DNA of 64,000 nucleotides from an uncultured virus (IMG/VR IMGVR_UViG_3300010234_000006) (IMGVR_UViG_3300010234_000006); one strand, 5' to 3'; shown: positions 1-64,000, counted from the stretch's first letter. Made by a program: numbers and translations. Notes: generated by a model not told the origin, from the sequence alone.

Positions 1-374
1 TTCTTGATGGGCTCCTCGCCACCCAGGTGGGCAATCTCAGAGTCACTCACGCTCGCTAGCTTCAAGAACTCCTCCTTGGCGAGCTGGAACCACTCATGAA
101 TCTCCGCCTTCGCCTGGTTGACAGTGAGGGCTTTGGGTTCGGAGGCGGGAAGCTTCATCCTGGCAACCACCTCGCTCATCTTCTGAGCCTGCTGCTCGAG
201 AAGGGCAGAGCCCTTTGCGATGATCACCGACTTCGACGCAAGAAAATTCGAGAGCGTGCTGAACTGCTCATCGGTGAGCTCCTTCTTCTTATCAGAAGTT
301 GCGGCTGCAATGGCGAGCAGGCCGCCTCCTATCACGACGCCCCAGAAGAGCTTTCCACGTTTCTTCTTCTTCAT
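1..374 (-). CDS. N-terminal-leader membrane protein, truncated at window start
   Basis: Manual translation MKKKKRGKLFWGVVIGGGLLAIAAATSDKKKE..., open to position 1; ATGA overlap with the stop of the 371-973 gene; absent from the ORF track. Confidence 0.8.
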   Translation of the reverse strand, partial: MKKKKRGKLFWGVVIGGGLLAIAAATSDKKKELTDEQFSTLSNFLASKSVIIAKGSALLEQQAQKMSEVVARMKLPASEPKALTVNQAKAEIHEWFQLAKEEFLKLASVSDSEIAHLGGEEPIK

Positions 375-973
375 GACTTCCTCTTCTTATCTCCCGACGT
401 GAAGCCGAGGTAGAAAAACACAATGCCTGCAGCGGTGAGCCCGACCGCGGCAACAATATCCTTTGATGAGAACCCGCCCTCGAGCGAGGGCTTCACTACT
501 GGCGCCTTGTCCGGGGGAGACGCCTCACCCCCATCATCCTCGTCCGAGACATTCTCGAGCAAGAGTGGACCAACAGCGTCGGCCCCGAGCTTTTCGATGT
601 AGTGGTCCTTGATGGCCTGAGGCGTTCTCCACCAGACATCGATGACCTGCTCCATCCCATTCCCGGTCTTCCACGACGGGAGGAATCCCTCTTCCCAGGC
701 CTTCGCCGTGGTCTTCTCGACGTGACCCAGGGTGAACGAAGGGTCTTCCTTTCTCAGAGTTGCGAAGTATTCTACGAGGCCTGGGGGAGCTGCGACCCAC
801 TGGCCACCGCTCGTCACCTGAGTGACGGGTCCGTGGTAGTAGTAGCCGAGGACGACGAGGTGAAGGTCGTCGCCGTGAATCTTCGCCTCGTCGTAGGCAT
901 CCTTCAGAATGGACTTGTCTCCTGTGCCGTACGCAAGGGCGAGAAGACGATTGAAGTCCTCGCGGCTTCTCAT
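371..973 (-). CDS. Tail-anchored membrane protein, GD..GP family
   Basis: AYGTGDKS...YYHGPV; C-terminal TM IVAAVGLTAAGIVFFYLG then basic tail. Confidence 0.8.
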   Translation of the reverse strand: MRSREDFNRLLALAYGTGDKSILKDAYDEAKIHGDDLHLVVLGYYYHGPVTQVTSGGQWVAAPPGLVEYFATLRKEDPSFTLGHVEKTTAKAWEEGFLPSWKTGNGMEQVIDVWWRTPQAIKDHYIEKLGADAVGPLLLENVSDEDDGGEASPPDKAPVVKPSLEGGFSSKDIVAAVGLTAAGIVFFYLGFTSGDKKRKS

Positions 974-1308
974 GCCTTCTTCTCCTTCTCTTTCTGCTTT
1001 TGCTTCTCGCGGTGGTTGAGAACTGCGTAGAGTGCACCCGCGGCAACGACGGCGCTGCCGAGCGCGATGAGGAGATTCGCGACGTTGTCACGAGACTTCG
1101 ACTCCTCTTCCTCATCGGCCTCTTCGACGGCCTCCTCGAGCTCTCCCGTCGTGAGCGCGCTGGACAGCTCCATGCGACGGTAGTAGTTCGGGTTCTCGTC
1201 GATGTGGTCCATCGCCGTGCCGAGAGCCTCGTACGGATCCATATCCGGATGCTCGGAGTACTCGGTCTGGAATCCTTGGATGATTTCGTCCATCGTCGCC
1301 ATGCTCAC
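970..1308 (-). CDS. DUF5661-like protein with C-terminal TM anchor
   Basis: GFQTEYSEHPD...AMDHIDENPNYYRRM resembles the DUF5661 E.EH...DHL.E.P.YY motif. Confidence 0.7.
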   Translation of the reverse strand: MSMATMDEIIQGFQTEYSEHPDMDPYEALGTAMDHIDENPNYYRRMELSSALTTGELEEAVEEADEEEESKSRDNVANLLIALGSAVVAAGALYAVLNHREKQKQKEKEKKA

Positions 1309-2426
1309 ACCTCGTTCTCAGCCCACTTGTATCTAGCGCAGAAGGAAGGCTTGTCCGTACCGAACCCCCTGCTCTCATCAGCCTGACCGAACAAATAGTC
1401 CGGCATGCGCTCCCTGATCAACAAGCTCATGGGGCTGACTTTGAGATCTGCGGCTTCCGGGTAGCTTTCCTCCAACCCATTCAGGACGTTCAGGATGTCG
1501 TTCTTGCTCATGGTTCTCCATCCCTGCCATTTCAGCTTCGAGGCCGAGGAAAGGGCCCTGGACAAATCAACCACCCGAGGGCTCTCGCCGAGGTCCTTGT
1601 CCCGAGAAATGTCACGGAAGTAGTTATGCACACTCTGGTTGTGCATGGTGATGTCGAGGTCCAAGATTATACGAGCATCCTTCTTCTTCCCTTCGGAGCT
1701 GTCGTAACCCTTGATCCCGGTGCCCATCTCTACGGCCCGGCTGAATCCATGCTCGATTGCCATATCCAGATCTACGAGTCTCCTCTTCCGATTGAAGAAG
1801 CTCTTTATGACAAGAGCGTGGTGGTCGAGCAGCTCCTCTCCTCGGGAATCGAGCATGGCCTCCGCAATGTCCGTGACGAGCATCTCGTACATTCTATTGT
1901 TCCAGCAGAGGTTCACGATGAATCCGTTTGGCATCGTGAACCTTGCTGCCTCAACATCCTGAAGAAAGAACGGAGGTCTGAACGACGGACTTGTGAATCC
2001 CCAGCTCGATGGGTATCCACCATGCGCATAGTGCTTGAAGTCTACATTCGAGAACCGACTGAAAGCATCTCCTCCAGAAAGCTCGTAGACCAGCCTGGCA
2101 ACATTGAGCGCCTCCTTCTTCAACTCATGGTAGTCGGCAGCTTGGACGAGACACTCCAGTGTCTCGAGCGGAGGCTGGTGTCCATCCGTTCGGCTGAACA
2201 TGCGGACAGCCTCAGCGGATGCAGCGATGACATCCTTTCCGCTCTCCATGCTGTACCGACGATGAAGCTCTCCGCCTCGCACAGAAGCACCCTCGAGGCC
2301 TCCCAGGGTGGGAAATGTGACGGTCGTGCACTTCGGCAGGCTTTTCCTTCTCTTTCCGCCTGTGGCTGCAACGATCGTCGCCGCGAGCCCCAAGCCGAAC
2401 AGTGCAACCTTTTTCCAGGTCTTCAT
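1305..2426 (-). CDS. N-terminal-leader protein (LCW..R motif family)
   Basis: Leader MKTWKKVALFGLGLAATIVAATGGKRRK; NLCWNNRMYEMLVTDIAEAM. Confidence 0.75.
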   Translation of the reverse strand: MKTWKKVALFGLGLAATIVAATGGKRRKSLPKCTTVTFPTLGGLEGASVRGGELHRRYSMESGKDVIAASAEAVRMFSRTDGHQPPLETLECLVQAADYHELKKEALNVARLVYELSGGDAFSRFSNVDFKHYAHGGYPSSWGFTSPSFRPPFFLQDVEAARFTMPNGFIVNLCWNNRMYEMLVTDIAEAMLDSRGEELLDHHALVIKSFFNRKRRLVDLDMAIEHGFSRAVEMGTGIKGYDSSEGKKKDARIILDLDITMHNQSVHNYFRDISRDKDLGESPRVVDLSRALSSASKLKWQGWRTMSKNDILNVLNGLEESYPEAADLKVSPMSLLIRERMPDYLFGQADESRGFGTDKPSFCARYKWAENEV

Positions 2427-2488
2427 TTGAACTACTCCAAGATCCGATCGATTTCGCTTAGGCCGAGAACCCCGACCTCTTTAAGCAG

Positions 2489-2917
2489 TCAGGGAAAGCC
2501 CGAAGTCGGAGGTGACTCTCGAAGCGGCACACCTGCGAGCTCGCAGAGCACCTTACCACCTCCCATGTCGTAGGCCACAACATCACCTGCGTAGACCAGG
2601 CGACGAAGGCTCTCTCCAACGTCCGAAAGCTCGTCCATCGGTCCCGTGATGCAGAACTTGTCCCGCATGAGAGCGCCGAGCTTTCTCTTCTTCTGGAGCG
2701 TGTCTGCGCTCCCCGGGAGACCATTCGGACTGAGAGGTCCAGCCCAGGCGACCCACATGAGCGTCGCATCGTCTCCGCAACCGCAGTGACGATTCCTCAG
2801 GTAGCGCATTGCTCGCTTGGCACTCTCTCGGTCTCCACGACACGCCTCCGTGAAGCAGCGCGCCAGGGAGGCCTCTTTACCGCCGCCGGTTCTGGGTCGC
2901 CTTTTCGATGTTGACAT
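2489..2917 (-). CDS. GD..GP family protein without TM anchor
   Basis: EACRGDRESAK...MWVAWAGPL; start moved to MSTSK. Confidence 0.6.
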   Translation of the reverse strand: MSTSKRRPRTGGGKEASLARCFTEACRGDRESAKRAMRYLRNRHCGCGDDATLMWVAWAGPLSPNGLPGSADTLQKKRKLGALMRDKFCITGPMDELSDVGESLRRLVYAGDVVAYDMGGGKVLCELAGVPLRESPPTSGFP

Positions 2918-3230
2918 ACTTGATCCCCATGCGAAGAAACTCGCGCTTGTAGTCTTCCTCGCCGTCAAAGTACTTCTGGCGAAGAACGTGAACGACTCGG
3001 TTTGCCGTGCCGCCCACCGTCGTGTTGATGAACATGACCGACTCCTCGGCCTGGTTTACCTTGGGCCAGAAGGCTGACAAGGCATCGCGCACTTCTGATT
3101 CTTCAGGAGGTCTCTGGTTGTGGGTGATCGACAAGCGTCGATATGTCATGATGCATTGAATCTGCCCCTTCTTCCAGAGGCCCTGTCCCGCCATATCAAC
3201 CTTTTCTGGGACGGGCTTCCACTCAGCCAT
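2877..3230 (-). CDS. Hypothetical phage protein
   Basis: GAAGGAG RBS before MAEWKPV; LSITHNQRPP segment. Confidence 0.6.
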   Translation of the reverse strand: MAEWKPVPEKVDMAGQGLWKKGQIQCIMTYRRLSITHNQRPPEESEVRDALSAFWPKVNQAEESVMFINTTVGGTANRVVHVLRQKYFDGEEDYKREFLRMGIKYVNIEKATQNRRR

Positions 3231-3326
3231 TAATCCTGCTCCTTCACGCCGCCGGAGAACGTCATGCAATGGAAAAATGAGGGTTCCGAGAACCCAATCC
3301 AAAACCTGCTTCACAGTGGATTCGAG

Positions 3327-4670
3327 ATGGGGGATGAGCTCACCATCCCTCTACCGCTCGTGCTCACTGCGGCAGGTACGATCATCACCAATTTAGCAAA
3401 CCGGCGTCTGGAGCGCTCACTCGAGGAGCTCAGGGAGAAGAGAGACGAGGCCATTATTCGAGCACTGCTTGCCGAGCTTGTCTCCACCAATCAGGACTTC
3501 GAGCTTCCGAAGAAGAGAAGCAAGTACATCACCAAGGGAGACTTCAAGGACGCCGTTGGGAGCTTCCCGTTCGGGTACACCTACCGCGGCTCACGCTACG
3601 TTCACATCGGCGCAGTGCACGCTTACGGCGGAACTCTTCTCGATGAGATGCACAGAGCAGAGCAGGCCGTGTGTGCCACTGTGATGAAGCGAGAGGACGT
3701 CGTCTACAACGTCATCCGCTTTGATGCGAAGGACAACGCCATCGAGCTGTGGGACGTCGACAAGTTCGAGATCGAGGGACTCTCCTCTGTTCGATGCTCA
3801 CACCGAATCCAGCGACGAATTCGGAGGGTGAAGACCAAAGAGTACGATGAACAGATTCTTCGCCCGCTCGTGCTTCACCGGTCATCACTCGTGGTGCCCA
3901 CCCACGAGTCGCACTCTGAGCTCGAATCCTTCGATAGAGCATTCAAGATGTGTGGTCTTCACAAATACAAACCGAAGACCGTCGGCGAGCTCGAGGCTGC
4001 ACTGAAGGACAAAGGCCTCGCCATCGAGGGCAACTCCCTCGTGACGACCAGGCCGAGAAGAAGAGGAGAGAGAGGGTTCAGGCCTGAGAGAATCGTCCTC
4101 AACCCCATCGAGGGGCAAGCGCCAATCTTTGCGCTGGGAACGCCCCTCAGGCAGACAACCGAACATTCGGACAAGGGTGTCTCGCTGCCACTCCACTGGG
4201 CGCTCTCGCAGGGACTCGTGAACAAGTCCGCACTCGACCTCGGCTGCGGGGAGGGTGGAGACATCGAGGTGCTTCAGGCTCTCGGGTTCAAGGCTCGAGG
4301 ATTCGACCCAGAGTACGAACGCTTCGACCGGCCCGTGCCAGTGAGGACGAAGTTCCACTACCTGCAGTCGGTGTTCGTCCTCGACTTCGTGAGAGCGCAA
4401 GAGCGCGTCTCCATCCTCAAGACGCTCGTCAAGTCATCAAGGCGAGACGGCATCATCATGATTGCCGTTAGAACGCGAGAGTACGTTCGCTACCTCGGGC
4501 GCGTGAACAAGTGGACGAAGGAGAACCGGGGCTACGTCGACCCCGACAGCACCTTCCACGAAGGGTTCACGCAGGATGAGATCGTGGAGTCCGTTGAGAA
4601 GCACAAGGTCAACCTCGTTCACATCGAGGAGACCGAGAAGTACTTCATTATCGTTTTGCGTCGACGCTGA
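3327..4670 (+). CDS. SAM-dependent methyltransferase resembling the DNA phosphorothioation-associated putative MTase family, with hydrophobic N-terminus
   Basis: ALDLGCGEGGD, GFDP, VFVLDFV...ER; upstream domain YNVIRF...PLVLHR...GL. Confidence 0.75.
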   Translation: MGDELTIPLPLVLTAAGTIITNLANRRLERSLEELREKRDEAIIRALLAELVSTNQDFELPKKRSKYITKGDFKDAVGSFPFGYTYRGSRYVHIGAVHAYGGTLLDEMHRAEQAVCATVMKREDVVYNVIRFDAKDNAIELWDVDKFEIEGLSSVRCSHRIQRRIRRVKTKEYDEQILRPLVLHRSSLVVPTHESHSELESFDRAFKMCGLHKYKPKTVGELEAALKDKGLAIEGNSLVTTRPRRRGERGFRPERIVLNPIEGQAPIFALGTPLRQTTEHSDKGVSLPLHWALSQGLVNKSALDLGCGEGGDIEVLQALGFKARGFDPEYERFDRPVPVRTKFHYLQSVFVLDFVRAQERVSILKTLVKSSRRDGIIMIAVRTREYVRYLGRVNKWTKENRGYVDPDSTFHEGFTQDEIVESVEKHKVNLVHIEETEKYFIIVLRRR

Positions 4671-5175
4671 GCTCGTAGCGCTTGAGGCTGTCTGCGTCCA
4701 TCACGTCGTTCCCGAGAGAGAGAATGAAACGACGACCTGAGACAGGCGTTGCGCCCTCGAGCGTCTTCAGGTGGTTCGGGAACTGAACGTCGAGCTCCTG
4801 GTCCTTGATGGGTCCCTTGTGCGACCCGTTGTCGTACTCAGCGAAGATGGTCTCCCTGACTACGAGCTTTCCGTCCTGCAGTCCGCTCTTCAGGTGGCAC
4901 AGTCCGAACGACAACTCCTTAACGGGAGGACCCCACACGGAGATGCGGAGCTTCAGAGAGCCGTCTGGCTCGAGCGAGGCCTTGCGAATGTGAACCATCG
5001 CGTATCGCTTGTTCGCCGCGGTCTTCGGGTCGAAGCTCGGGCACTTCTTCAGGAAGTGTCCCTTGGCGACCTTTTCGTCTTCGGCCTCTTTGGAGCCTCC
5101 GTAGACGTTGTATCCGATGAGGAACCCCGCGCCCGCAAGTGCGCCCCAGATTATGCTCTTTGTCAGGCTCGGCAT
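4648..5175 (-). CDS. N-terminally anchored membrane protein
   Basis: MPSLTKSIIWGALAGAGFLIGY followed by a beta-rich soluble domain. Confidence 0.7.
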   Translation of the reverse strand: MPSLTKSIIWGALAGAGFLIGYNVYGGSKEAEDEKVAKGHFLKKCPSFDPKTAANKRYAMVHIRKASLEPDGSLKLRISVWGPPVKELSFGLCHLKSGLQDGKLVVRETIFAEYDNGSHKGPIKDQELDVQFPNHLKTLEGATPVSGRRFILSLGNDVMDADSLKRYELSVDAKR

Positions 5176-5351
5176 GCCGTGCCTCCCTTATGAATGATTC
5201 TCGTGTGAGGATCTCTATCCGACGGCCTTGTGTTTCGTTCCAGACCGTCGGCGAGCAAACTCTGTCTTTATCTCATCGATGTTGAGACCTGTGAGCGTCG
5301 TCACCTTTTGAAGAGTCTGAGTCGTCCTGCAGAGCTCGGAGATGGCACCCT

Positions 5352-6014
5352 TCAGGTCCTCCGATCCCTCGACTCGTTCCTCATGTACTCCCGCATCGTC
5401 CCCTCGAGGCTCGCTTGCTGCTTCACGGACTGGAGCATTGTTTGGTTGAGCGCTGTTACCGCCTGCACGAGGTCCCGAATGTCCTCGCGTGGTGAGTAGA
5501 TTAGCTTGGCTCCTCGTGCGTCTTCTTTTTGCAACCATTGGTGGATCTCTCGTGTCTTTCCGACAATCTCCTGGACGCTCAGAGCATCAGGTCTCGCCAG
5601 GTTTGCGCTACTTCGAATGGACTCTCCCATCTCCGTCGTGATCTCTCTGACCGACTGCTGCAGTGCTTCGCTCAGCGAGGCCTGCACTTTATCGTGAACG
5701 GTGTCGGCCACCTCTGCAACCAGCTTGTTGCGATCGAGCTCTTCGGATGCCTTCTTCTGTGCGAGCTTCTCAGGGTCTGTCTCGGCTTTACGCTCGCGGC
5801 CGGAGAGAAAATCTTTTCTGACTTGGATGCCAAAGTACCCAAGGATTGTCGTGACGACCGTCCAAATCCCAACCTCTTGAGAGGTCGACATTCCGGCGTC
5901 GGCGGCGGCACCCGCCGCGCTTGGATCAGCCGCCTGATGGGCTGCTTGTGCTGCATCGCTCACAGCGGGGGCGACATCTTGAGCGATGAACAGAATGAGG
6001 TCTGCGAACTCCAT
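5352..6014 (-). CDS. Membrane protein with coiled coil
   Basis: TM VGIWTVVTTILGYFGI; helical C-terminus. Confidence 0.7.
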   Translation of the reverse strand: MEFADLILFIAQDVAPAVSDAAQAAHQAADPSAAGAAADAGMSTSQEVGIWTVVTTILGYFGIQVRKDFLSGRERKAETDPEKLAQKKASEELDRNKLVAEVADTVHDKVQASLSEALQQSVREITTEMGESIRSSANLARPDALSVQEIVGKTREIHQWLQKEDARGAKLIYSPREDIRDLVQAVTALNQTMLQSVKQQASLEGTMREYMRNESRDRRT

Positions 6015-6029
6015 GGCGACTATCTCCGA

Positions 6030-6239
6030 TTACTTGCCGGCCGATTTCCCAAAGGGGAGGAAGTCGCCGATATCTTCTTTGAGCCCGCTGAGCGCTTGCT
6101 CAGCTCCCTTAATTCCCTCGCCAAGACCCTCTCGAACCTCCGAGCGAATGTACGCGCTCTTAACAACTTTGTACGCGGCGTAAAAGCTCACCGAGCCAAG
6201 GATGAAGAACGCCACCTGTTGTGCGTTGACTTTGTTCAT
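6030..6239 (-). CDS. Small membrane protein
   Basis: VAFFILGSVSFYAAY TM; coupled to the upstream gene. Confidence 0.7.
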   Translation of the reverse strand: MNKVNAQQVAFFILGSVSFYAAYKVVKSAYIRSEVREGLGEGIKGAEQALSGLKEDIGDFLPFGKSAGK

Positions 6240-6643
6240 CAGGGCTCCAGCTTCGCCTCGGACTCTTGAAGGTCAGCAGCCGCTCTCACCTTCGCACCAA
6301 CCTCGAGGCATCCCTCGTGGTCCTTGTCCTCGATGGTGACCTTCGTCAGGTTCACCCCAGCAAGCATCTCGATGATGTCGAGCGCTGGGATCTTGGTAAA
6401 ATCGAACAGGGCGTGCGCGCCGTGCGGGACGTTCTCTCCGTAGCAGATGTCTCCGGAGATCCCGATAGAGACCTCCGTTCCGACCTTGCCGTGGGCGCTC
6501 GCATCGAAGTGCGTGCTCTCTGTCCCATTCTGAAGGAGGCGACCCTGCACCCCGTCGAAGCGAACAACGTTGTAAATCTCGGGGCATCCGGTGAGCACGA
6601 AAGAGCTCGACAAAATCACAGCCAAAAGAAGCGCTCTCATCAC
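6239..6643 (-). CDS. Lipoprotein
   Basis: Signal peptide with lipobox LTGC. Confidence 0.7.
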   Translation of the reverse strand: MMRALLLAVILSSSFVLTGCPEIYNVVRFDGVQGRLLQNGTESTHFDASAHGKVGTEVSIGISGDICYGENVPHGAHALFDFTKIPALDIIEMLAGVNLTKVTIEDKDHEGCLEVGAKVRAAADLQESEAKLEP

Positions 6644-7266
6644 TTGTTCTCCCTATTCTTCTTAATGAGGTATCTGGCGAGGAGCGCGAGGGCGAGTCCG
6701 GCCACCACCAAAGTCGTGGTGTTGTTCTTCTTCTCGCCCTTTTCGGAGGCCGCCACCTCAGCCGATGAATCCTCCTTGGGCTTCTCCTCTGCATCAGGCT
6801 TCAGACTCTCTGCGGGCTTCACCCCCGCGCCTATGGGCTGAAGCACCTGGGAGAGCATCGGAGCCTGGAAGGTCTCCTCGTACCTTTCGCGGCTAATCTT
6901 CCCATCGATAGGAATGTCGAAGTACTCGAGCATGACATCCCCACCAGGGGACGGAGCGGAGTACTTCACGACCATGGCCTTCCTGTGTATCTCACGAAGG
7001 CCTTCGAGGTAGTCGCTCATTGACGAGAAGATGGTCCCGTCGTACACGAAATTCGCATAGGCCATCTCGGTGTCGGGAGCCGTGTATCGAACGTCGCCGT
7101 TGTAGACGATGGGTCCGTTCATCGCGACCCAGGTCCAGATCGCCTCGTCGACATCCTTTGCGTCGTACGCGATGTAGTGCGCCTCTACCGCAGCTCGCCG
7201 GTCACCTTCAGAAGCTGCCATTCGGAGCGTCTTGTACTCTGCGTTCTGTTCGAGTTCTGGCTTCAT
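6640..7266 (-). CDS. Tail-anchored membrane protein, GD..GP family
   Basis: AASEGDRRAA...WVAMNGPI; C-terminal LVVAGLALALLARYLIKK. Confidence 0.8.
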   Translation of the reverse strand: MKPELEQNAEYKTLRMAASEGDRRAAVEAHYIAYDAKDVDEAIWTWVAMNGPIVYNGDVRYTAPDTEMAYANFVYDGTIFSSMSDYLEGLREIHRKAMVVKYSAPSPGGDVMLEYFDIPIDGKISRERYEETFQAPMLSQVLQPIGAGVKPAESLKPDAEEKPKEDSSAEVAASEKGEKKNNTTTLVVAGLALALLARYLIKKNRENK

Positions 7267-7778
7267 CGCTTCTTTTTCCTCTTGAGCCACCGATAACCAA
7301 GGTATACGGCGCCCACGCCTACGATAACAACAACCACCGGGGAGACGCTCTCTTTTTCACGAGCGCCCTTCGCAGTTGCCGCCACAGCGCCGTCCTGGTC
7401 GAGTGGTTCGTAGAGCTCGCCCCCGGGCGCCCTGATGGGGATGTCGACAAATGTCTTCCCTCCCTCAATCCACCGAGAGAGCGCTCGCTGGGCAATGAGC
7501 TCGACGGCCACCTCGTCCACTTCGTTTGCTCGAGCAAAAAGGCTCCCAGGAGGCCTTACGAGGTACTCGTCCACCCATGCGCGGTAATCAGAGCTTCCGG
7601 CGCCCGAGACGGCGAGTGGGCCGCTCGCTGCGTGGAATGAGAGGATGGCTCCCGATGGATCTCGCATCGCCATCGAGTGTTCGAAGATGCGGCCAGCAGC
7701 CTGCCTGTCCCCGAGCATCATGGACTCGAGGTTTCTGTCGTAGGCCGCGGCGTCGAGGAGAGGGCTCTGCTCAGGCAT
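7263..7778 (-). CDS. Tail-anchored membrane protein, GD..GP family
   Basis: MMLGDRQAA...FHAASGPL; C-terminal VVVVIVGVGAVYLGYRWLKRKKKR. Confidence 0.8.
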   Translation of the reverse strand: MPEQSPLLDAAAYDRNLESMMLGDRQAAGRIFEHSMAMRDPSGAILSFHAASGPLAVSGAGSSDYRAWVDEYLVRPPGSLFARANEVDEVAVELIAQRALSRWIEGGKTFVDIPIRAPGGELYEPLDQDGAVAATAKGAREKESVSPVVVVIVGVGAVYLGYRWLKRKKKR

Positions 7779-8334
7779 TGGTCACTTCCCCTTGCTGGCC
7801 CGTGAGCTTCTGGAAGAGCTCAAAGGCGATGACTCCACCTGCGATGATGAGGAGCGTCTGGAGGATGTCTCCGGAGTCCCATGAGAACTGGGGGCTCTTC
7901 TTTGCGACACCCGTCTTCTGGTCGACACGTGCGCGAACGTCGATGTGCCATGCCGATGGTCCAGGCTGCCCCAAGGATGGACGGGGCTGATACTGGGCGA
8001 GGTAGTTCTGAGAGAGCATCTTCGCGACGGCGTTCTTCCACCGACGGTTTCCGCCAGAGCCGTAGGCCGCCTTCATGAGCTTCGTGTAGGCCGTATCCTT
8101 GAGCTCCTTGTAATCGGGTGGCTCAACGACAAGGGATCCAGTCGGGCTCTTCGTCGCGCCGTTGATGACATACCAGGCTACGGGGATGAAGTCCCAGTAG
8201 TCCTTCTTCTGGTTCGTCACCACATACCGAAGCCAGTCCATGGCCTTCTTCGAGGCGTCAGAGGCATTCGGGTTCTGGGTGAAGTAGAGAAGGTAGCCGT
8301 TGAGCTCCTTGTCAGTGAGAGTCTTTTTCGCCAT
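7771..8334 (-). CDS. Tail-anchored membrane protein
   Basis: C-terminal LLIIAGGVIAFELF; WYVINGA may be a remnant of the family motif. Confidence 0.75.
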   Translation of the reverse strand: MAKKTLTDKELNGYLLYFTQNPNASDASKKAMDWLRYVVTNQKKDYWDFIPVAWYVINGATKSPTGSLVVEPPDYKELKDTAYTKLMKAAYGSGGNRRWKNAVAKMLSQNYLAQYQPRPSLGQPGPSAWHIDVRARVDQKTGVAKKSPQFSWDSGDILQTLLIIAGGVIAFELFQKLTGQQGEVTNA

Positions 8335-8346
8335 CGGCTTTACCCA

Positions 8347-8802
8347 TCATGCGCGCGGCTTCGTGAGCCACTTGTAGATGCCAATCATACCGAGGATGAC
8401 TGCGCTACCGCCAACGACGATCTCCCCCGGACCTATCTTCTTCTCACCCTGCTTGGACATGGCGGCGCCTGCAGGGCGCGCTTGACCACCACCATTCATG
8501 GCAGCCTGAACGTGAGGAAGCTCTTCAAATGATGAAGGGCATTCCGTCGGCTGGTTCTCTTCTGTGAACGACCAGTCGAATCCAAATTCTCTCGGCCTGT
8601 TCCCCTGGTGCTCGAGCACCGTCTGCCTGAACGTGACGGCGTCGTAAATCTGCTGGGCAAGCTCTTCGCTGTCTTCCGTCCAGAGCAGGCACCAGAATAG
8701 AGTCGCCTCGAGCCCGAGAGGCTGAAGGAACTGCTGGTCGAGCGAGATGGAGAAGAGCCAGTCGAGCCCGATGTCATTCTTCAGATGTTCCCCAACCCTC
8801 AT
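8347..8802 (-). CDS. Tail-anchored membrane protein
   Basis: C-terminal IVVGGSAVILGMIGIYKW; RBS before MRVGEH. Confidence 0.75.
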   Translation of the reverse strand: MRVGEHLKNDIGLDWLFSISLDQQFLQPLGLEATLFWCLLWTEDSEELAQQIYDAVTFRQTVLEHQGNRPREFGFDWSFTEENQPTECPSSFEELPHVQAAMNGGGQARPAGAAMSKQGEKKIGPGEIVVGGSAVILGMIGIYKWLTKPRA

Positions 8803-8813
8803 CGTTCCCCTCT

Positions 8814-9584
8814 TCAGCTCTTGCGAGTCACGGCCCAAGCAACGCCTGCAGCGATAAGGGCTCCGACGAGAATCTTCCCGACGCTCATCCCTTCCTTCTT
8901 CTCCGAGTCCTTCTTGGGGGACTCGACCTTGTCATCACCGACGTACACCTTGCAGATCTTCTCGAGCTGCTCCTCGGTGTGTTTCGGCTCTGGCGTCTCA
9001 AGGCTTTGCCTGACATCCTCGGGCGAGCGCCCCCAGATGTCAATGAGGCCTTCCCACTCGACCAAGTCGCCCTGAGCCTTCATCGCCTCGGTGAGAACGT
9101 AGGCAGCCTCGGGCGTGTCGAAGTGATTCCTGGTCGAGACGAGCTCGTTGATGGAAACCTCGAACGGACTCGGAGTCTCGCCCTCACGACGGGTCGAGAG
9201 TGGCCCATTGAGAGCAATCCATGAAAGAAGACCGTGAGCGTATCGACTATAGTCCGCTCGGCCTTCAGAGAGGTCGAGGAGCTGCGCTGCGGCCTGCTTG
9301 TCGGATTCGTTCAGAGCCTTATAGAGGATGTCGTGGTAGTCGCTCGCCTTTGCGTCCCTCGAGGCCTCAATCGAAATGAGGTCTGCAGGCATGCCCCATC
9401 CATGAATCGAGACCACATTCGTCAGAGCGTTGATTTCGGCATTGACGAGAAGCCCGTCCTGCCGAAGTGATTCGGGAACCTGGTCGCCGAGGTCAAACGC
9501 ATCGCCGCTGTCGACGAGCGTGATCCCCCAGAACTCAGTTCCGTCTGGAGATGTTTCACGTGAAAGCAAGCCCTTCACAATCAT
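8814..9584 (-). CDS. Tail-anchored membrane protein, GD..GP family with extra N-terminal beta domain
   Basis: ALNESDKQAAA...WIALNGPL; C-terminal ILVGALIAAGVAWAVTRKS. Confidence 0.8.
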   Translation of the reverse strand: MIVKGLLSRETSPDGTEFWGITLVDSGDAFDLGDQVPESLRQDGLLVNAEINALTNVVSIHGWGMPADLISIEASRDAKASDYHDILYKALNESDKQAAAQLLDLSEGRADYSRYAHGLLSWIALNGPLSTRREGETPSPFEVSINELVSTRNHFDTPEAAYVLTEAMKAQGDLVEWEGLIDIWGRSPEDVRQSLETPEPKHTEEQLEKICKVYVGDDKVESPKKDSEKKEGMSVGKILVGALIAAGVAWAVTRKS

Positions 9585-9597
9585 CGCTTTACCCTCC

Positions 9598-9963
9598 CTA
9601 TCCTCGGTTCTGCATCTTCGCGTGATGCACTTCGGTGCAGAAATAGATGTCCATGTTGAACGCACCCGCGACGGCATCGATCACAAGACTGTCGGAAGCA
9701 ACGGCGAGCCGGTACCTCTTTCCCTCGGTGAGTCCATTCATGACGGGCGTCCCTGGTATGCCAGGAGCGCCCGGCACAGGAGCAACGGGAACGTTCACCG
9801 CGGCGGCCTTTCGGAAAAGCGCCATGATGCGCTGGTTCGCAGGAACCATGAACACAACGACGCCAGCTGCCTTCATGTCGGCTGTGAGCGGGACAACGAC
9901 CGGGGCTCCTGCGCTGAGCGTCAGCGTGTAACCAAATCCACCTACGATTCTATCCCAGCTCAT
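9598..9963 (-). CDS. Small beta-rich protein (possible minor structural protein)
   Basis: Alternating hydrophobic strands; lies in the structural cluster; ATGA coupling. Confidence 0.55.
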   Translation of the reverse strand: MSWDRIVGGFGYTLTLSAGAPVVVPLTADMKAAGVVVFMVPANQRIMALFRKAAAVNVPVAPVPGAPGIPGTPVMNGLTEGKRYRLAVASDSLVIDAVAGAFNMDIYFCTEVHHAKMQNRG

Positions 9964-11012
9964 CGCTTCTTCCTCCACCAGAGTACGCCGCCAACGAGGG
10001 ACAGGATGGCGAGGAAGATCCCACCACCACCACCGCCCTTACTCGTCCCACCTGTTCTGAATGCCACGGAACCATCTCCGAGGCCTGAGGTGACGAACGC
10101 TGGCACGCTACCATCAACGTGCCTCGGCTTCACAGAATAATCGAGTCTCTTCGCAGAGATGTCCGTGGGGATGGGGCCCGAGCCGAACCGGTCCTTGATC
10201 TCTTTGAGTCGACCGAGCTCGCCATTCTTGTGGTAGTGCTTCAAGTAGAGCTGGTGAAGGACCTGGTCCTCGTTGGCGTTCTCTGGCCAACCCACCTCAG
10301 CCACGGCCTTCGCGATCCTCTTTCCGCTACCCGTCTTTCCGTACGAGTTCGCGTGTCGCGCGAGAGCCGCTGCAGAGGAGGCCTTCTTGAATCCGTACTC
10401 ACGAGCCTTCGCCACGCCCCACCTGAGCTTTCCGAGAGACTCGTGGGTGTACCACTCGACGACCTTTGGGTGACGAGCAATCTCGTGCCACCCGGCGACG
10501 AAGAAGTCCCACTTCTCGCTGTCCCACCAATCGGGGAAGTCCCAGCGTTTGAAGTTTGGCTTGGGGTACTTCGGATTGTCGATGAGCCTGCTCGGTGCCG
10601 TGTCGTTCGTTCGGCGAGGCATGATCGATACCATGCCCTTGGGATCTGAAAGGAGCTCGGCCCCGTCCTCACCCCACGCATGCACGGCAATCTTCCGATT
10701 CTCTGGACTCTTTCTGATAAACTCAGAGAGGTCCTCAAAGAAGCTCGGATACGTGTCGTGTGCAAATCCGACGGATGCTGTGTCGAGCGTGTGGTACGCA
10801 TCGAATGGACGAGTCGTCTTTCCGCCCGAGTCGATGTTTGCGAGCTGCCGAACAAACTTCCGAACGAAGTCATCGCCGGCCGTCATCTCGAGCATCTGTT
10901 CATCGCGCACACCAGTGCCGTAGTACGGGAAGTGCCGATAGCCCTCTTCGGGCTTCCCTCCGTTGTGCCGCCACCTCGAGGTGGGGACCGGGTGCTTCGG
11001 TGCGATGGCCAT
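9960..11012 (-). CDS. Lysozyme-like peptidoglycan hydrolase candidate with C-terminal TM anchor
   Basis: FDAYHTLDTASVGFAH resembles the FDAINTxD..SxG..Q motif of lysozyme/chitosanase-like folds; C-terminal IFLAILSLVGGVLWWRKKR. Confidence 0.5.
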   Translation of the reverse strand: MAIAPKHPVPTSRWRHNGGKPEEGYRHFPYYGTGVRDEQMLEMTAGDDFVRKFVRQLANIDSGGKTTRPFDAYHTLDTASVGFAHDTYPSFFEDLSEFIRKSPENRKIAVHAWGEDGAELLSDPKGMVSIMPRRTNDTAPSRLIDNPKYPKPNFKRWDFPDWWDSEKWDFFVAGWHEIARHPKVVEWYTHESLGKLRWGVAKAREYGFKKASSAAALARHANSYGKTGSGKRIAKAVAEVGWPENANEDQVLHQLYLKHYHKNGELGRLKEIKDRFGSGPIPTDISAKRLDYSVKPRHVDGSVPAFVTSGLGDGSVAFRTGGTSKGGGGGGIFLAILSLVGGVLWWRKKR

Positions 11013-12211
11013 CAGATCACCTCCGGCGGGAAGAGCATCTTCAGGAGAGCCTGAGCTGCTTCGTTCGGACCCTGAGGGGCGGGGGAGAGACTTCCGTCCT
11101 TCTGCTGGATGAGCATGGCGCGAACCATTCGGTCGCTGTCACCCGCGGCGAGGCCGAGCGGGAAGGCCTCGTCATGCGTGAGGAAGTCGTCGGGGTTGTA
11201 GTCCTTCGTTCGACGACCATCCTTATAGATGGGCACGCCCTGGGGAATGTAGTTTGGATCTGCAGAGGCCTTCGCCTGCTCTCCCTTGAGGTAGACGAGC
11301 TCCTCCTCCATCGACATGACACGACGGTAGACCGGGCTCGGCTGGCCCGTCTGGGGGTCGAAGAGCACATCCCAGTTCATCATGTAGTAGTGAGGAGGCG
11401 CGAGCCCTGCCGGCTGGAACTCCTTCTCGTTTCGGTTCCAAATCCACCAACGACCATCCGGGTCGAGGTGGATTTGGTTCTTTCGCTCAGGATGGGGCTC
11501 GCCAGCACCTTGGAGGGTAGACATCGAGCGGTAGAACATCGAAGGGTGGAAGCGAACGGCGATGCCATTCCGAAGAGTCGCGAGGTCCTCGCTCGACTCT
11601 TCGTAGGCCGTGCTCTGAAGCTCGGGACGAACGGCGTGCGGGTCGATGGCCGGGGGTACCGATGCCACGGACTGGAGGTAGGTGAGGAACTGACCGAACT
11701 TCGGCCAGCCTCGGGAGATGTCGAGCATCTGGTCGCGGTAGTAGTCGTGAACCTGGTGAACGGTCGAATCGAGCGGGAACACCCGTGCGGGCGTAGCGAG
11801 CGTGACTGCCGCCGTACGTGCGCCGGCCGTCTTGGCAGCAGGGATGCGAACTCCCTGAGGGGCTCCTGCGCCAGCGGCAGGGAGATTCACTCTGGGGCCA
11901 GTCGCTGTTCGCACCGTCTTCCCGCCCATAGGCTGGAGAGTCTGCGACGGTCGCATGTTGCCCGAGCCCGCCTGGGTGAGCGGCTCTGTTGGCATCTGGC
12001 CATGGGGGTCAATCTGCATGCCCTCGGGGGAGAAGCCTGGAGGAGGCGTCTGAATGACTCCCTCATAACCGGGAGGCGCACCGCCGACTCTTCCTGTCTG
12101 TCCTGCGGCCGATGCATCGGTGCCTGTGCCCTTCTCTTCCTTCTTTCCGCTCGCAGCGAGGGCTGCGCCACCCAGCACGAGGCCGAGGGCAATCCAAAGC
12201 TTCTTGTTCAT
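11012..12211 (-). CDS. N-terminal-leader protein, triplicated family member 1
   Basis: MNKKLWIALGLVLGGAALAASGKK; GIAVRFHPSM; GDSDRM. Confidence 0.8.
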   Translation of the reverse strand: MNKKLWIALGLVLGGAALAASGKKEEKGTGTDASAAGQTGRVGGAPPGYEGVIQTPPPGFSPEGMQIDPHGQMPTEPLTQAGSGNMRPSQTLQPMGGKTVRTATGPRVNLPAAGAGAPQGVRIPAAKTAGARTAAVTLATPARVFPLDSTVHQVHDYYRDQMLDISRGWPKFGQFLTYLQSVASVPPAIDPHAVRPELQSTAYEESSEDLATLRNGIAVRFHPSMFYRSMSTLQGAGEPHPERKNQIHLDPDGRWWIWNRNEKEFQPAGLAPPHYYMMNWDVLFDPQTGQPSPVYRRVMSMEEELVYLKGEQAKASADPNYIPQGVPIYKDGRRTKDYNPDDFLTHDEAFPLGLAAGDSDRMVRAMLIQQKDGSLSPAPQGPNEAAQALLKMLFPPEVI

Positions 12212-12226
12212 GTTTTGCTCCGTTCT

Positions 12227-13057
12227 TTAGTGATCGAACGTGGGGAAGAGCTTCCGGTTCTGCATTCTTCCGTAGACGCTCGGACCATTTTTCGTCAGCT
12301 CAGGATACCGCAGATTTGTGTGTCTTACACGAATCGGTTGAAGGATGCGGTCAGAGCAGCAGTATGAAAGAGCGATGTCCCTGTGTGCGGGCTCGCGTGA
12401 TATGATCGAACGGAGCTCTTCGTAGCCCATCTCTTCGGATTCGAAGATAGGCACCTGGGACCACCTTCCCTGATTGCTGAACACGAACCAGTGACCAAGC
12501 TCGCCAAGGTGAACCTTCGCAGATTCACCCATTCGCGGCTTCGTCTGATTCGGAGTCAAGCGCGCGAACATGTCCGGATGAAACCGAACGGCCTCACCAC
12601 ACCGAAGTGCAATCGAATCCTGCTGGGGCTCTCTGAAGAAACTCCCCTTCGATTGATATTCACCCCGACGCCCGCATGGGCCGATGTCGATGATGACGCT
12701 CACGCCATGCGCAGCGAGCCAGTCTCGTAGGTGAACGAGTCCCGGCCAGTGCTTGGCGATTCGGTCAAAGTCCTTCGAGCTTCCAATGGCACGAATGCAT
12801 GAGGACTGCGGTGCTGCTTTTGCGATAGCCGAAAGCACCCCAAACGTTGGCGGCGTTTGTGGAGCTCCCGCAAGAAACGTACTCTCGGCTACCGCAAGAG
12901 GAGCATCGCTGGTCTCAGAGATGTCCAAGATGTCGAACTCACTCTCTACCCCTCTCGCCCCAATGACGAGCGCTGCGTCTGCTCCAGAAGAGGACTTCTT
13001 CGAAGCTGACACAACAATGGCGGTCGCACCGCCGAGTAGGAAGATGAGCCACGGCAT
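12227..13057 (-). CDS. N-terminal-leader protein, triplicated family member 2
   Basis: MPWLIFLLGGATAIVVSASKK; GEAVRFHPDM; CCSDRIL. Confidence 0.75.
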   Translation of the reverse strand: MPWLIFLLGGATAIVVSASKKSSSGADAALVIGARGVESEFDILDISETSDAPLAVAESTFLAGAPQTPPTFGVLSAIAKAAPQSSCIRAIGSSKDFDRIAKHWPGLVHLRDWLAAHGVSVIIDIGPCGRRGEYQSKGSFFREPQQDSIALRCGEAVRFHPDMFARLTPNQTKPRMGESAKVHLGELGHWFVFSNQGRWSQVPIFESEEMGYEELRSIISREPAHRDIALSYCCSDRILQPIRVRHTNLRYPELTKNGPSVYGRMQNRKLFPTFDH

Positions 13058-13069
13058 CGAGATCCTCTA

Positions 13070-14092
13070 TTAGATGAAGTCCTTGAGGTCGGACGTGTCA
13101 ACGTCCAGATAGTCTGCCGCTGCGTCGACGACATCGCCCTCGTCCACCCCGAGCTCTTCGGAGGCGGTCGTGACGATGGATCCGTAGTCGTCTCGGTCGT
13201 AGGCATCGATCAGGCTGTCTGCTGTCGAGCCGCCGAGACCGGCCGCGACCTTGTTGATTCCGAATGCGTCCTTCATGCTCACCTCCTTGAAGCGAGTGTT
13301 CGGGAAGCCATCGGTCTGGGGGAAGAATCCCTTCATGCGCGTGAGCCCACTCGCGCCTTGCGGGCCCGTGGGTGCAACCTGAAGAGCGTCGCCCGAGCGC
13401 GCAGTGAGCACATAAAGGATACGGTCAGAGCCCGAGCCGTACCCGAGACCCATGGGGAACTCTTCGGAGATCGACTCGACGCTTCGTCCCGTGTACTGGC
13501 CGTTCGGCTGCTTTGAGAGGGGGAGCGGTTCGAACATGTCGAGGAGCGGGTTCCATGCGTGGAAGGTCCCATCCTTGAACTGGTAGATCTTACCAATGGA
13601 TGCGTCCACGCGGCGCTCGCCCCCGTGCGAGGTTATCATCGAAGGCGCGAGGCGAATGGCCAGGCCCGCGCCGAGCATCGCCGAGTCCTTGTCGGTCTCG
13701 AAGTAAGGGAGGCCGTCCTTGAACTCTTCTCGCTGGAACTGGCTCTTCGGACCCTTGAAGTAGATGTCGAGAACCAAAGGCACGCTCCGGCGCTTGAGCC
13801 ACTTCTCGAGAAGGGCGAGGCCGGGGACGACCTGCTTCAATACGGACAGGTCGGAAGACTGGTCCGTCTTGGCTTTCACCTGGTTCTGAAGGGACTTGCT
13901 GTAAGGAGTCGGTCCGAACTCTCCAATGGAGCGCTCGAGCACCGCGGTCCTTCGCTTGTCACGAGAGGTGCCAGTCTGACCTGCAGCGCCTCTGGCATCA
14001 GCTTCGGACTTTTCTTCTTTCTTCTTGCTGCCGGATGCCACTGCCACGACGACCGCCGCAAGTCCGAGCGCTATGAGGAGCCCTTTGTTCAT
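13070..14092 (-). CDS. N-terminal-leader protein, triplicated family member 3
   Basis: MNKGLLIALGLAAVVVAVASGSKKK; GLAIRLAPSM; SGSDRIL. Confidence 0.8.
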   Translation of the reverse strand: MNKGLLIALGLAAVVVAVASGSKKKEEKSEADARGAAGQTGTSRDKRRTAVLERSIGEFGPTPYSKSLQNQVKAKTDQSSDLSVLKQVVPGLALLEKWLKRRSVPLVLDIYFKGPKSQFQREEFKDGLPYFETDKDSAMLGAGLAIRLAPSMITSHGGERRVDASIGKIYQFKDGTFHAWNPLLDMFEPLPLSKQPNGQYTGRSVESISEEFPMGLGYGSGSDRILYVLTARSGDALQVAPTGPQGASGLTRMKGFFPQTDGFPNTRFKEVSMKDAFGINKVAAGLGGSTADSLIDAYDRDDYGSIVTTASEELGVDEGDVVDAAADYLDVDTSDLKDFI

Positions 14093-14129
14093 GACGGCCT
14101 CTTCCTTCAGTGATGGGTGTATAAGAGGT

Positions 14130-14169
14130 AAAGAAAAGGCGAGGCGCCTTGGTCGGCAACGCCTCGCCT
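14130..14169 (-). terminator. Intrinsic terminator after the capsid candidate
   Basis: Minus strand AGGCGAGGCG-loop-CGCCTCGCCT followed by TTTCTTT. Confidence 0.7.
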
Positions 14170-14233
14170 CGGGTGAAGGTGCTGGGGTCACCAGAAGCCT
14201 TCAGGGGTGAGCCGACACACCCCTTGCCTGCTC

Positions 14234-14944
14234 TCAGCAGCAGTAGTCGCCTTCGGGGCAGGGGCCCCACTGGAGCAACACGGAAGCGTCGAGGCAGTAC
14301 TCCTGGCCAGCCTGAGCTGCCGGGAGGCCGCGGAACTTCACGCGCCACTTGGTCGACTCGAAGTTGCCGCTCATCGGAATGATGCAGGTCTTCATGCCGG
14401 CCTTGGGGAACTGCGATGACACGTTGATGGTGATGAGGGGGGTCGTTCCCACGACCTGCTCACCGCCGGAGCCACCACGGAGAGTCTCGAGGAGACCACG
14501 CTTGAGCGAGCAGTCTTCCAGAGAGGGGTTGTCGAAGCCGAAGGGGAAGTCGCCGCTCGCGCAGACGATGAACCCAACCTGCTTCACGCAGAGGCCGTTG
14601 AACGAGGCTTGGTCGTCTCCGTCCAAGCTGACGGTCACGACTTGGTCGGCGCCCTTCGCGGGGTCCGTGCCATCGTCCCGGCAGACCTGGGTAAAATCCT
14701 TCACGGACTCGGCGTAACCGCCGGAGCTCGCGATGGAACCAATGTCGTTCCGGACGGTGACGCGGCTGAAGGCCTGGCCGACACCCATGCCGGAGTAGGC
14801 GGGGCCGCCGCAGTGCAACATCTCTTCGAGGTGTGCGATGCGGGCGTTGGCGGCGCTGAGGGAGCTCGGGGCCCCATTGGGCTTCGGACCGTTGCCATAG
14901 GCCTGGTCCTGAAGCATCCTCTTCTGCAACATGTTCTGATACAT
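14234..14944 (-). CDS. Cys-rich beta-rich protein; candidate major structural (jelly-roll-like) protein
   Basis: Strong AAGGAGA RBS, strongly biased codons, own terminator, amphipathic strands, 10 Cys; the structural role is inference. Confidence 0.55.
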   Translation of the reverse strand: MYQNMLQKRMLQDQAYGNGPKPNGAPSSLSAANARIAHLEEMLHCGGPAYSGMGVGQAFSRVTVRNDIGSIASSGGYAESVKDFTQVCRDDGTDPAKGADQVVTVSLDGDDQASFNGLCVKQVGFIVCASGDFPFGFDNPSLEDCSLKRGLLETLRGGSGGEQVVGTTPLITINVSSQFPKAGMKTCIIPMSGNFESTKWRVKFRGLPAAQAGQEYCLDASVLLQWGPCPEGDYCC

Positions 14945-15042
14945 GATTTGAAATCTCCTTGGAGAGATGAGCGAGCCGCCGCCAATTAGCCCCCCTCACT
15001 CTTTGGATTTAAATGAACGGATGTGGGTGTGTGTGCTCCCGC

Positions 15043-15342
15043 CTAGGGGCGCGAGTACTTTCCACCACGGCTCTTCTTCGCACGACGCGAGGAATAGCCC
15101 TTGGCCTTCTTGCGAGCCGTCGAGAGGCTCTTCTTGGTCTTGTCGAGCTCGGCCTGGAGCTGCATGTTTTTGTTGACCGAGAATCCCAGCGCGACGCCTG
15201 CGAGGCCAAGGCTGTACGGAAGCACGAAGCCGCCGAGTCGGACGCCGGAGTGGATGGCTTTGTTGATGGCGTTGCCCTGGTCATACTTGTAGTACAACTC
15301 AAAGCTGCCTTCTTTTGCATTCGGAAGTGTGTTTTCCGCCAC
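15043..15342 (-). CDS. Small membrane protein with basic C-terminal tail
   Basis: TM GGFVLPYSLGLAGVALGF, then coiled coil and K/R-rich tail. Confidence 0.7.
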   Translation of the reverse strand: MAENTLPNAKEGSFELYYKYDQGNAINKAIHSGVRLGGFVLPYSLGLAGVALGFSVNKNMQLQAELDKTKKSLSTARKKAKGYSSRRAKKSRGGKYSRP

Positions 15343-15394
15343 GTGTCTGTCTCCTTCAAAAAGTGTGGTGGTTAGACGGGATCGTCACCTTCAT

Positions 15395-15583
15395 TCAACC
15401 TGCAGTCGCGCTGCCGATCATGTTGTAAAGATATCCAACGAGCATCGTCACCGCTGTTCCTGCGAGTGGATTAGGCGTCCTGATCTCGCCAGAACCCATC
15501 AACTTGATGAGCTTGTCGACGGACCAGATAGCCACGCCAATGTATAGCAGAGCCTGAGCCCACTCTGGTAACAACTCGTTCAT
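15395..15583 (-). CDS. Small two-TM protein
   Basis: MNELLPEWAQALLYIGVAIW...AVTMLVGYLY. Confidence 0.6.
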   Translation of the reverse strand: MNELLPEWAQALLYIGVAIWSVDKLIKLMGSGEIRTPNPLAGTAVTMLVGYLYNMIGSATAG

Positions 15584-16257
15584 TTTGCACAACTCACGAG
15601 AACGCATCCGCTACGGAAACGCTCATTAAAATCGGAGTATAGGGGGTGTCGGTGAAGAACTTTATGGCTCAAAGCTTCGAACGAATCTGCAAGACACACG
15701 ACCGCTCCATCGAGATCTTTTTCGATCACGAACTCGAGGGCCTGCTGCATATTCAACTCGAACACTTTGACGACTTGCGCATGGTTCATCATGTCGTTCA
15801 CGCGAATGCGTTCGAAGTCTTCCTCGACGTACTCTTCTTCAATGTACGCGGGCTGCTTCTTCACGACTTTTCGCTTTCGTTTGGTTGCCACGGGTTTCTT
15901 CCCTCCCTTTCGATTCTGCACAGGTGTGTTGTTAGTCGCAAGCTCTTCAAGGTCTTTGATGCTGATCGCCTCGTCAGGGACTGACATTCCCTGGGCTTGA
16001 AGAAGCTCACGAGGGATGAGCTCTGACGAAAAGGAGCCATCCTGATCGTCGAAGTATCCCTTACGCATGATTTGGTTGAGTGTTTGCTTCACCTGGCCTG
16101 CTGGACGCTTGGTGAGCTCGGCGAGCATCGGGATGGTCCCATCGAATGTGCCGTCTTCAAAAACAGAAGCTCGGCTCTTCGCGAGCGCGCGCCCGATCAG
16201 GTGCATGTAGGCATTCGCCTGGATGGATGTGAGTTTTGGTAGATCGACAACAGTCAT
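15580..16257 (-). CDS. Hypothetical protein with winged-helix-like N-terminus
   Basis: TIPMLAELTKRPAGQVKQTLNQIMRKGYF. Confidence 0.6.
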   Translation of the reverse strand: MTVVDLPKLTSIQANAYMHLIGRALAKSRASVFEDGTFDGTIPMLAELTKRPAGQVKQTLNQIMRKGYFDDQDGSFSSELIPRELLQAQGMSVPDEAISIKDLEELATNNTPVQNRKGGKKPVATKRKRKVVKKQPAYIEEEYVEEDFERIRVNDMMNHAQVVKVFELNMQQALEFVIEKDLDGAVVCLADSFEALSHKVLHRHPLYSDFNERFRSGCVLVSCAK

Positions 16258-17342
16258 CAGAATCCTCCTCCTTGGGCTTTCATCATTGAATATGCATTCA
16301 CCATCGCTGAAATCTTCGCGACGGGTCCGCCAATGGAACGAATCAGATTGACCGTCGTCTGCATCCCAAAGAACGCAGCGAGGTGGTCCATGGCTTCATT
16401 GTCTGCCATGAGCGCTTGAACATCTGGATGCCCCAGGTAGGCGATGAGGCTCGTGGGTGGAGCCTTTGGGTCCTTGAGGCGTTTCTTCTTCTGGGTCTCG
16501 TACACCTCATTAATGGCAGCCATTGCCTTCTGTCCTGTTCCCATCACCTGCATGGACGCGACGAGCGCTTCCTGCATCGTGAGGTCAGACTGCGGCGGCA
16601 GCTCTTCAGTCTTCTTCTTCGCGGACCAGTGAGAGTCCGGGTTCTTTGTCGCGTTCCACCTGTATCGCTTCTCGATGGTCGTGAGCTGCTCCATGAAGCA
16701 CTCGACAAAGTCCTCTTTCATGCACGAGTCGTCTCCAGGGATCGGACGACCACCTCCCGTCTTCTGGAGCTCGATGTGGAAGTCGATTCGCTCGTGAGGC
16801 GGAAGCATCTTCAGATACCTCTGCACCTTCGAGTGACTCTTCTCGAGGATCTCTGTGTCCTGGAGGTTCCATGATGTCTCCATGGGACGCTTGAACGAAT
16901 CGCACTCAATCGTGAGCCGAAGTTTCACTGGCGGGAAGAGGTCTTCCTCGTCCTCGGCCGGCGGCTCTTCCGGACCGACATCCTGCTGGGATGCCTGAAC
17001 GACAGGAATGTCCGAGAGTCGAGGTTCTGCAGACGGTGGGCTCGGCCTTTCTACAACGGGCTCGGGCTCATCCTCGTCATCCTCAACCTCCTCGTACTCT
17101 TCTTCCTCTTCCTCATCGTCGTCGTCATCCTCTTCAGGCTCGGCGTCCGACTCGGGCTCGTCGACTTCCTCGGGCTCATACTCATCATCGTCTTCTTCGA
17201 ATGATTCGTACTCCTCCTCCTCTTCTTCAAACTCCCCGTCTTGCTCGGACTCCTCCTCGAGCTTTTCTCGAACAGACTTCAGCAGGGCCTTTCGCTTTCC
17301 GGCTTGCTCGCCGGAAGCGATCGGCCTCGACCTCTTCTGCAT
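16257..17342 (-). CDS. Highly acidic protein (long D/E tract)
   Basis: Roughly 65-residue tract EEEEEEYESFEEDDDE... Confidence 0.8.
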   Translation of the reverse strand: MQKRSRPIASGEQAGKRKALLKSVREKLEEESEQDGEFEEEEEEYESFEEDDDEYEPEEVDEPESDAEPEEDDDDDEEEEEEYEEVEDDEDEPEPVVERPSPPSAEPRLSDIPVVQASQQDVGPEEPPAEDEEDLFPPVKLRLTIECDSFKRPMETSWNLQDTEILEKSHSKVQRYLKMLPPHERIDFHIELQKTGGGRPIPGDDSCMKEDFVECFMEQLTTIEKRYRWNATKNPDSHWSAKKKTEELPPQSDLTMQEALVASMQVMGTGQKAMAAINEVYETQKKKRLKDPKAPPTSLIAYLGHPDVQALMADNEAMDHLAAFFGMQTTVNLIRSIGGPVAKISAMVNAYSMMKAQGGGF

Positions 17343-17405
17343 AACTGCCTCCCAGTGGGTGTGGACTTAGTGGGTGAAGGGCAGAAGCGCCGAAGAGAGA
17401 TTCGA

Positions 17406-18185
17406 TCACTCTCCTCGGAGCTTCTTCTTCGTGGTTTTGACTGCGCCGCGCTTCATGTCGCCGAAGCTTGCACGCAGATCGTCGATGGTGTCGAGCCAGT
17501 AGTCGAAGATCTCCTCGCTCATCTCGTCGTACCAGATCGCCTTCCCGTCCTTTCGGATGTGAACGTTCGCATCGTTCGGCTTGGGGAAGATCTTGAAGAG
17601 ACGCTTCTTGAAGAGCGTGAGAGCCTTTCCAGCCTCGCGCACAGAGAGCAAGCTCGAATGACGCTTCGTCGAACCCTTCTTTGCCGCAGTCTTCTTGCGC
17701 TTGGCAGTGGCTCGCTTCTTCGTTGTCGTGCGCTTCTTCGGAGCTGCCTTCTTCCGCGTCGTCGGACGCTTCCGAGTGGTTGGCTTCTTCCGCGTTGTCG
17801 TCTTCTTCTTCGTGGTCTTTCGCTTGGTGGCGGTCTTCTTCTTCGCCGTCGTGGTGCGCTTCTTCTTCGCCGCGGTCGACTTTTTCTTCCGCGTCGTCGT
17901 CTTCTTGCGCTTGGTGGTGGTCTTCTTCTTCACGGCCTTCTTCTTGGCCGGCTTTTTCTTCGCGGACTTCTTCTTGGCAGCCGCTTTTTTCGCAGCGCTC
18001 GTTCGCGTCGAGGTCTTCTTCTTCGCAGGCGCCTTCTTCTTCCGAGCGGCGGGCTTCTTCTTCGCCGTCGTCTTCTTGCGCTTGGTGGTGGTTTTCTTCT
18101 TCTTCGCAGGTGACTTCTTCGTCGAGGTCTTTTTCTTCTTCGTCGAAGTCTTCTTCTTTTTGGTTTTCACCAGTGCTGTGGCCAT
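17406..18185 (-). CDS. Histone H1-like Lys/Thr/Ala-rich DNA-binding protein with C-terminal globular domain
   Basis: About 170 aa of KKKTTTKRKK/AAKKK repeats; GAGGAAGGAA RBS before MATALV. Confidence 0.85.
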   Translation of the reverse strand: MATALVKTKKKKTSTKKKKTSTKKSPAKKKKTTTKRKKTTAKKKPAARKKKAPAKKKTSTRTSAAKKAAAKKKSAKKKPAKKKAVKKKTTTKRKKTTTRKKKSTAAKKKRTTTAKKKTATKRKTTKKKTTTRKKPTTRKRPTTRKKAAPKKRTTTKKRATAKRKKTAAKKGSTKRHSSLLSVREAGKALTLFKKRLFKIFPKPNDANVHIRKDGKAIWYDEMSEEIFDYWLDTIDDLRASFGDMKRGAVKTTKKKLRGE

Positions 18186-18239
18186 TTCCTTCCTCGTGTT
18201 GGTACCCAAGGGCTCTGAAGCGAATGAATGCTTCATCTG

Positions 18240-18673
18240 CGGATTGTATGATGACCATCTCTGAACTGCGAATATTGAATCGAAACACCCCTTTTTAGCC
18301 CATAACGGCTTTGAAGTCGAAAAACATCGCGTATGTAACCGTATGTTTGCGTATTCAGCTGTTTTAAGTCGAATTGGGGTGTTTACTCGTGTATTTCAAC
18401 TATCTTTTGGTGAATCTACAGACAAACTTTTTCTGAATCAAGGTTTGCAGCCATTCACACCACGAACGTATCATTCGTTCGTCCCGTGGGTGTGGATCGC
18501 ATGGGAAAGGCGGCGCCGTAACTGCGCATGGTTACGGCGCCGCTGCTGTTCATGCTGCGTTCACACGTTCGTCAAAAACGTTCGTTCTTTGCAGCTCGAC
18601 CAAGGCCGGTGGATAATCGCTCTCGCAACGCACACCGTTCGGTAGTGCCACTTACTCATTAAGGAGTATTCAG
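18240..18673. promoter_or_regulatory. AT-rich divergent control region with hairpins
   Basis: Non-coding between divergent operons; 13-bp perfect inverted repeat 18510-18543; AAGGAG RBS at 18661. Confidence 0.6.
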
Positions 18674-19375
18674 ATGCCCCGTACTCATTCGAACACCAGC
18701 TCGCCCGGCGCAACGCCCCGGTCGGTCATCATCACCTCGGCGGATCTCGCCGCCCTCAACCTCGAGCCCGCCGACTCTCGCGACATCGGTTGCTTCGCTC
18801 GTCTCGCAGACGATTCCGTCTACCAGTGCATCGCCTCCGACGGCAGCACCGGCACCTGGGTTCCCGTGACCGCAGCCTCCACGCCTCCCGCTGCTCAGGA
18901 CACAACCCCGGCCGTGATTGACGACCAAGGTATCGCCTTGGTCGATGCCGAAGCAGCTGGCGCAGACATCGACGTCAACCTCCCCTTGGACGGCGCTCGG
19001 TTCGACGGCCAGGTCGTTCAGGTCATCGATGTTGGGACAGGCGTGACCTACGACGCCATTCTGAATGTCGTCGTCCCCACCACCATCATCGGCCCCTCGG
19101 AGACCGATGCAAGCGATGTGGCTCTCGGGGAGCACGTTGTGACCGCGAAGTACTTCGCGGGTCTCGACGCGTGGGTTACCTCNNNNNNNNNNAAGGTCAC
19201 CATCGCAAACATCGATGATGGCAATGCGGCCACCGCCGTTCCGACTGGACCCGCAACCATCGTGGGTCCTGCTGTCACGGCACTCGAGGCGGCTGGTCAT
19301 CACGTTCTCTCTCTCGTCTTCTTCGCCAGCTTGGGTGGCGGAAACGGCGTCTGGATCAGCTCCTTCGGTTGGTGA
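18674..19375 (+). CDS. Fibre/spike-like beta-rich protein (spans a 10-N assembly gap)
   Basis: RDIGCFARLADDSVYQC..W module; strong RBS; terminator downstream. Confidence 0.55.
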   Translation: MPRTHSNTSSPGATPRSVIITSADLAALNLEPADSRDIGCFARLADDSVYQCIASDGSTGTWVPVTAASTPPAAQDTTPAVIDDQGIALVDAEAAGADIDVNLPLDGARFDGQVVQVIDVGTGVTYDAILNVVVPTTIIGPSETDASDVALGEHVVTAKYFAGLDAWVTXXXXKVTIANIDDGNAATAVPTGPATIVGPAVTALEAAGHHVLSLVFFASLGGGNGVWISSFGW

Positions 19376-19403
19376 TTCGAGCTCGTTCAGAAAGGACGCA
19401 CTG

Positions 19404-19441
19404 AGCCCCTCTCGAACTCGGATTCGGCGAGGGGCTTTTTC
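19404..19441 (+). terminator. Intrinsic terminator
   Basis: AGCCCCTC...GAGGGGCT TTTT. Confidence 0.7.
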
Positions 19442-19473
19442 GAATCATTCACCTCTCTCAGTAGGAGAAATTC

Positions 19474-20172
19474 ATGGCTATCAATAGAATCCTCGGAACG
19501 AAGAGAATCACGGCGAATGCACGCGTGCTCGTCGCGGATACTCTTGCTGAGGTCTTCACCACGCCTCTGTCGAAGTCGGACACGGGCGCTGTCGTCATCG
19601 CGAAAGACACCGATCACGTTTACATCATCAAGTCTGTCAGTCCGACAACTGGCATCGCGTCGATCGCATCCGTCGACAACGCGGCCATCACCGACTTGCT
19701 GATGACCGGGATTGGAGCTTCTGCCGTTGGTCCTACCTTCGTCATCTACGGCTCCACCCCGGCGTTCGTTCCCATCACGGGCCTCGTCCAGAAGTCCGTG
19801 ATCAGTTCTGGGGTTGGTGCTGACTTCGGGGTAACGACTCCGAATCGGTACACAATCAATGGTCCCGACCTGGACGCTCCGTGGAAGCGCTGGTACCGGA
19901 TTGACTTCCATGCTGTCGTCGAGACGGTCGGCGGTGCGGCAACGGGCGCGTCTGTCACGCTGAACAAAGACCCGGATGGTGCGAACACAATCCTCGCCGA
20001 CGCGGTCATGCCGGCCGTTGGAGCTGCTGGATTGTTCAGCCTGTCCGGAAGCGCCTTGATCGACTTGGCGCAAGGGGATGACTTGGAGTTCAAGCTCGCA
20101 TCTGGAACAAACCAGACGATCAACTTCAAGAGCTTCACCTCCGTCCTTTCGTACGAAGGCTTCGGGCTCTAG
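19474..20172 (+). CDS. Fibre/spike-like protein with C1q/TNF-like C-terminal domain
   Basis: SDTGAVVIAKDTDHVYII module; YRIDFHAVV...SALIDLAQGDDLEF. Confidence 0.55.
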   Translation: MAINRILGTKRITANARVLVADTLAEVFTTPLSKSDTGAVVIAKDTDHVYIIKSVSPTTGIASIASVDNAAITDLLMTGIGASAVGPTFVIYGSTPAFVPITGLVQKSVISSGVGADFGVTTPNRYTINGPDLDAPWKRWYRIDFHAVVETVGGAATGASVTLNKDPDGANTILADAVMPAVGAAGLFSLSGSALIDLAQGDDLEFKLASGTNQTINFKSFTSVLSYEGFGL

Positions 20173-20429
20173 TTCATCGACCTGTCTGGTCCGGTGTAAA
20201 TCATCAAAGTGCGAGCCCGGCGGGCGATGTCGACAAGCTTCACATCGTCCCCGGCCTCGCACTTTTCACATAGGGCGAAGAACTTGATCTTCACCAAGGA
20301 CTCTCCGTACATCAGGTGTACCGGGAGGCTGTCTGGGACGCGGTACCAATCCCACGTATCTCCGTCATGGCCGCACGTGAGGAACGCATCGCCGTTGTCC
20401 ATCAGGTCATCAAAGCCCAGCTCACTCAC
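20169..20429 (-). CDS. Small Zn-binding hypothetical protein
   Basis: TCGH...LCEKC; GTGA coupling. Confidence 0.5.
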   Translation of the reverse strand: MSELGFDDLMDNGDAFLTCGHDGDTWDWYRVPDSLPVHLMYGESLVKIKFFALCEKCEAGDDVKLVDIARRARTLMIYTGPDRSMN

Positions 20430-21145
20430 GGCTTCGACCCCCACGCGATGATGTATCGGGGCTTGTCCCTTACGACGATGGCCTCTGACTGGACGCCAGA
20501 AACGCCGGCCTCGGTGAGCAGGGCCGAGATCTGCTCTCGGGAGTATCCGCGCATGAAGAGCTCGCCGTTGAAGAGAACGCCGTCCCCCCACTTCTTGACG
20601 TTGCTACCCTTGGCCTCGAGCTCGCGCTGGCGAAAGCGAAGACGGCTTTCGGTGATCACGCTGACCACAACGGGCGCGCCGGGCCTGAGGTAAGACAGGA
20701 GCTCCTTCACGGCGTTGACCCTTCCTTCGGGCGTCGGGATGACATCGAGCACGAAGGAGAGCTGCCCGTACTCGAACGAACCCTTGTCCGCGGGCTTCTC
20801 CGGACTCCAGTGTGGGTCGTACCCGAAGGCCTCGACCCCAGCGGATCGCATGTGAATGAGGTCATCACCCTGACCACTTCCCCAGTCGAGAGCCGGCGTT
20901 CTCAGGAGCTTGTTGTCGAGCGCAAAGCGAAGGGTCGGTGACGGCGTGTCGCGCGGTGCGGCAGTGAGGCCCGCAGCACGGCCGCTGGGACGGTCTCGTG
21001 TGATGTACAGGAATGTGCCGATGCCGCCGGCCGTGAGAGCTGTCTGCCACCATTTTGGAGCGAAGCGACCCGTCTTTGGATCTTTCGACTCCTGGTAGTA
21101 GTAGGTGAGCCCTGAGAGGGCGACGCCGAGCTTCCAGAGGTCCAT
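20426..21145 (-). CDS. SAM-dependent methyltransferase with hydrophobic N-terminus (paralog of 3327-4670)
   Basis: ALDWGSGQGDD, FGYDP, SFVLDVIP..GR. Confidence 0.8.
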   Translation of the reverse strand: MDLWKLGVALSGLTYYYQESKDPKTGRFAPKWWQTALTAGGIGTFLYITRDRPSGRAAGLTAAPRDTPSPTLRFALDNKLLRTPALDWGSGQGDDLIHMRSAGVEAFGYDPHWSPEKPADKGSFEYGQLSFVLDVIPTPEGRVNAVKELLSYLRPGAPVVVSVITESRLRFRQRELEAKGSNVKKWGDGVLFNGELFMRGYSREQISALLTEAGVSGVQSEAIVVRDKPRYIIAWGSKP

Positions 21146-21151
21146 GGTTGT

Positions 21152-21745
21152 CTACACCTTGATGTGAGAGGCGTGGGTGTTGAGCCAGTCGATGGCGTAC
21201 TGCGAAACGTCGTCGAGGATCGCGCCTTGCTCGATGGCTCGTCGGCTCATCTCGAGGTAGCTCTTCGCGTAGTCGATGTGGCTTTGCTCGAGCGCGTAGC
21301 TCTTGAGGAGTGAGGAGAGATACTCGGGCGAGTAGTGCCTTCGGATCTCACCGAATCTCCAGAACGCGAGGTGCATGTTGACGCGGTACGCCTCGGCCTC
21401 GTAGGTGGCGCGCGCTGTCTTGTCGAAGAGGTACTTCCCGCTGAACACGGCGAGACCATCACGTCGCGCCTGGACGACGTGAAGGCATTCATGGGCACAG
21501 GTCCCAATCTGCTGCCAGCAGTCGAGCTCGCTCCCCTCGCCTGGGATGAAGGGGGTGTAGATCTCACTCCCGAGCGTTGTGGAGAACCGCGTGAGGAACG
21601 CATCTCCATCCAGAACACCAATGGTGTCGAGGACATGGGAGATTGCCTTCATCGCCTCAGAGTTCTCTTTCTGGACAAGGTTTGCGTTGAAGTGGTGGAG
21701 CATGTCCTTCCAGAAGGCCTTGCTCAATTTGCTCATGGCGTTCAT
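21152..21745 (-). CDS. HExxH zinc metallopeptidase-like protein
   Basis: FSTTLGSEIY...AHECLHVVQ...YEAEAY. Confidence 0.7.
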   Translation of the reverse strand: MNAMSKLSKAFWKDMLHHFNANLVQKENSEAMKAISHVLDTIGVLDGDAFLTRFSTTLGSEIYTPFIPGEGSELDCWQQIGTCAHECLHVVQARRDGLAVFSGKYLFDKTARATYEAEAYRVNMHLAFWRFGEIRRHYSPEYLSSLLKSYALEQSHIDYAKSYLEMSRRAIEQGAILDDVSQYAIDWLNTHASHIKV

Positions 21746-21748
21746 CGG

Positions 21749-21982
21749 TCACTCCTTTGGGAGGCACGTGTGTGTGCCGTCCACATCTTCGCGGCACTCG
21801 AGGCCGACATCGCCGCAGCTCATGACGGTCGTCCACTGCCCATCGGGATCGCACAGCAGTGCGCCTCCGTCATCGTCGCAGGTGGTGGCCTGCGGCTCGC
21901 ACACGGGGCTCTGCGGACCGCAGTGAGCGCACATGAGCGTCGGCGCTATGAATAGTGCTGCGATGATATGAAGGGTGCGCAT
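21749..21982 (-). CDS. Small Cys-rich secreted protein or lipoprotein
   Basis: Signal peptide; CEPQATTC...LLCDPDGQW...C repeat of myxobacterial style. Confidence 0.65.
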   Translation of the reverse strand: MRTLHIIAALFIAPTLMCAHCGPQSPVCEPQATTCDDDGGALLCDPDGQWTTVMSCGDVGLECREDVDGTHTCLPKE

Positions 21983-22056
21983 GGCATGTTCTCCTCTGGG
22001 AGACGAGGACGTTCTTGCCCTCGAGCTTCATCCCGGGAGGAGTCTACCACGAGGCT

Positions 22057-23187
22057 CTAGAGAAGCCCCATGATGGCCGCCCCGATGGTGGCGCCGTAGC
22101 TGTGCGCCCAGCCGTTGCCCACTTGGATGTTCTTGTCTCGGTACGTGCCGGCGAGCTGCAGCTCTGGGAATCCCTGGAGAGCTGCAGCCTCTTTCGGCTG
22201 GATGCGCCGCGGACCTTCGGGGTAGATGGACCGGTCTGCGATGACGAGAGAGCGCCCTCCGCCTACAACTGTGGGCGAGGGCTCGTCCGGTGAGCGAAGG
22301 TGGTGTGCGCGCTTCGCCTTGGCGTTCGACTCGCTCCCCATGAGCGAGCTCGATGTCCACTCGACTCCGGCGATCGTCATCGCCTCACCCCATCCAGGCC
22401 CGTCGTGCTGGAGAGACATCGGGATGTCGATGACCTGGCTGCCCCAGATGTGGAAGAGGCGTCGGCGAGATGTGTATCCACCGTATTCCGAGTCTACGAG
22501 AGAGAATCGCTGACGCTCTCCCTGGGACTTTGCCCACTGAGAGTGAAGCGTTGAGGTGGTCTCCATCACGATGAAGCTCGGAGAGAAGAGCCTGGCGCTC
22601 TCGAGCGCGGGCTCCTTCACGCGTCCTCGAGGGAGAAGGCACGCCTCTTCTCTCACCCATCCGCAACGCCCTCGAGGAAGGTCATCCTGACACGGAGGGC
22701 CAGTCACGACGACGTCGACCTTGGGGAACCTGATGCCAAGCTCGTAGAGCACGAGCAGGTCTTCTACGCCGCACCAGAGCGCGCCTGTGTACGGCGTGGC
22801 GTGGTTCATCGCGAAGGAGGTCACCATGGGCTGCTTGATGTCGACACCGAGGACGACGTCGAAGCCCGCGGTCCGCATTCCGAGAGAAGCCATCCCAGCT
22901 CCGCAACAGAGGTCGACCACGAGAGGGCCATCAGGAGAGGCCTCAGAGAGCCTCTGCAGCCACGCAGTGGCATCCTCCACGAGGAAGTCGTAGTAAACCT
23001 TCCTCGCCCTCTCAGACGAAACTGCGAGCGCTCTCAGCCCATCGTACTCGCGTGTCGCTCTGGCGTGTTCGAAGATTTGACCCTCGAGGGAGGAGTCTCC
23101 CTTCTTGAAGGCCCGTATGGCTTGCGAGTACTTGCGTCCGTTCATCAGTTTGTCCGCTCTGAGATCGTCTTGATGACTGTAACGCAT
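22057..23187 (-). CDS. DNA (cytosine-5)-methyltransferase
   Basis: VDLCCGAG, GPPCQ, SRRRLF, EAAALQGFP, QVGNG. Confidence 0.9.
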   Translation of the reverse strand: MRYSHQDDLRADKLMNGRKYSQAIRAFKKGDSSLEGQIFEHARATREYDGLRALAVSSERARKVYYDFLVEDATAWLQRLSEASPDGPLVVDLCCGAGMASLGMRTAGFDVVLGVDIKQPMVTSFAMNHATPYTGALWCGVEDLLVLYELGIRFPKVDVVVTGPPCQDDLPRGRCGWVREEACLLPRGRVKEPALESARLFSPSFIVMETTSTLHSQWAKSQGERQRFSLVDSEYGGYTSRRRLFHIWGSQVIDIPMSLQHDGPGWGEAMTIAGVEWTSSSLMGSESNAKAKRAHHLRSPDEPSPTVVGGGRSLVIADRSIYPEGPRRIQPKEAAALQGFPELQLAGTYRDKNIQVGNGWAHSYGATIGAAIMGLL

Positions 23188-23618
23188 GCTTGCTTGCAGG
23201 TGCCCGCATCATCGGTGGGCTTGTCGATGAGCTGGAGGTACACCTCGGCGTCGAAGTGTCGCTCGCTCCATGCCCACACCTCGACCTCTGTGATGAGAAG
23301 ACAATCCCCATCGGAGAGAACGACAGGAGTCGATGATGAGCTTCCGTAGTTCTTCTCCTCGCACGCATATGAGCGAGAGGCCTCGGTGTCCCCGAGGACC
23401 AGAGACTCGAACACCTCCACGAGCTCGCTTCCACACGTAGACTCGGTCGATTCGATCTCAACCTCGACAGGCCCCGGTGTTGTCTCGCAGGGCTTGTTGA
23501 GGTCTTCAGCGCATCCGAATAGGAGCACCATCGTCCCCACCACGGCGGCTGCCGTCCAGGCACCGAGCGCCATGAGGAGGAAATCTCGACTCACTAAGAG
23601 CTCTTTGATGAATTTCAT
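23145..23618 (-). CDS. Lipoprotein-like protein
   Basis: Hydrophobic N-terminus ending LFGC. Confidence 0.6.
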   Translation of the reverse strand: MKFIKELLVSRDFLLMALGAWTAAAVVGTMVLLFGCAEDLNKPCETTPGPVEVEIESTESTCGSELVEVFESLVLGDTEASRSYACEEKNYGSSSSTPVVLSDGDCLLITEVEVWAWSERHFDAEVYLQLIDKPTDDAGTCKQACVTVIKTISERTN

Positions 23619-24058
23619 TGTGAGGGCTCCCCTTCTGGATTCTCCTCGAGGAGCAGATTGCCGATGGCGTACTCCTTGGAGAAGATTAAGAGCGTCAGCG
23701 GTTCTCCCTCCCACGAGCCATCTCCGTGCACCTTTTGGAGGAACTTGAATCCGTCCCCTCCCATGTCGTTCATGAGCTGCAGGTTTCCTCCGTAGCCAAT
23801 GCTGCCGCGACGAATTCTGTACGACGCCTTCATCTGAGACATGCCGACCATGTCGCCATCTTCCCGGCCAGCCACGGTGAAGATCTTCTTCGCGAGAAGG
23901 ATGCCGAACCGGCCCTTTCCGTAGAGGACCCTTATCTCATTGAGTTCCCACCCATCACGAACAAAGTTGTTGAGGATCTTCTCGCCAATCTCGACATCCG
24001 TCTCAGCGAAGCTGAAACGATGGTAGCGGAACCTTGGGAAGTGCTCGGTCATTGTCAT
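23615..24058 (-). CDS. Hypothetical protein (tandem 'LN..G.DGWEL' domains)
   Basis: ILNNFVRDGWEL and LMNDMGGDGFKF. Confidence 0.55.
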   Translation of the reverse strand: MTMTEHFPRFRYHRFSFAETDVEIGEKILNNFVRDGWELNEIRVLYGKGRFGILLAKKIFTVAGREDGDMVGMSQMKASYRIRRGSIGYGGNLQLMNDMGGDGFKFLQKVHGDGSWEGEPLTLLIFSKEYAIGNLLLEENPEGEPSQ

Positions 24059-24429
24059 ATCTCCTGAGGCCAGTTGGCCTCCCATCCAACGCCGGGGAGG
24101 GTGAGAAGGTTGAAGCACGGACCGCACGCAAAGGCGATCTCGCGTGTGCCGCGCACCGGCCTCGAGATTCGAACACACCCCTCTTCCCAGAACCCGCAAC
24201 AGTTGCAGTAGAACATGCGACCGTACTTCTCCTCGTTCTCGGGGAGCGATGAGATGTCCGAGAGGCGGTCGGTGTTGAAGAGCTCGTGGCCCGTATCGTC
24301 ATCGACGACATCCATGGGCGGGAGCAATGAAAGCTTCACCCTCACGTCGCGGTCTGCGAGCTCGGAGAGAAGTACGTGACCTCGCTCCTTCCAGAGCTCT
24401 TCCTTGCACCGGAGCTGCTCGCTATCCAT
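24055..24429 (-). CDS. Zn-finger hypothetical protein
   Basis: CNCC...CGPC; coupled. Confidence 0.55.
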   Translation of the reverse strand: MDSEQLRCKEELWKERGHVLLSELADRDVRVKLSLLPPMDVVDDDTGHELFNTDRLSDISSLPENEEKYGRMFYCNCCGFWEEGCVRISRPVRGTREIAFACGPCFNLLTLPGVGWEANWPQEI

Positions 24430-24688
24430 CTTCGCCTCCTTCGCTCGTCTTCTCTGGTGCCTCGCCAAACACATTCGTGGAGCCGAGGAAGACGACAAAC
24501 TCCTCGCCTCCGTCGAGACTCACCTCGTCGTCGTCTCGCATGATGACGACCCGCTTCGGCGTTCCGTCATCCCACTTCGAAGCCACAATCCCAACGATGG
24601 GACGGTAATGCTTCCCGTCGATGTTCACCTTGCCATGCTCGCTTGCGGTGACTCTCCTCACCTTTCTTCTGACTTTCTTCTTCGGCAT
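24422..24688 (-). CDS. Hypothetical protein
   Basis: AAGGAG RBS; coupled. Confidence 0.6.
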   Translation of the reverse strand: MPKKKVRRKVRRVTASEHGKVNIDGKHYRPIVGIVASKWDDGTPKRVVIMRDDDEVSLDGGEEFVVFLGSTNVFGEAPEKTSEGGEDG

Positions 24689-24691
24689 CTC

Positions 24692-25015
24692 TCACTCCTT
24701 TGTTGGTACGCAATACTTGCACTCGCACGGGTTTCCGCTCGGCACGAATTCCTCTGGCGAGGGGAGGAATCCGTCTTCGTCCTCGGGGAACGTCAGGTGG
24801 ACGAAGCAGAAGCACACCGAGCAAACTCCACCTCCCTTCGCTTCGGACTTAACGTAGCGCTTGGAGACGTGGTCTCCGACACATCGCCACGTTGGGTCCT
24901 CCCACCACCGATGGGGTTTTCCCCGCTCTCGCCAGTTGTCACGAGGCTCGTCGATCTTCGCTATCTCGAGGAGGTCTTCCTTGAGCTTCCTGTCGGCCTC
25001 ACTCAGCAACATCAC
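24692..25015 (-). CDS. Cys-rich hypothetical protein
   Basis: WRCVGDH...CSVC...CECKYC. Confidence 0.6.
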   Translation of the reverse strand: MMLLSEADRKLKEDLLEIAKIDEPRDNWRERGKPHRWWEDPTWRCVGDHVSKRYVKSEAKGGGVCSVCFCFVHLTFPEDEDGFLPSPEEFVPSGNPCECKYCVPTKE

Positions 25016-25394
25016 TGCCCTCCGACCACTCTTCTGCTGCTTCCCTTATGCGGCTGAAGGCCTTGTCCCATATGAGCTTCTCCTGCTCCGGAACGTTTTC
25101 TGACCTGCCGTACCCGCTGTACGGAACGTCCATCTGGATCTTGTCGAGCTTACCAAGCAACACCCGGGTCTCGATCCGGCGGCGCTCCCGGCCGGCCGGG
25201 AGCAGATTGATGGCATTCGACCCGTATGCGCGAACGCTCTCAAGCGTCTTCGATGTCGACCTCCAAGCGTCGAACGACCTTTCTTTGGCATCCTCCGCAG
25301 CCTTCTTTGCTCTGTTGGTGCAGATGAGGACATAGAAGGAGAACAGGCAGGCAACCAAGGACAGGGCGAATGAGACGATAACCTCAATCGGCAT
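24999..25394 (-). CDS. Membrane-anchored hypothetical protein
   Basis: N-terminal TM. Confidence 0.55.
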   Translation of the reverse strand: MPIEVIVSFALSLVACLFSFYVLICTNRAKKAAEDAKERSFDAWRSTSKTLESVRAYGSNAINLLPAGRERRRIETRVLLGKLDKIQMDVPYSGYGRSENVPEQEKLIWDKAFSRIREAAEEWSEGSDVAE

Positions 25395-25803
25395 CGCTCA
25401 TCCCCTTCGCTTCTACAGCGTATGCCGTCCATCGAGACTCATGCTTCGAGAGAGACTTGGCCTTGGATGAGATCGCGTCTCGAGCAAACTCGGAGAAGTC
25501 TGCGACGAGTCTCTTGAGAGGCGTAAACGCGTTGCTCCTCATCTGCTGGCCAAGGACGCAGATGTGATAGTGGTGTTCTACCCTCTTGTGCGGGATCGCG
25601 ACCTGGACGGAAACGTATCCGTCAATGCCCAGGCCCTTGAACGAGAACCTGTAGTATTGCTCTTGGTGTGAGCCAGTGCCGTCGCTTGTGATGTGCCAGT
25701 CGAGGTGCCTGAGTAGGTTCGCTTGGTTCGTCTCCCTGAAGGCCTCCTTGATCATGTTCCACCAAACGGCGACCTCGTCGAAATGCTCCATGCTGTTGAT
25801 CAT
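25384..25803 (-). CDS. Hypothetical protein
   Basis: Coupled ORF. Confidence 0.55.
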   Translation of the reverse strand: MINSMEHFDEVAVWWNMIKEAFRETNQANLLRHLDWHITSDGTGSHQEQYYRFSFKGLGIDGYVSVQVAIPHKRVEHHYHICVLGQQMRSNAFTPLKRLVADFSEFARDAISSKAKSLSKHESRWTAYAVEAKGMSDAD

Positions 25804-26117
25804 TCGTAAACCTCCCCATCCTCGACGTGGCGATCGAAGCAATCGCAGTCAATGATGCTGTGATAGCTGTCGTGGAGGACCTTCTCTCGAGCCTTGTCGA
25901 TGCGGTCCATGAGCTTCATCGCATGGAGCCTCTGGGGCCCAACAATGCGACGCGTGATGTTCGTGTTGTGAGGGTTTCCGCCGTCTTTGTCGTAGAAGAA
26001 TGCGGAGACAGCGTCGTAATCGCGCCAGCTGGTTCTGGCGTACTCGCTGTGCAGACTGAGGCCTTCTCTGAGCACTTCGCGCAGCGCATCGAGAAGCTCT
26101 ACGAGCTCTTCGTTCAT
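25800..26117 (-). CDS. Hypothetical protein
   Basis: AAGGAG RBS. Confidence 0.6.
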   Translation of the reverse strand: MNEELVELLDALREVLREGLSLHSEYARTSWRDYDAVSAFFYDKDGGNPHNTNITRRIVGPQRLHAMKLMDRIDKAREKVLHDSYHSIIDCDCFDRHVEDGEVYE

Positions 26118-26150
26118 GATCGTTCTCCTTTGTCTTTGTGGGCCGCTGGG

Positions 26151-26477
26151 TCAGTCCACAAGCTCGAAGAGCTTGAAGCCCACGAGATTAAGAGCGATGT
26201 CCGCGGCGACGTTTGCCGGGCTCTCTGGCTCTCCCCACAGCAGGCTGGGATTCTGCGTGCGGATGGCCTGATCGAGCACCTCGTTTGAGGCGCTCAGCAT
26301 GATGAGCTCGTCAAAAGTAACGCCCATCGCTCGTGCAATTGCTCCCCACGCTACATGAGTGAGGCTCCACTTGTCGAGGGGCTTTCCCTCAAACCCTTCC
26401 TTCCACTTCTCCCAGGGGCCCGGGAGAGTGTTTATTGCTGCGACATAGGCCACGTATGTGAGGATGAACTTTCCCAT
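26151..26477 (-). CDS. Small membrane protein, possible metal-dependent membrane hydrolase-like fold
   Basis: DKWSLTH...NE...E...N..AD...N pattern. Confidence 0.5.
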   Translation of the reverse strand: MGKFILTYVAYVAAINTLPGPWEKWKEGFEGKPLDKWSLTHVAWGAIARAMGVTFDELIMLSASNEVLDQAIRTQNPSLLWGEPESPANVAADIALNLVGFKLFELVD

Positions 26478-26481
26478 CGCC

Positions 26482-26886
26482 TTACTTCTTGTACGCCCCT
26501 TTTCGGCTCGACTTCTTGCTCTTGGTCCTTCCGCCGTGGGCGCCGACGAGCGCGCCGCTCTTCTTGCGACGCGGTTTCTTTCCGGCCGGGGTGATGTCGA
26601 TGATGTCGGGGTCGTCGTTCAGCATCGTCTCGAGCTCGATGTCCATGTCGATCTCCGCGGCCACGAGCTTGAGGCTGTCGATGCCCTGCATGATGAGCTT
26701 CTTGTGCTTGCGGTACCGCTTCGTCTTTGCCTTGCGCACAACCTTCTTGCACTCGTCGAGCGCGCGCATGGCAATCTTACGGCTCTTGTGGACGTCGCCC
26801 TGGCGGTTCAGCTCGGACGCGTGCTGGAACGCCCTGTTGATCCTGCGGATGGAGAGGAGCACCTCGGTGATACTCACGACATTCAT
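26482..26886 (-). CDS. Basic helical hypothetical protein
   Basis: K/R-rich tail. Confidence 0.6.
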   Translation of the reverse strand: MNVVSITEVLLSIRRINRAFQHASELNRQGDVHKSRKIAMRALDECKKVVRKAKTKRYRKHKKLIMQGIDSLKLVAAEIDMDIELETMLNDDPDIIDITPAGKKPRRKKSGALVGAHGGRTKSKKSSRKGAYKK

Positions 26887-27230
26887 CAAAGACTCCCCTT
26901 GAGGATGTGGACCATTGCGTTCTGGGCGACGTCGGACATGTCATCGTACGAGAGCCCATCGGAATCCATGTCGCCCAACAAGATCCCAACGGCGATACCG
27001 ACGGTGTGGACCTGCGAAAGAGTGGCACCTCTCTTCTTCACAAGGTCGAACGAGCGCACTATTCCAGCAGAGAATGCCCGAGCTCGGGCGAGTATTGCCT
27101 TGTCGCTGAGCTTCTTGGTCATCTCCGGCGGGATGTGCTCAATCATGGAGTCGATAGAATTCATGATGAACGCTCGGTCCTCACCCTTCTCCGTGAGGTA
27201 CTCAACGATGCCTTCTCGAAATCTCTTCAT
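26886..27230 (-). CDS. Hypothetical protein
   Basis: TAAGGAG RBS. Confidence 0.6.
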   Translation of the reverse strand: MKRFREGIVEYLTEKGEDRAFIMNSIDSMIEHIPPEMTKKLSDKAILARARAFSAGIVRSFDLVKKRGATLSQVHTVGIAVGILLGDMDSDGLSYDDMSDVAQNAMVHILKGSL

Positions 27231-27288
27231 GGTGTTCTCCTTATTTCCTGGTCGTCACATTGTAGCGCGCCTGAGTGACGCCGCGCCA

Positions 27289-27582
27289 CTAGTATTTGGG
27301 GCCGATGGCGGCGTGTCCGAAGAACTTCTCCAGCTCGAGCAGGCCTCGCTTCAGAGCCATGCGCAGTATCAATTCCTCGCTCTCACCAGAGAAGGTTGAG
27401 AGCGTCTCGGCGAAAGCGATGGTGCGAGGGCTCACCTTGACGGTGAGGTCTTCAGACGGCTGAAGCTCCTTGAGCTTGGCGACCCGCTCCTCGACGGTCC
27501 CTTCACACGAATGGGCCATGCTCAACGGCTCTCCGCAGTGCTTGCATGGCGGGTTCCCAAATCTGTCGAAGACGTCTCTCAT
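27289..27582 (-). CDS. Zn-ribbon plus RHH-like protein
   Basis: CKHC...HSC; LTVKVSP...LILRMAL. Confidence 0.5.
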   Translation of the reverse strand: MRDVFDRFGNPPCKHCGEPLSMAHSCEGTVEERVAKLKELQPSEDLTVKVSPRTIAFAETLSTFSGESEELILRMALKRGLLELEKFFGHAAIGPKY

Positions 27583-27966
27583 CTCATCCCTCCCTTCCCT
27601 TCCCGGCGTGTTTTATTCTCGTGCAGTGACTTGCAGCGCACGATCCCTTCTCGGATGACGTAGCTCACCAGATCTGCTGGGCCGAGGACATTCACGACTG
27701 TCGGGTCCTCCTGTGCCATCTGCATCATGAAGCCCTTGAGCTTGTCGATGTCTCTCTTTCTGAGCTCAAGCACGAAGCGCTCTTCCATATCCAAAGTCTC
27801 CTTCCGTCTTCCATGTTGAAGCAGGCCGCCTTGTAGATGCCAGCACGATATTCGTGGAGGTACTCGATGGCAGCTCGCTCGCTGTGCATTTTTAGGCGAG
27901 CCGTCTTCCCGTCGTGCCTCATCACCGAGACAACCGTCGGCTCATCCCTGTTTGGCCAGCCCACCA

Positions 27967-28704
27967 TCAGTTCACACCAAAGACGATTCTGGCGAGGATG
28001 TCGAGCTGCGCTTTCTCCTCCGCCCTTTGGGCCTCCAGGCGGACAGCGTTGGACTCCTTGAAAGTGACGCCGGATCCGAGGAGATACTCAGCCTTGGAAG
28101 CCTCCAGGTCCTGACACAGGCCGGGGACCAGGCTTGGGAACACCTCTCTGGCCAAGGCGACGGAGTCTACGAGGCAGCTGACCGCTCTGCAGAGCATGTC
28201 GAAATGCATCGCGGTGCAGGCGTAGCTGTCCCTCTCGCGGCTGAAGATCCAAGACAGCTGACCGAGAACATCCCCGCCGTCTGGTGCCCACTGCCTCATG
28301 TTGGCGAGGAACGATGGGATCTCACCAAGGCCAGACACGTCCATGTCCGGAACCCTCTTTCCGTTCTCTGCGTAGTGCAATGAGATCTGCATGATTCGCT
28401 CGTACACCTCGTTCAGGACATGGGCCGCTTCCATCTCCTTGACCATCTCCACCCTGCGAATGCACTTGATGGCGAAGAGGACTGACTTCCTGTGGTCCCA
28501 CGGGAGCTCGATGCCGCAGCTGCTGAATGTGACGTCTCCAGACTTCGGAAGGTACCTTATCGGATTCCTCCCTTGCTCGAACGAGGCGCGCAGGAGCTCG
28601 ATGCCCTGCTTATGGTCGTCCCTTCTGGCGCAGTCCTTTGTGGCCGCATTGAAGGCTGATGGGTCTCCGTCGAGAGCGGACCGAATGATTCTCTCTGTGT
28701 TCAC
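27967..28704 (-). CDS. Helical protein of the L[CP]W..R motif family, without leader
   Basis: GIELPWDHRKSVLFAIKC. Confidence 0.65.
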   Translation of the reverse strand: MNTERIIRSALDGDPSAFNAATKDCARRDDHKQGIELLRASFEQGRNPIRYLPKSGDVTFSSCGIELPWDHRKSVLFAIKCIRRVEMVKEMEAAHVLNEVYERIMQISLHYAENGKRVPDMDVSGLGEIPSFLANMRQWAPDGGDVLGQLSWIFSRERDSYACTAMHFDMLCRAVSCLVDSVALAREVFPSLVPGLCQDLEASKAEYLLGSGVTFKESNAVRLEAQRAEEKAQLDILARIVFGVN

Positions 28705-29071
28705 AGCTCACCTCCTCTGCGTGCGTGAATGGAGTGCCCAAGCTTCTCCGTCGTCTCAACCTCGATGCGCACAGGGAACCTCTTCTCGCAGAGGACGTGC
28801 ATGCTGACCGACTTGTTGATGATGTCCCCTGGTTTGAATGCGCTGAGCACACCACAGGGACCACCAACGCCTGTAAAGACCCAGTTCGGATCTCTCAGGA
28901 GGACTCTCTTGCACTTTCCCTCCTCTGTCGAATCCATCTCAATGCGCATGGATGTGAATGGAACATCGACCTCGGACGAGTAGCACAAGAGGCTATCATC
29001 CCACGGAAGATCGACCCTCAATGGGTGAATGAAATTTACCAATGTCGTTCTCCTTGTTCCTCGAGGCCCTT

Positions 29072-29584
29072 CTATCTCTTGAGGCCTCGCTTCTTCTTTC
29101 TCACCACGGTGCGGAAGCCAGGCCTTGGGACAGCCTTCTTTCGCCTCCGGGCGCTCTTTCTCTTCCGGCTCATCACGAGCACCTCGTGGAGCTTCGTCGA
29201 CTCCCACGGAGGAATGAAGTTCCACAGGTCGCAGAGCTGGTCGATGCCGAGAATGATGGCGAGCCTCACGAGCTGACCTTGGGTCACCTTGAAGTGGTTT
29301 GCCATCTCACGAAGCAAGGGCTCTCGACCGGAGAGCCCGATGCCTGTCTGAACCTCCACATGCTCCTCCGACACCTCCATCGACTGAAGGAGCCTCCGAT
29401 ACACAACGCGCTCCTCGGGATGTTCGGAGTCCTTGTGCGCGTATGCCTCTGCGAGCATCGGCCAACCCGTAAGGAAGGCAAACTTTCCGATGAGCTTTGG
29501 CGGCTCATTGACCACGAAGCCGATGTCGGTGCGCCTGTCGACGATCTCTTGCGACAGGTAGAAGTAGAAAATGTCGTCGCTCAT
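29072..29584 (-). CDS. Hypothetical protein (possible RHH-like)
   Basis: LLREMANHFKVTQGQLVRLAI; basic tail. Confidence 0.55.
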   Translation of the reverse strand: MSDDIFYFYLSQEIVDRRTDIGFVVNEPPKLIGKFAFLTGWPMLAEAYAHKDSEHPEERVVYRRLLQSMEVSEEHVEVQTGIGLSGREPLLREMANHFKVTQGQLVRLAIILGIDQLCDLWNFIPPWESTKLHEVLVMSRKRKSARRRKKAVPRPGFRTVVRKKKRGLKR

Positions 29585-30039
29585 ATCTCCCTCCGCTCGA
29601 GCACTCTTGCGATACGCGAGAGCGCTTCTCTGTCCACACCGGTCAAACTCACGATGAGCCTCTCGAGCTCGTCGACGCGAGCCTTGAGATTATCGAGCTC
29701 GTCCCCGGAAGCCATCCTGCTCCAGATGGATGATGAGACGGGCTCTGAAGCCTCCTCTACGAGCCTCACAAGGGGCTCATCGGGGTTAGATCCGTTGGCC
29801 GTCAATCCCATGACGATGTATCTATCCAGCGTCGGCTCGAACCGCACAACATCTCCCGGAACGAGACCTGCTTCGAATCGATTATCGCCCTCACAAAGCC
29901 ACTGAAGCGCCTCTTGGCTCGTCACCGTGTACCCATAGGCCGTAGAGACGATTCCTTCGTGTCTGAGAACGTTCACGGTCGTATCGGGATCCTCCTTCGG
30001 CTCGAATCCTCTGTCGATTCCTTCTGCGCCCTCTATCAT
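29581..30039 (-). CDS. Hypothetical protein with coiled-coil tail
   Basis: LKARVDELE...ARVLE. Confidence 0.55.
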   Translation of the reverse strand: MIEGAEGIDRGFEPKEDPDTTVNVLRHEGIVSTAYGYTVTSQEALQWLCEGDNRFEAGLVPGDVVRFEPTLDRYIVMGLTANGSNPDEPLVRLVEEASEPVSSSIWSRMASGDELDNLKARVDELERLIVSLTGVDREALSRIARVLERREI

Positions 30040-30223
30040 CCTTTCACCCTCCTTCGGCTACCTCGCCGCAGCCGCTTCCTGTACCTGATGCACCCTCTGC
30101 ATATGCCGCGCTCAATACGGGTCAACTTCAATCCAACAAATCCAGCACGGGTCACACAGGGAACCAATCCAAAAATCTGAAACGAGCATGTCTCAGACCC
30201 GTGTCGCCTTCGCATCTTCACTC

Positions 30224-31525
30224 TCATTCTGACTCCTTCTTCTCATCCCACTCCACCTCCAAATCGTACCCCGTCTCGAGAGCCACCAGCTTGCAGACAG
30301 CACGGGCGTATTCACGAGTCGACAGGCCGCCCTGGTTGAAGAGCTGCTCGAGCGTGCTCCGCCACATGTCGATGGACTCCTGGGGGATCTCGGGCTCGGG
30401 GAGTCGGGGAGAAGGCGCGGGCTCCTTTGCGGAGCCGCTCTTCTTCATTCCAGAGAAGAAAGCCTCGACCTTCTCCTCCGCCTCCTTTATCGCCTTCGGG
30501 TTCACGGTCGGCTCCTCCGCTGGTGGCTCCGGAGCGGGAGTGGGATTCGGGGCTACGGGCTCCTTTTTCTTCTTCGCGGTGGAGCTCGGAACCTTCGCCT
30601 TTGCCTCCATCTTCCTCTTGTGCTTTCTCGCCCTCTCGCTCTCGAGCTTCTCCCTCTTCTTCCTCTCAGAGCGAACGCTGAAGCACTCTTCCCTCGTGCA
30701 GTACATCTGCCTCCCGTGTGTTCGCACATACTCGAGCCCGCACTCCTTACACAGCACGGGCGCATTCTTCATCTTGGGCTTCTTGCGCACAGGCTTCTTC
30801 TTTTCACTCACAGCCACTCCTGAGTTGCACTTCGCGCAGACGGGCTCCCCTTTGTCGTTCACCCAGCCAATGCTTCGGGTGCCACACCCGACACACCTGT
30901 CCTCAGCATGTGTGGAGGAAGGGGCTCCCTTTCTGGATCTGGAATTGGCGCACTCTTCGCGCTTACAGAAGATTTGAGCGTTGTAGCTCTTCCTGAACTT
31001 GCCACCGCAGTGCTTGCAGTTGCTCACCTCTCCGTGGCGAAACTTGTAGGCGTCTTGTCTCTTCTTCGCCCTGTCCGCGATGCACGTCTTGCGCTTGCAG
31101 TATCGCTGCGTCCTGTGTCCGCGCTCGTAGTCGAGGTTGCAGTTGTCGCATTGGCCGAACTCCTCTCCGCCCGCGGAGCGATTCTTATCGGCAACAGGGG
31201 GCGGTGGTGGTGGCGTGTCTTCGCCGGACGACTCGGGAAGTGGTTCACCCTTAACATGCGCAACTGACACAGCCTCACTCCTGAATCGATGGCCCTTCGG
31301 CTTCCACTCGCCGAACTCTTGCGTCAACGGAACGAGCACCTGGGAGACGCCCTCGTGCTTCTTCTTCAGCTCTCGGTTCTTTATGAGCTCGCGCACCGCA
31401 GCGTTGAAGACGGAGGGAGACAGGTGGTCCATTCTTCGGCGCACCTCGGGTGGCGTGGGGTAGATGCCGAATTGCTTCGTCATCTCCTTCACCGTCTCGA
31501 GGATGTTCCACTGCGCCGCGTTCAT
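30224..31525 (-). CDS. LexA-like winged-helix protein with multiple zinc fingers
   Basis: QWNILETVKE...GIYPTPPEV; three CxxC...Q.[YF]C...C repeats plus CxxC...CxxC. Confidence 0.7.
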   Translation of the reverse strand: MNAAQWNILETVKEMTKQFGIYPTPPEVRRRMDHLSPSVFNAAVRELIKNRELKKKHEGVSQVLVPLTQEFGEWKPKGHRFRSEAVSVAHVKGEPLPESSGEDTPPPPPPVADKNRSAGGEEFGQCDNCNLDYERGHRTQRYCKRKTCIADRAKKRQDAYKFRHGEVSNCKHCGGKFRKSYNAQIFCKREECANSRSRKGAPSSTHAEDRCVGCGTRSIGWVNDKGEPVCAKCNSGVAVSEKKKPVRKKPKMKNAPVLCKECGLEYVRTHGRQMYCTREECFSVRSERKKREKLESERARKHKRKMEAKAKVPSSTAKKKKEPVAPNPTPAPEPPAEEPTVNPKAIKEAEEKVEAFFSGMKKSGSAKEPAPSPRLPEPEIPQESIDMWRSTLEQLFNQGGLSTREYARAVCKLVALETGYDLEVEWDEKKESE

Positions 31526-31532
31526 GATTCAC

Positions 31533-32126
31533 CTACTCGAAAGATGCATACGATACAGCACCACAAGAGACAAACCGACGCTTACCGGAGATGACGTACT
31601 CGATGACCGCCGACTCGCAGAACCCACACCGCAGCGGGTCGGAGGGACGGGTGCCAGATATCCGGGGTCGGTATCCCACAGGGTACCTCGACTCATGCTC
31701 CACCCACGACCTGAACCCGTCGAAGTTGTCGTGACAGCTCACATCCCATCCGCGGTCCTCGAGGTCGAGAAGCCACTTCGTCTGGTTTTCGGTGGGCTTC
31801 CCTCCAGGCTTCTTCAGCTCCGAGGCGCTCCCCGGAGCGCCAGCGGCGGTCATGTCGAAAATCATCACGTCAGGGACACCACTCTTCATTCCCGCAGCCA
31901 AGAGACGTCCCCGCTCGCTCTTCGTGCGACGACCCTCGTTTGGGACGTGGCACCAGAGGAGCTTCCTCAGGTCGAGGTACTTCGCCACGGAGACTTGTAG
32001 CTCGTGCTCTTCGTCCCTCCTCTCCGTGCCCGAGGAGAGCAGCACGCCTCCGCACTTATTACACAACATGTGCCTCGAGCTCGTCCTCATCGGCACACAC
32101 TTACATGGCTTGTGCTTCTTCATCAC
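31533..32126 (-). CDS. VRR-NUC domain nuclease
   Basis: EHELQ...HVPNEG...GVPDV...ELKKPGGKPTENQ..W. Confidence 0.85.
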   Translation of the reverse strand: MMKKHKPCKCVPMRTSSRHMLCNKCGGVLLSSGTERRDEEHELQVSVAKYLDLRKLLWCHVPNEGRRTKSERGRLLAAGMKSGVPDVMIFDMTAAGAPGSASELKKPGGKPTENQTKWLLDLEDRGWDVSCHDNFDGFRSWVEHESRYPVGYRPRISGTRPSDPLRCGFCESAVIEYVISGKRRFVSCGAVSYASFE

Positions 32127-32150
32127 GATGTCCTGACCTATCCGCTGGGA

Positions 32151-32185
32151 ACGTCACACTGTCACAGTGCGCCGTGGCGTGTCAA
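32151..32185 (-). promoter_or_regulatory. Repeated promoter/operator (copy 1)
   Basis: Minus strand TTGACA...CACTGTGACAGTGTGACGT; 19 bp identical to 34656-34674. Confidence 0.7.
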
Positions 32186-32577
32186 CACATCTCCCTCAAC
32201 TTTGGCTGGATGTGCAGTCCGAACATTGGCCCGTCATGGCCCTCGGGGTAAACCCAGATGTGGTAGGCGTTGTAAAGGTCGACAAGGTCCGATTCTCGCG
32301 GGAACACTTGGACTCCAACCCTCTCGGGTCCTGTGAAGTGGTTCTTTATCTCCTGCATGTCCGACCACGACTCCACAGGCCGCTTGTCCTTTCTCGAGAC
32401 CGAGATGTGGACCATCTCTCCGACCTCCTCGTAGACTTCCTCGGTGATGAGCACGACGAAGACAGGGCTCTTGAAGCAGCGGGCGTTTTTCACGAACGGC
32501 TGGTTCGCAACGATGTGAGGGACCTCGTGCTTCTTCCACGCAAACTTCCCACCAGTACCCTTCCTCTTTCTCACCAT
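32182..32577 (-). CDS. Conserved phage hypothetical protein
   Basis: HISVSRKD...WSDMQEIKN.F.GPE...FPRESDLV...HIW. Confidence 0.7.
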   Translation of the reverse strand: MVRKRKGTGGKFAWKKHEVPHIVANQPFVKNARCFKSPVFVVLITEEVYEEVGEMVHISVSRKDKRPVESWSDMQEIKNHFTGPERVGVQVFPRESDLVDLYNAYHIWVYPEGHDGPMFGLHIQPKLREMC

Positions 32578-32920
32578 AGCCACCTCCTGCCAGCGAGCCA
32601 CGGCGGCAGCCCTGTGATGGGATCGGAGAAGCGGCGCATCTCTGTCGTGTGGATGACGCGGCCCCTCCGAGGCAGGTAGAGATATTGCCCGTACGGATTG
32701 TTCGAGAAGTCCGGGTACGGGACGACTTCGGTGGTGGGCTCGCGGCGCTCGGACGGCAGGGTGTTCGCATTCGAGACGTACTCGAGGAGCTGCTGCGTGT
32801 TGAGCAGCAGCCACGTGGAGCCTGGAGCATGGATGCGTGGGAACCTTCTTCGTCTTCTCATGTGACTCTCCTCCCTGTTGAGCTGTCAACTTCGGACATC
32901 GTACCACCCCGGGCGAGCGC

Positions 32921-33751
32921 CTACCGTAGAAATGTCTTCTCGGGCTCGTCCTTGATTCTCTGTCGTGGCTTTGTGTGGCGTCGATACTCTGGGGAGATGT
33001 TTCGAAAGAAATTCTCCTGGGCATACTCCCCCACCGAGATGTCATCCGGGTGTATCCTTCCTCCCTCTCTCACGGGGGGAATCATGTTCTCAGCGAGAGG
33101 GCTCGTTCCGACGCCGTGGAGCGCATCGATGAGGACGAGAAGCAGGTGTGTCGCCATGAATTCGACGTCCTCTTTGGTGAGAATGCTCTCGATGAAGTGG
33201 TTTGAGTCCCACCAGCTGAAGGCATGCTTGGAGCCTTTCCTTCGCCCTCGGTTGCGACGAATCCCAAGCGTCCTCTCTGCATCGGCCTCACGGCGCATGG
33301 CAGACTTCGCAGGGAGCTTCTTGTAGTTCTTCTTCAGCTCAATGTAGTCATCCTCGAACGCAGCTCTCATCCCGAATGGCCCGTAGTCAATGCGGTTCCA
33401 GTCGGACTCCTCCTTGCACCACTTCTCGAGACCCCTGTGCTTCACACGAGGACTCTTCTTTATCTTCGACCGCATGGCCTCGAGTCTCTCCTCCCGTCCG
33501 TCGACGCAGATCTTGAAGGCCTCGTCGATTCTCTCACCGAGCTCGTTCAGCCGACGCCCGTGCTCGAGCTTGTCGTATGTGGGGAGTATCGTCGACTCTC
33601 TCTTCTCAATCCCGAGTCCAGCTCTCATTGAGACGACGTCGACCAGGGTGCTCTCGTCTTCTCTTCTGACCGACTCACGAGCAACGGACCAAAACGTCTC
33701 GTCGGTGGGGTCCATCGCGTAGCTCTTCACCTGTCTCTGAATCTTGCTCAC
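32921..33751 (-). CDS. Hypothetical protein
   Basis: GGAGG RBS before GTG; DPTD...RESVRRED N-terminus. Confidence 0.6.
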   Translation of the reverse strand: MSKIQRQVKSYAMDPTDETFWSVARESVRREDESTLVDVVSMRAGLGIEKRESTILPTYDKLEHGRRLNELGERIDEAFKICVDGREERLEAMRSKIKKSPRVKHRGLEKWCKEESDWNRIDYGPFGMRAAFEDDYIELKKNYKKLPAKSAMRREADAERTLGIRRNRGRRKGSKHAFSWWDSNHFIESILTKEDVEFMATHLLLVLIDALHGVGTSPLAENMIPPVREGGRIHPDDISVGEYAQENFFRNISPEYRRHTKPRQRIKDEPEKTFLR

Positions 33752-33798
33752 TCCGTTATCCTCCTCCTGCTGGTGTCTTTCAATCAGGGCCCCGGCAA

Positions 33799-34299
33799 TC
33801 AACCCAAACGATTGGTCGCGGCCTGAATCACCTCGCAGCATCCGACCATAAAGTGCCATGCGGAAGACGTATCGACGTCGCTCTTGAGGTGGGCGATTGA
33901 TTCGTACATCCCCTGAGCCAATGCGATGGAGTACATGGCACCCCATGCGTCGCCCTCCTGATACTTCATAGCTCCGATGCGAATGTGGGCCTGCGCTCTG
34001 AACTCAAGGAGCCTGCACTCACGGGCGATCTCACGAGATATTCTGTCGACGAGCGTGTTTTGAACCAGAGATAGAACATCCCGAGCCCATTTCTCATGCG
34101 GTGCCTTATCGTGAGGCGTGAGCCCTGCCCACGCGTCTGGACGCTGGCGGAGCCCGTCCACGACGTCGAGGTCTCGGACCTGGTCCATGATGCTCTCTCG
34201 ACCCGTCTTGTAGAACTCTCGCTCGACATCGGCGAAGGCCTGAAGTCGCGTTGAGATTGCTCTCCGAAAGCTCATCTTGGCGAGCACTTCAATCATCAC
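33799..34299 (-). CDS. Hypothetical protein
   Basis: Coupled ORF. Confidence 0.55.
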   Translation of the reverse strand: MMIEVLAKMSFRRAISTRLQAFADVEREFYKTGRESIMDQVRDLDVVDGLRQRPDAWAGLTPHDKAPHEKWARDVLSLVQNTLVDRISREIARECRLLEFRAQAHIRIGAMKYQEGDAWGAMYSIALAQGMYESIAHLKSDVDTSSAWHFMVGCCEVIQAATNRLG

Positions 34300-34631
34300 A
34301 CCCTCACGTAAACAACCTTCTCGATGGTCTTCTTCTCAACCTCATGGCCATGATGCGTGCCACTCATGTTGGAAGGGTCCATCTCGTTGTACCCGGACTT
34401 CGATCCGCCGCACTCATACGTGATGGAGTAAAGCTTTCCGTCATCAGGAGCAACGAAGACTCGTCTCCTCTCCTCTTCATCTCCCATTGACGAGTGCTCA
34501 TCCTCCACCACGGGTGCGGGGTCGTCGAACTCGAGCGGGCTCATGTAGTAATCCCAATCAGGGTGAAGTCGATTGGCCACACCCCACTCAATGAGATCCT
34601 CGCTGGTAAACACTCTCTTTCCCATCACCAC
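34296..34631 (-). CDS. Hypothetical phage protein
   Basis: AAGGAG RBS; HEVEKKTIEKVVYV ending. Confidence 0.6.
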   Translation of the reverse strand: MVMGKRVFTSEDLIEWGVANRLHPDWDYYMSPLEFDDPAPVVEDEHSSMGDEEERRRVFVAPDDGKLYSITYECGGSKSGYNEMDPSNMSGTHHGHEVEKKTIEKVVYVRV

Positions 34632-34655
34632 TCCTTGGCAGAAGGTCTCTGATTT

Positions 34656-34690
34656 ACGTCACACTGTCACAGTGAACAGTGGTGTGTCAA
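34656..34690 (-). promoter_or_regulatory. Repeated promoter/operator (copy 2)
   Basis: Same TTGACA and CACTGTGACAGTGTGACGT with identical spacing. Confidence 0.7.
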
Positions 34691-34788
34691 TCATTAACCA
34701 GCGTAGATATTCTCCTGTTGTTGGGTGTTTGCGTGGGGGCACTGCTATCCTTGCGAACGAATCGTTAACCGACGAAAGGGCAAACGCC

Positions 34789-35016
34789 GTGAAGAAAAAG
34801 CGAAACATCCTTCTCAACCCCAAGACCAAAGCTGAGAAGCGTGCGCGCCTCATCGGCGTCTCCGGAGCTGTCCTAGGAGCGTTTGCGGGTCTCGCCGTAG
34901 CCCGTGACGACAGCTCGACGCTCGAGAAGGCCGGTGCGGCAACAACGGGCATGCTTCTCGGAACGCTGCTCGTCGGCGGCGTCGACCTCTTCGTTCTCGG
35001 CAACAAGCTTCCATAA
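34789..35016 (+). CDS. Small glycine-zipper two-TM protein
   Basis: GVSGAVLGAFAGLAV / GAATTGMLLGTLLVGG. Confidence 0.6.
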   Translation: MKKKRNILLNPKTKAEKRARLIGVSGAVLGAFAGLAVARDDSSTLEKAGAATTGMLLGTLLVGGVDLFVLGNKLP

Positions 35017-35035
35017 GGCTTGCCTGCTTTGTTCT

Positions 35036-35371
35036 TCATGCGTACACCCCACTTCCGTCGATGACACGCCTTCGGCATGGAATCCACTCGGTGATGACGA
35101 AGTCGTAGACAATCTCGAGACCCGGACCTGCGGCGATGACGTCGGGCGGGATCTCCATCCTGAAGCTCCTGAGGTATGCCTTGCACTCCTCGAGGGTGAC
35201 GAATTCACCCTCGAGGGTGAAACGCTCGCAAACTTTGTGACGAGCCCCGGCCGGGCTGACGACGATGAGCCTACTTTCGAGCCACGCGTGAGCCGCAACG
35301 GAGTCAAACCCGTAGGGATACTCTCCAGACAGCTTGAGATACGTCTCCACTCGCCATTGCATCAGGCTCAT
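35036..35371 (-). CDS. Hypothetical protein
   Basis: ATGA-coupled to the rep candidate. Confidence 0.55.
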   Translation of the reverse strand: MSLMQWRVETYLKLSGEYPYGFDSVAAHAWLESRLIVVSPAGARHKVCERFTLEGEFVTLEECKAYLRSFRMEIPPDVIAAGPGLEIVYDFVITEWIPCRRRVIDGSGVYA

Positions 35372-36756
35372 GACGCCTCCTTGAGCTTGCCGAGACATCC
35401 CTCGAGGTGAGCAATCTTCTTCTCTGCTCCCTCGCGTTGCTTCTTCGACGTCCGGAACATGTTGGACTTGATTTTGGCGATGGCCTCAGCCACCTCCTCC
35501 CTCGTCGCCGACCTCGCCCCGCGGAGCGACTCCTCCCTGTCTCGGATGAGCCTTGCGTGTCCAGGCAGAAGGTGCTCGAGAAGCGGGTTTCCCTCCCATG
35601 TGCTTGTATCGAGGCTCCTCAGAGCGATGAGCTCGGCCTCGATAATCTCCTTCGGCTCGGACTTTGATACCCTCTGACCGCTCGGGATGCTTCCCCACCC
35701 AGAAGCCTCTCTGGGCCTCTCTGGGCGCTTCGGAGTGTCGAGGGGCGTCTGGTGGGTCTCGACGGGCTCCTGGGGAACGCTGGGCGCTGGGACGTCGCTC
35801 TTTCTCTCGAACCAATCGTCGAACTGGCCCTCGGCGATGAGCTGGACGAAGGGCTTTCCCTCCCACTTGGGGTTGTGAGGGACGTGGCAGAGCCTGTGGA
35901 GGCGATACATCTGGGCCCTGTGGAGCCCGTGGTTCTTGTGGGCGAGAAGCTGCACGAGCTTCTCGAAGCACTGGAGCCACACCGACAGGTCTGGAACCTT
36001 CCGGATGATTGCCTCGAGCCTGTGGATGGCCTTTCCGCTGACCTCGCCGGTTGGCAGGAGCGGGTTGTCTGGGAGTGCCGCTACCCTGTGGTAGGCCGCG
36101 AGCACATCGGGGACTCTGGCGAGTGTCATCGGCGCAGAAGTGTCATACGCCTCGCGCACGATCAAGCTAGTAGAAAGTGAATCCGATTCTAGGATTCTTT
36201 CTTGGTTATTATTTAGATCTCTTTCTAGAAAACAAGAAAGATTCTTGATTCTAGAATCCGCGCGCGCACGTGAGGGCTGTATGACACTTTTCTGATTTTT
36301 ATTTATCTCCGTAGACTTAGGTGTGTATGACACAACCAAATTCTCGGACTCTTTTTCGGGCTCCGGAGAAAAGTGTCTTACACTTTCGAGATTCGCATTC
36401 AATTCCGGAGACTTGGTTGTATGACGCTCAGAAGCCTTCTGGAACGAAACGACGTTTCCAGGAGCTTCATGTGCGTGTTCTTCAACCGGAATCTCGAAAG
36501 TGTCATACACTTTTTCAGAAGTGTCATGCACTGTAAGACAATCGGGCTGTAAGACACTGTATGACACTTTCGTGTAAGACACTTCGACGGGGACGAGAGG
36601 GGCCTCCTCGTAGTGCCTGTCCCTGAATTCCTCCAGGGCTTGCAGTATGACTCTTGTCATCTGGGGTCGTTTGGGGTATTTCACTTGTGCGTAGCGACGC
36701 GCCCAGCTCAGCAGGTCTTCGTCGATTCGCACACTCAGTGGGATCTTTTTCGCCAT
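35368..36756 (-). CDS. Replication initiator candidate with N-terminal ribbon-helix-helix
   Basis: KIPLSVRIDEDLL...VILQALEEF; internal iterons and AT-rich tract; lambda-O-like layout. Confidence 0.65.
   Translation of the reverse strand: MAKKIPLSVRIDEDLLSWARRYAQVKYPKRPQMTRVILQALEEFRDRHYEEAPLVPVEVSYTKVSYSVLQPDCLTVHDTSEKVYDTFEIPVEEHAHEAPGNVVSFQKASERHTTKSPELNANLESVRHFSPEPEKESENLVVSYTPKSTEINKNQKSVIQPSRARADSRIKNLSCFLERDLNNNQERILESDSLSTSLIVREAYDTSAPMTLARVPDVLAAYHRVAALPDNPLLPTGEVSGKAIHRLEAIIRKVPDLSVWLQCFEKLVQLLAHKNHGLHRAQMYRLHRLCHVPHNPKWEGKPFVQLIAEGQFDDWFERKSDVPAPSVPQEPVETHQTPLDTPKRPERPREASGWGSIPSGQRVSKSEPKEIIEAELIALRSLDTSTWEGNPLLEHLLPGHARLIRDREESLRGARSATREEVAEAIAKIKSNMFRTSKKQREGAEKKIAHLEGCLGKLKEAS
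36140..36582. repeat. Iteron cluster TGTA(T/A)GACAC (~11 copies) with AT-rich tract; putative origin
   Basis: Copies at about 36140, 36278, 36324, 36373, 36418, 36500, 36521, 36532, 36548, 36558, 36573, in both orientations. Confidence 0.75.
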
Positions 36757-36781
36757 CGGTCTCACTCCTTGTTCTCCAAGA

Positions 36782-36814
36782 AACACCCGCTGCGCCTCAC
36801 ACGCAGCGGGTGTT
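36782..36814 (-). terminator. Hairpin/terminator upstream of the rep candidate
   Basis: AACACCCGCTGCG-7nt-CGCAGCGGGTGTT. Confidence 0.6.
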
Positions 36815-36823
36815 CTCGTTATG

Positions 36824-37414
36824 TCAGCGTTTCAAAATTCGGTAAATCGTGTTCCTGTGCCACTTTGAGCCCCTCGATGGAACGCCTTCTCGATTGAGAC
36901 GCCGGACGATCTCCGAAATGGAGACACCGGACTCGTTCCAATCTCGAATCTGCTGAACCACGCGCTGCTCCTGCTCGTTCGGTACGACGTTCCCGTCAGG
37001 TTGAGCAATGTAGCCGTATGGTGCCGCGCCGCCTTGATAGAGCGCCTGTTGCTTGAGCTTGGCCTTCTGGTCCTGCTGTCGCAACCGTCTCGCTCGAGCC
37101 TGCAGGCGACGCATGCGCAAGAAGAGGGAGATCTCTCTGTGCCCTGACTCCACGGCGCTGTCAAGACCCAGATCGAGGAGCACCACGCGCCGGCCCCCTC
37201 GGATGAGCGCGGAAAGCTCCTTCTCCGCTAGCTTTCCACCCAAACTGGCACAAAATGAGGAAAATGACTCGATCACCAGGCACTCCGCATCCCCGCTTTT
37301 TACAAGGGTCAGGGCGTCCTGCACGTCTCGATCGGCAAGAATCGCGGGGCACTCCACGCGAGCCTCCTCCGCCTCTGGGTCCTGAATCGAGCACACTGCC
37401 TTGATTGCTGTCAT
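36824..37414 (-). CDS. Serine recombinase derivative, catalytic motifs degenerate
   Basis: Intact GGAAPYGY...EIVRRLNREG...WHRNTIYRIL; no YxRxS; LVIESFSSF where LVVxxLDRL is expected. Confidence 0.75.
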   Translation of the reverse strand: MTAIKAVCSIQDPEAEEARVECPAILADRDVQDALTLVKSGDAECLVIESFSSFCASLGGKLAEKELSALIRGGRRVVLLDLGLDSAVESGHREISLFLRMRRLQARARRLRQQDQKAKLKQQALYQGGAAPYGYIAQPDGNVVPNEQEQRVVQQIRDWNESGVSISEIVRRLNREGVPSRGSKWHRNTIYRILKR

Positions 37415-37600
37415 GCGGACTCCTCCTTTCTTGTTTGTATCAGTGGCTTTCCTGCTATTCCTCTCTTTGCATTCTCCCTCAGCAAGAAGTCGATCTGCGA
37501 CTGGCACCGGACGGTGTTCCGCACGGCGTCAGTCGCAATGACGATGGCCGTCGCAACACCGACAGCATTGAGGAGGAAGGCGATGATGATGAGCATCACG

Positions 37601-37885
37601 TCAAAGCTGTCCATGGGCCGCCTCCTGTCTCATGATGTCGCACTCGATGCAGTTCTTCGTGCTCCCAAGCTTCTCGCCGCACCCCAGGCACAGGCCCTTT
37701 CTTTCGAGCCCTGCCACCTCGTAGCGCATGACCTTCACGGAAGTAGGCGCGTAGAAGCAGAGCTTCACCTTGTTCTGGTAGATGTTTGCCACCTCGACGA
37801 TGACGGTCTCACCGCCAAGGGTTATCTCGACGGCCTCGTCCTTTCGCCTCCGAAACACCAGCCGCTTGGGCTTTTCATCGCTCAT
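37601..37885 (-). CDS. csrA: CsrA/RsmA-like protein fused to a zinc ribbon
   Basis: LVFRRRKDEAVEI...IVEV...KVKLCFYAPTSVKVMRYE plus CLGC...CIEC. Confidence 0.75.
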   Translation of the reverse strand: MSDEKPKRLVFRRRKDEAVEITLGGETVIVEVANIYQNKVKLCFYAPTSVKVMRYEVAGLERKGLCLGCGEKLGSTKNCIECDIMRQEAAHGQL

Positions 37886-38139
37886 GATTCCTTCCTTGCT
37901 GCTTCCGCTTCCTCTCGAAGCGCCTTTGACAATGCCGAGACGGCCTCCCTTCTCTGCCTTCTCTTCCCGCGCAGAAGAATCAGCCAGGCCCGGGCGGCGG
38001 CCGGGTCCTCCAGCGCGAGGTTGATGCCTTCCTCCATCGCCCTCTCTCGAGCCGTCGCCGCAGCACCCAGGACCGTCGCCGCAATTCCTGCCAGAGCAAC
38101 TCCAGCAGATACGTCCTTCTTCTTTTTCTTGCCCATCAA
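37882..38139 (-). CDS. Small protein with hydrophobic N-terminal leader
   Basis: GKKKKKDVSAGVALAGIAATVLGAAA. Confidence 0.55.
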   Translation of the reverse strand: MMGKKKKKDVSAGVALAGIAATVLGAAATARERAMEEGINLALEDPAAARAWLILLRGKRRQRREAVSALSKALREEAEAARKES

Positions 38140-38777
38140 TTCTCTCCCATGTCATCCAGACAGGTGACGTACCCGCTCGCGAAGCCAAATCCGAGTGGGA
38201 TGACGAGCTTCATGTCGAGGAGCTGCTCTCTCGTCAGCGATGCGCTCAGGTATTCGAGCACCTTATCCCACGGAGGATCTGGAGCGTCTTCTGGCCATGC
38301 CGTCTTGATGGACATCAGTACCATCTGAGGCACATCCAACTCATTCGCGTTTCTGATAAGGTCTTCTGCTTTAAGCTGCTCAACAACCTCTCTGGGGATC
38401 TCCATCCAGAACGGCATTGGCTTGGCTCTGTCGAGCCGAGAAGAGCGGATATGAACGCCATCCTGGTAGATGTGCGCGACAACGAGCTTCGGAGCCCGCG
38501 AAAGAATCGCGTCGAGCTTCACACGCATGAGCGTATCGACCTCTGAAGCCCCAGACACATCCAAGTCGAACTCGACGATCTCGCCATCGGGCTTCTTCGT
38601 GATGACGAGCTCGGGGACGATGACGCAGTGCGGACACTCGCTCACATTCTTCGAGATTCTACCGCAGCGAAAGCACTTCAGCTCCAACATCTCTCCTTCT
38701 TTACCAATCAGCGCTCTGGACCCTTTCTCTGCGTAGGCTTTATCAATCATCTCTCCCTCCTCTTTGAAATGAGTCAT
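38136..38777 (-). CDS. Zn-ribbon hypothetical protein
   Basis: CFRC...CPHC. Confidence 0.55.
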   Translation of the reverse strand: MTHFKEEGEMIDKAYAEKGSRALIGKEGEMLELKCFRCGRISKNVSECPHCVIVPELVITKKPDGEIVEFDLDVSGASEVDTLMRVKLDAILSRAPKLVVAHIYQDGVHIRSSRLDRAKPMPFWMEIPREVVEQLKAEDLIRNANELDVPQMVLMSIKTAWPEDAPDPPWDKVLEYLSASLTREQLLDMKLVIPLGFGFASGYVTCLDDMGEN

Positions 38778-38864
38778 TCGAGAACCGCCACCACGATGGC
38801 TGTCACGGATGAAAGGAAAATCAGAAGAAGCAGGATGAGACCCGCCACTTCAACGGCGTGAACT

Positions 38865-39461
38865 TTACGCATCAGCCCCTCCACTTCTGTGAATCCTGTA
38901 CGACCCAGACTTTCCGGTGACGTACCACTTTCCGCACGGCGTAAACCTTCGCCCGAGGTCATCAGCGTGCTTCAATCGAACCGGGTCAGCCACACCGAAG
39001 GCGCGCTCACTCTGGATGAGGAGGCGGATGGTTTGCTTCGCTGTGCGAATGGCCTTGAACGTTCCATCCGCATCGCACCTGGACCACCATCCCTCTGGCA
39101 GGTCGAGCGCATTGACGAGGACCATCGCCGGCTTCTTGCTCTGGTACTTTGGGTCCTGCCACGGCTTGAGTGGTGGTCCGCTCCTATAGAAGGCCAGCGT
39201 CTCTCCAGAGCGCAGGTCGTACTCGATGTGACCAGGGCCGACGACACGCCTGTTCTCCTTCCAGTTGTCGAGAATGCTCTTCCAGTGCGACCAGTCGCGG
39301 GCCAGCGTGTTGGTTGTTCTGGCGGATTCGAGGTAGTCGGGGTTCTCCACCCAGATCATCTTCTGCAGGTTGTACTGCCTGGCAATCTCCCGGGGCATGT
39401 CGCATCGAGGGATGTCTTCGAACGTGTACGTCCTGCCGAGCCTTTCGGAACTCTCAATCAT
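38865..39461 (-). CDS. Hypothetical protein
   Basis: GGAGG RBS; coupled. Confidence 0.55.
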   Translation of the reverse strand: MIESSERLGRTYTFEDIPRCDMPREIARQYNLQKMIWVENPDYLESARTTNTLARDWSHWKSILDNWKENRRVVGPGHIEYDLRSGETLAFYRSGPPLKPWQDPKYQSKKPAMVLVNALDLPEGWWSRCDADGTFKAIRTAKQTIRLLIQSERAFGVADPVRLKHADDLGRRFTPCGKWYVTGKSGSYRIHRSGGADA

Positions 39462-39877
39462 GACAGCCTCCTATGAGCCTCTTTGACGTCCTCGAGGATT
39501 TTGAACAGAGCTTCTTTGAGCTCCGGGTACCCCACCCCATCTCCGTCGAAAGAGTGGGCCGACTCGAACAGGTTCCATCGGGTTCCGTCGAAGATGGACA
39601 GGTTGCACATCGATGAGCCGTTGTCTCTGTCGTACCCAATGCGGACGATCTGACCTCCGATGTTCCACACCTCCGAAGCGGTGTTCTCGTGGTCGATGAG
39701 AAGCTTGCGCCCGGAACTTTCCTCGTCGGCCGGATCGTCCTCAATCACTATTGCAGGGAGAAAGTATCCGTCGCACCTCTTCCATTCGGAATTGTCATGC
39801 TTCCCGAGCCTGCCGTAATCGTTCAGCTCCCCAATGTATCCGCATGTCTGGCATGTCCCTCGCTTCTTCCTGCTCAT
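39458..39877 (-). CDS. Hypothetical protein (CxxC..H..C finger)
   Basis: GTCQTCG...KH...RCDG. Confidence 0.55.
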   Translation of the reverse strand: MSRKKRGTCQTCGYIGELNDYGRLGKHDNSEWKRCDGYFLPAIVIEDDPADEESSGRKLLIDHENTASEVWNIGGQIVRIGYDRDNGSSMCNLSIFDGTRWNLFESAHSFDGDGVGYPELKEALFKILEDVKEAHRRLS

Positions 39878-40266
39878 GTGTCAGACCTCTCAATCTCATC
39901 GTCCATAAAGCGCTCGGCAGACTCCGTGTAGCGAATGTGAGGATTCTCCTTCACGGTGGGGAAGAGCTTGTAGCTGCAGGTGTAGTCGTAGGGACCTTCG
40001 GGAGTGTCCTCTCGGTCGCACTGCTCAGCCAGCTCAACGGCGACGTAGACGCCCCAGCTCACCATCTCGATATCCGGATGCCACTCGTCATCATCACAGA
40101 CGCACCACTCCTCCGCGTCCTCCCTTGCCTCGCTCTGAAAGTCGAACTCCTCGAAGTAGTCCGGGTTTCGACTCGTCCATGCGAGCATTGTGTCGTCTCC
40201 GGCCCGGAGCTTTTTGGCGGCGAGCTCGAGCGTGAGGGCGATCTTCTCTCTCCAGTTGTCGTCCAT
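39874..40266 (-). CDS. Acidic hypothetical phage protein
   Basis: GGAGG RBS; EWHPDIEMVSWG...YTCSY. Confidence 0.6.
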   Translation of the reverse strand: MDDNWREKIALTLELAAKKLRAGDDTMLAWTSRNPDYFEEFDFQSEAREDAEEWCVCDDDEWHPDIEMVSWGVYVAVELAEQCDREDTPEGPYDYTCSYKLFPTVKENPHIRYTESAERFMDDEIERSDT

Positions 40267-40710
40267 TTATTCGTCCTCCTTCAAGAACGCATCGACGTGG
40301 ATGTTGATGTGGTACTTCGTTCCCTCTGGGCCTGCGGGAGGACATCTGAACCGGAGCTGCATCCTGTCCGTGAGTTTCCCGAAATGAGCGACGCGTCCGA
40401 GGACCTGCCATCCCTCATAGGAAAAACCGACGACTCTTTCTGTGTGAAGCTCGACTCGCAGGCACTCCTTGATGCGCTCGAGCACCTCCAGTCTGTTGAG
40501 TTGGCCCGAGCCCTCTCCCTCGCGACGAGGGAGTCTCCCATAAGGGTCAATCCTCAGAATGAATGACTCGAATGATTCGAATGTGATTCCGTCGAGGTAC
40601 ACCACCTGCCCAGAGCAGTTGCTGTCGATCTCGATGGGGTAGGTGAATCGAACCATGCCTCGCATGGCCCCAGGTTCCAGGTGCTCAATCATCTCTTCGT
40701 TCTCCTCCAA
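40267..40710 (-). CDS. Hypothetical protein
   Basis: Adjacent coupled ORF. Confidence 0.5.
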   Translation of the reverse strand: MEENEEMIEHLEPGAMRGMVRFTYPIEIDSNCSGQVVYLDGITFESFESFILRIDPYGRLPRREGEGSGQLNRLEVLERIKECLRVELHTERVVGFSYEGWQVLGRVAHFGKLTDRMQLRFRCPPAGPEGTKYHINIHVDAFLKEDE

Positions 40711-41191
40711 ATTTTCCGTTTACTTCCATCCAGTAAGGACCGCGCTTCGAGAAGTAGCTGGGGCACTTCTCGCAAATCGTGGCCTGTGATGGGGTGTATC
40801 CAGGCGTCGCCCAGCTCCTCCCATCCCAGCATCCGTTGTCGTATGACTCGGCGACATCCTCCATCAGCATGCCTCGGTTGTTGAATGTTCTGGACCAACA
40901 ACCGAGAGACTCAAGGCATCTGTGCCAGAACCACAGCCAGTCGCTGACATCCCATCCGCTCTCCTCGTGGTAGAGGAGCTTTGTGGTGTTTATGGATGAG
41001 TGGGCGTAGGCGATGAGAATGCCGACAGGCTTGGTCTCGCAGAACTCTTGAAAGCGCCAAGCCATCTTTGCGAAGACGATGGTGCACACGTCAGCCTCGA
41101 GAACTACCGGGCCGAGCCTTCCCTGCCTGAGAAGCTCTCTCGCGGCTGCGATGGAGAAACGTCTCTCATCGGCAAGCATCTTCGTCGGCAT
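40685..41191 (-). CDS. Hypothetical protein
   Basis: GAGGAGG RBS before MPTKML; downstream of promoter copy 3. Confidence 0.55.
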   Translation of the reverse strand: MPTKMLADERRFSIAAARELLRQGRLGPVVLEADVCTIVFAKMAWRFQEFCETKPVGILIAYAHSSINTTKLLYHEESGWDVSDWLWFWHRCLESLGCWSRTFNNRGMLMEDVAESYDNGCWDGRSWATPGYTPSQATICEKCPSYFSKRGPYWMEVNGKFGGERRDD

Positions 41192-41234
41192 CCATGCCTC
41201 CTCGAATTGTAGCGAGCGCCGCGCGCTCTGTTTG

Positions 41235-41284
41235 TGTGTGACACAGGAGTCAGCACTGTGACACAACGAGATCTAGCGTGTCAA
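41235..41284 (-). promoter_or_regulatory. Related promoter/operator (copy 3)
   Basis: Minus strand TTGACA-18nt-CACAGT with two GTGTCACA boxes. Confidence 0.55.
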
Positions 41285-41703
41285 TACTCGAATCCATTGA
41301 ACCCGAGAAGGTCCGCTATCTCCGGGTAGGCCGTTCGAATCTTTCGAATGGCGCTGATTTCGATTTGCCTGATGCGCTCCCTGGAGCAGTTCATGGCGAC
41401 TCCGCACTCAACGCGCGAGAGCTCCTTCTCTTCTGCCATGTCGAGCGCGCACGACTCACTCAGGTGCCACGGCTTTGCACGTCGCCCCCACGGGAGCGCC
41501 AGGGCCCCTCTCTTGTCTACGAAGAGGTAGAGATGGTACCTGCAGCTTACGTGCGGGCACGGGCGCTCCTCGGGACACCCTCCACGATCGTCCGGAAGCG
41601 TTCGTTCGAACTTCTTCTTCCCGAGCTTCTTCTGCATGACTGCAGAGCTTTCGAACACCGTCGTGAAATGCTTCTTCTTCTTCTTTGGAGGTCCATCTGA
41701 CAT
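41281..41703 (-). CDS. Cys-rich sigma-70 region 4 HTH protein (myxobacterial type)
   Basis: RPCPHVSCRYHLYL...SCALDMAE...SRERIRQIE..AIRKIR. Confidence 0.8.
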   Translation of the reverse strand: MSDGPPKKKKKHFTTVFESSAVMQKKLGKKKFERTLPDDRGGCPEERPCPHVSCRYHLYLFVDKRGALALPWGRRAKPWHLSESCALDMAEEKELSRVECGVAMNCSRERIRQIEISAIRKIRTAYPEIADLLGFNGFEY

Positions 41704-41739
41704 CTTGACACCCTATGCGCAGCTAGCCTACTGTGTGCA

Positions 41740-41847
41740 TCGCATGGGGTTGTTGAGTCTGAACTAGATCGTTCTCCGGTTCAGATTTCTGAGCGCTCCT
41801 GTGCTGGGTGAGAAAAGGGGCGCCATGGTGTGCCCCTTTTCTTTTTG
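41740..41847 (+). ncRNA. Candidate ~100-nt small RNA
   Basis: TTGACA(41705)-18nt-TACTGT promoter, TCTGAAC/GTTCAGA hairpin, intrinsic terminator, no ORF. Confidence 0.45.
41811..41847. terminator. Bidirectional terminator
   Basis: AGAAAAGGGGC...GCCCCTTTTCTTTTT. Confidence 0.75.
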
Positions 41848-41857
41848 CTGAGAGCGA

Positions 41858-42466
41858 TCAGTGGAAGAGACGTTCAGTCTCCGGCCTCCCACTTGGAAGC
41901 CTCTCGAACCCGAATGCGCGAACGCCTGCGTGGTGGTGAGAGGCGAACACCTGGTCGATGACCCTTCGTGGGATATTGAAGAAGAGCAGGCAGTTCGAAG
42001 CGTGCGAGGCGATGTATGAGTAGGCCGAGATGTGCGCACCAGCCAGTGCCATCGACGCTTGCGGGTTGAGGCCCTTATCGGGAGCGAACTCGGCAATCAT
42101 CTTGTTCGAGATCGTCTCGCACTCCTTCACGAACTCTGTGCCCACGTGGATGTGATGGTTGGTCGCAAACCTGAACTTCGTGCCAGAGACCTGCTCCATT
42201 GCATCGAGCGCCCCTCGCTGCTTCCCTGCGGAGAAGTACTGCTCGTGACGCATGCCCGGGCCGAGGACGGTGCTCATCGCCGTCGTGAAGCCAGTCGCAG
42301 ACGAGTACAGCTGGATGCGGTAGATGAGCGCCGTGAGCACGTTCAGCTCGTCGAGCATCTTGAGCTCGAGAACGTCTTTTTCGAGGATGTCGTTGATGTG
42401 CATCTTGTGCGGCTCGAGGACCTTCTCGAATGTCTTCCCGAGCATCGTGTCTAGCATCGTCTTCAT
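41858..42466 (-). CDS. Hypothetical protein
   Basis: Coupled ORF with typical codon use. Confidence 0.6.
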   Translation of the reverse strand: MKTMLDTMLGKTFEKVLEPHKMHINDILEKDVLELKMLDELNVLTALIYRIQLYSSATGFTTAMSTVLGPGMRHEQYFSAGKQRGALDAMEQVSGTKFRFATNHHIHVGTEFVKECETISNKMIAEFAPDKGLNPQASMALAGAHISAYSYIASHASNCLLFFNIPRRVIDQVFASHHHAGVRAFGFERLPSGRPETERLFH

Positions 42467-42945
42467 TGTCCTTCCCTCGCGATCCTGATTTCGTCTCGCA
42501 CGGCGAGCTCCTTGTCGATGGCCTCGAGGACAATCTTCGCGGCCTCGAGTCTGTCTTCAGATGTGATGTAGGCAGAGGCGGCCTCCTCGAATGCGAGCAC
42601 CGAGTTCTCGAACGCCTTCTTTGTGGCGCGCTCGAGCATGAGGGCCTCGGAGATGGACTCGACCACAGTCTCGTAGGCCGAGTCGGTCGGGAGGATGCTC
42701 ATGCGCGAGAGCTCCTGGACGTGGTCTCTGGCCTCGTCATGCTCCTTCGACGAGACACCTCGAGACCTGGCCGAGCACTCAAACTCTCGACGCAGCCTCT
42801 TGTACTCAAAGGTGAGTCGCTCGACATTGGTGCTGACCTCCTCCTTCGAGCGCAAGAGCTCTTCGTAGGGGACGAGGCTGCAGTCTGTCGAGCAGTAGTT
42901 CCGCAGGCTGTCTCTGGGCTTGAGTGTCTCGGGTCTCATCATCAT
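42463..42945 (-). CDS. Coiled-coil protein
   Basis: Heptad E/K/R pattern. Confidence 0.6.
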   Translation of the reverse strand: MMMRPETLKPRDSLRNYCSTDCSLVPYEELLRSKEEVSTNVERLTFEYKRLRREFECSARSRGVSSKEHDEARDHVQELSRMSILPTDSAYETVVESISEALMLERATKKAFENSVLAFEEAASAYITSEDRLEAAKIVLEAIDKELAVRDEIRIAREGQ

Positions 42946-43451
42946 GTCCTCCTTTTACGATTTCGTTTCTTCTTCGCCTTCTTCGTGTACGTCCTGTCTC
43001 CGTGCAGCTCGCCGTGTTCCAGCTCGTCGATAACCTCGAGGTTGTCGAGCGTGTTGTTGGTCTTGTCGCCATCGATGTGATGGACGTGTTCCCACGCCTT
43101 GAGTGGGCGACCCAGGATGCCTTCCATGATCACCCTGTGCTCTCTTCTGCCGTTGTGTTCTCCATGCGTTATCCGGAGATACCCTTGGCTGTCAAGACAC
43201 GTGCCGCCTTTCCAGTTCGGAGCGTTCTCCCCGCGCTGGTGCTCAGCGGAGCAATCCGCCGAGCAGTAAGCCCGCCTCCGGCCCTTGGCCTTGACCACGG
43301 CCCGGACTTCCTCGTCGCAGTCGGGGTTTGCACACTCGACCACAGGGACTTGGGCACCTCTCCATGCTTGGAAGCACTCTCGGCAGTCAAACCGAGAGCC
43401 GCGACGGCCGACGAACTCGTCGCCGCACCACTCGCACTCAAGCAGAGGCAT
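42942..43451 (-). CDS. HNH endonuclease with zinc fingers
   Basis: NWKGG...GY...EHRVIME..LGRPL..EHVHHIDGDKTNNTLDNL. Confidence 0.9.
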   Translation of the reverse strand: MPLLECEWCGDEFVGRRGSRFDCRECFQAWRGAQVPVVECANPDCDEEVRAVVKAKGRRRAYCSADCSAEHQRGENAPNWKGGTCLDSQGYLRITHGEHNGRREHRVIMEGILGRPLKAWEHVHHIDGDKTNNTLDNLEVIDELEHGELHGDRTYTKKAKKKRNRKRRT

Positions 43452-43833
43452 CGCTCTCTCCACTCTCTTCCTGCGTCTCTTCAGGGGCCGCGACCTCTTC
43501 TGCGGGAGCTGTCGGCTGAGGGGGTTGGGGGATTTTGGGGAGGAGCGGGCCGGTGAGGCGCAGGCCGCCCTCGAACATCCCACCGTTGAAGGCCCGGTAC
43601 AGGCCTGCGGCATGCTCTGGGTTGAGGCACGTCATCTCGACACGGACCTTGATGCCGCGGACGGCATCGTAGGTGTTTGACTCGAGGATGATCGCGCGCT
43701 GGTCGGGGGTGACCTGGAAGTCGACCTTGATCGGGGTGAGGCCGAAGTTGATCTGCGCACGGTCGGGCATCCCCGCGGGCGGCTGTGTCTTCGGTGTCTG
43801 CTGTGTGTCTTCTGGTGCTTGTTGTTCTGTCAT
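43438..43833 (-). CDS. Hypothetical protein
   Basis: AGGAG RBS. Confidence 0.6.
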   Translation of the reverse strand: MTEQQAPEDTQQTPKTQPPAGMPDRAQINFGLTPIKVDFQVTPDQRAIILESNTYDAVRGIKVRVEMTCLNPEHAAGLYRAFNGGMFEGGLRLTGPLLPKIPQPPQPTAPAEEVAAPEETQEESGESDASA

Positions 43834-43843
43834 CTGCGTTCTC

Positions 43844-44125
43844 CTACTTCATGTCGAACTTGGTGATCTTGATCTCGGGCTTCTTATCGGCAACTTCTCT
43901 CCGGAGAAGAATGCTCCAGTATCTTCTCGGCCGAGGCTCCTGTGCTCCGACGACGACTAGTCTCCTATCCCACACCTCCCATCCCAACTCAAAGAGTGGA
44001 TGAAGGGACTCGAGATTGCCGATTCCCCTGACTGGCTGTCCATCCAGGCCCATCCTCGGGATGTCTGAGTGGGGTATGATTCGTACGGCAACGCCGACCT
44101 CTTTGTACTCGTAACGTTGTGACAT
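43844..44125 (-). CDS. Hypothetical protein
   Basis: RYEYK...GWEV...LLRRE. Confidence 0.5.
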   Translation of the reverse strand: MSQRYEYKEVGVAVRIIPHSDIPRMGLDGQPVRGIGNLESLHPLFELGWEVWDRRLVVVGAQEPRPRRYWSILLRREVADKKPEIKITKFDMK

Positions 44126-44355
44126 CGTAGCCTTCTCCTCAAAATAGCGCGAGTTGTTTCGGCTTCTGTTTGCAGAACTCCTTCCAGAGCTCCATGTCGA
44201 CACGCACCCATGTGGTGGGTTCGTTGAAGTATCCTGTCATCGCTCCTTTCATCTCACCGCGTGGAGAAACGAAGAGCTGCTTCGGCGCCGTGAGCCACTT
44301 CTCAAGGGTCTTCGTGTCCCTGAGGGCGAGAGCCCACGACGGAGCCCCGCTCCAG

Positions 44356-44940
44356 TTAACTGGCCCGCGACTCATGACTCGCCTCCATGCGCTTGATGAT
44401 TCTGTAGATTGTCATTCGATTCACGCCGAAGATGCGCGCGATGCGCTTGACCGGGTAATCGCTCTTGTAGAGCTCGAAAGCCTCGTCCCGCTGCTGGGCG
44501 TTGAGCTTGTGCTTTCGCCCGAGCTTCACTCCACGGCGCTTCGCATTCGCCAGAGAGGCCTTCGTGCGCTCCCGGATAATCTCGCGCTCGTACTGCGCGA
44601 AGCTCACGAGGATGTTCACCATGAGCCGGCCAGCAGGGTTCGACGTGTCGAGGTGCTCGGTGATCGACCGGAACGAGATCCCGCGCTCCTCGAACTCGAG
44701 CACGAGCTTTGAGAAGTGGAGCAGGCTTCTCGACATGCGGTCGAGCTTCCAAACAACCAGAACATCTCCTTCATCGAGAGATTCGATGAGGCGCTCGAGC
44801 TCCTCCTGACTTATCTCATAGGCCTCATCCGCGTGAGCCTTCTCCGAGACAATTCGCTCACAGCCCGCTCGCTCGAGCGCCTCTATCTGCATCTCGAGGC
44901 TCTGCTCCTCTGTCGATACCCTTGCGTATCCTACCTTCAC
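44356..44940 (-). CDS. Resolvase/invertase-type serine recombinase
   Basis: GYARVSTEEQ, VVWKLDRMSRS, ERE.IRERT, C-terminal HTH IARIFGVNRMTIYR. Confidence 0.92.
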   Translation of the reverse strand: MKVGYARVSTEEQSLEMQIEALERAGCERIVSEKAHADEAYEISQEELERLIESLDEGDVLVVWKLDRMSRSLLHFSKLVLEFEERGISFRSITEHLDTSNPAGRLMVNILVSFAQYEREIIRERTKASLANAKRRGVKLGRKHKLNAQQRDEAFELYKSDYPVKRIARIFGVNRMTIYRIIKRMEASHESRAS

Positions 44941-45794
44941 TCGTCATCTCCCCAGGTCTCCGTGATCGCCCCTGTCGTATCCAAGGGGATGAGCGCGATG
45001 TGGAACTGTACGTCGTCGGCAAGCATCTCCTTTATCCCATCCGTATTCTTCATCCCCTCAACCTCGGAAGACGCGACGTCTTGGGTGCATGGACCGAGCA
45101 TCTTGAGCTGCTGCTGCGGCTCTCCATCGAGGATGACGGTGAAGCACATGAGCCAGTATTTCTTCTCCATGAATCGTTCTCCTGTTCGCAGTTTCTTCTG
45201 ATACGTGATTGGATCGTGAGTGACGCTCAACCTTCACCCAAAGGATTCGATGTCGCGCCTCTCTGACTGTCTTGGGTGCGGATACCCTATAAAGCTCAAG
45301 GATGGTGAGTACGTCTGCGACCGATGCCCGCTATTCTGCGGCGACGAGATCCCATCCATTGCCCCCGACGAGAACTCTTTCGCTGGAGAAAGGTCTCGAC
45401 TGCAAACTGACGAGATCCCAGACCAGGAGGAGGTGAAGACGAGGGTCGATCGCATGTTTGACTCTCTCACGCATTCCAGCTCTGAAGAGCTACCTGTATG
45501 CCTTCTGGATAGTGGTCTCGAGACCAGAGAGGATTCTTGAGGATGAACGTTGCCACCCTGTGCTCGGAGCAGACCGTGTGAAGGCTTATGCCAGCGCGCG
45601 CCGAAACTGCAGAGACTGACGATATGAACAGGCCGTGCACCCGCACCCGGAGAATCGCCCCATCCGACTCACTCTTTGAGGCAAATCCTGACAGCGTGAC
45701 GCGCTTAAAGCTTCTGTCCGTCTTGGCGCACAGGCCTCCCTCGTTATCGTTCCACTCGAGCTCAATCCTTCGTTCGTTGAATGCATCTGACATA

Positions 45795-46142
45795 TTACCC
45801 TCCCTGGAAGCCGAGCGCTGACTTCCTCGCCTCTTCGACAGAGCATGCCCCGACGATGCACAGGAGCTCGTCAGGGCGCCTCTTGTCGTCACCGTTCCAC
45901 TCCACCTCGAGGATGTGCTTGTCGTCGAACAGGGCGACCTCGAAAAACCTGTTGGCCACTATCGCCGGAAGGCGTGAGCGGATGTAGCTCTCGCCATCGC
46001 GAACGAAGAAGATGCTCATGATCCCTCGGCGAGGTATCTTCGGATGTAGCTGGAGCCACACAGCTCCCCCGGTGAAATGACCGATGAACTTGTGCTGACT
46101 CTTGTCCCACAAGAGCTTCACTTCTTTTCTGAACGTTGCCAT
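45795..46142 (-). CDS. Hypothetical protein
   Basis: AGGAG RBS. Confidence 0.5.
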   Translation of the reverse strand: MATFRKEVKLLWDKSQHKFIGHFTGGAVWLQLHPKIPRRGIMSIFFVRDGESYIRSRLPAIVANRFFEVALFDDKHILEVEWNGDDKRRPDELLCIVGACSVEEARKSALGFQGG

Positions 46143-46305
46143 CCGTACTCCTCCTTGATTGACTTCCTGAGCTCATCCTCGAGCTCAGACCAACAGTCCA
46201 TGCACACGTACCCGGACGTCTCAAGCGGCCCTGCGAGAGGACAGGCCATGGCGTCCTCATCGGGCTCTAGGACCAGACCGCAAGAGACGCATGTCGTTGA
46301 ATCAC

Positions 46306-47265
46306 TCATGAGGCGTTGGCCTCATCGAGCACCTCTTTGACGGCCATTGAGAATTCCTCGGTGATCACTCCCTCCGCGAAAGGGGTCCACGAATCACCAT
46401 CCCAGTGAACTATGAGCCCACCCCGAGCTGCAATCACCCCATCTGGCGGCCGGAAGAGCACGACCGATCCGAGAGATATCTCTCCCCTGTCCGCAATCTC
46501 CCTAAGGCCATCCACTGTGGAAACTGGGTCTCCCCAAGGCACTGAGGCGAGCACCCCAAGTTGATTCATCACGCTTGAGGCGGATGAGCTCTCCCTTCGA
46601 GCCCTCCTTCGACCCTCAAAGACATCCAGGACGGCGAGTTCTTTCTCGAGGCCTCCGAGCGCAACGCATTTTTCTCGGTCTTCGATATGCTGATGTGCAG
46701 GACCGAGAGCGTCAATCTCTTCTGCGTTGTAGCTCTTGCCTGGGTTCACGCCGTGAAGGTCTCCATTCTCGAGCAGCCTCGTCGCAAAGCCAAATCCCTC
46801 GTTCCACTTGAATGGGAACTCATCATGCTCGTCGTCATGCTCATCAAACCGGTATCTCAGATGAATGTCATCGGATGAGAACCCGTGCTCAGAGATGCCC
46901 CAAAACGGTTCTGTTTCTCCAGGCATGAAGCAATCCGTAGCGCAGAACCTCTTGGTGTTCACGATGTCTCCATCGGCTGATTTGTAGCCAAGAGGGATGA
47001 GCCTCATCCCTATGAAGAACACCCAGTCTGCTGACGTCACTGCAACGATGTGGCCGATGGACTCGTCGAACGTGATCAGCGTGAAGTGCTCTCGCCCGAA
47101 ACAGATACGCTCCCATTCCGCACGAGCCTCCAAGTACCTGTCTCGGTAGTCCTTGGGCCTCGGCATGACTCCGATTCGCTTGAGCTCGTACATCGCAAGC
47201 TCGAGTTCCTCTTTGTCAGTGGTCTCCCTGATGAGTGAGAGCAGCTTGCTCGACGTCCTTTTCAC
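46306..47265 (-). CDS. Hypothetical protein
   Basis: 319-aa coupled ORF. Confidence 0.6.
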   Translation of the reverse strand: MKRTSSKLLSLIRETTDKEELELAMYELKRIGVMPRPKDYRDRYLEARAEWERICFGREHFTLITFDESIGHIVAVTSADWVFFIGMRLIPLGYKSADGDIVNTKRFCATDCFMPGETEPFWGISEHGFSSDDIHLRYRFDEHDDEHDEFPFKWNEGFGFATRLLENGDLHGVNPGKSYNAEEIDALGPAHQHIEDREKCVALGGLEKELAVLDVFEGRRRARRESSSASSVMNQLGVLASVPWGDPVSTVDGLREIADRGEISLGSVVLFRPPDGVIAARGGLIVHWDGDSWTPFAEGVITEEFSMAVKEVLDEANAS

Positions 47266-47882
47266 TGCTCATCCTCCTTGAACTGGTCGTCCTTCCAGAA
47301 CTCGACATCGTCCCTCCTGACCCACTTTCTCGCATCGCAGTTGAGCCACCAGTACGAGTCGTCTTCCTTCACATATGCGGCTGTCCCTCGGAAGTTGCCG
47401 TTGAATCCATGCCACGTAGAGAACTCTCTCCGCGCCCTCTTCAGCCAGCCCTCTCTCCCCTCATTTGTCTTGAACAGCATCGTCATCTTTCTCACCTCCA
47501 AGGCTCTCTCGAGCCTCCTCGTCCGAGCGAGCAGGTATGAGTTCCTCTGCTCGCAGTGCTCTCTCGCGGATGCCTGAAGGCACCAGTAGTCCGTGTTCTT
47601 CAGGATGGAGCTGGCCACATCGGCAATCTCTTCAGGCCCTGCGAAGGGGTAGATGCCGCAGCATGCGTCACGCACCTTCCATATGGCTTCCATCCAGGGG
47701 CGGACCTGGCGTGTCCTTCTTTCGCACTCGTCCTCATCGAGAGGCCCGAAGAACTCCGACACGGACTCGACGCTGTCGAGCAGCTCGCCGTGCGTTGTTC
47801 GCGATGGCATGCCGAGGATCTCCTTCATCCTCCTGACGACGTCGGAGGCCCTCATGTTGGGATCCTGACCAGTCTGTAGCAC
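47262..47882 (-). CDS. Hypothetical protein
   Basis: Coupled ORF. Confidence 0.55.
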   Translation of the reverse strand: MLQTGQDPNMRASDVVRRMKEILGMPSRTTHGELLDSVESVSEFFGPLDEDECERRTRQVRPWMEAIWKVRDACCGIYPFAGPEEIADVASSILKNTDYWCLQASAREHCEQRNSYLLARTRRLERALEVRKMTMLFKTNEGREGWLKRARREFSTWHGFNGNFRGTAAYVKEDDSYWWLNCDARKWVRRDDVEFWKDDQFKEDEQ

Positions 47883-48330
47883 TCATGGCGCGCCGTAGCC
47901 CTTTGGAACTGGACCTCGCCATCCTCAACAAGGCCCGCGGCGGTGTTCTCGGCGATCTTCTCTCCGCTGGTCCTGACGTACCTCGAGGCCGCCTCATCAT
48001 CATCCTTCTCGATGAGGTTCATGACCATCGCCTTCTTTCCTTCAGACCCTGTGATAGTGACAACATACAGATAATCCTTCACGACTCACTCCTCGATGAT
48101 GATTCCGATTCTCTCCGCTTCTTTCTTACATGCTCCGCACGCGTAATGGCGCGGCCTGAGCCTTGTGTCTTCGTAGGACATCTCCCACGGCGTCCTGCCG
48201 CAGAGCGTCCCTTCTCCGCCATTGCGGATGCACCTGAACGAGCTGAACTCGGATTGAACAAATCGCGCCTCACCAATGAGACTGAGCCTGCTTCTGGGCT
48301 TGCGACGGGTCGGATACTTTCGGTGAAACT

Positions 48331-48687
48331 TCATGCTCCAATGACCACCTGTCCGTTCTCGCACACGTCGCAGCTCATCCAGTCACCAGCGCCGCCGCAA
48401 TGAGGGCAGTCAATGACCTTCCCTGGGATGTTCCCCATCGGGAGTGACTTCTGCCTCGGCACCTTCCGATGCTTCTTCGAATTCGGACACGTCGCGAAGT
48501 GGCTCACAGCCGTTGCCTTCACGACTCCGAGCATGTTCTCCGTGTCGATGACCACGCGCTGCGAGAAGGGAAAGTCAACGGGCATCTTCGAGCCCGTCTT
48601 CTTCCATTCAAAGCCTCCGTCGACCTTGACCTTCTTGATCATCTCCACCCAGCGGATCTCAGCGCCGCAGCTACACTTCGCTCCCAT
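48331..48687 (-). CDS. Conserved Zn-binding phage protein
   Basis: CSCGAEIRW...KMPVD...SHFATCP; extra CxxC...CxxC. Confidence 0.7.
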   Translation of the reverse strand: MGAKCSCGAEIRWVEMIKKVKVDGGFEWKKTGSKMPVDFPFSQRVVIDTENMLGVVKATAVSHFATCPNSKKHRKVPRQKSLPMGNIPGKVIDCPHCGGAGDWMSCDVCENGQVVIGA

Positions 48688-49198
48688 CTTTCTCCTCCTC
48701 CCTTCTCGCCCACACGCAAGTCCCCGTCTTCCAGTCGTACTCCTTCAGGAGGAAGAAGGCCTTCTCATCCTCAACGTAGGCGTGGATGGCGTGAGGGTTT
48801 GACAGCAAGAGGCTCTCCACTTGGTTGTTGTTGTCGAGCTCGGAAAGGTGAGTGACCCTGATGCATGCAATCCCTGCTACGGTCGGCGCGTCCTGGCCGA
48901 AAAGGCTATACGCGGGCGACGGTGTGGCGAGCTGTGCCTCGAGCTGGATGACTCGACTCTCGAGTGCTGGGATGCGCTCCTCGAGGAACGCCAATCGCTC
49001 CTCTGTGGTGAGGTGGCGGACCCATTCACCCTCCGTGAAAATGTAGATGAATCCATCCTCCTCAACCATCGCTCGCTCACCACTTCTCGCGTGCCCGGAG
49101 TGTGCCTCGAGCTCGGCCATGGTTGACGCGATAAGTTCATATGGACGATCCAAGGCCTTGAGGACCTGACTGTGAACGCTGAATGGATTGACCATCAC
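48671..49198 (-). CDS. Hypothetical protein
   Basis: Coupled ORF. Confidence 0.55.
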   Translation of the reverse strand: MMVNPFSVHSQVLKALDRPYELIASTMAELEAHSGHARSGERAMVEEDGFIYIFTEGEWVRHLTTEERLAFLEERIPALESRVIQLEAQLATPSPAYSLFGQDAPTVAGIACIRVTHLSELDNNNQVESLLLSNPHAIHAYVEDEKAFFLLKEYDWKTGTCVWARREEEKDGSEV

Positions 49199-49872
49199 TT
49201 ACCTCCTGGGATTCCGTATTCGTCGATGTGTGCTTGGATGGCGTCGAGGTCATGCGGTCCGTCGCGGTAGCTGAAGCCATTCTTCAGGACATCCTCCTCG
49301 TAGAGGCCTTCGAGCATCCACCTCTTTCCGTCGTACTGATAGATGGGCTGCTGGAAGTCCTCGCCGTCGCCGACGTACCAATACGACCGATCTCCCTCCC
49401 ATAGCTCGTAGTCGTTCCCTTTGATGGAGAAGCTGAATGTTGGCCTGGACTTCCAGTATCCCTCGTGGCCCTCATCGCGGTTGGTTGTCGTGATGACTTT
49501 CTCATCACCCATGACCCCCGGTGGCCACGTGAACTCACACCCTGCTAGAACGTGGGCGTGCAGGTATGGGACGGTGTCGTTGCTCGTCTTCGTGTTGATT
49601 ACGATGCGGTGGTTGTCGTACCCGTTCTTTGAGGCGATCTTGTGGCATGTTGCCAGGAGACCGCCGAGGACATCGTGAACAAATCCGTGGTTGCCCCCGG
49701 TCGCCTTGTCTACCCAGGAGACATCTCCTCCCCACAGGTTCGGGTCTGGGAACACGATGATGTGGAACGGTGCCTGAGGGCTGATGTCATTGACGGCGAT
49801 GATTCCGCCGCCGCGGTGGACGATGTCCGATGGCACCTCGCCCGACGCGATCTTGTGAAAGATGGTTCTCAT
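49195..49872 (-). CDS. HIT-family nucleotide hydrolase with C-terminal extension
   Basis: TIFHKIASGEVPS...DISPQAPFH...TVPYLHAHVLAG. Confidence 0.85.
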   Translation of the reverse strand: MRTIFHKIASGEVPSDIVHRGGGIIAVNDISPQAPFHIIVFPDPNLWGGDVSWVDKATGGNHGFVHDVLGGLLATCHKIASKNGYDNHRIVINTKTSNDTVPYLHAHVLAGCEFTWPPGVMGDEKVITTTNRDEGHEGYWKSRPTFSFSIKGNDYELWEGDRSYWYVGDGEDFQQPIYQYDGKRWMLEGLYEEDVLKNGFSYRDGPHDLDAIQAHIDEYGIPGGK

Positions 49873-50246
49873 TTCTTATCCTCCGCGGTGTTTGTTGAGT
49901 TGAAGTCGACAAGAAATGCGCCGATGAGGCTGTTGATCTTCATCTCTACCTCCACTGGAACCCTGTAGCCCACCTGATGAATGACGCGCCTCATGTCCGT
50001 CGGGCTCGTGAAGATTCGTAGCACCTCATACCTCTCAAGGATGTGTGATCCATGAGCGTAAGATATCCGAATCTTATCCATCTCCTCTGAGAGAATCTCC
50101 TCAACCTCAAAGCCAAACACATTGTGCGAGGGTAGGATGATGAGCCGAAGGGCTACGCCGGGAGATGACTCGATGATGCTCGCGAGCATTGGCGTGATCT
50201 CCAGTGCCAGTGCTCGCAGATTCTCTCCATTCATTATCTTGCTCAT
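49869..50246 (-). CDS. Hypothetical protein
   Basis: GAGGAGG RBS. Confidence 0.55.
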   Translation of the reverse strand: MSKIMNGENLRALALEITPMLASIIESSPGVALRLIILPSHNVFGFEVEEILSEEMDKIRISYAHGSHILERYEVLRIFTSPTDMRRVIHQVGYRVPVEVEMKINSLIGAFLVDFNSTNTAEDKK

Positions 50247-50255
50247 GACGCCTCC

Positions 50256-50591
50256 TCAGTAATGCATTCTGAGCACTTTGTGGATGACCTTCGTGAGTAT
50301 CTCTGGGAGGAGCTTCGCGAGCTCCTTCTCGAACTCCAACTCGGCCTCGCCGCCGAGCTTCTCGTGCCAGAGGGTCTCAACTCGATTGCGAACGAGCTCG
50401 CGCACTTTCTCCTCGACGGCTTTGCCCACGATCTTGTCGAGCTCGGACTCTTCTCCGTACCTTCCGCCAATGAACAGGTTCACGCGATCGATGACGAGAC
50501 TGTTAAAGTCATTCTTTCCGATGACGCTGACGATGGTCTTGTCGATGCGCTTCGACACCTTCACGGCGATGTCATTCTTATTGATAGCCAT
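50256..50591 (-). CDS. Helical hypothetical protein
   Basis: AAAGGAG RBS. Confidence 0.6.
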   Translation of the reverse strand: MAINKNDIAVKVSKRIDKTIVSVIGKNDFNSLVIDRVNLFIGGRYGEESELDKIVGKAVEEKVRELVRNRVETLWHEKLGGEAELEFEKELAKLLPEILTKVIHKVLRMHY

Positions 50592-50618
50592 TTCGTTCTC
50601 CTTTCAGGACTGACTTCC

Positions 50619-50656
50619 GAACGCCCATCCTGCGCTGGGATGCAGGATGGGCGTTC
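50619..50656. repeat. 15-bp perfect inverted repeat (intergenic hairpin)
   Basis: GAACGCCCATCCTGC-8nt-GCAGGATGGGCGTTC. Confidence 0.7.
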
Positions 50657-50944
50657 CATGGTGATTGAATTAGCGATTCTTCGTGCTGATTGACTGACCA
50701 AGGACGAGGTGAGCCGTTTTCAAGACACGGTCGTACTCGGCGTACCACTTCTCCCTACTCTCGGAGGAGAAAAGCCCCATGATGAGTCCGATCGCCTTGG
50801 TCAAAGGGTCTCCGACTCGACTCGCAATCAGGGATTCGACAGTGTTCCCTTCTGGCAGGTTTCCGCCGGGACGTGACTCCTGAAGGAGAGCCTCCGCGGC
50901 CTCCTTCAGGAGTCTTCTGATTTTTGCTTCGGTCGACATCGGCC

Positions 50945-51241
50945 CTACCGCTTCTTCTTTTTCTTCGTCGCGCCGAACTCTTCCTTGAGCTTCTTCGAGG
51001 GGCTGAACTTGACCTTCTTCGAGGCCTTGATCTTCAGCGGCTCGCCCGTCTGCGGGTTGCGACCCATGCGGGCCTTGTATTTCGCGATGCGGAAGTTGCC
51101 AAAGCCAGGCCAGGGCACCTTGCCATCGACTTTGAGGCCATCCACGACACCCTCAAACACCATTTCGATGCAGGCCTTCGCCTCCGATTTGGTGATGTCG
51201 TTGTTCTCGGCCACGAGAGTGATGAACTCCGATTTTGTCAT
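50945..51241 (-). CDS. hup: HU family DNA-binding protein
   Basis: MTKSEFI...GFGNF...ARMGRNPQTGE...VKFSPSKKLK. Confidence 0.93.
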   Translation of the reverse strand: MTKSEFITLVAENNDITKSEAKACIEMVFEGVVDGLKVDGKVPWPGFGNFRIAKYKARMGRNPQTGEPLKIKASKKVKFSPSKKLKEEFGATKKKKKR

Positions 51242-51299
51242 TCTCTGATCTCCTTCACTTTGAAGAGCTCACCAACACCCCGGACATCGGAGCACAATT

Positions 51300-51560
51300 T
51301 TTGGTGAGCGAGTGAATCGTCACAGTGACACATGGTCGATCTGGAGTCAACAATATGTGACAGGTTTATGTGACCCGGAAGGTGAGGGGTCACGTGACCC
51401 CACCTATTGTCACAAATTTACCCAATTTTGTGACAAGAGAATCTTGTTCGATTCATTCAGATTGGAACACTTGTTGCCTAACGAAAGATGAACGACTCGA
51501 ATCTTTTTTCTCATTCATCAAAGTTTGGCACAGACCTTGTCCTGGTGAACGATGTGAATT
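51300..51560. promoter_or_regulatory. Divergent control region with GTCAC/GTGAC operator array
   Basis: Minus TTGACT-17nt-CACTGT; palindrome GGGGTCACGTGACCCC; TTGTCACAAA/TTTGTGACAA inverted repeat. Confidence 0.65.
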
Positions 51561-51767
51561 ACTATTCGAACATCGGCCGAAGGGTGTCCCCCTCTCTCGT
51601 GTTTGGTGTCACGTCCGAAATGCTTGAGTACCCCGTCCGGTAGTTGCGTTCATGGTTCGGATGCTCCTCATCAATGCCGTCGTCAGTGTTCCTGATGGCG
51701 GCATTGTTGTTTCTTGCGAGCGCCACGTCTTCATCTTCGTGTACGATCCGTGGCGGAGGTGGTGGAG

Positions 51768-52217
51768 ATGCATTCGAGAAAGTTGAGAGAGGAAGAGAAG
51801 CGCATCATCGGGCACGCGCTCAGGGAAGTCTCGAACGGACCGATTGAGCTCATCGACGAGGTGCTCGAGTCATCCACCATTCACCGCGGGTGGCCGGAGA
51901 GGTCGAAGCTCGAGACAGAGCTCATGAGGTATTGTGCGAAGCTCGGCCTCTCGGAAGGGAGCATCGCAATGACGATCGGCCCAGACATCTACATCGACAG
52001 AGACCTTGTCGGCGCAGACGGTCGTGTGTCCATGCATCTCCTTGCACACGAGGTCACGCATGTTCTTCAGATGTTGCGCGTCGGAGGGTTCGAGCAGTAC
52101 GCCGAAGAGTTCCTCCCGAGATACCTCGAGGGTGGATACGCGGACGATCCGTTCGAGGTCGAGGCGGACGCGGTCGCCGATTCTGCCGCGTCGATGCGAA
52201 TGAGGAAGGCCTCCTGA
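51768..52217 (+). CDS. DUF4157-like zinc metallopeptidase
   Basis: AMTIGPDIY...LLAHEVTHVLQ...PFEVEADAVA. Confidence 0.8.
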   Translation: MHSRKLREEEKRIIGHALREVSNGPIELIDEVLESSTIHRGWPERSKLETELMRYCAKLGLSEGSIAMTIGPDIYIDRDLVGADGRVSMHLLAHEVTHVLQMLRVGGFEQYAEEFLPRYLEGGYADDPFEVEADAVADSAASMRMRKAS

Positions 52218-52219
52218 GG

Positions 52220-52456
52220 CTACTTCGTGTCCACAGCTGCGGCCGTGTCGGAGCCAGCCGTGTCAGCTGAGCCCTCTGTGTCGGCAGCAGCTTCGGTGTC
52301 TTCGGCAGCCTCTGAGTCTTGCGCTGCTTCGGTGTCCTGTGCCGAATCGGATGAGTCCACGTCCTGCTCTTCGACGGCCGGCTTCTCATCGGGCTTCTTC
52401 TCGGCGTCGCACGAGATGGGGGCAAAGGCAAGAATGGCAATGATGATGTAACGCAT
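52220..52456 (-). CDS. Small acidic lipoprotein
   Basis: MRYIIIAILAFAPISC; low-complexity D/S/A/T tail. Confidence 0.65.
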   Translation of the reverse strand: MRYIIIAILAFAPISCDAEKKPDEKPAVEEQDVDSSDSAQDTEAAQDSEAAEDTEAAADTEGSADTAGSDTAAAVDTK

Positions 52457-52555
52457 AGTCTATCTCCGGATTGGTGAACCAAAGCGGCTCATTGGTCGCA
52501 CAGATTAACAGCGAGTCATGCCCACGTGCTACCATCAGGCCCGAAGGAGGGTGTC

Positions 52556-52999
52556 ATGAAGGCTTCAGAGACAGGAAAGAAGGCGTGGGATCACCTGAAG
52601 ACACGCGGGAATCTCTACACAATACTGTGCCTCATCTCGGCTCTCGTCGGAATGTACGCAGACTACCAGTCGAAGGTCGCTGACCTGAAGAGCGGGCAGT
52701 CCGGAATCGAAGGAAAGGCGAAGGCCATCGACTCTGAGCGCGTCACCACGGACCGAACCGTGGTGAAGAACCTGATCGCCCTCGAGGGGCGCCTCGTGGC
52801 GATTGAGACGAAGCTCGAGCGCGTCGAGAAGGACACCTCGAGCTTCTGGCAGTACATCCTGGGGTCGAAGACCACGCCTGTGGTGCACACGAGCGGGTTA
52901 TCATACCCGTCCGCCGAAGGGCCCCCTATTATAATGGATGGTGACAAAGCCGAAGGGGCGATCAGACTCGAGGAGCTCGACATCGATCCCGTCTACTAG
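52556..52999 (+). CDS. Membrane-anchored coiled-coil protein
   Basis: TM LYTILCLISALVGMY; LEGRLVAIETKLERVE. Confidence 0.65.
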   Translation: MKASETGKKAWDHLKTRGNLYTILCLISALVGMYADYQSKVADLKSGQSGIEGKAKAIDSERVTTDRTVVKNLIALEGRLVAIETKLERVEKDTSSFWQYILGSKTTPVVHTSGLSYPSAEGPPIIMDGDKAEGAIRLEELDIDPVY

Positions 53000-53008
53000 G
53001 AGAGAGAT

Positions 53009-54313
53009 ATGAAGACCATTACAAAAATAACGATCGGCCTGGCTGCAATCGGGCTTGGTGCTGCGGCTCTTGGGAAAGGTAAGTCATCTGATGATGAGGA
53101 TTCTCCATCGAGCTGTCCTGTCATCTTCTCCGGACAGCTCGATTCCAAAGACAAGGTGTCGTTCGACCTGTGCATCAGAAACCTGATGAAGCCCGAGGTG
53201 GTCCAAAACGCCCTCTCGGTAGCTCGCACCCATCTTGGGAAGCACAAATCGCACGCAGAGGATGTAGTATTCGACCTCGTCGTAAAGGTCTGCAGCGAGA
53301 GGCATGAAGAGTTTGGGTCTCGAGACTTGAGGCCAATCGGGCTGTTCATAGAGACATTGAAGAAGAATGCCAAGTGGAAGTATTCAAGGCTCGAGAAGTC
53401 TTCTGACGTCGCAGAGCGAAACAGCCTTGTTGCCCAGCAGATTTTTGGAGAGGTTCCGAGTGAGTCTGGATTCGATTACAGCGAAACGGTTCCGGCAATT
53501 CTTCGAGTCCTGAACCGCCTTGATGACGACCTCAGGCAGGCCTTCATCCTCTTCTATCTCGAAGGCAAGAGCTTTTCCGAAGTCGCAACGTGCCTTGGCG
53601 TTAGCAAGCTTAAGGCGACGACATGGGCTCATACAGCCCGCATCTACCTCTGGCTCTATGTGGCGCGAAAGATCTTCGGGTGGAGCGCCAAGGAGATCGT
53701 CAGCAAAGCTGCTCGAAACAAGGATATCTCCAAAGGCCTTTCGTACTCAGCCCCTCTCCATAACATTAGAGTTCTCCTGTTGGGCACGAAAGGCGTTGGA
53801 ATGCTCATAAAGAGAGCGAAGTCAGTCATAGGGGAGGAGGCCTGGGATGCTCCCATTAAACAGAATTCGGCTGGGACATTCTGTGTGCTCCCAGAGCCCG
53901 GTGCGCCTCCTGGCTCGTCCGTAAGCATCACGCCGGAACAGCTTGCTGAGTTGAGGTACGCCGTCACTGAAGTGTGGCACCTCTGGCCGTCAGCTGTTCG
54001 GGCTGACGTTAACTTCGCATGGGTGACCAACAAAGCCAGCGAAGAATTTCGAAATGAGCTCATTCAGGTGCGCGAAACTCTGATGGATATCGTGCACCAG
54101 ATCATGCACGCCATCGACACCGGAGACTGCCATGCTCTGCCGCTCTTGAGCGAAAGCATGCAGAAAGCCCAGTGGGACTACTTCAGACAGGTATCCCAGT
54201 ACGATGTCTTCTCCCCAGGGCGCCAGCTGCTGCAAGAGTGGAACCGGGAGACGCTCGATCTTCGGGAGGCACTCGACCGCGTGGGCGAGCTGATAGCCTC
54301 ATTCATCGCCTGA
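53009..54313 (+). CDS. ECF-sigma-factor-like protein with N-terminal membrane leader
   Basis: Leader MKTITKITIGLAAIGLGAAALGKGK; HAEDVVFD (region 2); LNRLDDDLRQAFILFYLEGKSFSEVATCLGVS (region 4). Confidence 0.75.
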   Translation: MKTITKITIGLAAIGLGAAALGKGKSSDDEDSPSSCPVIFSGQLDSKDKVSFDLCIRNLMKPEVVQNALSVARTHLGKHKSHAEDVVFDLVVKVCSERHEEFGSRDLRPIGLFIETLKKNAKWKYSRLEKSSDVAERNSLVAQQIFGEVPSESGFDYSETVPAILRVLNRLDDDLRQAFILFYLEGKSFSEVATCLGVSKLKATTWAHTARIYLWLYVARKIFGWSAKEIVSKAARNKDISKGLSYSAPLHNIRVLLLGTKGVGMLIKRAKSVIGEEAWDAPIKQNSAGTFCVLPEPGAPPGSSVSITPEQLAELRYAVTEVWHLWPSAVRADVNFAWVTNKASEEFRNELIQVRETLMDIVHQIMHAIDTGDCHALPLLSESMQKAQWDYFRQVSQYDVFSPGRQLLQEWNRETLDLREALDRVGELIASFIA

Positions 54314-54347
54314 TTGGGAGCCAGCCATTCGCACGAGGAAGTTGAAG

Positions 54348-54920
54348 ATGAAGACCGTAACCAAGATTCTCATCGCCGCAGGAGCCATCGCCGGCCTCGC
54401 AGCCGCTTCATCATCGGACGGAGGGGAAGATATCGACCCGAACGACATCGAAGCCTGGGCGAAGAGGCGCAGCGCCCCTGGGAGAAGTGCTGCGATCGAA
54501 CGCGCTCGAACGGGAATCGAGCAAAGAAACGGGCAATCATTGCCCGATTCCATACCGCTCGAGCATCTACGTGTGTTTCTCGGGCAAGTGAAGCCCGTTC
54601 GAGGTAGCGAAACAGTGATGAGGGAGTTCGAGGGAACCCCCTACGAGGTGTCCTCTGGGATTGAGATCAGACAGAGGGAATCCGAATCGTTCATGTACGC
54701 AGGGAGCATGGAGATCCCGCAGCCTGGAATCAAAATCAAGTCCTTCAGCCCGAGCAGCAAAGATCTGGCCGACCTTATCACCGCAGCCACCAGTCCCATC
54801 GAGCCAGGAGATGATGTCTGGGATTGGAGTGACTCGAGAGGGCCGCTTTCCGGAGTTGGCGGCCTCGCCATCATTCGAGACGGCCGAGTCATCGCACAGA
54901 CCCAGACATGGGTATCTTGA
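54348..54920 (+). CDS. N-terminal-leader protein
   Basis: MKTVTKILIAAGAIAGLAAASSS; GPLSGVGGLAIIRDGRVI. Confidence 0.7.
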   Translation: MKTVTKILIAAGAIAGLAAASSSDGGEDIDPNDIEAWAKRRSAPGRSAAIERARTGIEQRNGQSLPDSIPLEHLRVFLGQVKPVRGSETVMREFEGTPYEVSSGIEIRQRESESFMYAGSMEIPQPGIKIKSFSPSSKDLADLITAATSPIEPGDDVWDWSDSRGPLSGVGGLAIIRDGRVIAQTQTWVS

Positions 54921-55054
54921 CGCTCACGCCCACACAGCATTACATTGGGGACAATAAACAAAAGGGGGCCTCGCCCCCCATATACGACAAGCCTAGAGCC
55001 ACACCGGGGCCAGGCACGGTGGGTCGGAACTGGCGCTGACGGCAAAAGCCAGAA

Positions 55055-55101
55055 CGAAAAGAGAAGGGACGCGCCAGCTAGCGCGTCCCTTTCTCGTTTT
55101 C
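55055..55101. terminator. Bidirectional terminator between convergent genes
   Basis: GAAAAGAGAAGGGACGCG...CGCGTCCCTTTCTCGTTTTC. Confidence 0.7.
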
Positions 55102-55459
55102 ATTGGGCGTTCGAGATGCTGTGCGCAATCTTGAGGATGGACTCACGGCCTATCATCCGAATGACTCGATCATCATCCTTCGCGATCCGAAAGCTGCTCA
55201 CCTCGATTCCGATCGCCCTCATGTGCTCGACGACCGAGTCTGCTCCGTAGATGATCTTCGCTGGCGACGTCCCGAGCTCGTCCGCTATGACGGAAAGGTG
55301 CTCCGTCGATATGGTCGTCATTCCACGCTCAATCTTTGAGTACGCCGCCTGGGACACCTTCATCATCCTGGAGACCTCTGCTTGGTGCAGTCCTTTGTCC
55401 TTCCTGATCACGTAGATGATGGCGCCAACGACTGCGCTGTATGTGGTCAGTGGCTTCAT
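55100..55459 (-). CDS. XRE-family HTH transcriptional regulator
   Basis: IRKDKGLHQAEVSRMMKVSQAAYSKIERG. Confidence 0.9.
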   Translation of the reverse strand: MKPLTTYSAVVGAIIYVIRKDKGLHQAEVSRMMKVSQAAYSKIERGMTTISTEHLSVIADELGTSPAKIIYGADSVVEHMRAIGIEVSSFRIAKDDDRVIRMIGRESILKIAHSISNAQ

Positions 55460-55485
55460 CTACTCACCCGGCAATGTAGTGTGTG

Positions 55486-56232
55486 TCACCATAGATGCGG
55501 CTCCCTCTCTTCGGTACTGGGATACTCCGAAGCCATATCGTACAGCACTTTCCGCGCATTCGACTTGTCTATGGGGGAAGGGCCTTCACGCCACCAGAAC
55601 CAGTGCTCAGGGCGAAGGCCCACGTATCCAGGATCGGGCTCAGACCGCTTCGCATCCAAGACACCTGCCTTCCAGCCGTTTTCATCTCGCCACACCACAA
55701 GGGCCTCGTAGTTGCCAAAATACCTATGGAGATGCACAACCCAAGCGAGAGGGGATAGAGGGTCTTGCGAGAAAGGCTCTTCCTTCATCGACCATGGGAC
55801 GTCAGAGTCGAATTTGAACCGTATTCTCTCAGTCTCAACTGGTCCAAGTCCTATTCGAGTAGCGACATCCTGCATGGATGCAAGCACAGCTTCAGGCATA
55901 ATCAAGCGACGCATCTCCGCTCTCTCCAGAGCCTCCCTGGCGGAACTGTCGTCCGGGTTGAGAGCCAAGCGTCGTCGGAGCTCAGCTATGACGTCCTCGT
56001 TGGAGGCTCCAAGTGCTTGTGGCGACGCCACCTCATCGCCTTCGATGAGACCATGGGCAAAGCTACCCATGATTCCGCCCACAGAGCCTGCAAGAAGCGC
56101 ATAGAAGGTGACCTCGGGGATCCCCATAGGGTCATACAGCCGTGGATTCTTCTTGTAGTCGAGGTGACGCTTTGCCACGACGTATGCGAATGTTAGCGCT
56201 GCACCTCCGATGACGAAGCCTTCCTTACTCAT
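55486..56232 (-). CDS. Protein with two N-terminal TM segments and a soluble cargo domain
   Basis: FVIGGAALTFAYVVA; FYALLAGSVGGIMG. Confidence 0.65.
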   Translation of the reverse strand: MSKEGFVIGGAALTFAYVVAKRHLDYKKNPRLYDPMGIPEVTFYALLAGSVGGIMGSFAHGLIEGDEVASPQALGASNEDVIAELRRRLALNPDDSSAREALERAEMRRLIMPEAVLASMQDVATRIGLGPVETERIRFKFDSDVPWSMKEEPFSQDPLSPLAWVVHLHRYFGNYEALVVWRDENGWKAGVLDAKRSEPDPGYVGLRPEHWFWWREGPSPIDKSNARKVLYDMASEYPSTEEREPHLW

Positions 56233-56262
56233 CGCTCTCATCCCTCCCTGTGAATGACCGAT

Positions 56263-56577
56263 TCAATCGAAGGTCCACCTTTCCTGTTCCCCATCGTTCA
56301 CAATCTCTCCCGCGATGTCGGTCACGACATCGCCGATGGTATCGATCGTATCACTTCCTGGTATGTCGGGGATGACATCGATGTTCTCGATCGCCTCTTC
56401 GACTTCTTCCTTCGCAGCCTTTGCTCCCTCGGTGAGGCCTTCGACGAGGGCATCTTTGAGGTCTGCGAATGCCTTCTTCGTGTACGAAGCTTCGATAGCC
56501 TTCCAGATTACGGTGCCCGTGATGACCCCTCCGAATATGAGTAGGCCCTTCTGAAACGGGCTCAAATCCTTCTTCAT
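56263..56577 (-). CDS. Small N-terminally anchored acidic protein
   Basis: GLLIFGGVITGTVIW. Confidence 0.6.
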   Translation of the reverse strand: MKKDLSPFQKGLLIFGGVITGTVIWKAIEASYTKKAFADLKDALVEGLTEGAKAAKEEVEEAIENIDVIPDIPGSDTIDTIGDVVTDIAGEIVNDGEQERWTFD

Positions 56578-56954
56578 CACTTCTTCCCTCTCGTTGCCAC
56601 GCAGATCACCTCTGACAGGCGCTTCCACTCGGACTTGAGCCTCTCGGGGAGGTGCCTCCCCTCGGAGCTCTTCCTGTCGAATGCTGCAAGAAGGTATACA
56701 GGACATCCCAGCATGGGTGCGAACACGTAGTAGACCCTGAGCGCTCCGCCCTTGCCCTTTCCTGGTATCGGCCAGCGTATCTGGCGCACCGACCCGATGA
56801 TGGGCTTTCCTGACTCGGGGCGCTGGCTGAGCTCGCCAACAAGCGCGTCGATGTTCTCTTCAGATTTGAACCTCTGAAGGCTCGACTCGAACTTCGGCGT
56901 AAATACTACTGTTCTGTAGCCTGAGGCGGCTTTGTCTTCCCTGTGATCGTCCAT
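56577..56954 (-). CDS. RelE/HigB-family toxin-like protein
   Basis: FTPKF...PESGKPIIGSVRQIRW...GKGKGGALRVYY...VYLLAAF. Confidence 0.8.
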   Translation of the reverse strand: MDDHREDKAASGYRTVVFTPKFESSLQRFKSEENIDALVGELSQRPESGKPIIGSVRQIRWPIPGKGKGGALRVYYVFAPMLGCPVYLLAAFDRKSSEGRHLPERLKSEWKRLSEVICVATRGKK

Positions 56955-57250
56955 GGATAGATCCTCCGGCGTCTATCCATATCTTACGCACGGAATGGCT
57001 CTCGTCCAAATCAGGCGATTCAGTAGGGGACTCCGTCCCCTCCGTCATCCAACCAGTCGGCGATGACCTGGGTGTCCTTGTCTGTCATCTGGAAGAACCC
57101 ACACCTGATCGACTTGCATGTGAACACCGTGACCGACTTTGTCTTGTCTTCATTGTGGATTATGGACTTCTCCGCCCACCTCCCATCAATCTCGACCCTG
57201 TCTCCACTGCCGAGCTCCGTGAGTCTTGCCGCCGTGTCCACCTGCTCCTC

Positions 57251-57817
57251 CTAGACCCACAACTCGAAGTACGGGTCGTCTTGGCTCCATTCACCGGAGC
57301 CCGTGTGTTCGAATCCCATCTCGTCCAAGAGTCGGGCCATGTTTGGGTTCACCACCCAGGCCTCGAGCCTCACGGGCCTGCCGTAGCTCAGGGAGACCTG
57401 CCTGTAGTGCTCGACCAAGGCAGCCACGAGTCTCGAGCCAACGCCGCGCCGTCGCATCTTCGGGCTCACCACCGCGCTGAAGCGAACGAGCAGCATCTCA
57501 TCGTTCTCACCGGGACTCCCGGCGAACATGGAGCCAACGACGTCGCCCTCTTCGGTGATGCATGCGTAGAGAGGTTCCTCGTACGATGAAAGGTTGATCC
57601 CCGCCTCGGTGAATAGCTCCTCGGCGGCGTTGACGATCTCCCAGTAGTCCGCGGCCCCTGGATATTCGTCGTACTCCCATCCCCCGTCATCGATCGCGTG
57701 AATGCTGCAGCTTGGCATTTTTCCCTCCTCGAGCGCGGCATCATCACTCCCGCGACCGAGAATGGCAAGCACAACGCCTCCTGCAAGAAGGGATGCTGCA
57801 ATTTTCCAGACCTTCAC
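57251..57817 (-). CDS. GNAT acetyltransferase with N-terminal membrane leader
   Basis: VVSPKMRRRGVGSRLV; NPNMARLLDEMGF; leader KVWKIAASLLAGGVVLAILG. Confidence 0.8.
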   Translation of the reverse strand: MKVWKIAASLLAGGVVLAILGRGSDDAALEEGKMPSCSIHAIDDGGWEYDEYPGAADYWEIVNAAEELFTEAGINLSSYEEPLYACITEEGDVVGSMFAGSPGENDEMLLVRFSAVVSPKMRRRGVGSRLVAALVEHYRQVSLSYGRPVRLEAWVVNPNMARLLDEMGFEHTGSGEWSQDDPYFELWV

Positions 57818-58632
57818 ACTTCCTCCTGGCATCCGATCTCATCGCCAATGAGGTAGCTCCAGAGCTTCTCGTTGAATCTCTCCGTTGCCTCGCCAGTGCT
57901 CATTACGATGCTGGGATCTCCCTTGCTCATAGCGTAGACGAAGTAGCGCTTGATGTCCCGAGCGGCGCTTATCGACTTCGGGCTCGCAGCTCGAACGAAG
58001 AACTCGCGCACACCGTATGGGACATTCGTCGGCGTGTCGGCCTTTGTCGCCGCATTGTACAGGGCGATGAAGTCATCTCTCGCATCCGACATGGTCTTCT
58101 TGCCCACAGCTCCGATAGCGTACTGGCGAATCACCTCAGCGAGCTGCTGAGTTGGCTTGAAGTCTTCCTCGTACTCCTCGACGATGATGTCGTGCATCTC
58201 ATCGGCGAGGTCTGCGAGGAAGAGACCTGCGTGCCGCTCTGACCAGCAGAGCTTCGCTCCGCGAAAGTACATGGTCTGGTACAGGGCCGGAGGTCGCAGG
58301 TCAGATGCCTTCAGGGGGCGAATCTCGATGTGGCTGAAGCCGTCGATGGCGTCGTAGGGCTTTCGGTATTTCGAACCGCCTGCCTCCGCGAGCTTTCGCT
58401 CTTGGAGCATCATCATCTTGGCTATCTCTCTCGCCGCATCGTGGTCCCCACGTCGAACAGCCTCCCTCATGGCGCCCTGGCCCGCCTCCCCGAGGGGGTC
58501 CGAGCTTGCGTCGAGCATGAGTCGCTCGAGCTGAGGAGCTCGACTCACCTTGTCGTTCCCTCCGGACGAGAGAAGGGCCGCGGCTCCCACCGCAGCCCCA
58601 AGACCTAGTATGACCTTTGTGCTGTTCTTCAT
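57814..58632 (-). CDS. N-terminal-leader protein (LCW..R motif family)
   Basis: MKNSTKVILGLGAAVGAAALLSSGG; GAKLCWSERHAGLFLADLA. Confidence 0.75.
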   Translation of the reverse strand: MKNSTKVILGLGAAVGAAALLSSGGNDKVSRAPQLERLMLDASSDPLGEAGQGAMREAVRRGDHDAAREIAKMMMLQERKLAEAGGSKYRKPYDAIDGFSHIEIRPLKASDLRPPALYQTMYFRGAKLCWSERHAGLFLADLADEMHDIIVEEYEEDFKPTQQLAEVIRQYAIGAVGKKTMSDARDDFIALYNAATKADTPTNVPYGVREFFVRAASPKSISAARDIKRYFVYAMSKGDPSIVMSTGEATERFNEKLWSYLIGDEIGCQEEV

Positions 58633-58653
58633 CGAGGAATCCGTTTCTGTTTT

Positions 58654-59181
58654 TTACCAGAGGGTGGGCTCGCCCATTCCTATGAGGTAGATCGTGTCGG
58701 CAACCCACGATTTGATGATCGATGGCGCTTTGGAGGAAAGGCGCTTTCCGGGATCTCCCCACGCATCCTGCATCAGCTCAATCTGTCTCTGCAGGACTGC
58801 AGAGACACGATCCAGATCCTGCCTGGGAAGCTCACGAAGAACGCGCGAGAGGTGCTTCATTATTTGATAGACACGCTCGCTCTCGCTTGCACTCTGATTG
58901 TAGTCCTGCTCATCATCGAGGGCATCTTCGATGACCATGAAGAGGTCGGAAAGGAGGAACGATGAAATTTCATCGGCCGACATTTCCATGCCGGACGAAG
59001 CTGCAGCGAACGCAGGGTTTGAGCGAGATGCGACAAACCTATCAACCATCCGCTGGTTCGCCTCTTCCTTCTTGTCCTTCTCCCCGCCATCTTCGGCCTT
59101 CTTTCCCTTTCCGCCCGAAGCTGCGGCGGCAATGGCCGCAATCGCAGCCGCTCCGAGTGCCAGTTTTGTTCCTGTCTTCAT
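58654..59181 (-). CDS. N-terminal-leader protein
   Basis: MKTGTKLALGAAAIAAIAAAASGGKGKK. Confidence 0.75.
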   Translation of the reverse strand: MKTGTKLALGAAAIAAIAAAASGGKGKKAEDGGEKDKKEEANQRMVDRFVASRSNPAFAAASSGMEMSADEISSFLLSDLFMVIEDALDDEQDYNQSASESERVYQIMKHLSRVLRELPRQDLDRVSAVLQRQIELMQDAWGDPGKRLSSKAPSIIKSWVADTIYLIGMGEPTLW

Positions 59182-59192
59182 TTTGAAATCCC

Positions 59193-60143
59193 TTAATTCT
59201 TGCGACGCTTGATCGCGTAACCAATGCCCAGGGCGACGGCAAGCAAAGCGATTGCAACGCCCGCGCCTCCGCCCTTCTTCTTTTCTCGAGCTCCGGCGAA
59301 TTGAGGGCGGCGCGCGGCCGGCTCAACGCCCTTCTTCACCTTCTCTTCGGACTCGGCATAGGACTCGATCTGTTCGTTCACGAACTCGTCGGAGCCAGCG
59401 AAGTCGAACGTCTGACCTTCTTCGCCTCCCCAGTCGTAGCCAGAGAAGTCGAACGTCTGCGCTTCCTCGACGGGCGCGCCTTCGGCAGCGAGAGCTTCCG
59501 CCACCCACGCCTCGCTCTCTTCTGCGAAGTCGAACGTCTGCGCTTCCTTGAGTCCTCCAGCCGCAGCCTTGATGCGTGCCCATGCGCTCTTCAGCGCGTT
59601 GATGACGGACTCCTTGCGAGCGCCGAGCACTGCAGGGTCGAACGTTCGAGAAGCCTGGTCGACAAAGGCCTCGGAGGGCTCGTCGCTGGTGGCGAGGACT
59701 TCGGCAGCCTCGGCCGAAGCCTGTGGAGCTCGGGCTGGAATGTCGACGTAGTAGACCACCTTCGGGAGGTTGTCTGAGCCATCGGAGCTTCGTTTGTAGG
59801 CGACCAGGAACCCATCGGCGACCAGTCGGTCTCGCTGGTTCATGAGGTCGACGGCCTTGTCGAAGATCCCCTCTTCGTACACGAGATCTCGCGCGAGCAG
59901 GTCGAGGTCCTCGGCAAACTCCGGCGTGGTGCTCACATCTTCACCGTGGGTGACGAGCGGGCCCATAGCTGCGAAGTACATGAGGACACCCTCCTCCTGC
60001 GCGCTCGCCATGGCGTCCTTGTCGTCGCTACCTCGTGCGAGAAGGAATGCTCCGTATGCGTGGTTGAAGCCCTCCTGTGCCGCGGCGCGGTCGCCCTGAA
60101 CGGCCTTGTTGAAGACGGTGGTGGGTACGATGTTGACTGCCAT
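59193..60143 (-). CDS. Tail-anchored membrane protein, GD..GP family, with QTFDF repeats
   Basis: KAVQGDRAAA...YFAAMGPL; C-terminal VAIALLAVALGIGYAIKRRKN. Confidence 0.8.
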   Translation of the reverse strand: MAVNIVPTTVFNKAVQGDRAAAQEGFNHAYGAFLLARGSDDKDAMASAQEEGVLMYFAAMGPLVTHGEDVSTTPEFAEDLDLLARDLVYEEGIFDKAVDLMNQRDRLVADGFLVAYKRSSDGSDNLPKVVYYVDIPARAPQASAEAAEVLATSDEPSEAFVDQASRTFDPAVLGARKESVINALKSAWARIKAAAGGLKEAQTFDFAEESEAWVAEALAAEGAPVEEAQTFDFSGYDWGGEEGQTFDFAGSDEFVNEQIESYAESEEKVKKGVEPAARRPQFAGAREKKKGGGAGVAIALLAVALGIGYAIKRRKN

Positions 60144-60470
60144 TTATGGATCCTCTTCTTCGTCGGAGACATCGATGTCGATGAACTCTTCTATCTGGAT
60201 GTCGCCCGAGGGGGATTTTATCCCGACGGCCTCGAGGGCGAGGTTGTGTCCCATCTGCGCGAGATGTAGGAACTTATCGAGCGACGCTTGTCCGAGGATG
60301 TACCCAACGGACACGAAGGCGTTCACTGCGATCAAGGAGCAAAGGATGGCGGTCTGATGGGCGCCCGGGGGCACAGTGATGAGCACCAGCACCATGAGGA
60401 CCTTCCAAAGGAAGCTATCCGTCATGAACGCGATGAACTTCTTCGACTGAAGCGGGCTCTTCTTCTCCAC
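60144..60470 (-). CDS. Holin-like small membrane protein
   Basis: LQSKKFIAF; two TMs; GYILGQASLD. Confidence 0.55.
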   Translation of the reverse strand: MEKKSPLQSKKFIAFMTDSFLWKVLMVLVLITVPPGAHQTAILCSLIAVNAFVSVGYILGQASLDKFLHLAQMGHNLALEAVGIKSPSGDIQIEEFIDIDVSDEEEDP

Positions 60471-60702
60471 CGTTCCACTCTTGCTTCATCTCATCCCAGC
60501 TCTTTCCAAATCTGAGCTGAAGGATTCGATCAACACGTGCGCTGTCCGACTCACTCATGGAGCCGATCACCCTGTCTATCATAAGGGTGATCCGACTCGT
60601 TGCACGCTTTGAACAGCTCATGGCTGTAGGCTTCGCCTCACTGCTAATCATGCTCGAGATGACTCGAAGCATGTTCGACTCGGTCTGCTCACGTTCCGTC
60701 AT
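60415..60702 (-). CDS. Hypothetical protein
   Basis: GAAGGAG RBS. Confidence 0.5.
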   Translation of the reverse strand: MTEREQTESNMLRVISSMISSEAKPTAMSCSKRATSRITLMIDRVIGSMSESDSARVDRILQLRFGKSWDEMKQEWNGGEEEPASVEEVHRVHDG

Positions 60703-60814
60703 TGCGATTCTCCTTCGCGATTCTTCCTCTCATCATTCATCATAGGCCATGGTACTGCTCGAGGTGTCAGTTCCTGACAAGGGCATGTCGATTTTTCATT
60801 TTTAGGAGAAGACA

Positions 60815-61504
60815 ATGAAATACCTGCTCTTAGCACTTCTTGCGGTCGCCTACGCCGAGGTCGTCGGATACATTCTGCACAGGTTCCTGCACCTCCCGCC
60901 GTCGTGGTTCGAGCGCCACCGCCTCTTCAGGCCTCTCAGATTCGTGACGCTCTCGCACAGCGCGCACCATGCGCTCTCGTATGGGCCGCGGATGAAGCAG
61001 AGGCCTCCCGGCGACTACAGCTTCGTTCGCCACCCCGAGGACGTAGGGCTCGTGAAGAAGCTCGGCTTTCTTCTGCCAGAGTTCTCCATCCCCGCCATCC
61101 CCTTCCTCGCCCAGTACGTTCTGAGCCTCTGGGCCGTGGGCCTCATCTGGGTAGACATCCTGTTCTGCATCGGGGTCACCGGGGCTTGGGTGGCGTTCGC
61201 CTTCCTCTATATACACGACACCTTCCACGTGAGGAGTCACTGGCTCACAGAGGTGCCCGTATTCGGTTACTGGTACAAGCACATGCGCAGAGCACATGAC
61301 CATCACCACACCATCATCGAAGGCTCGGCCACGCCGTACAACTTCGGGATCCTCCTCCCCGTCGACAAGATCTTCGGAACCTGGAAGGAGAAGGAATCGG
61401 GCCTCGTCATCGACGAGCTCACGGGGGCTGTTGTATCTACTCCCTTTGCACCTCAAGAGTACGACGCCTACTATGACGAGTATCGATTGGAAGAGCCCAA
61501 GTGA
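60815..61504 (+). CDS. Fatty acid hydroxylase / sterol desaturase superfamily protein
   Basis: His boxes HRFLH, HSAHH, HDTFH, HDHHH; NFG; TM segments. Confidence 0.85.
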   Translation: MKYLLLALLAVAYAEVVGYILHRFLHLPPSWFERHRLFRPLRFVTLSHSAHHALSYGPRMKQRPPGDYSFVRHPEDVGLVKKLGFLLPEFSIPAIPFLAQYVLSLWAVGLIWVDILFCIGVTGAWVAFAFLYIHDTFHVRSHWLTEVPVFGYWYKHMRRAHDHHHTIIEGSATPYNFGILLPVDKIFGTWKEKESGLVIDELTGAVVSTPFAPQEYDAYYDEYRLEEPK

Positions 61505-61513
61505 GAGAGAACG

Positions 61514-62023
61514 ATGATACGAGAAGACACACGCCTTACAGCGCTCGAGTCCGGAGACTCACCCTTTCGCTATGAAGGGGATGTCAGTGGGGACTTTGAC
61601 TGGTTGAGGCTTCACGCACCAGGGAGTCCTCGAGGCAGCCTTGAGATTATCAGCAAGTCAACCGGAGCCGTTGTCGCGGTGCTCCCGGCAGTCCATGTCG
61701 CAAACGAAGGAGGTTCGAGCCTTGCCGTAGCAGGGGATTGCCGAATTCGATATGTCTCCGAAGAGGCCTTCCCTGAAGACTCGACCATCGCGCTTGAGTG
61801 GAGGCCGGCAGACCTCTCGTTCGAGAGATACGCTGACATGTCGGACATGGCCCCAACAGCCCTCGAGGACCTCGAGTACTTGCTCGACAAAGACGAGCTG
61901 TTCGAGCTCTACTCCGACGGCACGACGCACCCATTCATGTGTGTCTGCTGCAAGACGCGCCTGAAGGCTGGCGAGCCGTGCCACAACCACGAATGCCCGC
62001 TTTCCCCCAGCGACGACACCTGA
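61514..62023 (+). CDS. Beta-rich protein with C-terminal zinc finger
   Basis: CVCC...CHNHEC. Confidence 0.55.
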   Translation: MIREDTRLTALESGDSPFRYEGDVSGDFDWLRLHAPGSPRGSLEIISKSTGAVVAVLPAVHVANEGGSSLAVAGDCRIRYVSEEAFPEDSTIALEWRPADLSFERYADMSDMAPTALEDLEYLLDKDELFELYSDGTTHPFMCVCCKTRLKAGEPCHNHECPLSPSDDT

Positions 62024-62095
62024 GCTGGCAGCCCGTGGCTCTCCTCGTGTAGCATCTGCCTTGGCGGTGTTGGGTGTTCCGGGAGAGTGAAAGAG

Positions 62096-63133
62096 ATGGC
62101 TGTACGCCTGCGAGGAAACGGTAAATACACGGCGAAGATCCAGTCGATCGTCGCCATTGCGTTCGACGACGCCGCGGACAGGGACGGCTACTCCGACCTC
62201 GCCCCGATGGATGTCGGCATCATCGGAAGACAGCTCGACGATGATTCGTACTGGCTTCTCCAGAGCGTCTCCCCCATCGCGTGGGTTCCGCTCATTGGGC
62301 TGGCCGCGGGCGGCGCACCCCTGAACGTCACCGGCTCAACCGTGCTCACGAAGGACAGCCCGACCCTCGTTGTGATGGACCTGGGCCTTGGGGACGTAGA
62401 GGTTCAGCTCCCAGAGCTCTCCACCGTTCCGGACGGACGTTCTTTCATCTTCCTCACCAGGAATATGACCCTTCCGAACGTGCCATCCATCGCAGCGAAT
62501 GCTGTTGACCAGAGCTTCATTCCTCCATTCCCCTTGGACGCTGGAAGCAAGGTGAACCTCTCCGGCTTCTACCAGCAGACCATCACGTTCCTCAAGACGA
62601 CCATCAGCGGGCAGCCCTTCTGGCGTTCCATCAATTTCAGCCAGATATACGTTCAGGGGCTTGGCTCAGATGACGGCATCACTCCAGATGTGCCGACAGC
62701 TTCCGATGGGCACATGCAACAAATCGGCAGCCAGGCTATCGTCATCTCTGCGCCGGGCGCGTGGACAGACTGGTCCACTGGTGCGGCCGTCTCCGTCACG
62801 GGAGATCCCTACGTCGAGGACGACGGTGCAGGCGGATTCAACATCAAGAGGATCGGCCTCGGAAGGTACCGCGTGAAGGCTCGGGCCATATTCACAGGCA
62901 ACGCAACGAGCGTTGCATCCATGAGGATCATTCTAGGGGTTGGAAAGAATCCCGTTCCCGGAACTGAGTCAGCCAGAACCATTGTGGTAGGAGAGAATCT
63001 CATTGAGTCAGAGGCATTCGTCTATCTCAACGGGGCGATAAGCTCTCCGGTTCGCGTTCAGTTCTCGACCGCCGACGGAACAGATCTCACGACGGAAGAG
63101 TGCAACCTCTGGATCGAGCGCTCCGGAAACTAG
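62096..63133 (+). CDS. Fibre/spike-like receptor-binding protein candidate
   Basis: MDVGIIGRQLDDDSYWLL...W module; VEVQLP...DGRSFIF; C-terminal GRYRVKARA beta sandwich. Confidence 0.55.
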   Translation: MAVRLRGNGKYTAKIQSIVAIAFDDAADRDGYSDLAPMDVGIIGRQLDDDSYWLLQSVSPIAWVPLIGLAAGGAPLNVTGSTVLTKDSPTLVVMDLGLGDVEVQLPELSTVPDGRSFIFLTRNMTLPNVPSIAANAVDQSFIPPFPLDAGSKVNLSGFYQQTITFLKTTISGQPFWRSINFSQIYVQGLGSDDGITPDVPTASDGHMQQIGSQAIVISAPGAWTDWSTGAAVSVTGDPYVEDDGAGGFNIKRIGLGRYRVKARAIFTGNATSVASMRIILGVGKNPVPGTESARTIVVGENLIESEAFVYLNGAISSPVRVQFSTADGTDLTTEECNLWIERSGN

Positions 63134-63260
63134 CCAGAGCAGCTCTCGATTGCGAAGAAGACTCCGAGCGCGACGACCGTTATGATGCATCCGAGAAGGA
63201 ATCCCCAGATGTCTTCGTTTGGTTCATGCATGATTTGACACCTTGCCACACGGGGGCCGA

Positions 63261-63671
63261 ATGGCACAACCCATAGAAAAGTGGGCCGTGAACTGGAGTC
63301 CAAAGATTGACGAGAGACTGCTCTCAATCGCTCGAACAATCCGACCCGTCAACGCAGCCATGCGCTCGGGAAGCACAATCATCGGACCGTGGGTGATCAA
63401 GGTGTCCGTCAGCCCAAGCATTGAAGCGAATGTTGAGAGGTGGGTCTTCAGCTTCTCCCCCTACAAGAGGAAGAGCAGGTGGTCCCAGTCGGACGCCTGG
63501 ATGCTCGGGATGATCGTCTCTCGCATTCCGGACGACCGTGCACATTCGGAGAGGATGATTCGAAACTTCCACAAGCACGGAAAGGCCAACTCTGGCTACA
63601 AGTGGTCTTTCGACGTTCCGCTCGGCGAGCTCTTGCGGTGGAGAGGGTTGCTCGAGTCCTTCGCGGCCTAG
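63261..63671 (+). CDS. Hypothetical protein
   Basis: ORF convergent on the last gene. Confidence 0.45.
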   Translation: MAQPIEKWAVNWSPKIDERLLSIARTIRPVNAAMRSGSTIIGPWVIKVSVSPSIEANVERWVFSFSPYKRKSRWSQSDAWMLGMIVSRIPDDRAHSERMIRNFHKHGKANSGYKWSFDVPLGELLRWRGLLESFAA

Positions 63672-64000
63672 ATGCCGATGGACCGCTCGACACGGTCTGC
63701 ATTCATGAGCCACGAGTCAATGCGAGACACCGCAGCCGCAGCATCCGCTTGACGGCCTTCAGACTCAAACTTCTTGAAGTTCATGGCAGCCGCCGTGGCC
63801 GAAGCCCGTCGCTTCGCAGCGCCCGATAGCTGTCCTGCCAGCTTCGCGAGAGCGCCATCCTCGGGAAGGACTGCTTCCAGGGCCTCTGCCTCTTCCTCGT
63901 AGGCGAGCCACATCTCTTTGATGTCCTTCAGAACAGATACTTCCGACGCGAGGAGCTCTTCTCTGCTCGCAGCTTGCGCCACCATGTTTCTGTAGAGGCG
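63668..64000 (-). CDS. Helical protein, C-terminal part (open to window end)
   Basis: Frame stays open upstream of MVAQ (RLYRN) to 64000. Confidence 0.6.
   Translation of the reverse strand, partial: RLYRNMVAQAASREELLASEVSVLKDIKEMWLAYEEEAEALEAVLPEDGALAKLAGQLSGAAKRRASATAAAMNFKKFESEGRQADAAAAVSRIDSWLMNADRVERSIGI

Follow-up and report, generated by a model that had tools for sequence, protein, structure and literature searches.

Gly/Ala-rich terminal membrane anchors on varied genes of an apparently tailless uncultured virus: a candidate signal for sorting to the virion membrane

Tailed phages are known to package effector proteins and deliver them, as with the T4 internal proteins and the polyvalent proteins. 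In polyvalent and MuF-fused effectors, as presented in PMC9503650 and PMC7824862, GNAT and ART-PolyVal domains are predicted to be packaged and delivered, and the ART-PolyVal class is described as virion-borne and injected (PMC9503650). The domains are chained there in one large polypeptide or fused to a head protein, whereas in the DNA described here each has a membrane anchor of its own. A single terminal helix between basic residues is found on virion proteins P11 and P16 of PRD1 and PR772, those of PRD1 being described as N-anchored (PMC6750898), and on gp34, gp41 and gp53 of SSIP-1. The SSIP-1 anchors (7/57 genes, two annotated as structural) are Gly/Ala-rich and C-terminal, as are several of those reported below.

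The DNA analysed (the window) comprises 64 kb of a contig of 73,251 bases from an uncultured virus. The initial annotation had described at least eleven genes starting with a common membrane leader, and all eleven leaders listed were found, at 374, 2426, 5175, 12211, 13057, 14092, 57817, 58632 and 59181 on the minus strand and at 53009 and 54348 on the plus strand. In every one a short n-region precedes 16–19 uncharged Gly/Ala/Leu-rich residues, followed by an S/G/K-rich segment. A basic n-region, ascribed earlier to the whole set, is present in 10/11, 13057 being the exception. The GTG start at 57817 overlaps the stop codon of the upstream gene. The earlier reading had missed N-terminal anchors at 56241, 56577 and 6239, as well as nine anchors of similar kind at C-termini, within the two gene blocks described below. 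The N-anchored genes are the following:

1–374, minus strand: N-anchored gene, cargo unassigned; leader at residues 1–27 with a strongly basic n-region; the gene continues past the window edge
1305–2426, minus strand: N-anchored gene, 373 aa; leader at residues 1–24, then four basic residues; no Pfam, PHROG or NCBIfam match
4648–5175, minus strand: N-anchored gene, 175 aa, weaker leader
6030–6239, minus strand: small N-anchored gene, 69 aa, too short for the counting rule, which starts at 90 aa
11012–12211, minus strand: N-anchored gene, 399 aa, first of three paralogues
12227–13057, minus strand: N-anchored gene, 276 aa, second paralogue, without basic n-region
13070–14092, minus strand: N-anchored gene, 340 aa, third paralogue
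53009–54313, plus strand: N-anchored ECF-type sigma-70; domain at about residues 67–205, plus about 220 C-terminal residues of no assigned kind
54348–54920, plus strand: N-anchored gene, 190 aa; most signal-peptide-like leader, with an acidic segment behind the helix; no homologue found
55486–56241, minus strand: N-anchored gene, 251 aa, additional to the original eleven
56263–56577, minus strand: N-anchored gene, 104 aa, additional to the original eleven
57251–57817, minus strand: N-anchored GNAT acetyltransferase, 188 aa, single domain, of a viral GNAT family also found in polyvalent proteins
57814–58632, minus strand: N-anchored gene, 272 aa
58654–59181, minus strand: N-anchored gene, 175 aa, top match to the leader profile

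The two normally cytoplasmic cargo domains named in the initial annotation are real. The ECF-type sigma factor matches Pfam Sigma70_r4_2 above the cut-off and NCBIfam sigma70-ECF below it (E = 3.6e-7), with no sequence match in the PDB; the GNAT matches Pfam Acetyltransf_1 above the cut-off. Searches in Pfam, PHROG and NCBIfam gave no nameable domain for 9/11 leader genes and no cell-wall-degrading domain on any of them. The cargos are less unrelated than had been supposed: since 12211, 13057 and 14092 are paralogues (28–36% identity to each other), the eleven genes represent nine cargo types, and only the sigma factor and the GNAT can be named. A P-loop-like string at 53063 is a chance match inside a leader. 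The two SAM methyltransferases, credited earlier with hydrophobic N-termini, have weaker and differently built segments:

3264–4670, plus strand: SAM methyltransferase, TIGR04096-like; hydrophobic segment at residues 26–42, not of the leader type
20426–21145, minus strand: SAM methyltransferase, TIGR04096-like; two weak hydrophobic segments, below the anchor threshold

Similarity among the leaders exceeds what their composition would give, with a mean BLOSUM62 local score of 33.3 against 26.2 ± 1.0 in shuffles that kept n/h/c composition, and 0/200 shuffles reach 33.3. They are not one tight family, as just 6/11 rank first among 117 termini in a leave-one-out HMM, the weakest being the GNAT leader (rank 12). 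Four-fold third positions are identical in 87/318 cases, 0.27 versus 0.26 expected, and no common DNA repeat links the leaders, which rules out their recent duplication at the DNA level. Judged from sequence, the window leaders are an old and divergent physico-chemical class, occurring also at C-termini, and no freshly bolted-on cassette. The C-terminal members are:

371–1302, minus strand: two genes (371–973, 970–1302), each with a Gly/Ala-rich C-terminal anchor and a basic tail
6640–9677, minus strand: five successive C-anchored genes (6640–7290, 7263–7778, 7771–8334, 8347–8838, 8814–9677), one domain family being common to three
9960–11012, minus strand: C-anchored gene, 350 aa
59193–60143, minus strand: C-anchored gene, 316 aa, with the domain family of 6640–7290; its reversed anchor scores leader-like

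Read in reverse, the C-terminal anchors score better against the leader profile than read forward in 6/9 cases, a modest mirror effect. A kinship of the 58632 cargo with the five-member C-anchored family was discarded (E = 0.3, within the shuffled range). By one rule, with a lower limit of 90 aa and 109 hand-picked window genes, 23/109 have a single terminal anchor, 13 at the N-terminus and 10 at the C-terminus, against 6/85 in the tailed Myxococcus phage Mx8 (Fisher p = 0.008); the same rule gives 7/57 for SSIP-1 and 3/31 for PRD1. Anchored genes lie in two blocks in 22/23 cases, with one in the 14–53 kb stretch between; the block borders were drawn after the genes had been seen, and the Fisher test for block clustering is therefore not relied on. 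The short Gly/Ala-rich helix between Lys/Arg residues is N-terminal in 13 genes and C-terminal in another 9 to 10, and the two blocks also hold shell-like and histone-like genes:

9598–9963, minus strand: small beta-sandwich protein with a jelly-roll-like model, possible vertex or minor shell protein; pLDDT 61, best Z 7.7
14234–14944, minus strand: beta-rich candidate shell protein; no confident fold from the single sequence (pLDDT 30), atlas TM 0.44–0.45
17406–18236, minus strand: histone-H1-like Lys-rich protein (276 residues, with 87 Lys and 22 Arg), candidate core protein for DNA condensation

The 9598–9963 model (pLDDT 61) gives Z 6.0–6.6 to the vertex proteins of PRD1, PR772 and PM2, and 7.7 to other structures.

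The GNAT is the one cargo whose history can be traced, and its two closest homologues (52% and 49% identity) lack an anchor, in agreement with the earlier view of the leader as a portable tag. An N-terminal anchor is found on 13/150 representatives of the family, the window GNAT included, and a test on 49 rows, with 7 changes, speaks against a single clade for the anchored members, which is rejected at p-AU 0.009. The tree, made by a quick method, is poorly resolved with few starred branches, and gain and loss are not told apart in it. Across the family this cargo, on the evidence of such comparisons, gains and loses an anchor of this kind. Portability is supported for this single traceable cargo, and the window class itself is old. 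A pattern-limited search of the genome collection returned no cellular relative, an outcome in favour of the earlier view, as is the difference from E. coli export signals given below. Other family members have soluble N-terminal tags, defined as patterns after the sequences had been seen: L-x-E in nine, R-x-N-P in seven and K-L-A in several. The K-L-A tag occurs on 5/17 ORFs of L005, 5/25 of L006 and 6/12 of L009 (one false match each in L005 and L006), and also in a phage of 232 kb, which gave terminase-like matches and weak matches to a sheath protein and has 0/256 Gly/Ala-rich N-anchors. PF03237 was without match in G001 or G002, and the G001/G002 search gave matches to phrog_2, which we take to be 'terminase large subunit'. 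ART-PolyVal is present in 5/30 scanned GNAT-family matches, all long members, the 30 having been picked from the 150.

These family links bear on a reading in which the anchors hold proteins at the infected cell's inner membrane, as an assembly site or for membrane-bound regulation, and the enzymes stay out of the particle. Pro-sigma factors held at the membrane are known, as are membrane-bound regulators; the sigma factor and the GNAT can work in the producing cell, and 53009 and 54348 form a separate plus-strand unit with a terminator-like hairpin at 55063–55092. However, the GNAT family elsewhere occurs inside polyvalent effectors or with tags of the capsid-targeting type, and the anchored genes share their two blocks with shell-like genes, so that we hold an inner-membrane tether to be rather unlikely.

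Three contigs of 2–4 kb (L002–L004), from which the type of their virus is not evident, hold 12 tandem genes with one common anchor, different from that of the window. Recent copying is visible at the DNA level (73–90% identity; anchor third positions identical at 0.79 and 0.69 versus 0.30 expected), and the cargos behind this anchor include the same GNAT, ART-PolyVal, pentapeptide and others. Leaders of these contigs have a conserved Gly-Ser junction, which suggests a cut in that lineage; the window GNAT junction, Arg-Gly-Ser-Asp-Asp, misses the pattern. Release by proteolysis, proposed earlier as a possibility, found no support in the window: no junction motif is common to its leaders, only compositional k-mers being enriched, and no protease was recognised. 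It could also be argued that the anchored proteins have, without exception, an ordinary structural role in the membrane of a lipid virion, the sigma and GNAT folds having been captured for structural use or arisen as by-products of fusion, with no delivery. The nine genes of unassigned domain, the paralogue expansions and the sub-threshold NCBIfam score of the sigma factor fit this view, as does the N-anchored P16 of PR772, the soluble part of which is described as clamping the capsid (PMC6750898). Yet the window GNAT keeps the invariant residues of its family at 34–57% identity to its relatives, and enzymes including ART-PolyVal stand behind the one copied anchor; we regard a purely structural role as improbable.

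Comparison with 20 E. coli export signals, E. coli being a stand-in for the actual host, separates the leaders from ordinary cleaved Sec signals in composition. Their Gly+Ala fraction is 0.50 versus 0.28 (p = 1e-4), and at least two Lys/Arg occur in the eight residues behind the helix in 9/11 leaders versus 2/20 E. coli signals, and in 11/12 of the relatives on L002–L004. The leaders without this cluster are 54348, which resembles a cleavable signal, and 57817. Lipoprotein signals for signal peptidase II were discarded, the lipobox Cys being found in 0/14 N-anchors and in separate lipoprotein-type genes of the window. Nevertheless, the n-region charge (mean +2.1 versus +2.25; net +1 to +3 in 9/11) and the h-region length (7–15 residues or more) are as in Sec signals, and the Ala-rich helix ends contain A-x-A-like sites. 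These features would be expected if ordinary Sec signals or signal-anchor-release (SAR) domains exported the cargo to the periplasm or to a PRD1-type vesicle lumen. Acetyl-CoA and RNA polymerase, however, are cytoplasmic, as are the kinds of cargo that can be named. In the L002–L004 relatives, moreover, the n-region is uncharged and the first charged residue behind the helix is Lys/Arg in 12/12, and similar helices stand at C-termini, a position in which an export signal cannot work. The SAR domains that phage endolysins carry, as described in PMC9239132, resemble the leaders in their Gly/Ala-rich N-terminal helix with 1–3 basic residues before it, but their cargo is a Sec-exported periplasmic cell-wall enzyme, whereas in the leaders basic residues cluster behind the helix, the cargo is of cytoplasmic type, and hydrophobicity on the Kyte-Doolittle scale is not unusually weak (2.39 versus 2.10 for the E. 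coli signals). Export is accordingly highly improbable.

The term tailless is provisional, as it refers to 64 kb of the contig. Terminase, portal, HK97 capsid and tail gave no match in 105 + 23 ORFs of the 64-kb window, nor did a prohead protease; among 106 ORFs searched in Pfam none matched a terminase, portal, HK97 prohead or prohead protease, and no P-loop ATPase was found in the six frames of the 64 kb. The FtsK/A32-type packaging ATPase is described as missing in some tailless groups (PMC5894146). No relative of the virus appeared in viral contig scans (14234–14944, the three-paralogue alignment, 16257–16940 and two leader DNA patterns), protein searches with 14234–14944 and 54348–54920 returned the window's own protein alone, and none of 54348, 14234, the GNAT core, the sigma domain and the methyltransferase had a tblastn match among phages or plasmids.

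Taking the foregoing together, we propose that the leaders are uncleaved single-helix anchors, which act as a sorting signal to the virion membrane of a large bacterial virus with a membrane and apparently no tail (probability about 0.55), the anchor probably being used to load cargo into the lipid-containing particle. In the model, the anchor would insert where a patch of the host inner membrane gives rise to the internal membrane of the particle, the cargo staying on the cytoplasmic side. With the anchor in the future virion membrane, any fused domain would therefore be co-packaged. The majority of the anchored proteins probably have a structural role in the membrane; the sigma factor and the GNAT, as the minority, would be host-takeover enzymes carried along, which could enter the next cell upon genome delivery by the viral membrane. 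Release from the membrane would be optional, by a cut at the Gly-Ser junction in the related lineage and with none visible in the window. We infer the capsid fold, as we do the presence in the virion, the topology and proteolysis of the anchored proteins, the virion role because the GNAT is tied to polyvalent effectors and capsid-targeting-type tags, and like anchors stand on structural proteins of SSIP-1 and PRD1.

A wider proposal, more tentative than the first, is that large tailless lipid phages have a delivery system of their own, in which a copied anchor loads a sigma factor, acetyltransferases and ADP-ribosyltransferases inside the virion membrane, a protease would release them at the Gly-Ser junction in at least one lineage, and the GNAT family would be re-addressed between tailed and tailless viruses by a swap of tags. 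In such a system the Gly-Ser junction also separates the domains of multidomain cargos. If true, the tag would provide a simple rule to predict what the virion contains and which effectors act early, in a virus group that is poorly known and nearly absent from the viral and phage collections searched. It would also provide a handle of 25 residues with which proteins could be loaded into membrane vesicles. It would be unusual for a virion to carry a sigma factor held at the membrane, and the junction of the relatives makes the release step directly testable.

Sigma factors kept at the membrane by an N-terminal extension are represented by pro-sigmaE and pro-sigmaK of Bacillus, which are sporulation-specific and cut by a dedicated membrane protease. 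These are cellular, whereas the window extension is common to unrelated genes and no such protease was identified. With tailless internal-membrane viruses, the window shares many small single-anchor membrane proteins in a structural block. It differs from SSIP-1 and PRD1 in its higher proportion of anchored genes, in a class of N-terminal leaders that SSIP-1 lacks, and in the annotation of anchored proteins, none of which is a sigma factor or acetyltransferase in those two; the sole sequence match to that set is a resolvase. In the literature searched, largely open-access papers, no paper was found in which effector cargos of tailless phages have a membrane leader in common. A functional parallel would be the capsid-targeting sequence (CTS) of T4 IPI-III and Alt, described in PMC9026906 and PMC3012670 as a short N-terminal tag common to unrelated and variable cargos, whose classes overlap with those discussed here (ADP-ribosyltransferase, acetyltransferase); starts of the L-x-E type on GNAT-family members add to the likeness, and the sharing of one tag among unrelated cargos is stronger in L002–L004 than in the window. 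In those sources, however, the CTS is soluble and 10 residues long, is held by a protein scaffold and is cleaved by gp21 after L/I-X-E, whereas the window tag is a membrane helix at either terminus, with no L/I-X-E end and neither an HK97 head nor a prohead protease seen. The membrane anchor would thus do the job of a soluble capsid-targeting sequence without being one.

All eleven leader genes have the starts and N-termini that the initial annotation gave them; its observation is real and its interpretation right in part. The leaders, Gly/Ala-rich single membrane helices at the N-terminus (N-anchors), form one class by likeness (33.3 against 26.2 ± 1.0 for shuffles within the n, h and c regions, with 0 of 200 shuffles as high), and four of them, at 53009 (the ECF-type sigma gene), 54348, 58632 and 59181, have the common start M-K-[TN]-x-T-K. 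They are not, however, joined by a DNA repeat, since none linking them was found in the window, nor do they make a tight profile family: their synonymous positions agree at chance level (87/318), and with a leave-one-out profile 6 of the 11 rank first among 117 termini, the leader of the GNAT gene at 57817 being 12th. Their cargos had been called unrelated, but the genes at 12211, 13057 and 14092 are paralogues of each other. The hydrophobic N-termini of both methyltransferases (TIGR04096-like), mentioned along with the leaders, are different and weaker segments.

That the leaders are ordinary Sec export signals is very unlikely from a comparison with 20 E. coli precursors (periplasmic, outer-membrane and lipoprotein) chosen by us from three annotated regions. 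The n-region charge is alike (+2.1 in leaders, +2.25 in E. coli signals) and the 54348 leader is still signal-like, but a basic cluster directly follows the helix in 9/11 leaders against 2/20 signals, and Gly+Ala is 0.50 against 0.28 (p 1e-4, with E. coli as a stand-in for the host). The lipobox is on no leader and is present on separate lipoprotein-type genes, with a cysteine after a hydrophobic stretch:

6239-6643, - strand: lipoprotein-type gene
21749-21982, - strand: lipoprotein-type gene
23145-23714, - strand: lipoprotein-type gene
52220-52456, - strand: lipoprotein-type gene

Terminal anchors of the same class are established on many genes. Defined as a single helix at one terminus of a protein of at least 90 aa without lipobox, they were found on 23 of 109 genes hand-picked from the ORF list of the window, 13 N-anchored and 10 C-anchored, 22 of them sitting at 1-14.1 kb and 53-60.1 kb. 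The same rule gave 6/85 in the tailed phage Mx8 (p=0.008 against the window), 7/57 in the tailless membrane phage SSIP-1 (p=0.20) and 3/31 in PRD1. In the profile test the best-scoring non-leader termini were C-anchors of the window itself. The C-anchor of 59193-60143 scored 16.8 bits backwards against 8.8 forwards, and the reversed C-anchor outscores the forward one in 6/9, a mirror relation that is suggestive only. Hence the anchor signal is for the most part physico-chemical in nature and serves at either end of a protein. One paralogue family (signature G-D-R-x-A-A ... W-x-A-x-x-G-P) carries C-anchors on four of five members:

2489-2968, - strand: member without C-anchor
6640-7290, - strand: C-anchored member
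7263-7778, - strand: C-anchored member
8814-9677, - strand: C-anchored member
59193-60143, - strand: C-anchored member, with three 37-nt repeats (59388-59550) encoding Q-T-F-D-F in its stalk

GNAT is the sole cargo with relatives found. Searching 1.84 billion representatives with a profile yielded 1221 matches, and 13 of the best 150 examined carry an N-anchor, the window GNAT included. The closest homologues (52% and 49% identity) have no anchor at all, a point the initial annotation had proposed to check, and are the sister group of the window GNAT (SH-aLRT 91). On a tree of 49 of 151 rows (33 best-ranked matches, P0004, all other anchor carriers and the rows next to these on the tree) the anchor label changes 7 times and a single clade of carriers is rejected (p-AU 0.009). 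The GNAT anchor has been gained or lost, the two being not separable on this tree, which was built by a quick method with LG+G4. Cellular homologues with the same N-terminus, held to speak against a portable leader, were not seen: neither the genome collection nor the GenBank phages yielded a family member, both searches being limited in reach.

Soluble-tag patterns, set after inspecting the sequences and with some false matches, were found at the N-terminus of other GNAT members: among the best 150 of 1221, L-x-E on 9 and R-x-N-P on 7 (P0024, P0063, P0088, P0097, P0098, P0118 and P0151; also at 25740-26612 of contig L014), and K-L-A on several. The GNAT of contig L001 has no tag. K-L-A peptides are common to neighbouring genes of large phage-like contigs (L005 877-10283, L006 761-11077, L009 1865-9225; also G001), where the cargos are ART-PolyVal, DnaJ, PARP and GNAT, and they look like a separate capsid-targeting tag. 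A 232-kb record with a K-L-A-tagged GNAT has a match to phrog_2, which we take to be terminase, a weak sheath match and Gly/Ala-rich N-anchors on 0/256. The L-x-E pattern can be likened to the T4 gp21 site L/I-X-E (PMC9026906). ART-PolyVal, present also in five long GNAT-family members, belongs to a class described as virion-embedded and then injected (PMC9503650, PMC7824862).

In three contigs of 2-4 kb (L002-L004), whose GNAT is 43-44% identical to that of the window, 12 tandem genes carry a near-verbatim common anchor, different from the window's, before GNAT, ART-PolyVal, pentapeptide repeats and other cargos; L004 also encodes a C-anchored M15-type peptidase. This anchor was copied recently, because its DNA is 73-90% identical over 60 nt and the match at its four-fold third positions is 0.79 and 0.69, where 0.30 would be expected. 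Its n-region is uncharged and the basic residues follow the helix, the reverse of a signal peptide. The junction after the helix is conserved: Gly-Ser-[ARVLG]-[ANSKR] occurs in 11/12 anchored GNAT representatives other than the window's (0.98 expected), in 0/137 other representatives and, in similar form, in 11/12 genes of L002-L004. It recurs internally in 4/4 long multidomain anchored members (4 against 0.36 expected; 5 against 4.6 in the rest). The junction of the relatives would suit a protease site or the remnant of a gene fusion. In the window, for whose leaders the initial annotation thought release by proteolysis possible, no such shared motif was seen. The sole protease-like motif seen in the window is the H-E-x-x-H of 21152-21745 (- strand), a protein with matches to phrog_13834 (E 1e-32) and to a single uncultured phage of 485 kb.

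The 64-kb window comes from a contig of 73,251 bases and has 57% GC and nearly all genes on the minus strand. Accessory genes of phage type are present (resolvases, HNH, VRR-NUC, HU, C5 methylase; Pfam, PHROGs), and terminase, portal, HK97 capsid, tail, polymerase and helicase had no match in the 64 kb (Pfam, 106 ORFs; PHROGs, 105 plus 23 alternative ORFs). From these genes the virus is apparently tailless, which we take as a working reading. Of two beta-rich candidate shell proteins, 14234-14944 gave no fold on structure prediction and 9598-9963 gave a jelly-roll-like sandwich model of pLDDT 61, whose scores are middling both against PRD1, PR772 and PM2 vertex proteins (Z 6.0-6.6) and against unrelated sandwiches (Z up to 7.7). 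Other features are:

16257-17342, - strand: protein with an acidic arm (61 Asp/Glu per 110 residues), directly downstream of the histone-H1-like 17406-18236; the two are a possible chaperone and core protein pair
19183-19192: 10 N in a row, an assembly gap within + strand ORF 18674-19375
26151-26477, - strand: small hydrophobic protein, no family matched (Pfam, PHROGs, NCBIfam), with spaced His/Glu/Asn/Asp residues reminiscent of membrane metal-dependent hydrolases
37601-38188, - strand: CsrA-like regulator
41281-41703, - strand: second Sigma70_r4 protein, without anchor
60815-61504, + strand: membrane protein resembling fatty-acid hydroxylases/desaturases (PF04116 at E 7e-6, under cut-off), of interest if the virus carries lipid
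32151-32185, 34656-34690 and 41230-41263: repeat of 35 nt between genes (89% identity), plus a partial copy in inverted orientation
36369-36514: 26-nt inverted repeat, upstream within gene 35368-36786; like the 35-nt repeat, a possible operator or recombination site
36824-37507 and 44356-44940: serine recombinases near both repeats

We propose, with a probability of about 0.55, that the anchors sort cargo to the virion membrane. In the model, the anchor would insert in the host inner membrane with the cargo on the cytoplasmic side, the membrane patch would turn into virion membrane and co-package the cargo, which would act in the next cell. Delivery requires the cargo to face the DNA; therefore assembly around a condensed genome, as proposed for PM2 (PMC6356626), would be needed, and not a PRD1-type empty vesicle, whose cytoplasmic membrane face lies against the capsid. 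The histone-H1-like protein (17406-18236, - strand; 87 Lys and 22 Arg in 276 residues) and the lack of a P-loop ATPase in any frame of the 64 kb fit such assembly but do not show it. A membrane role of the anchors without packaging is unlikely, and a purely structural use of them less likely still.

The sorting model has precedents in known phages. In SSIP-1, a cultured tailless phage containing membrane (PMC6356626), gp34 and gp41, annotated as structural, have C-anchors of the same kind as the window's, and gp53 has one next to a second helix. SSIP-1 gp41 also has E-N-P at its start and ahead of its anchor (compare the R-x-N-P leaders of GNAT relatives). PRD1 P11 and P16 have N-anchors, like the window, and in PR772 P16 the helix spans residues 7-28 and the remainder binds the capsid (PMC6750898). 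In T4 a 10-residue capsid-targeting sequence is enough for packaging foreign proteins (PMC9026906, PMC3012670). The window anchors would act like that sequence of T4 internal proteins but do not belong to its class, and no description of a membrane-anchor counterpart was found in the literature searched. To these systems the window adds a sigma cargo, an anchor at either end and a single enzyme family, GNAT, with a history of swapped tags.
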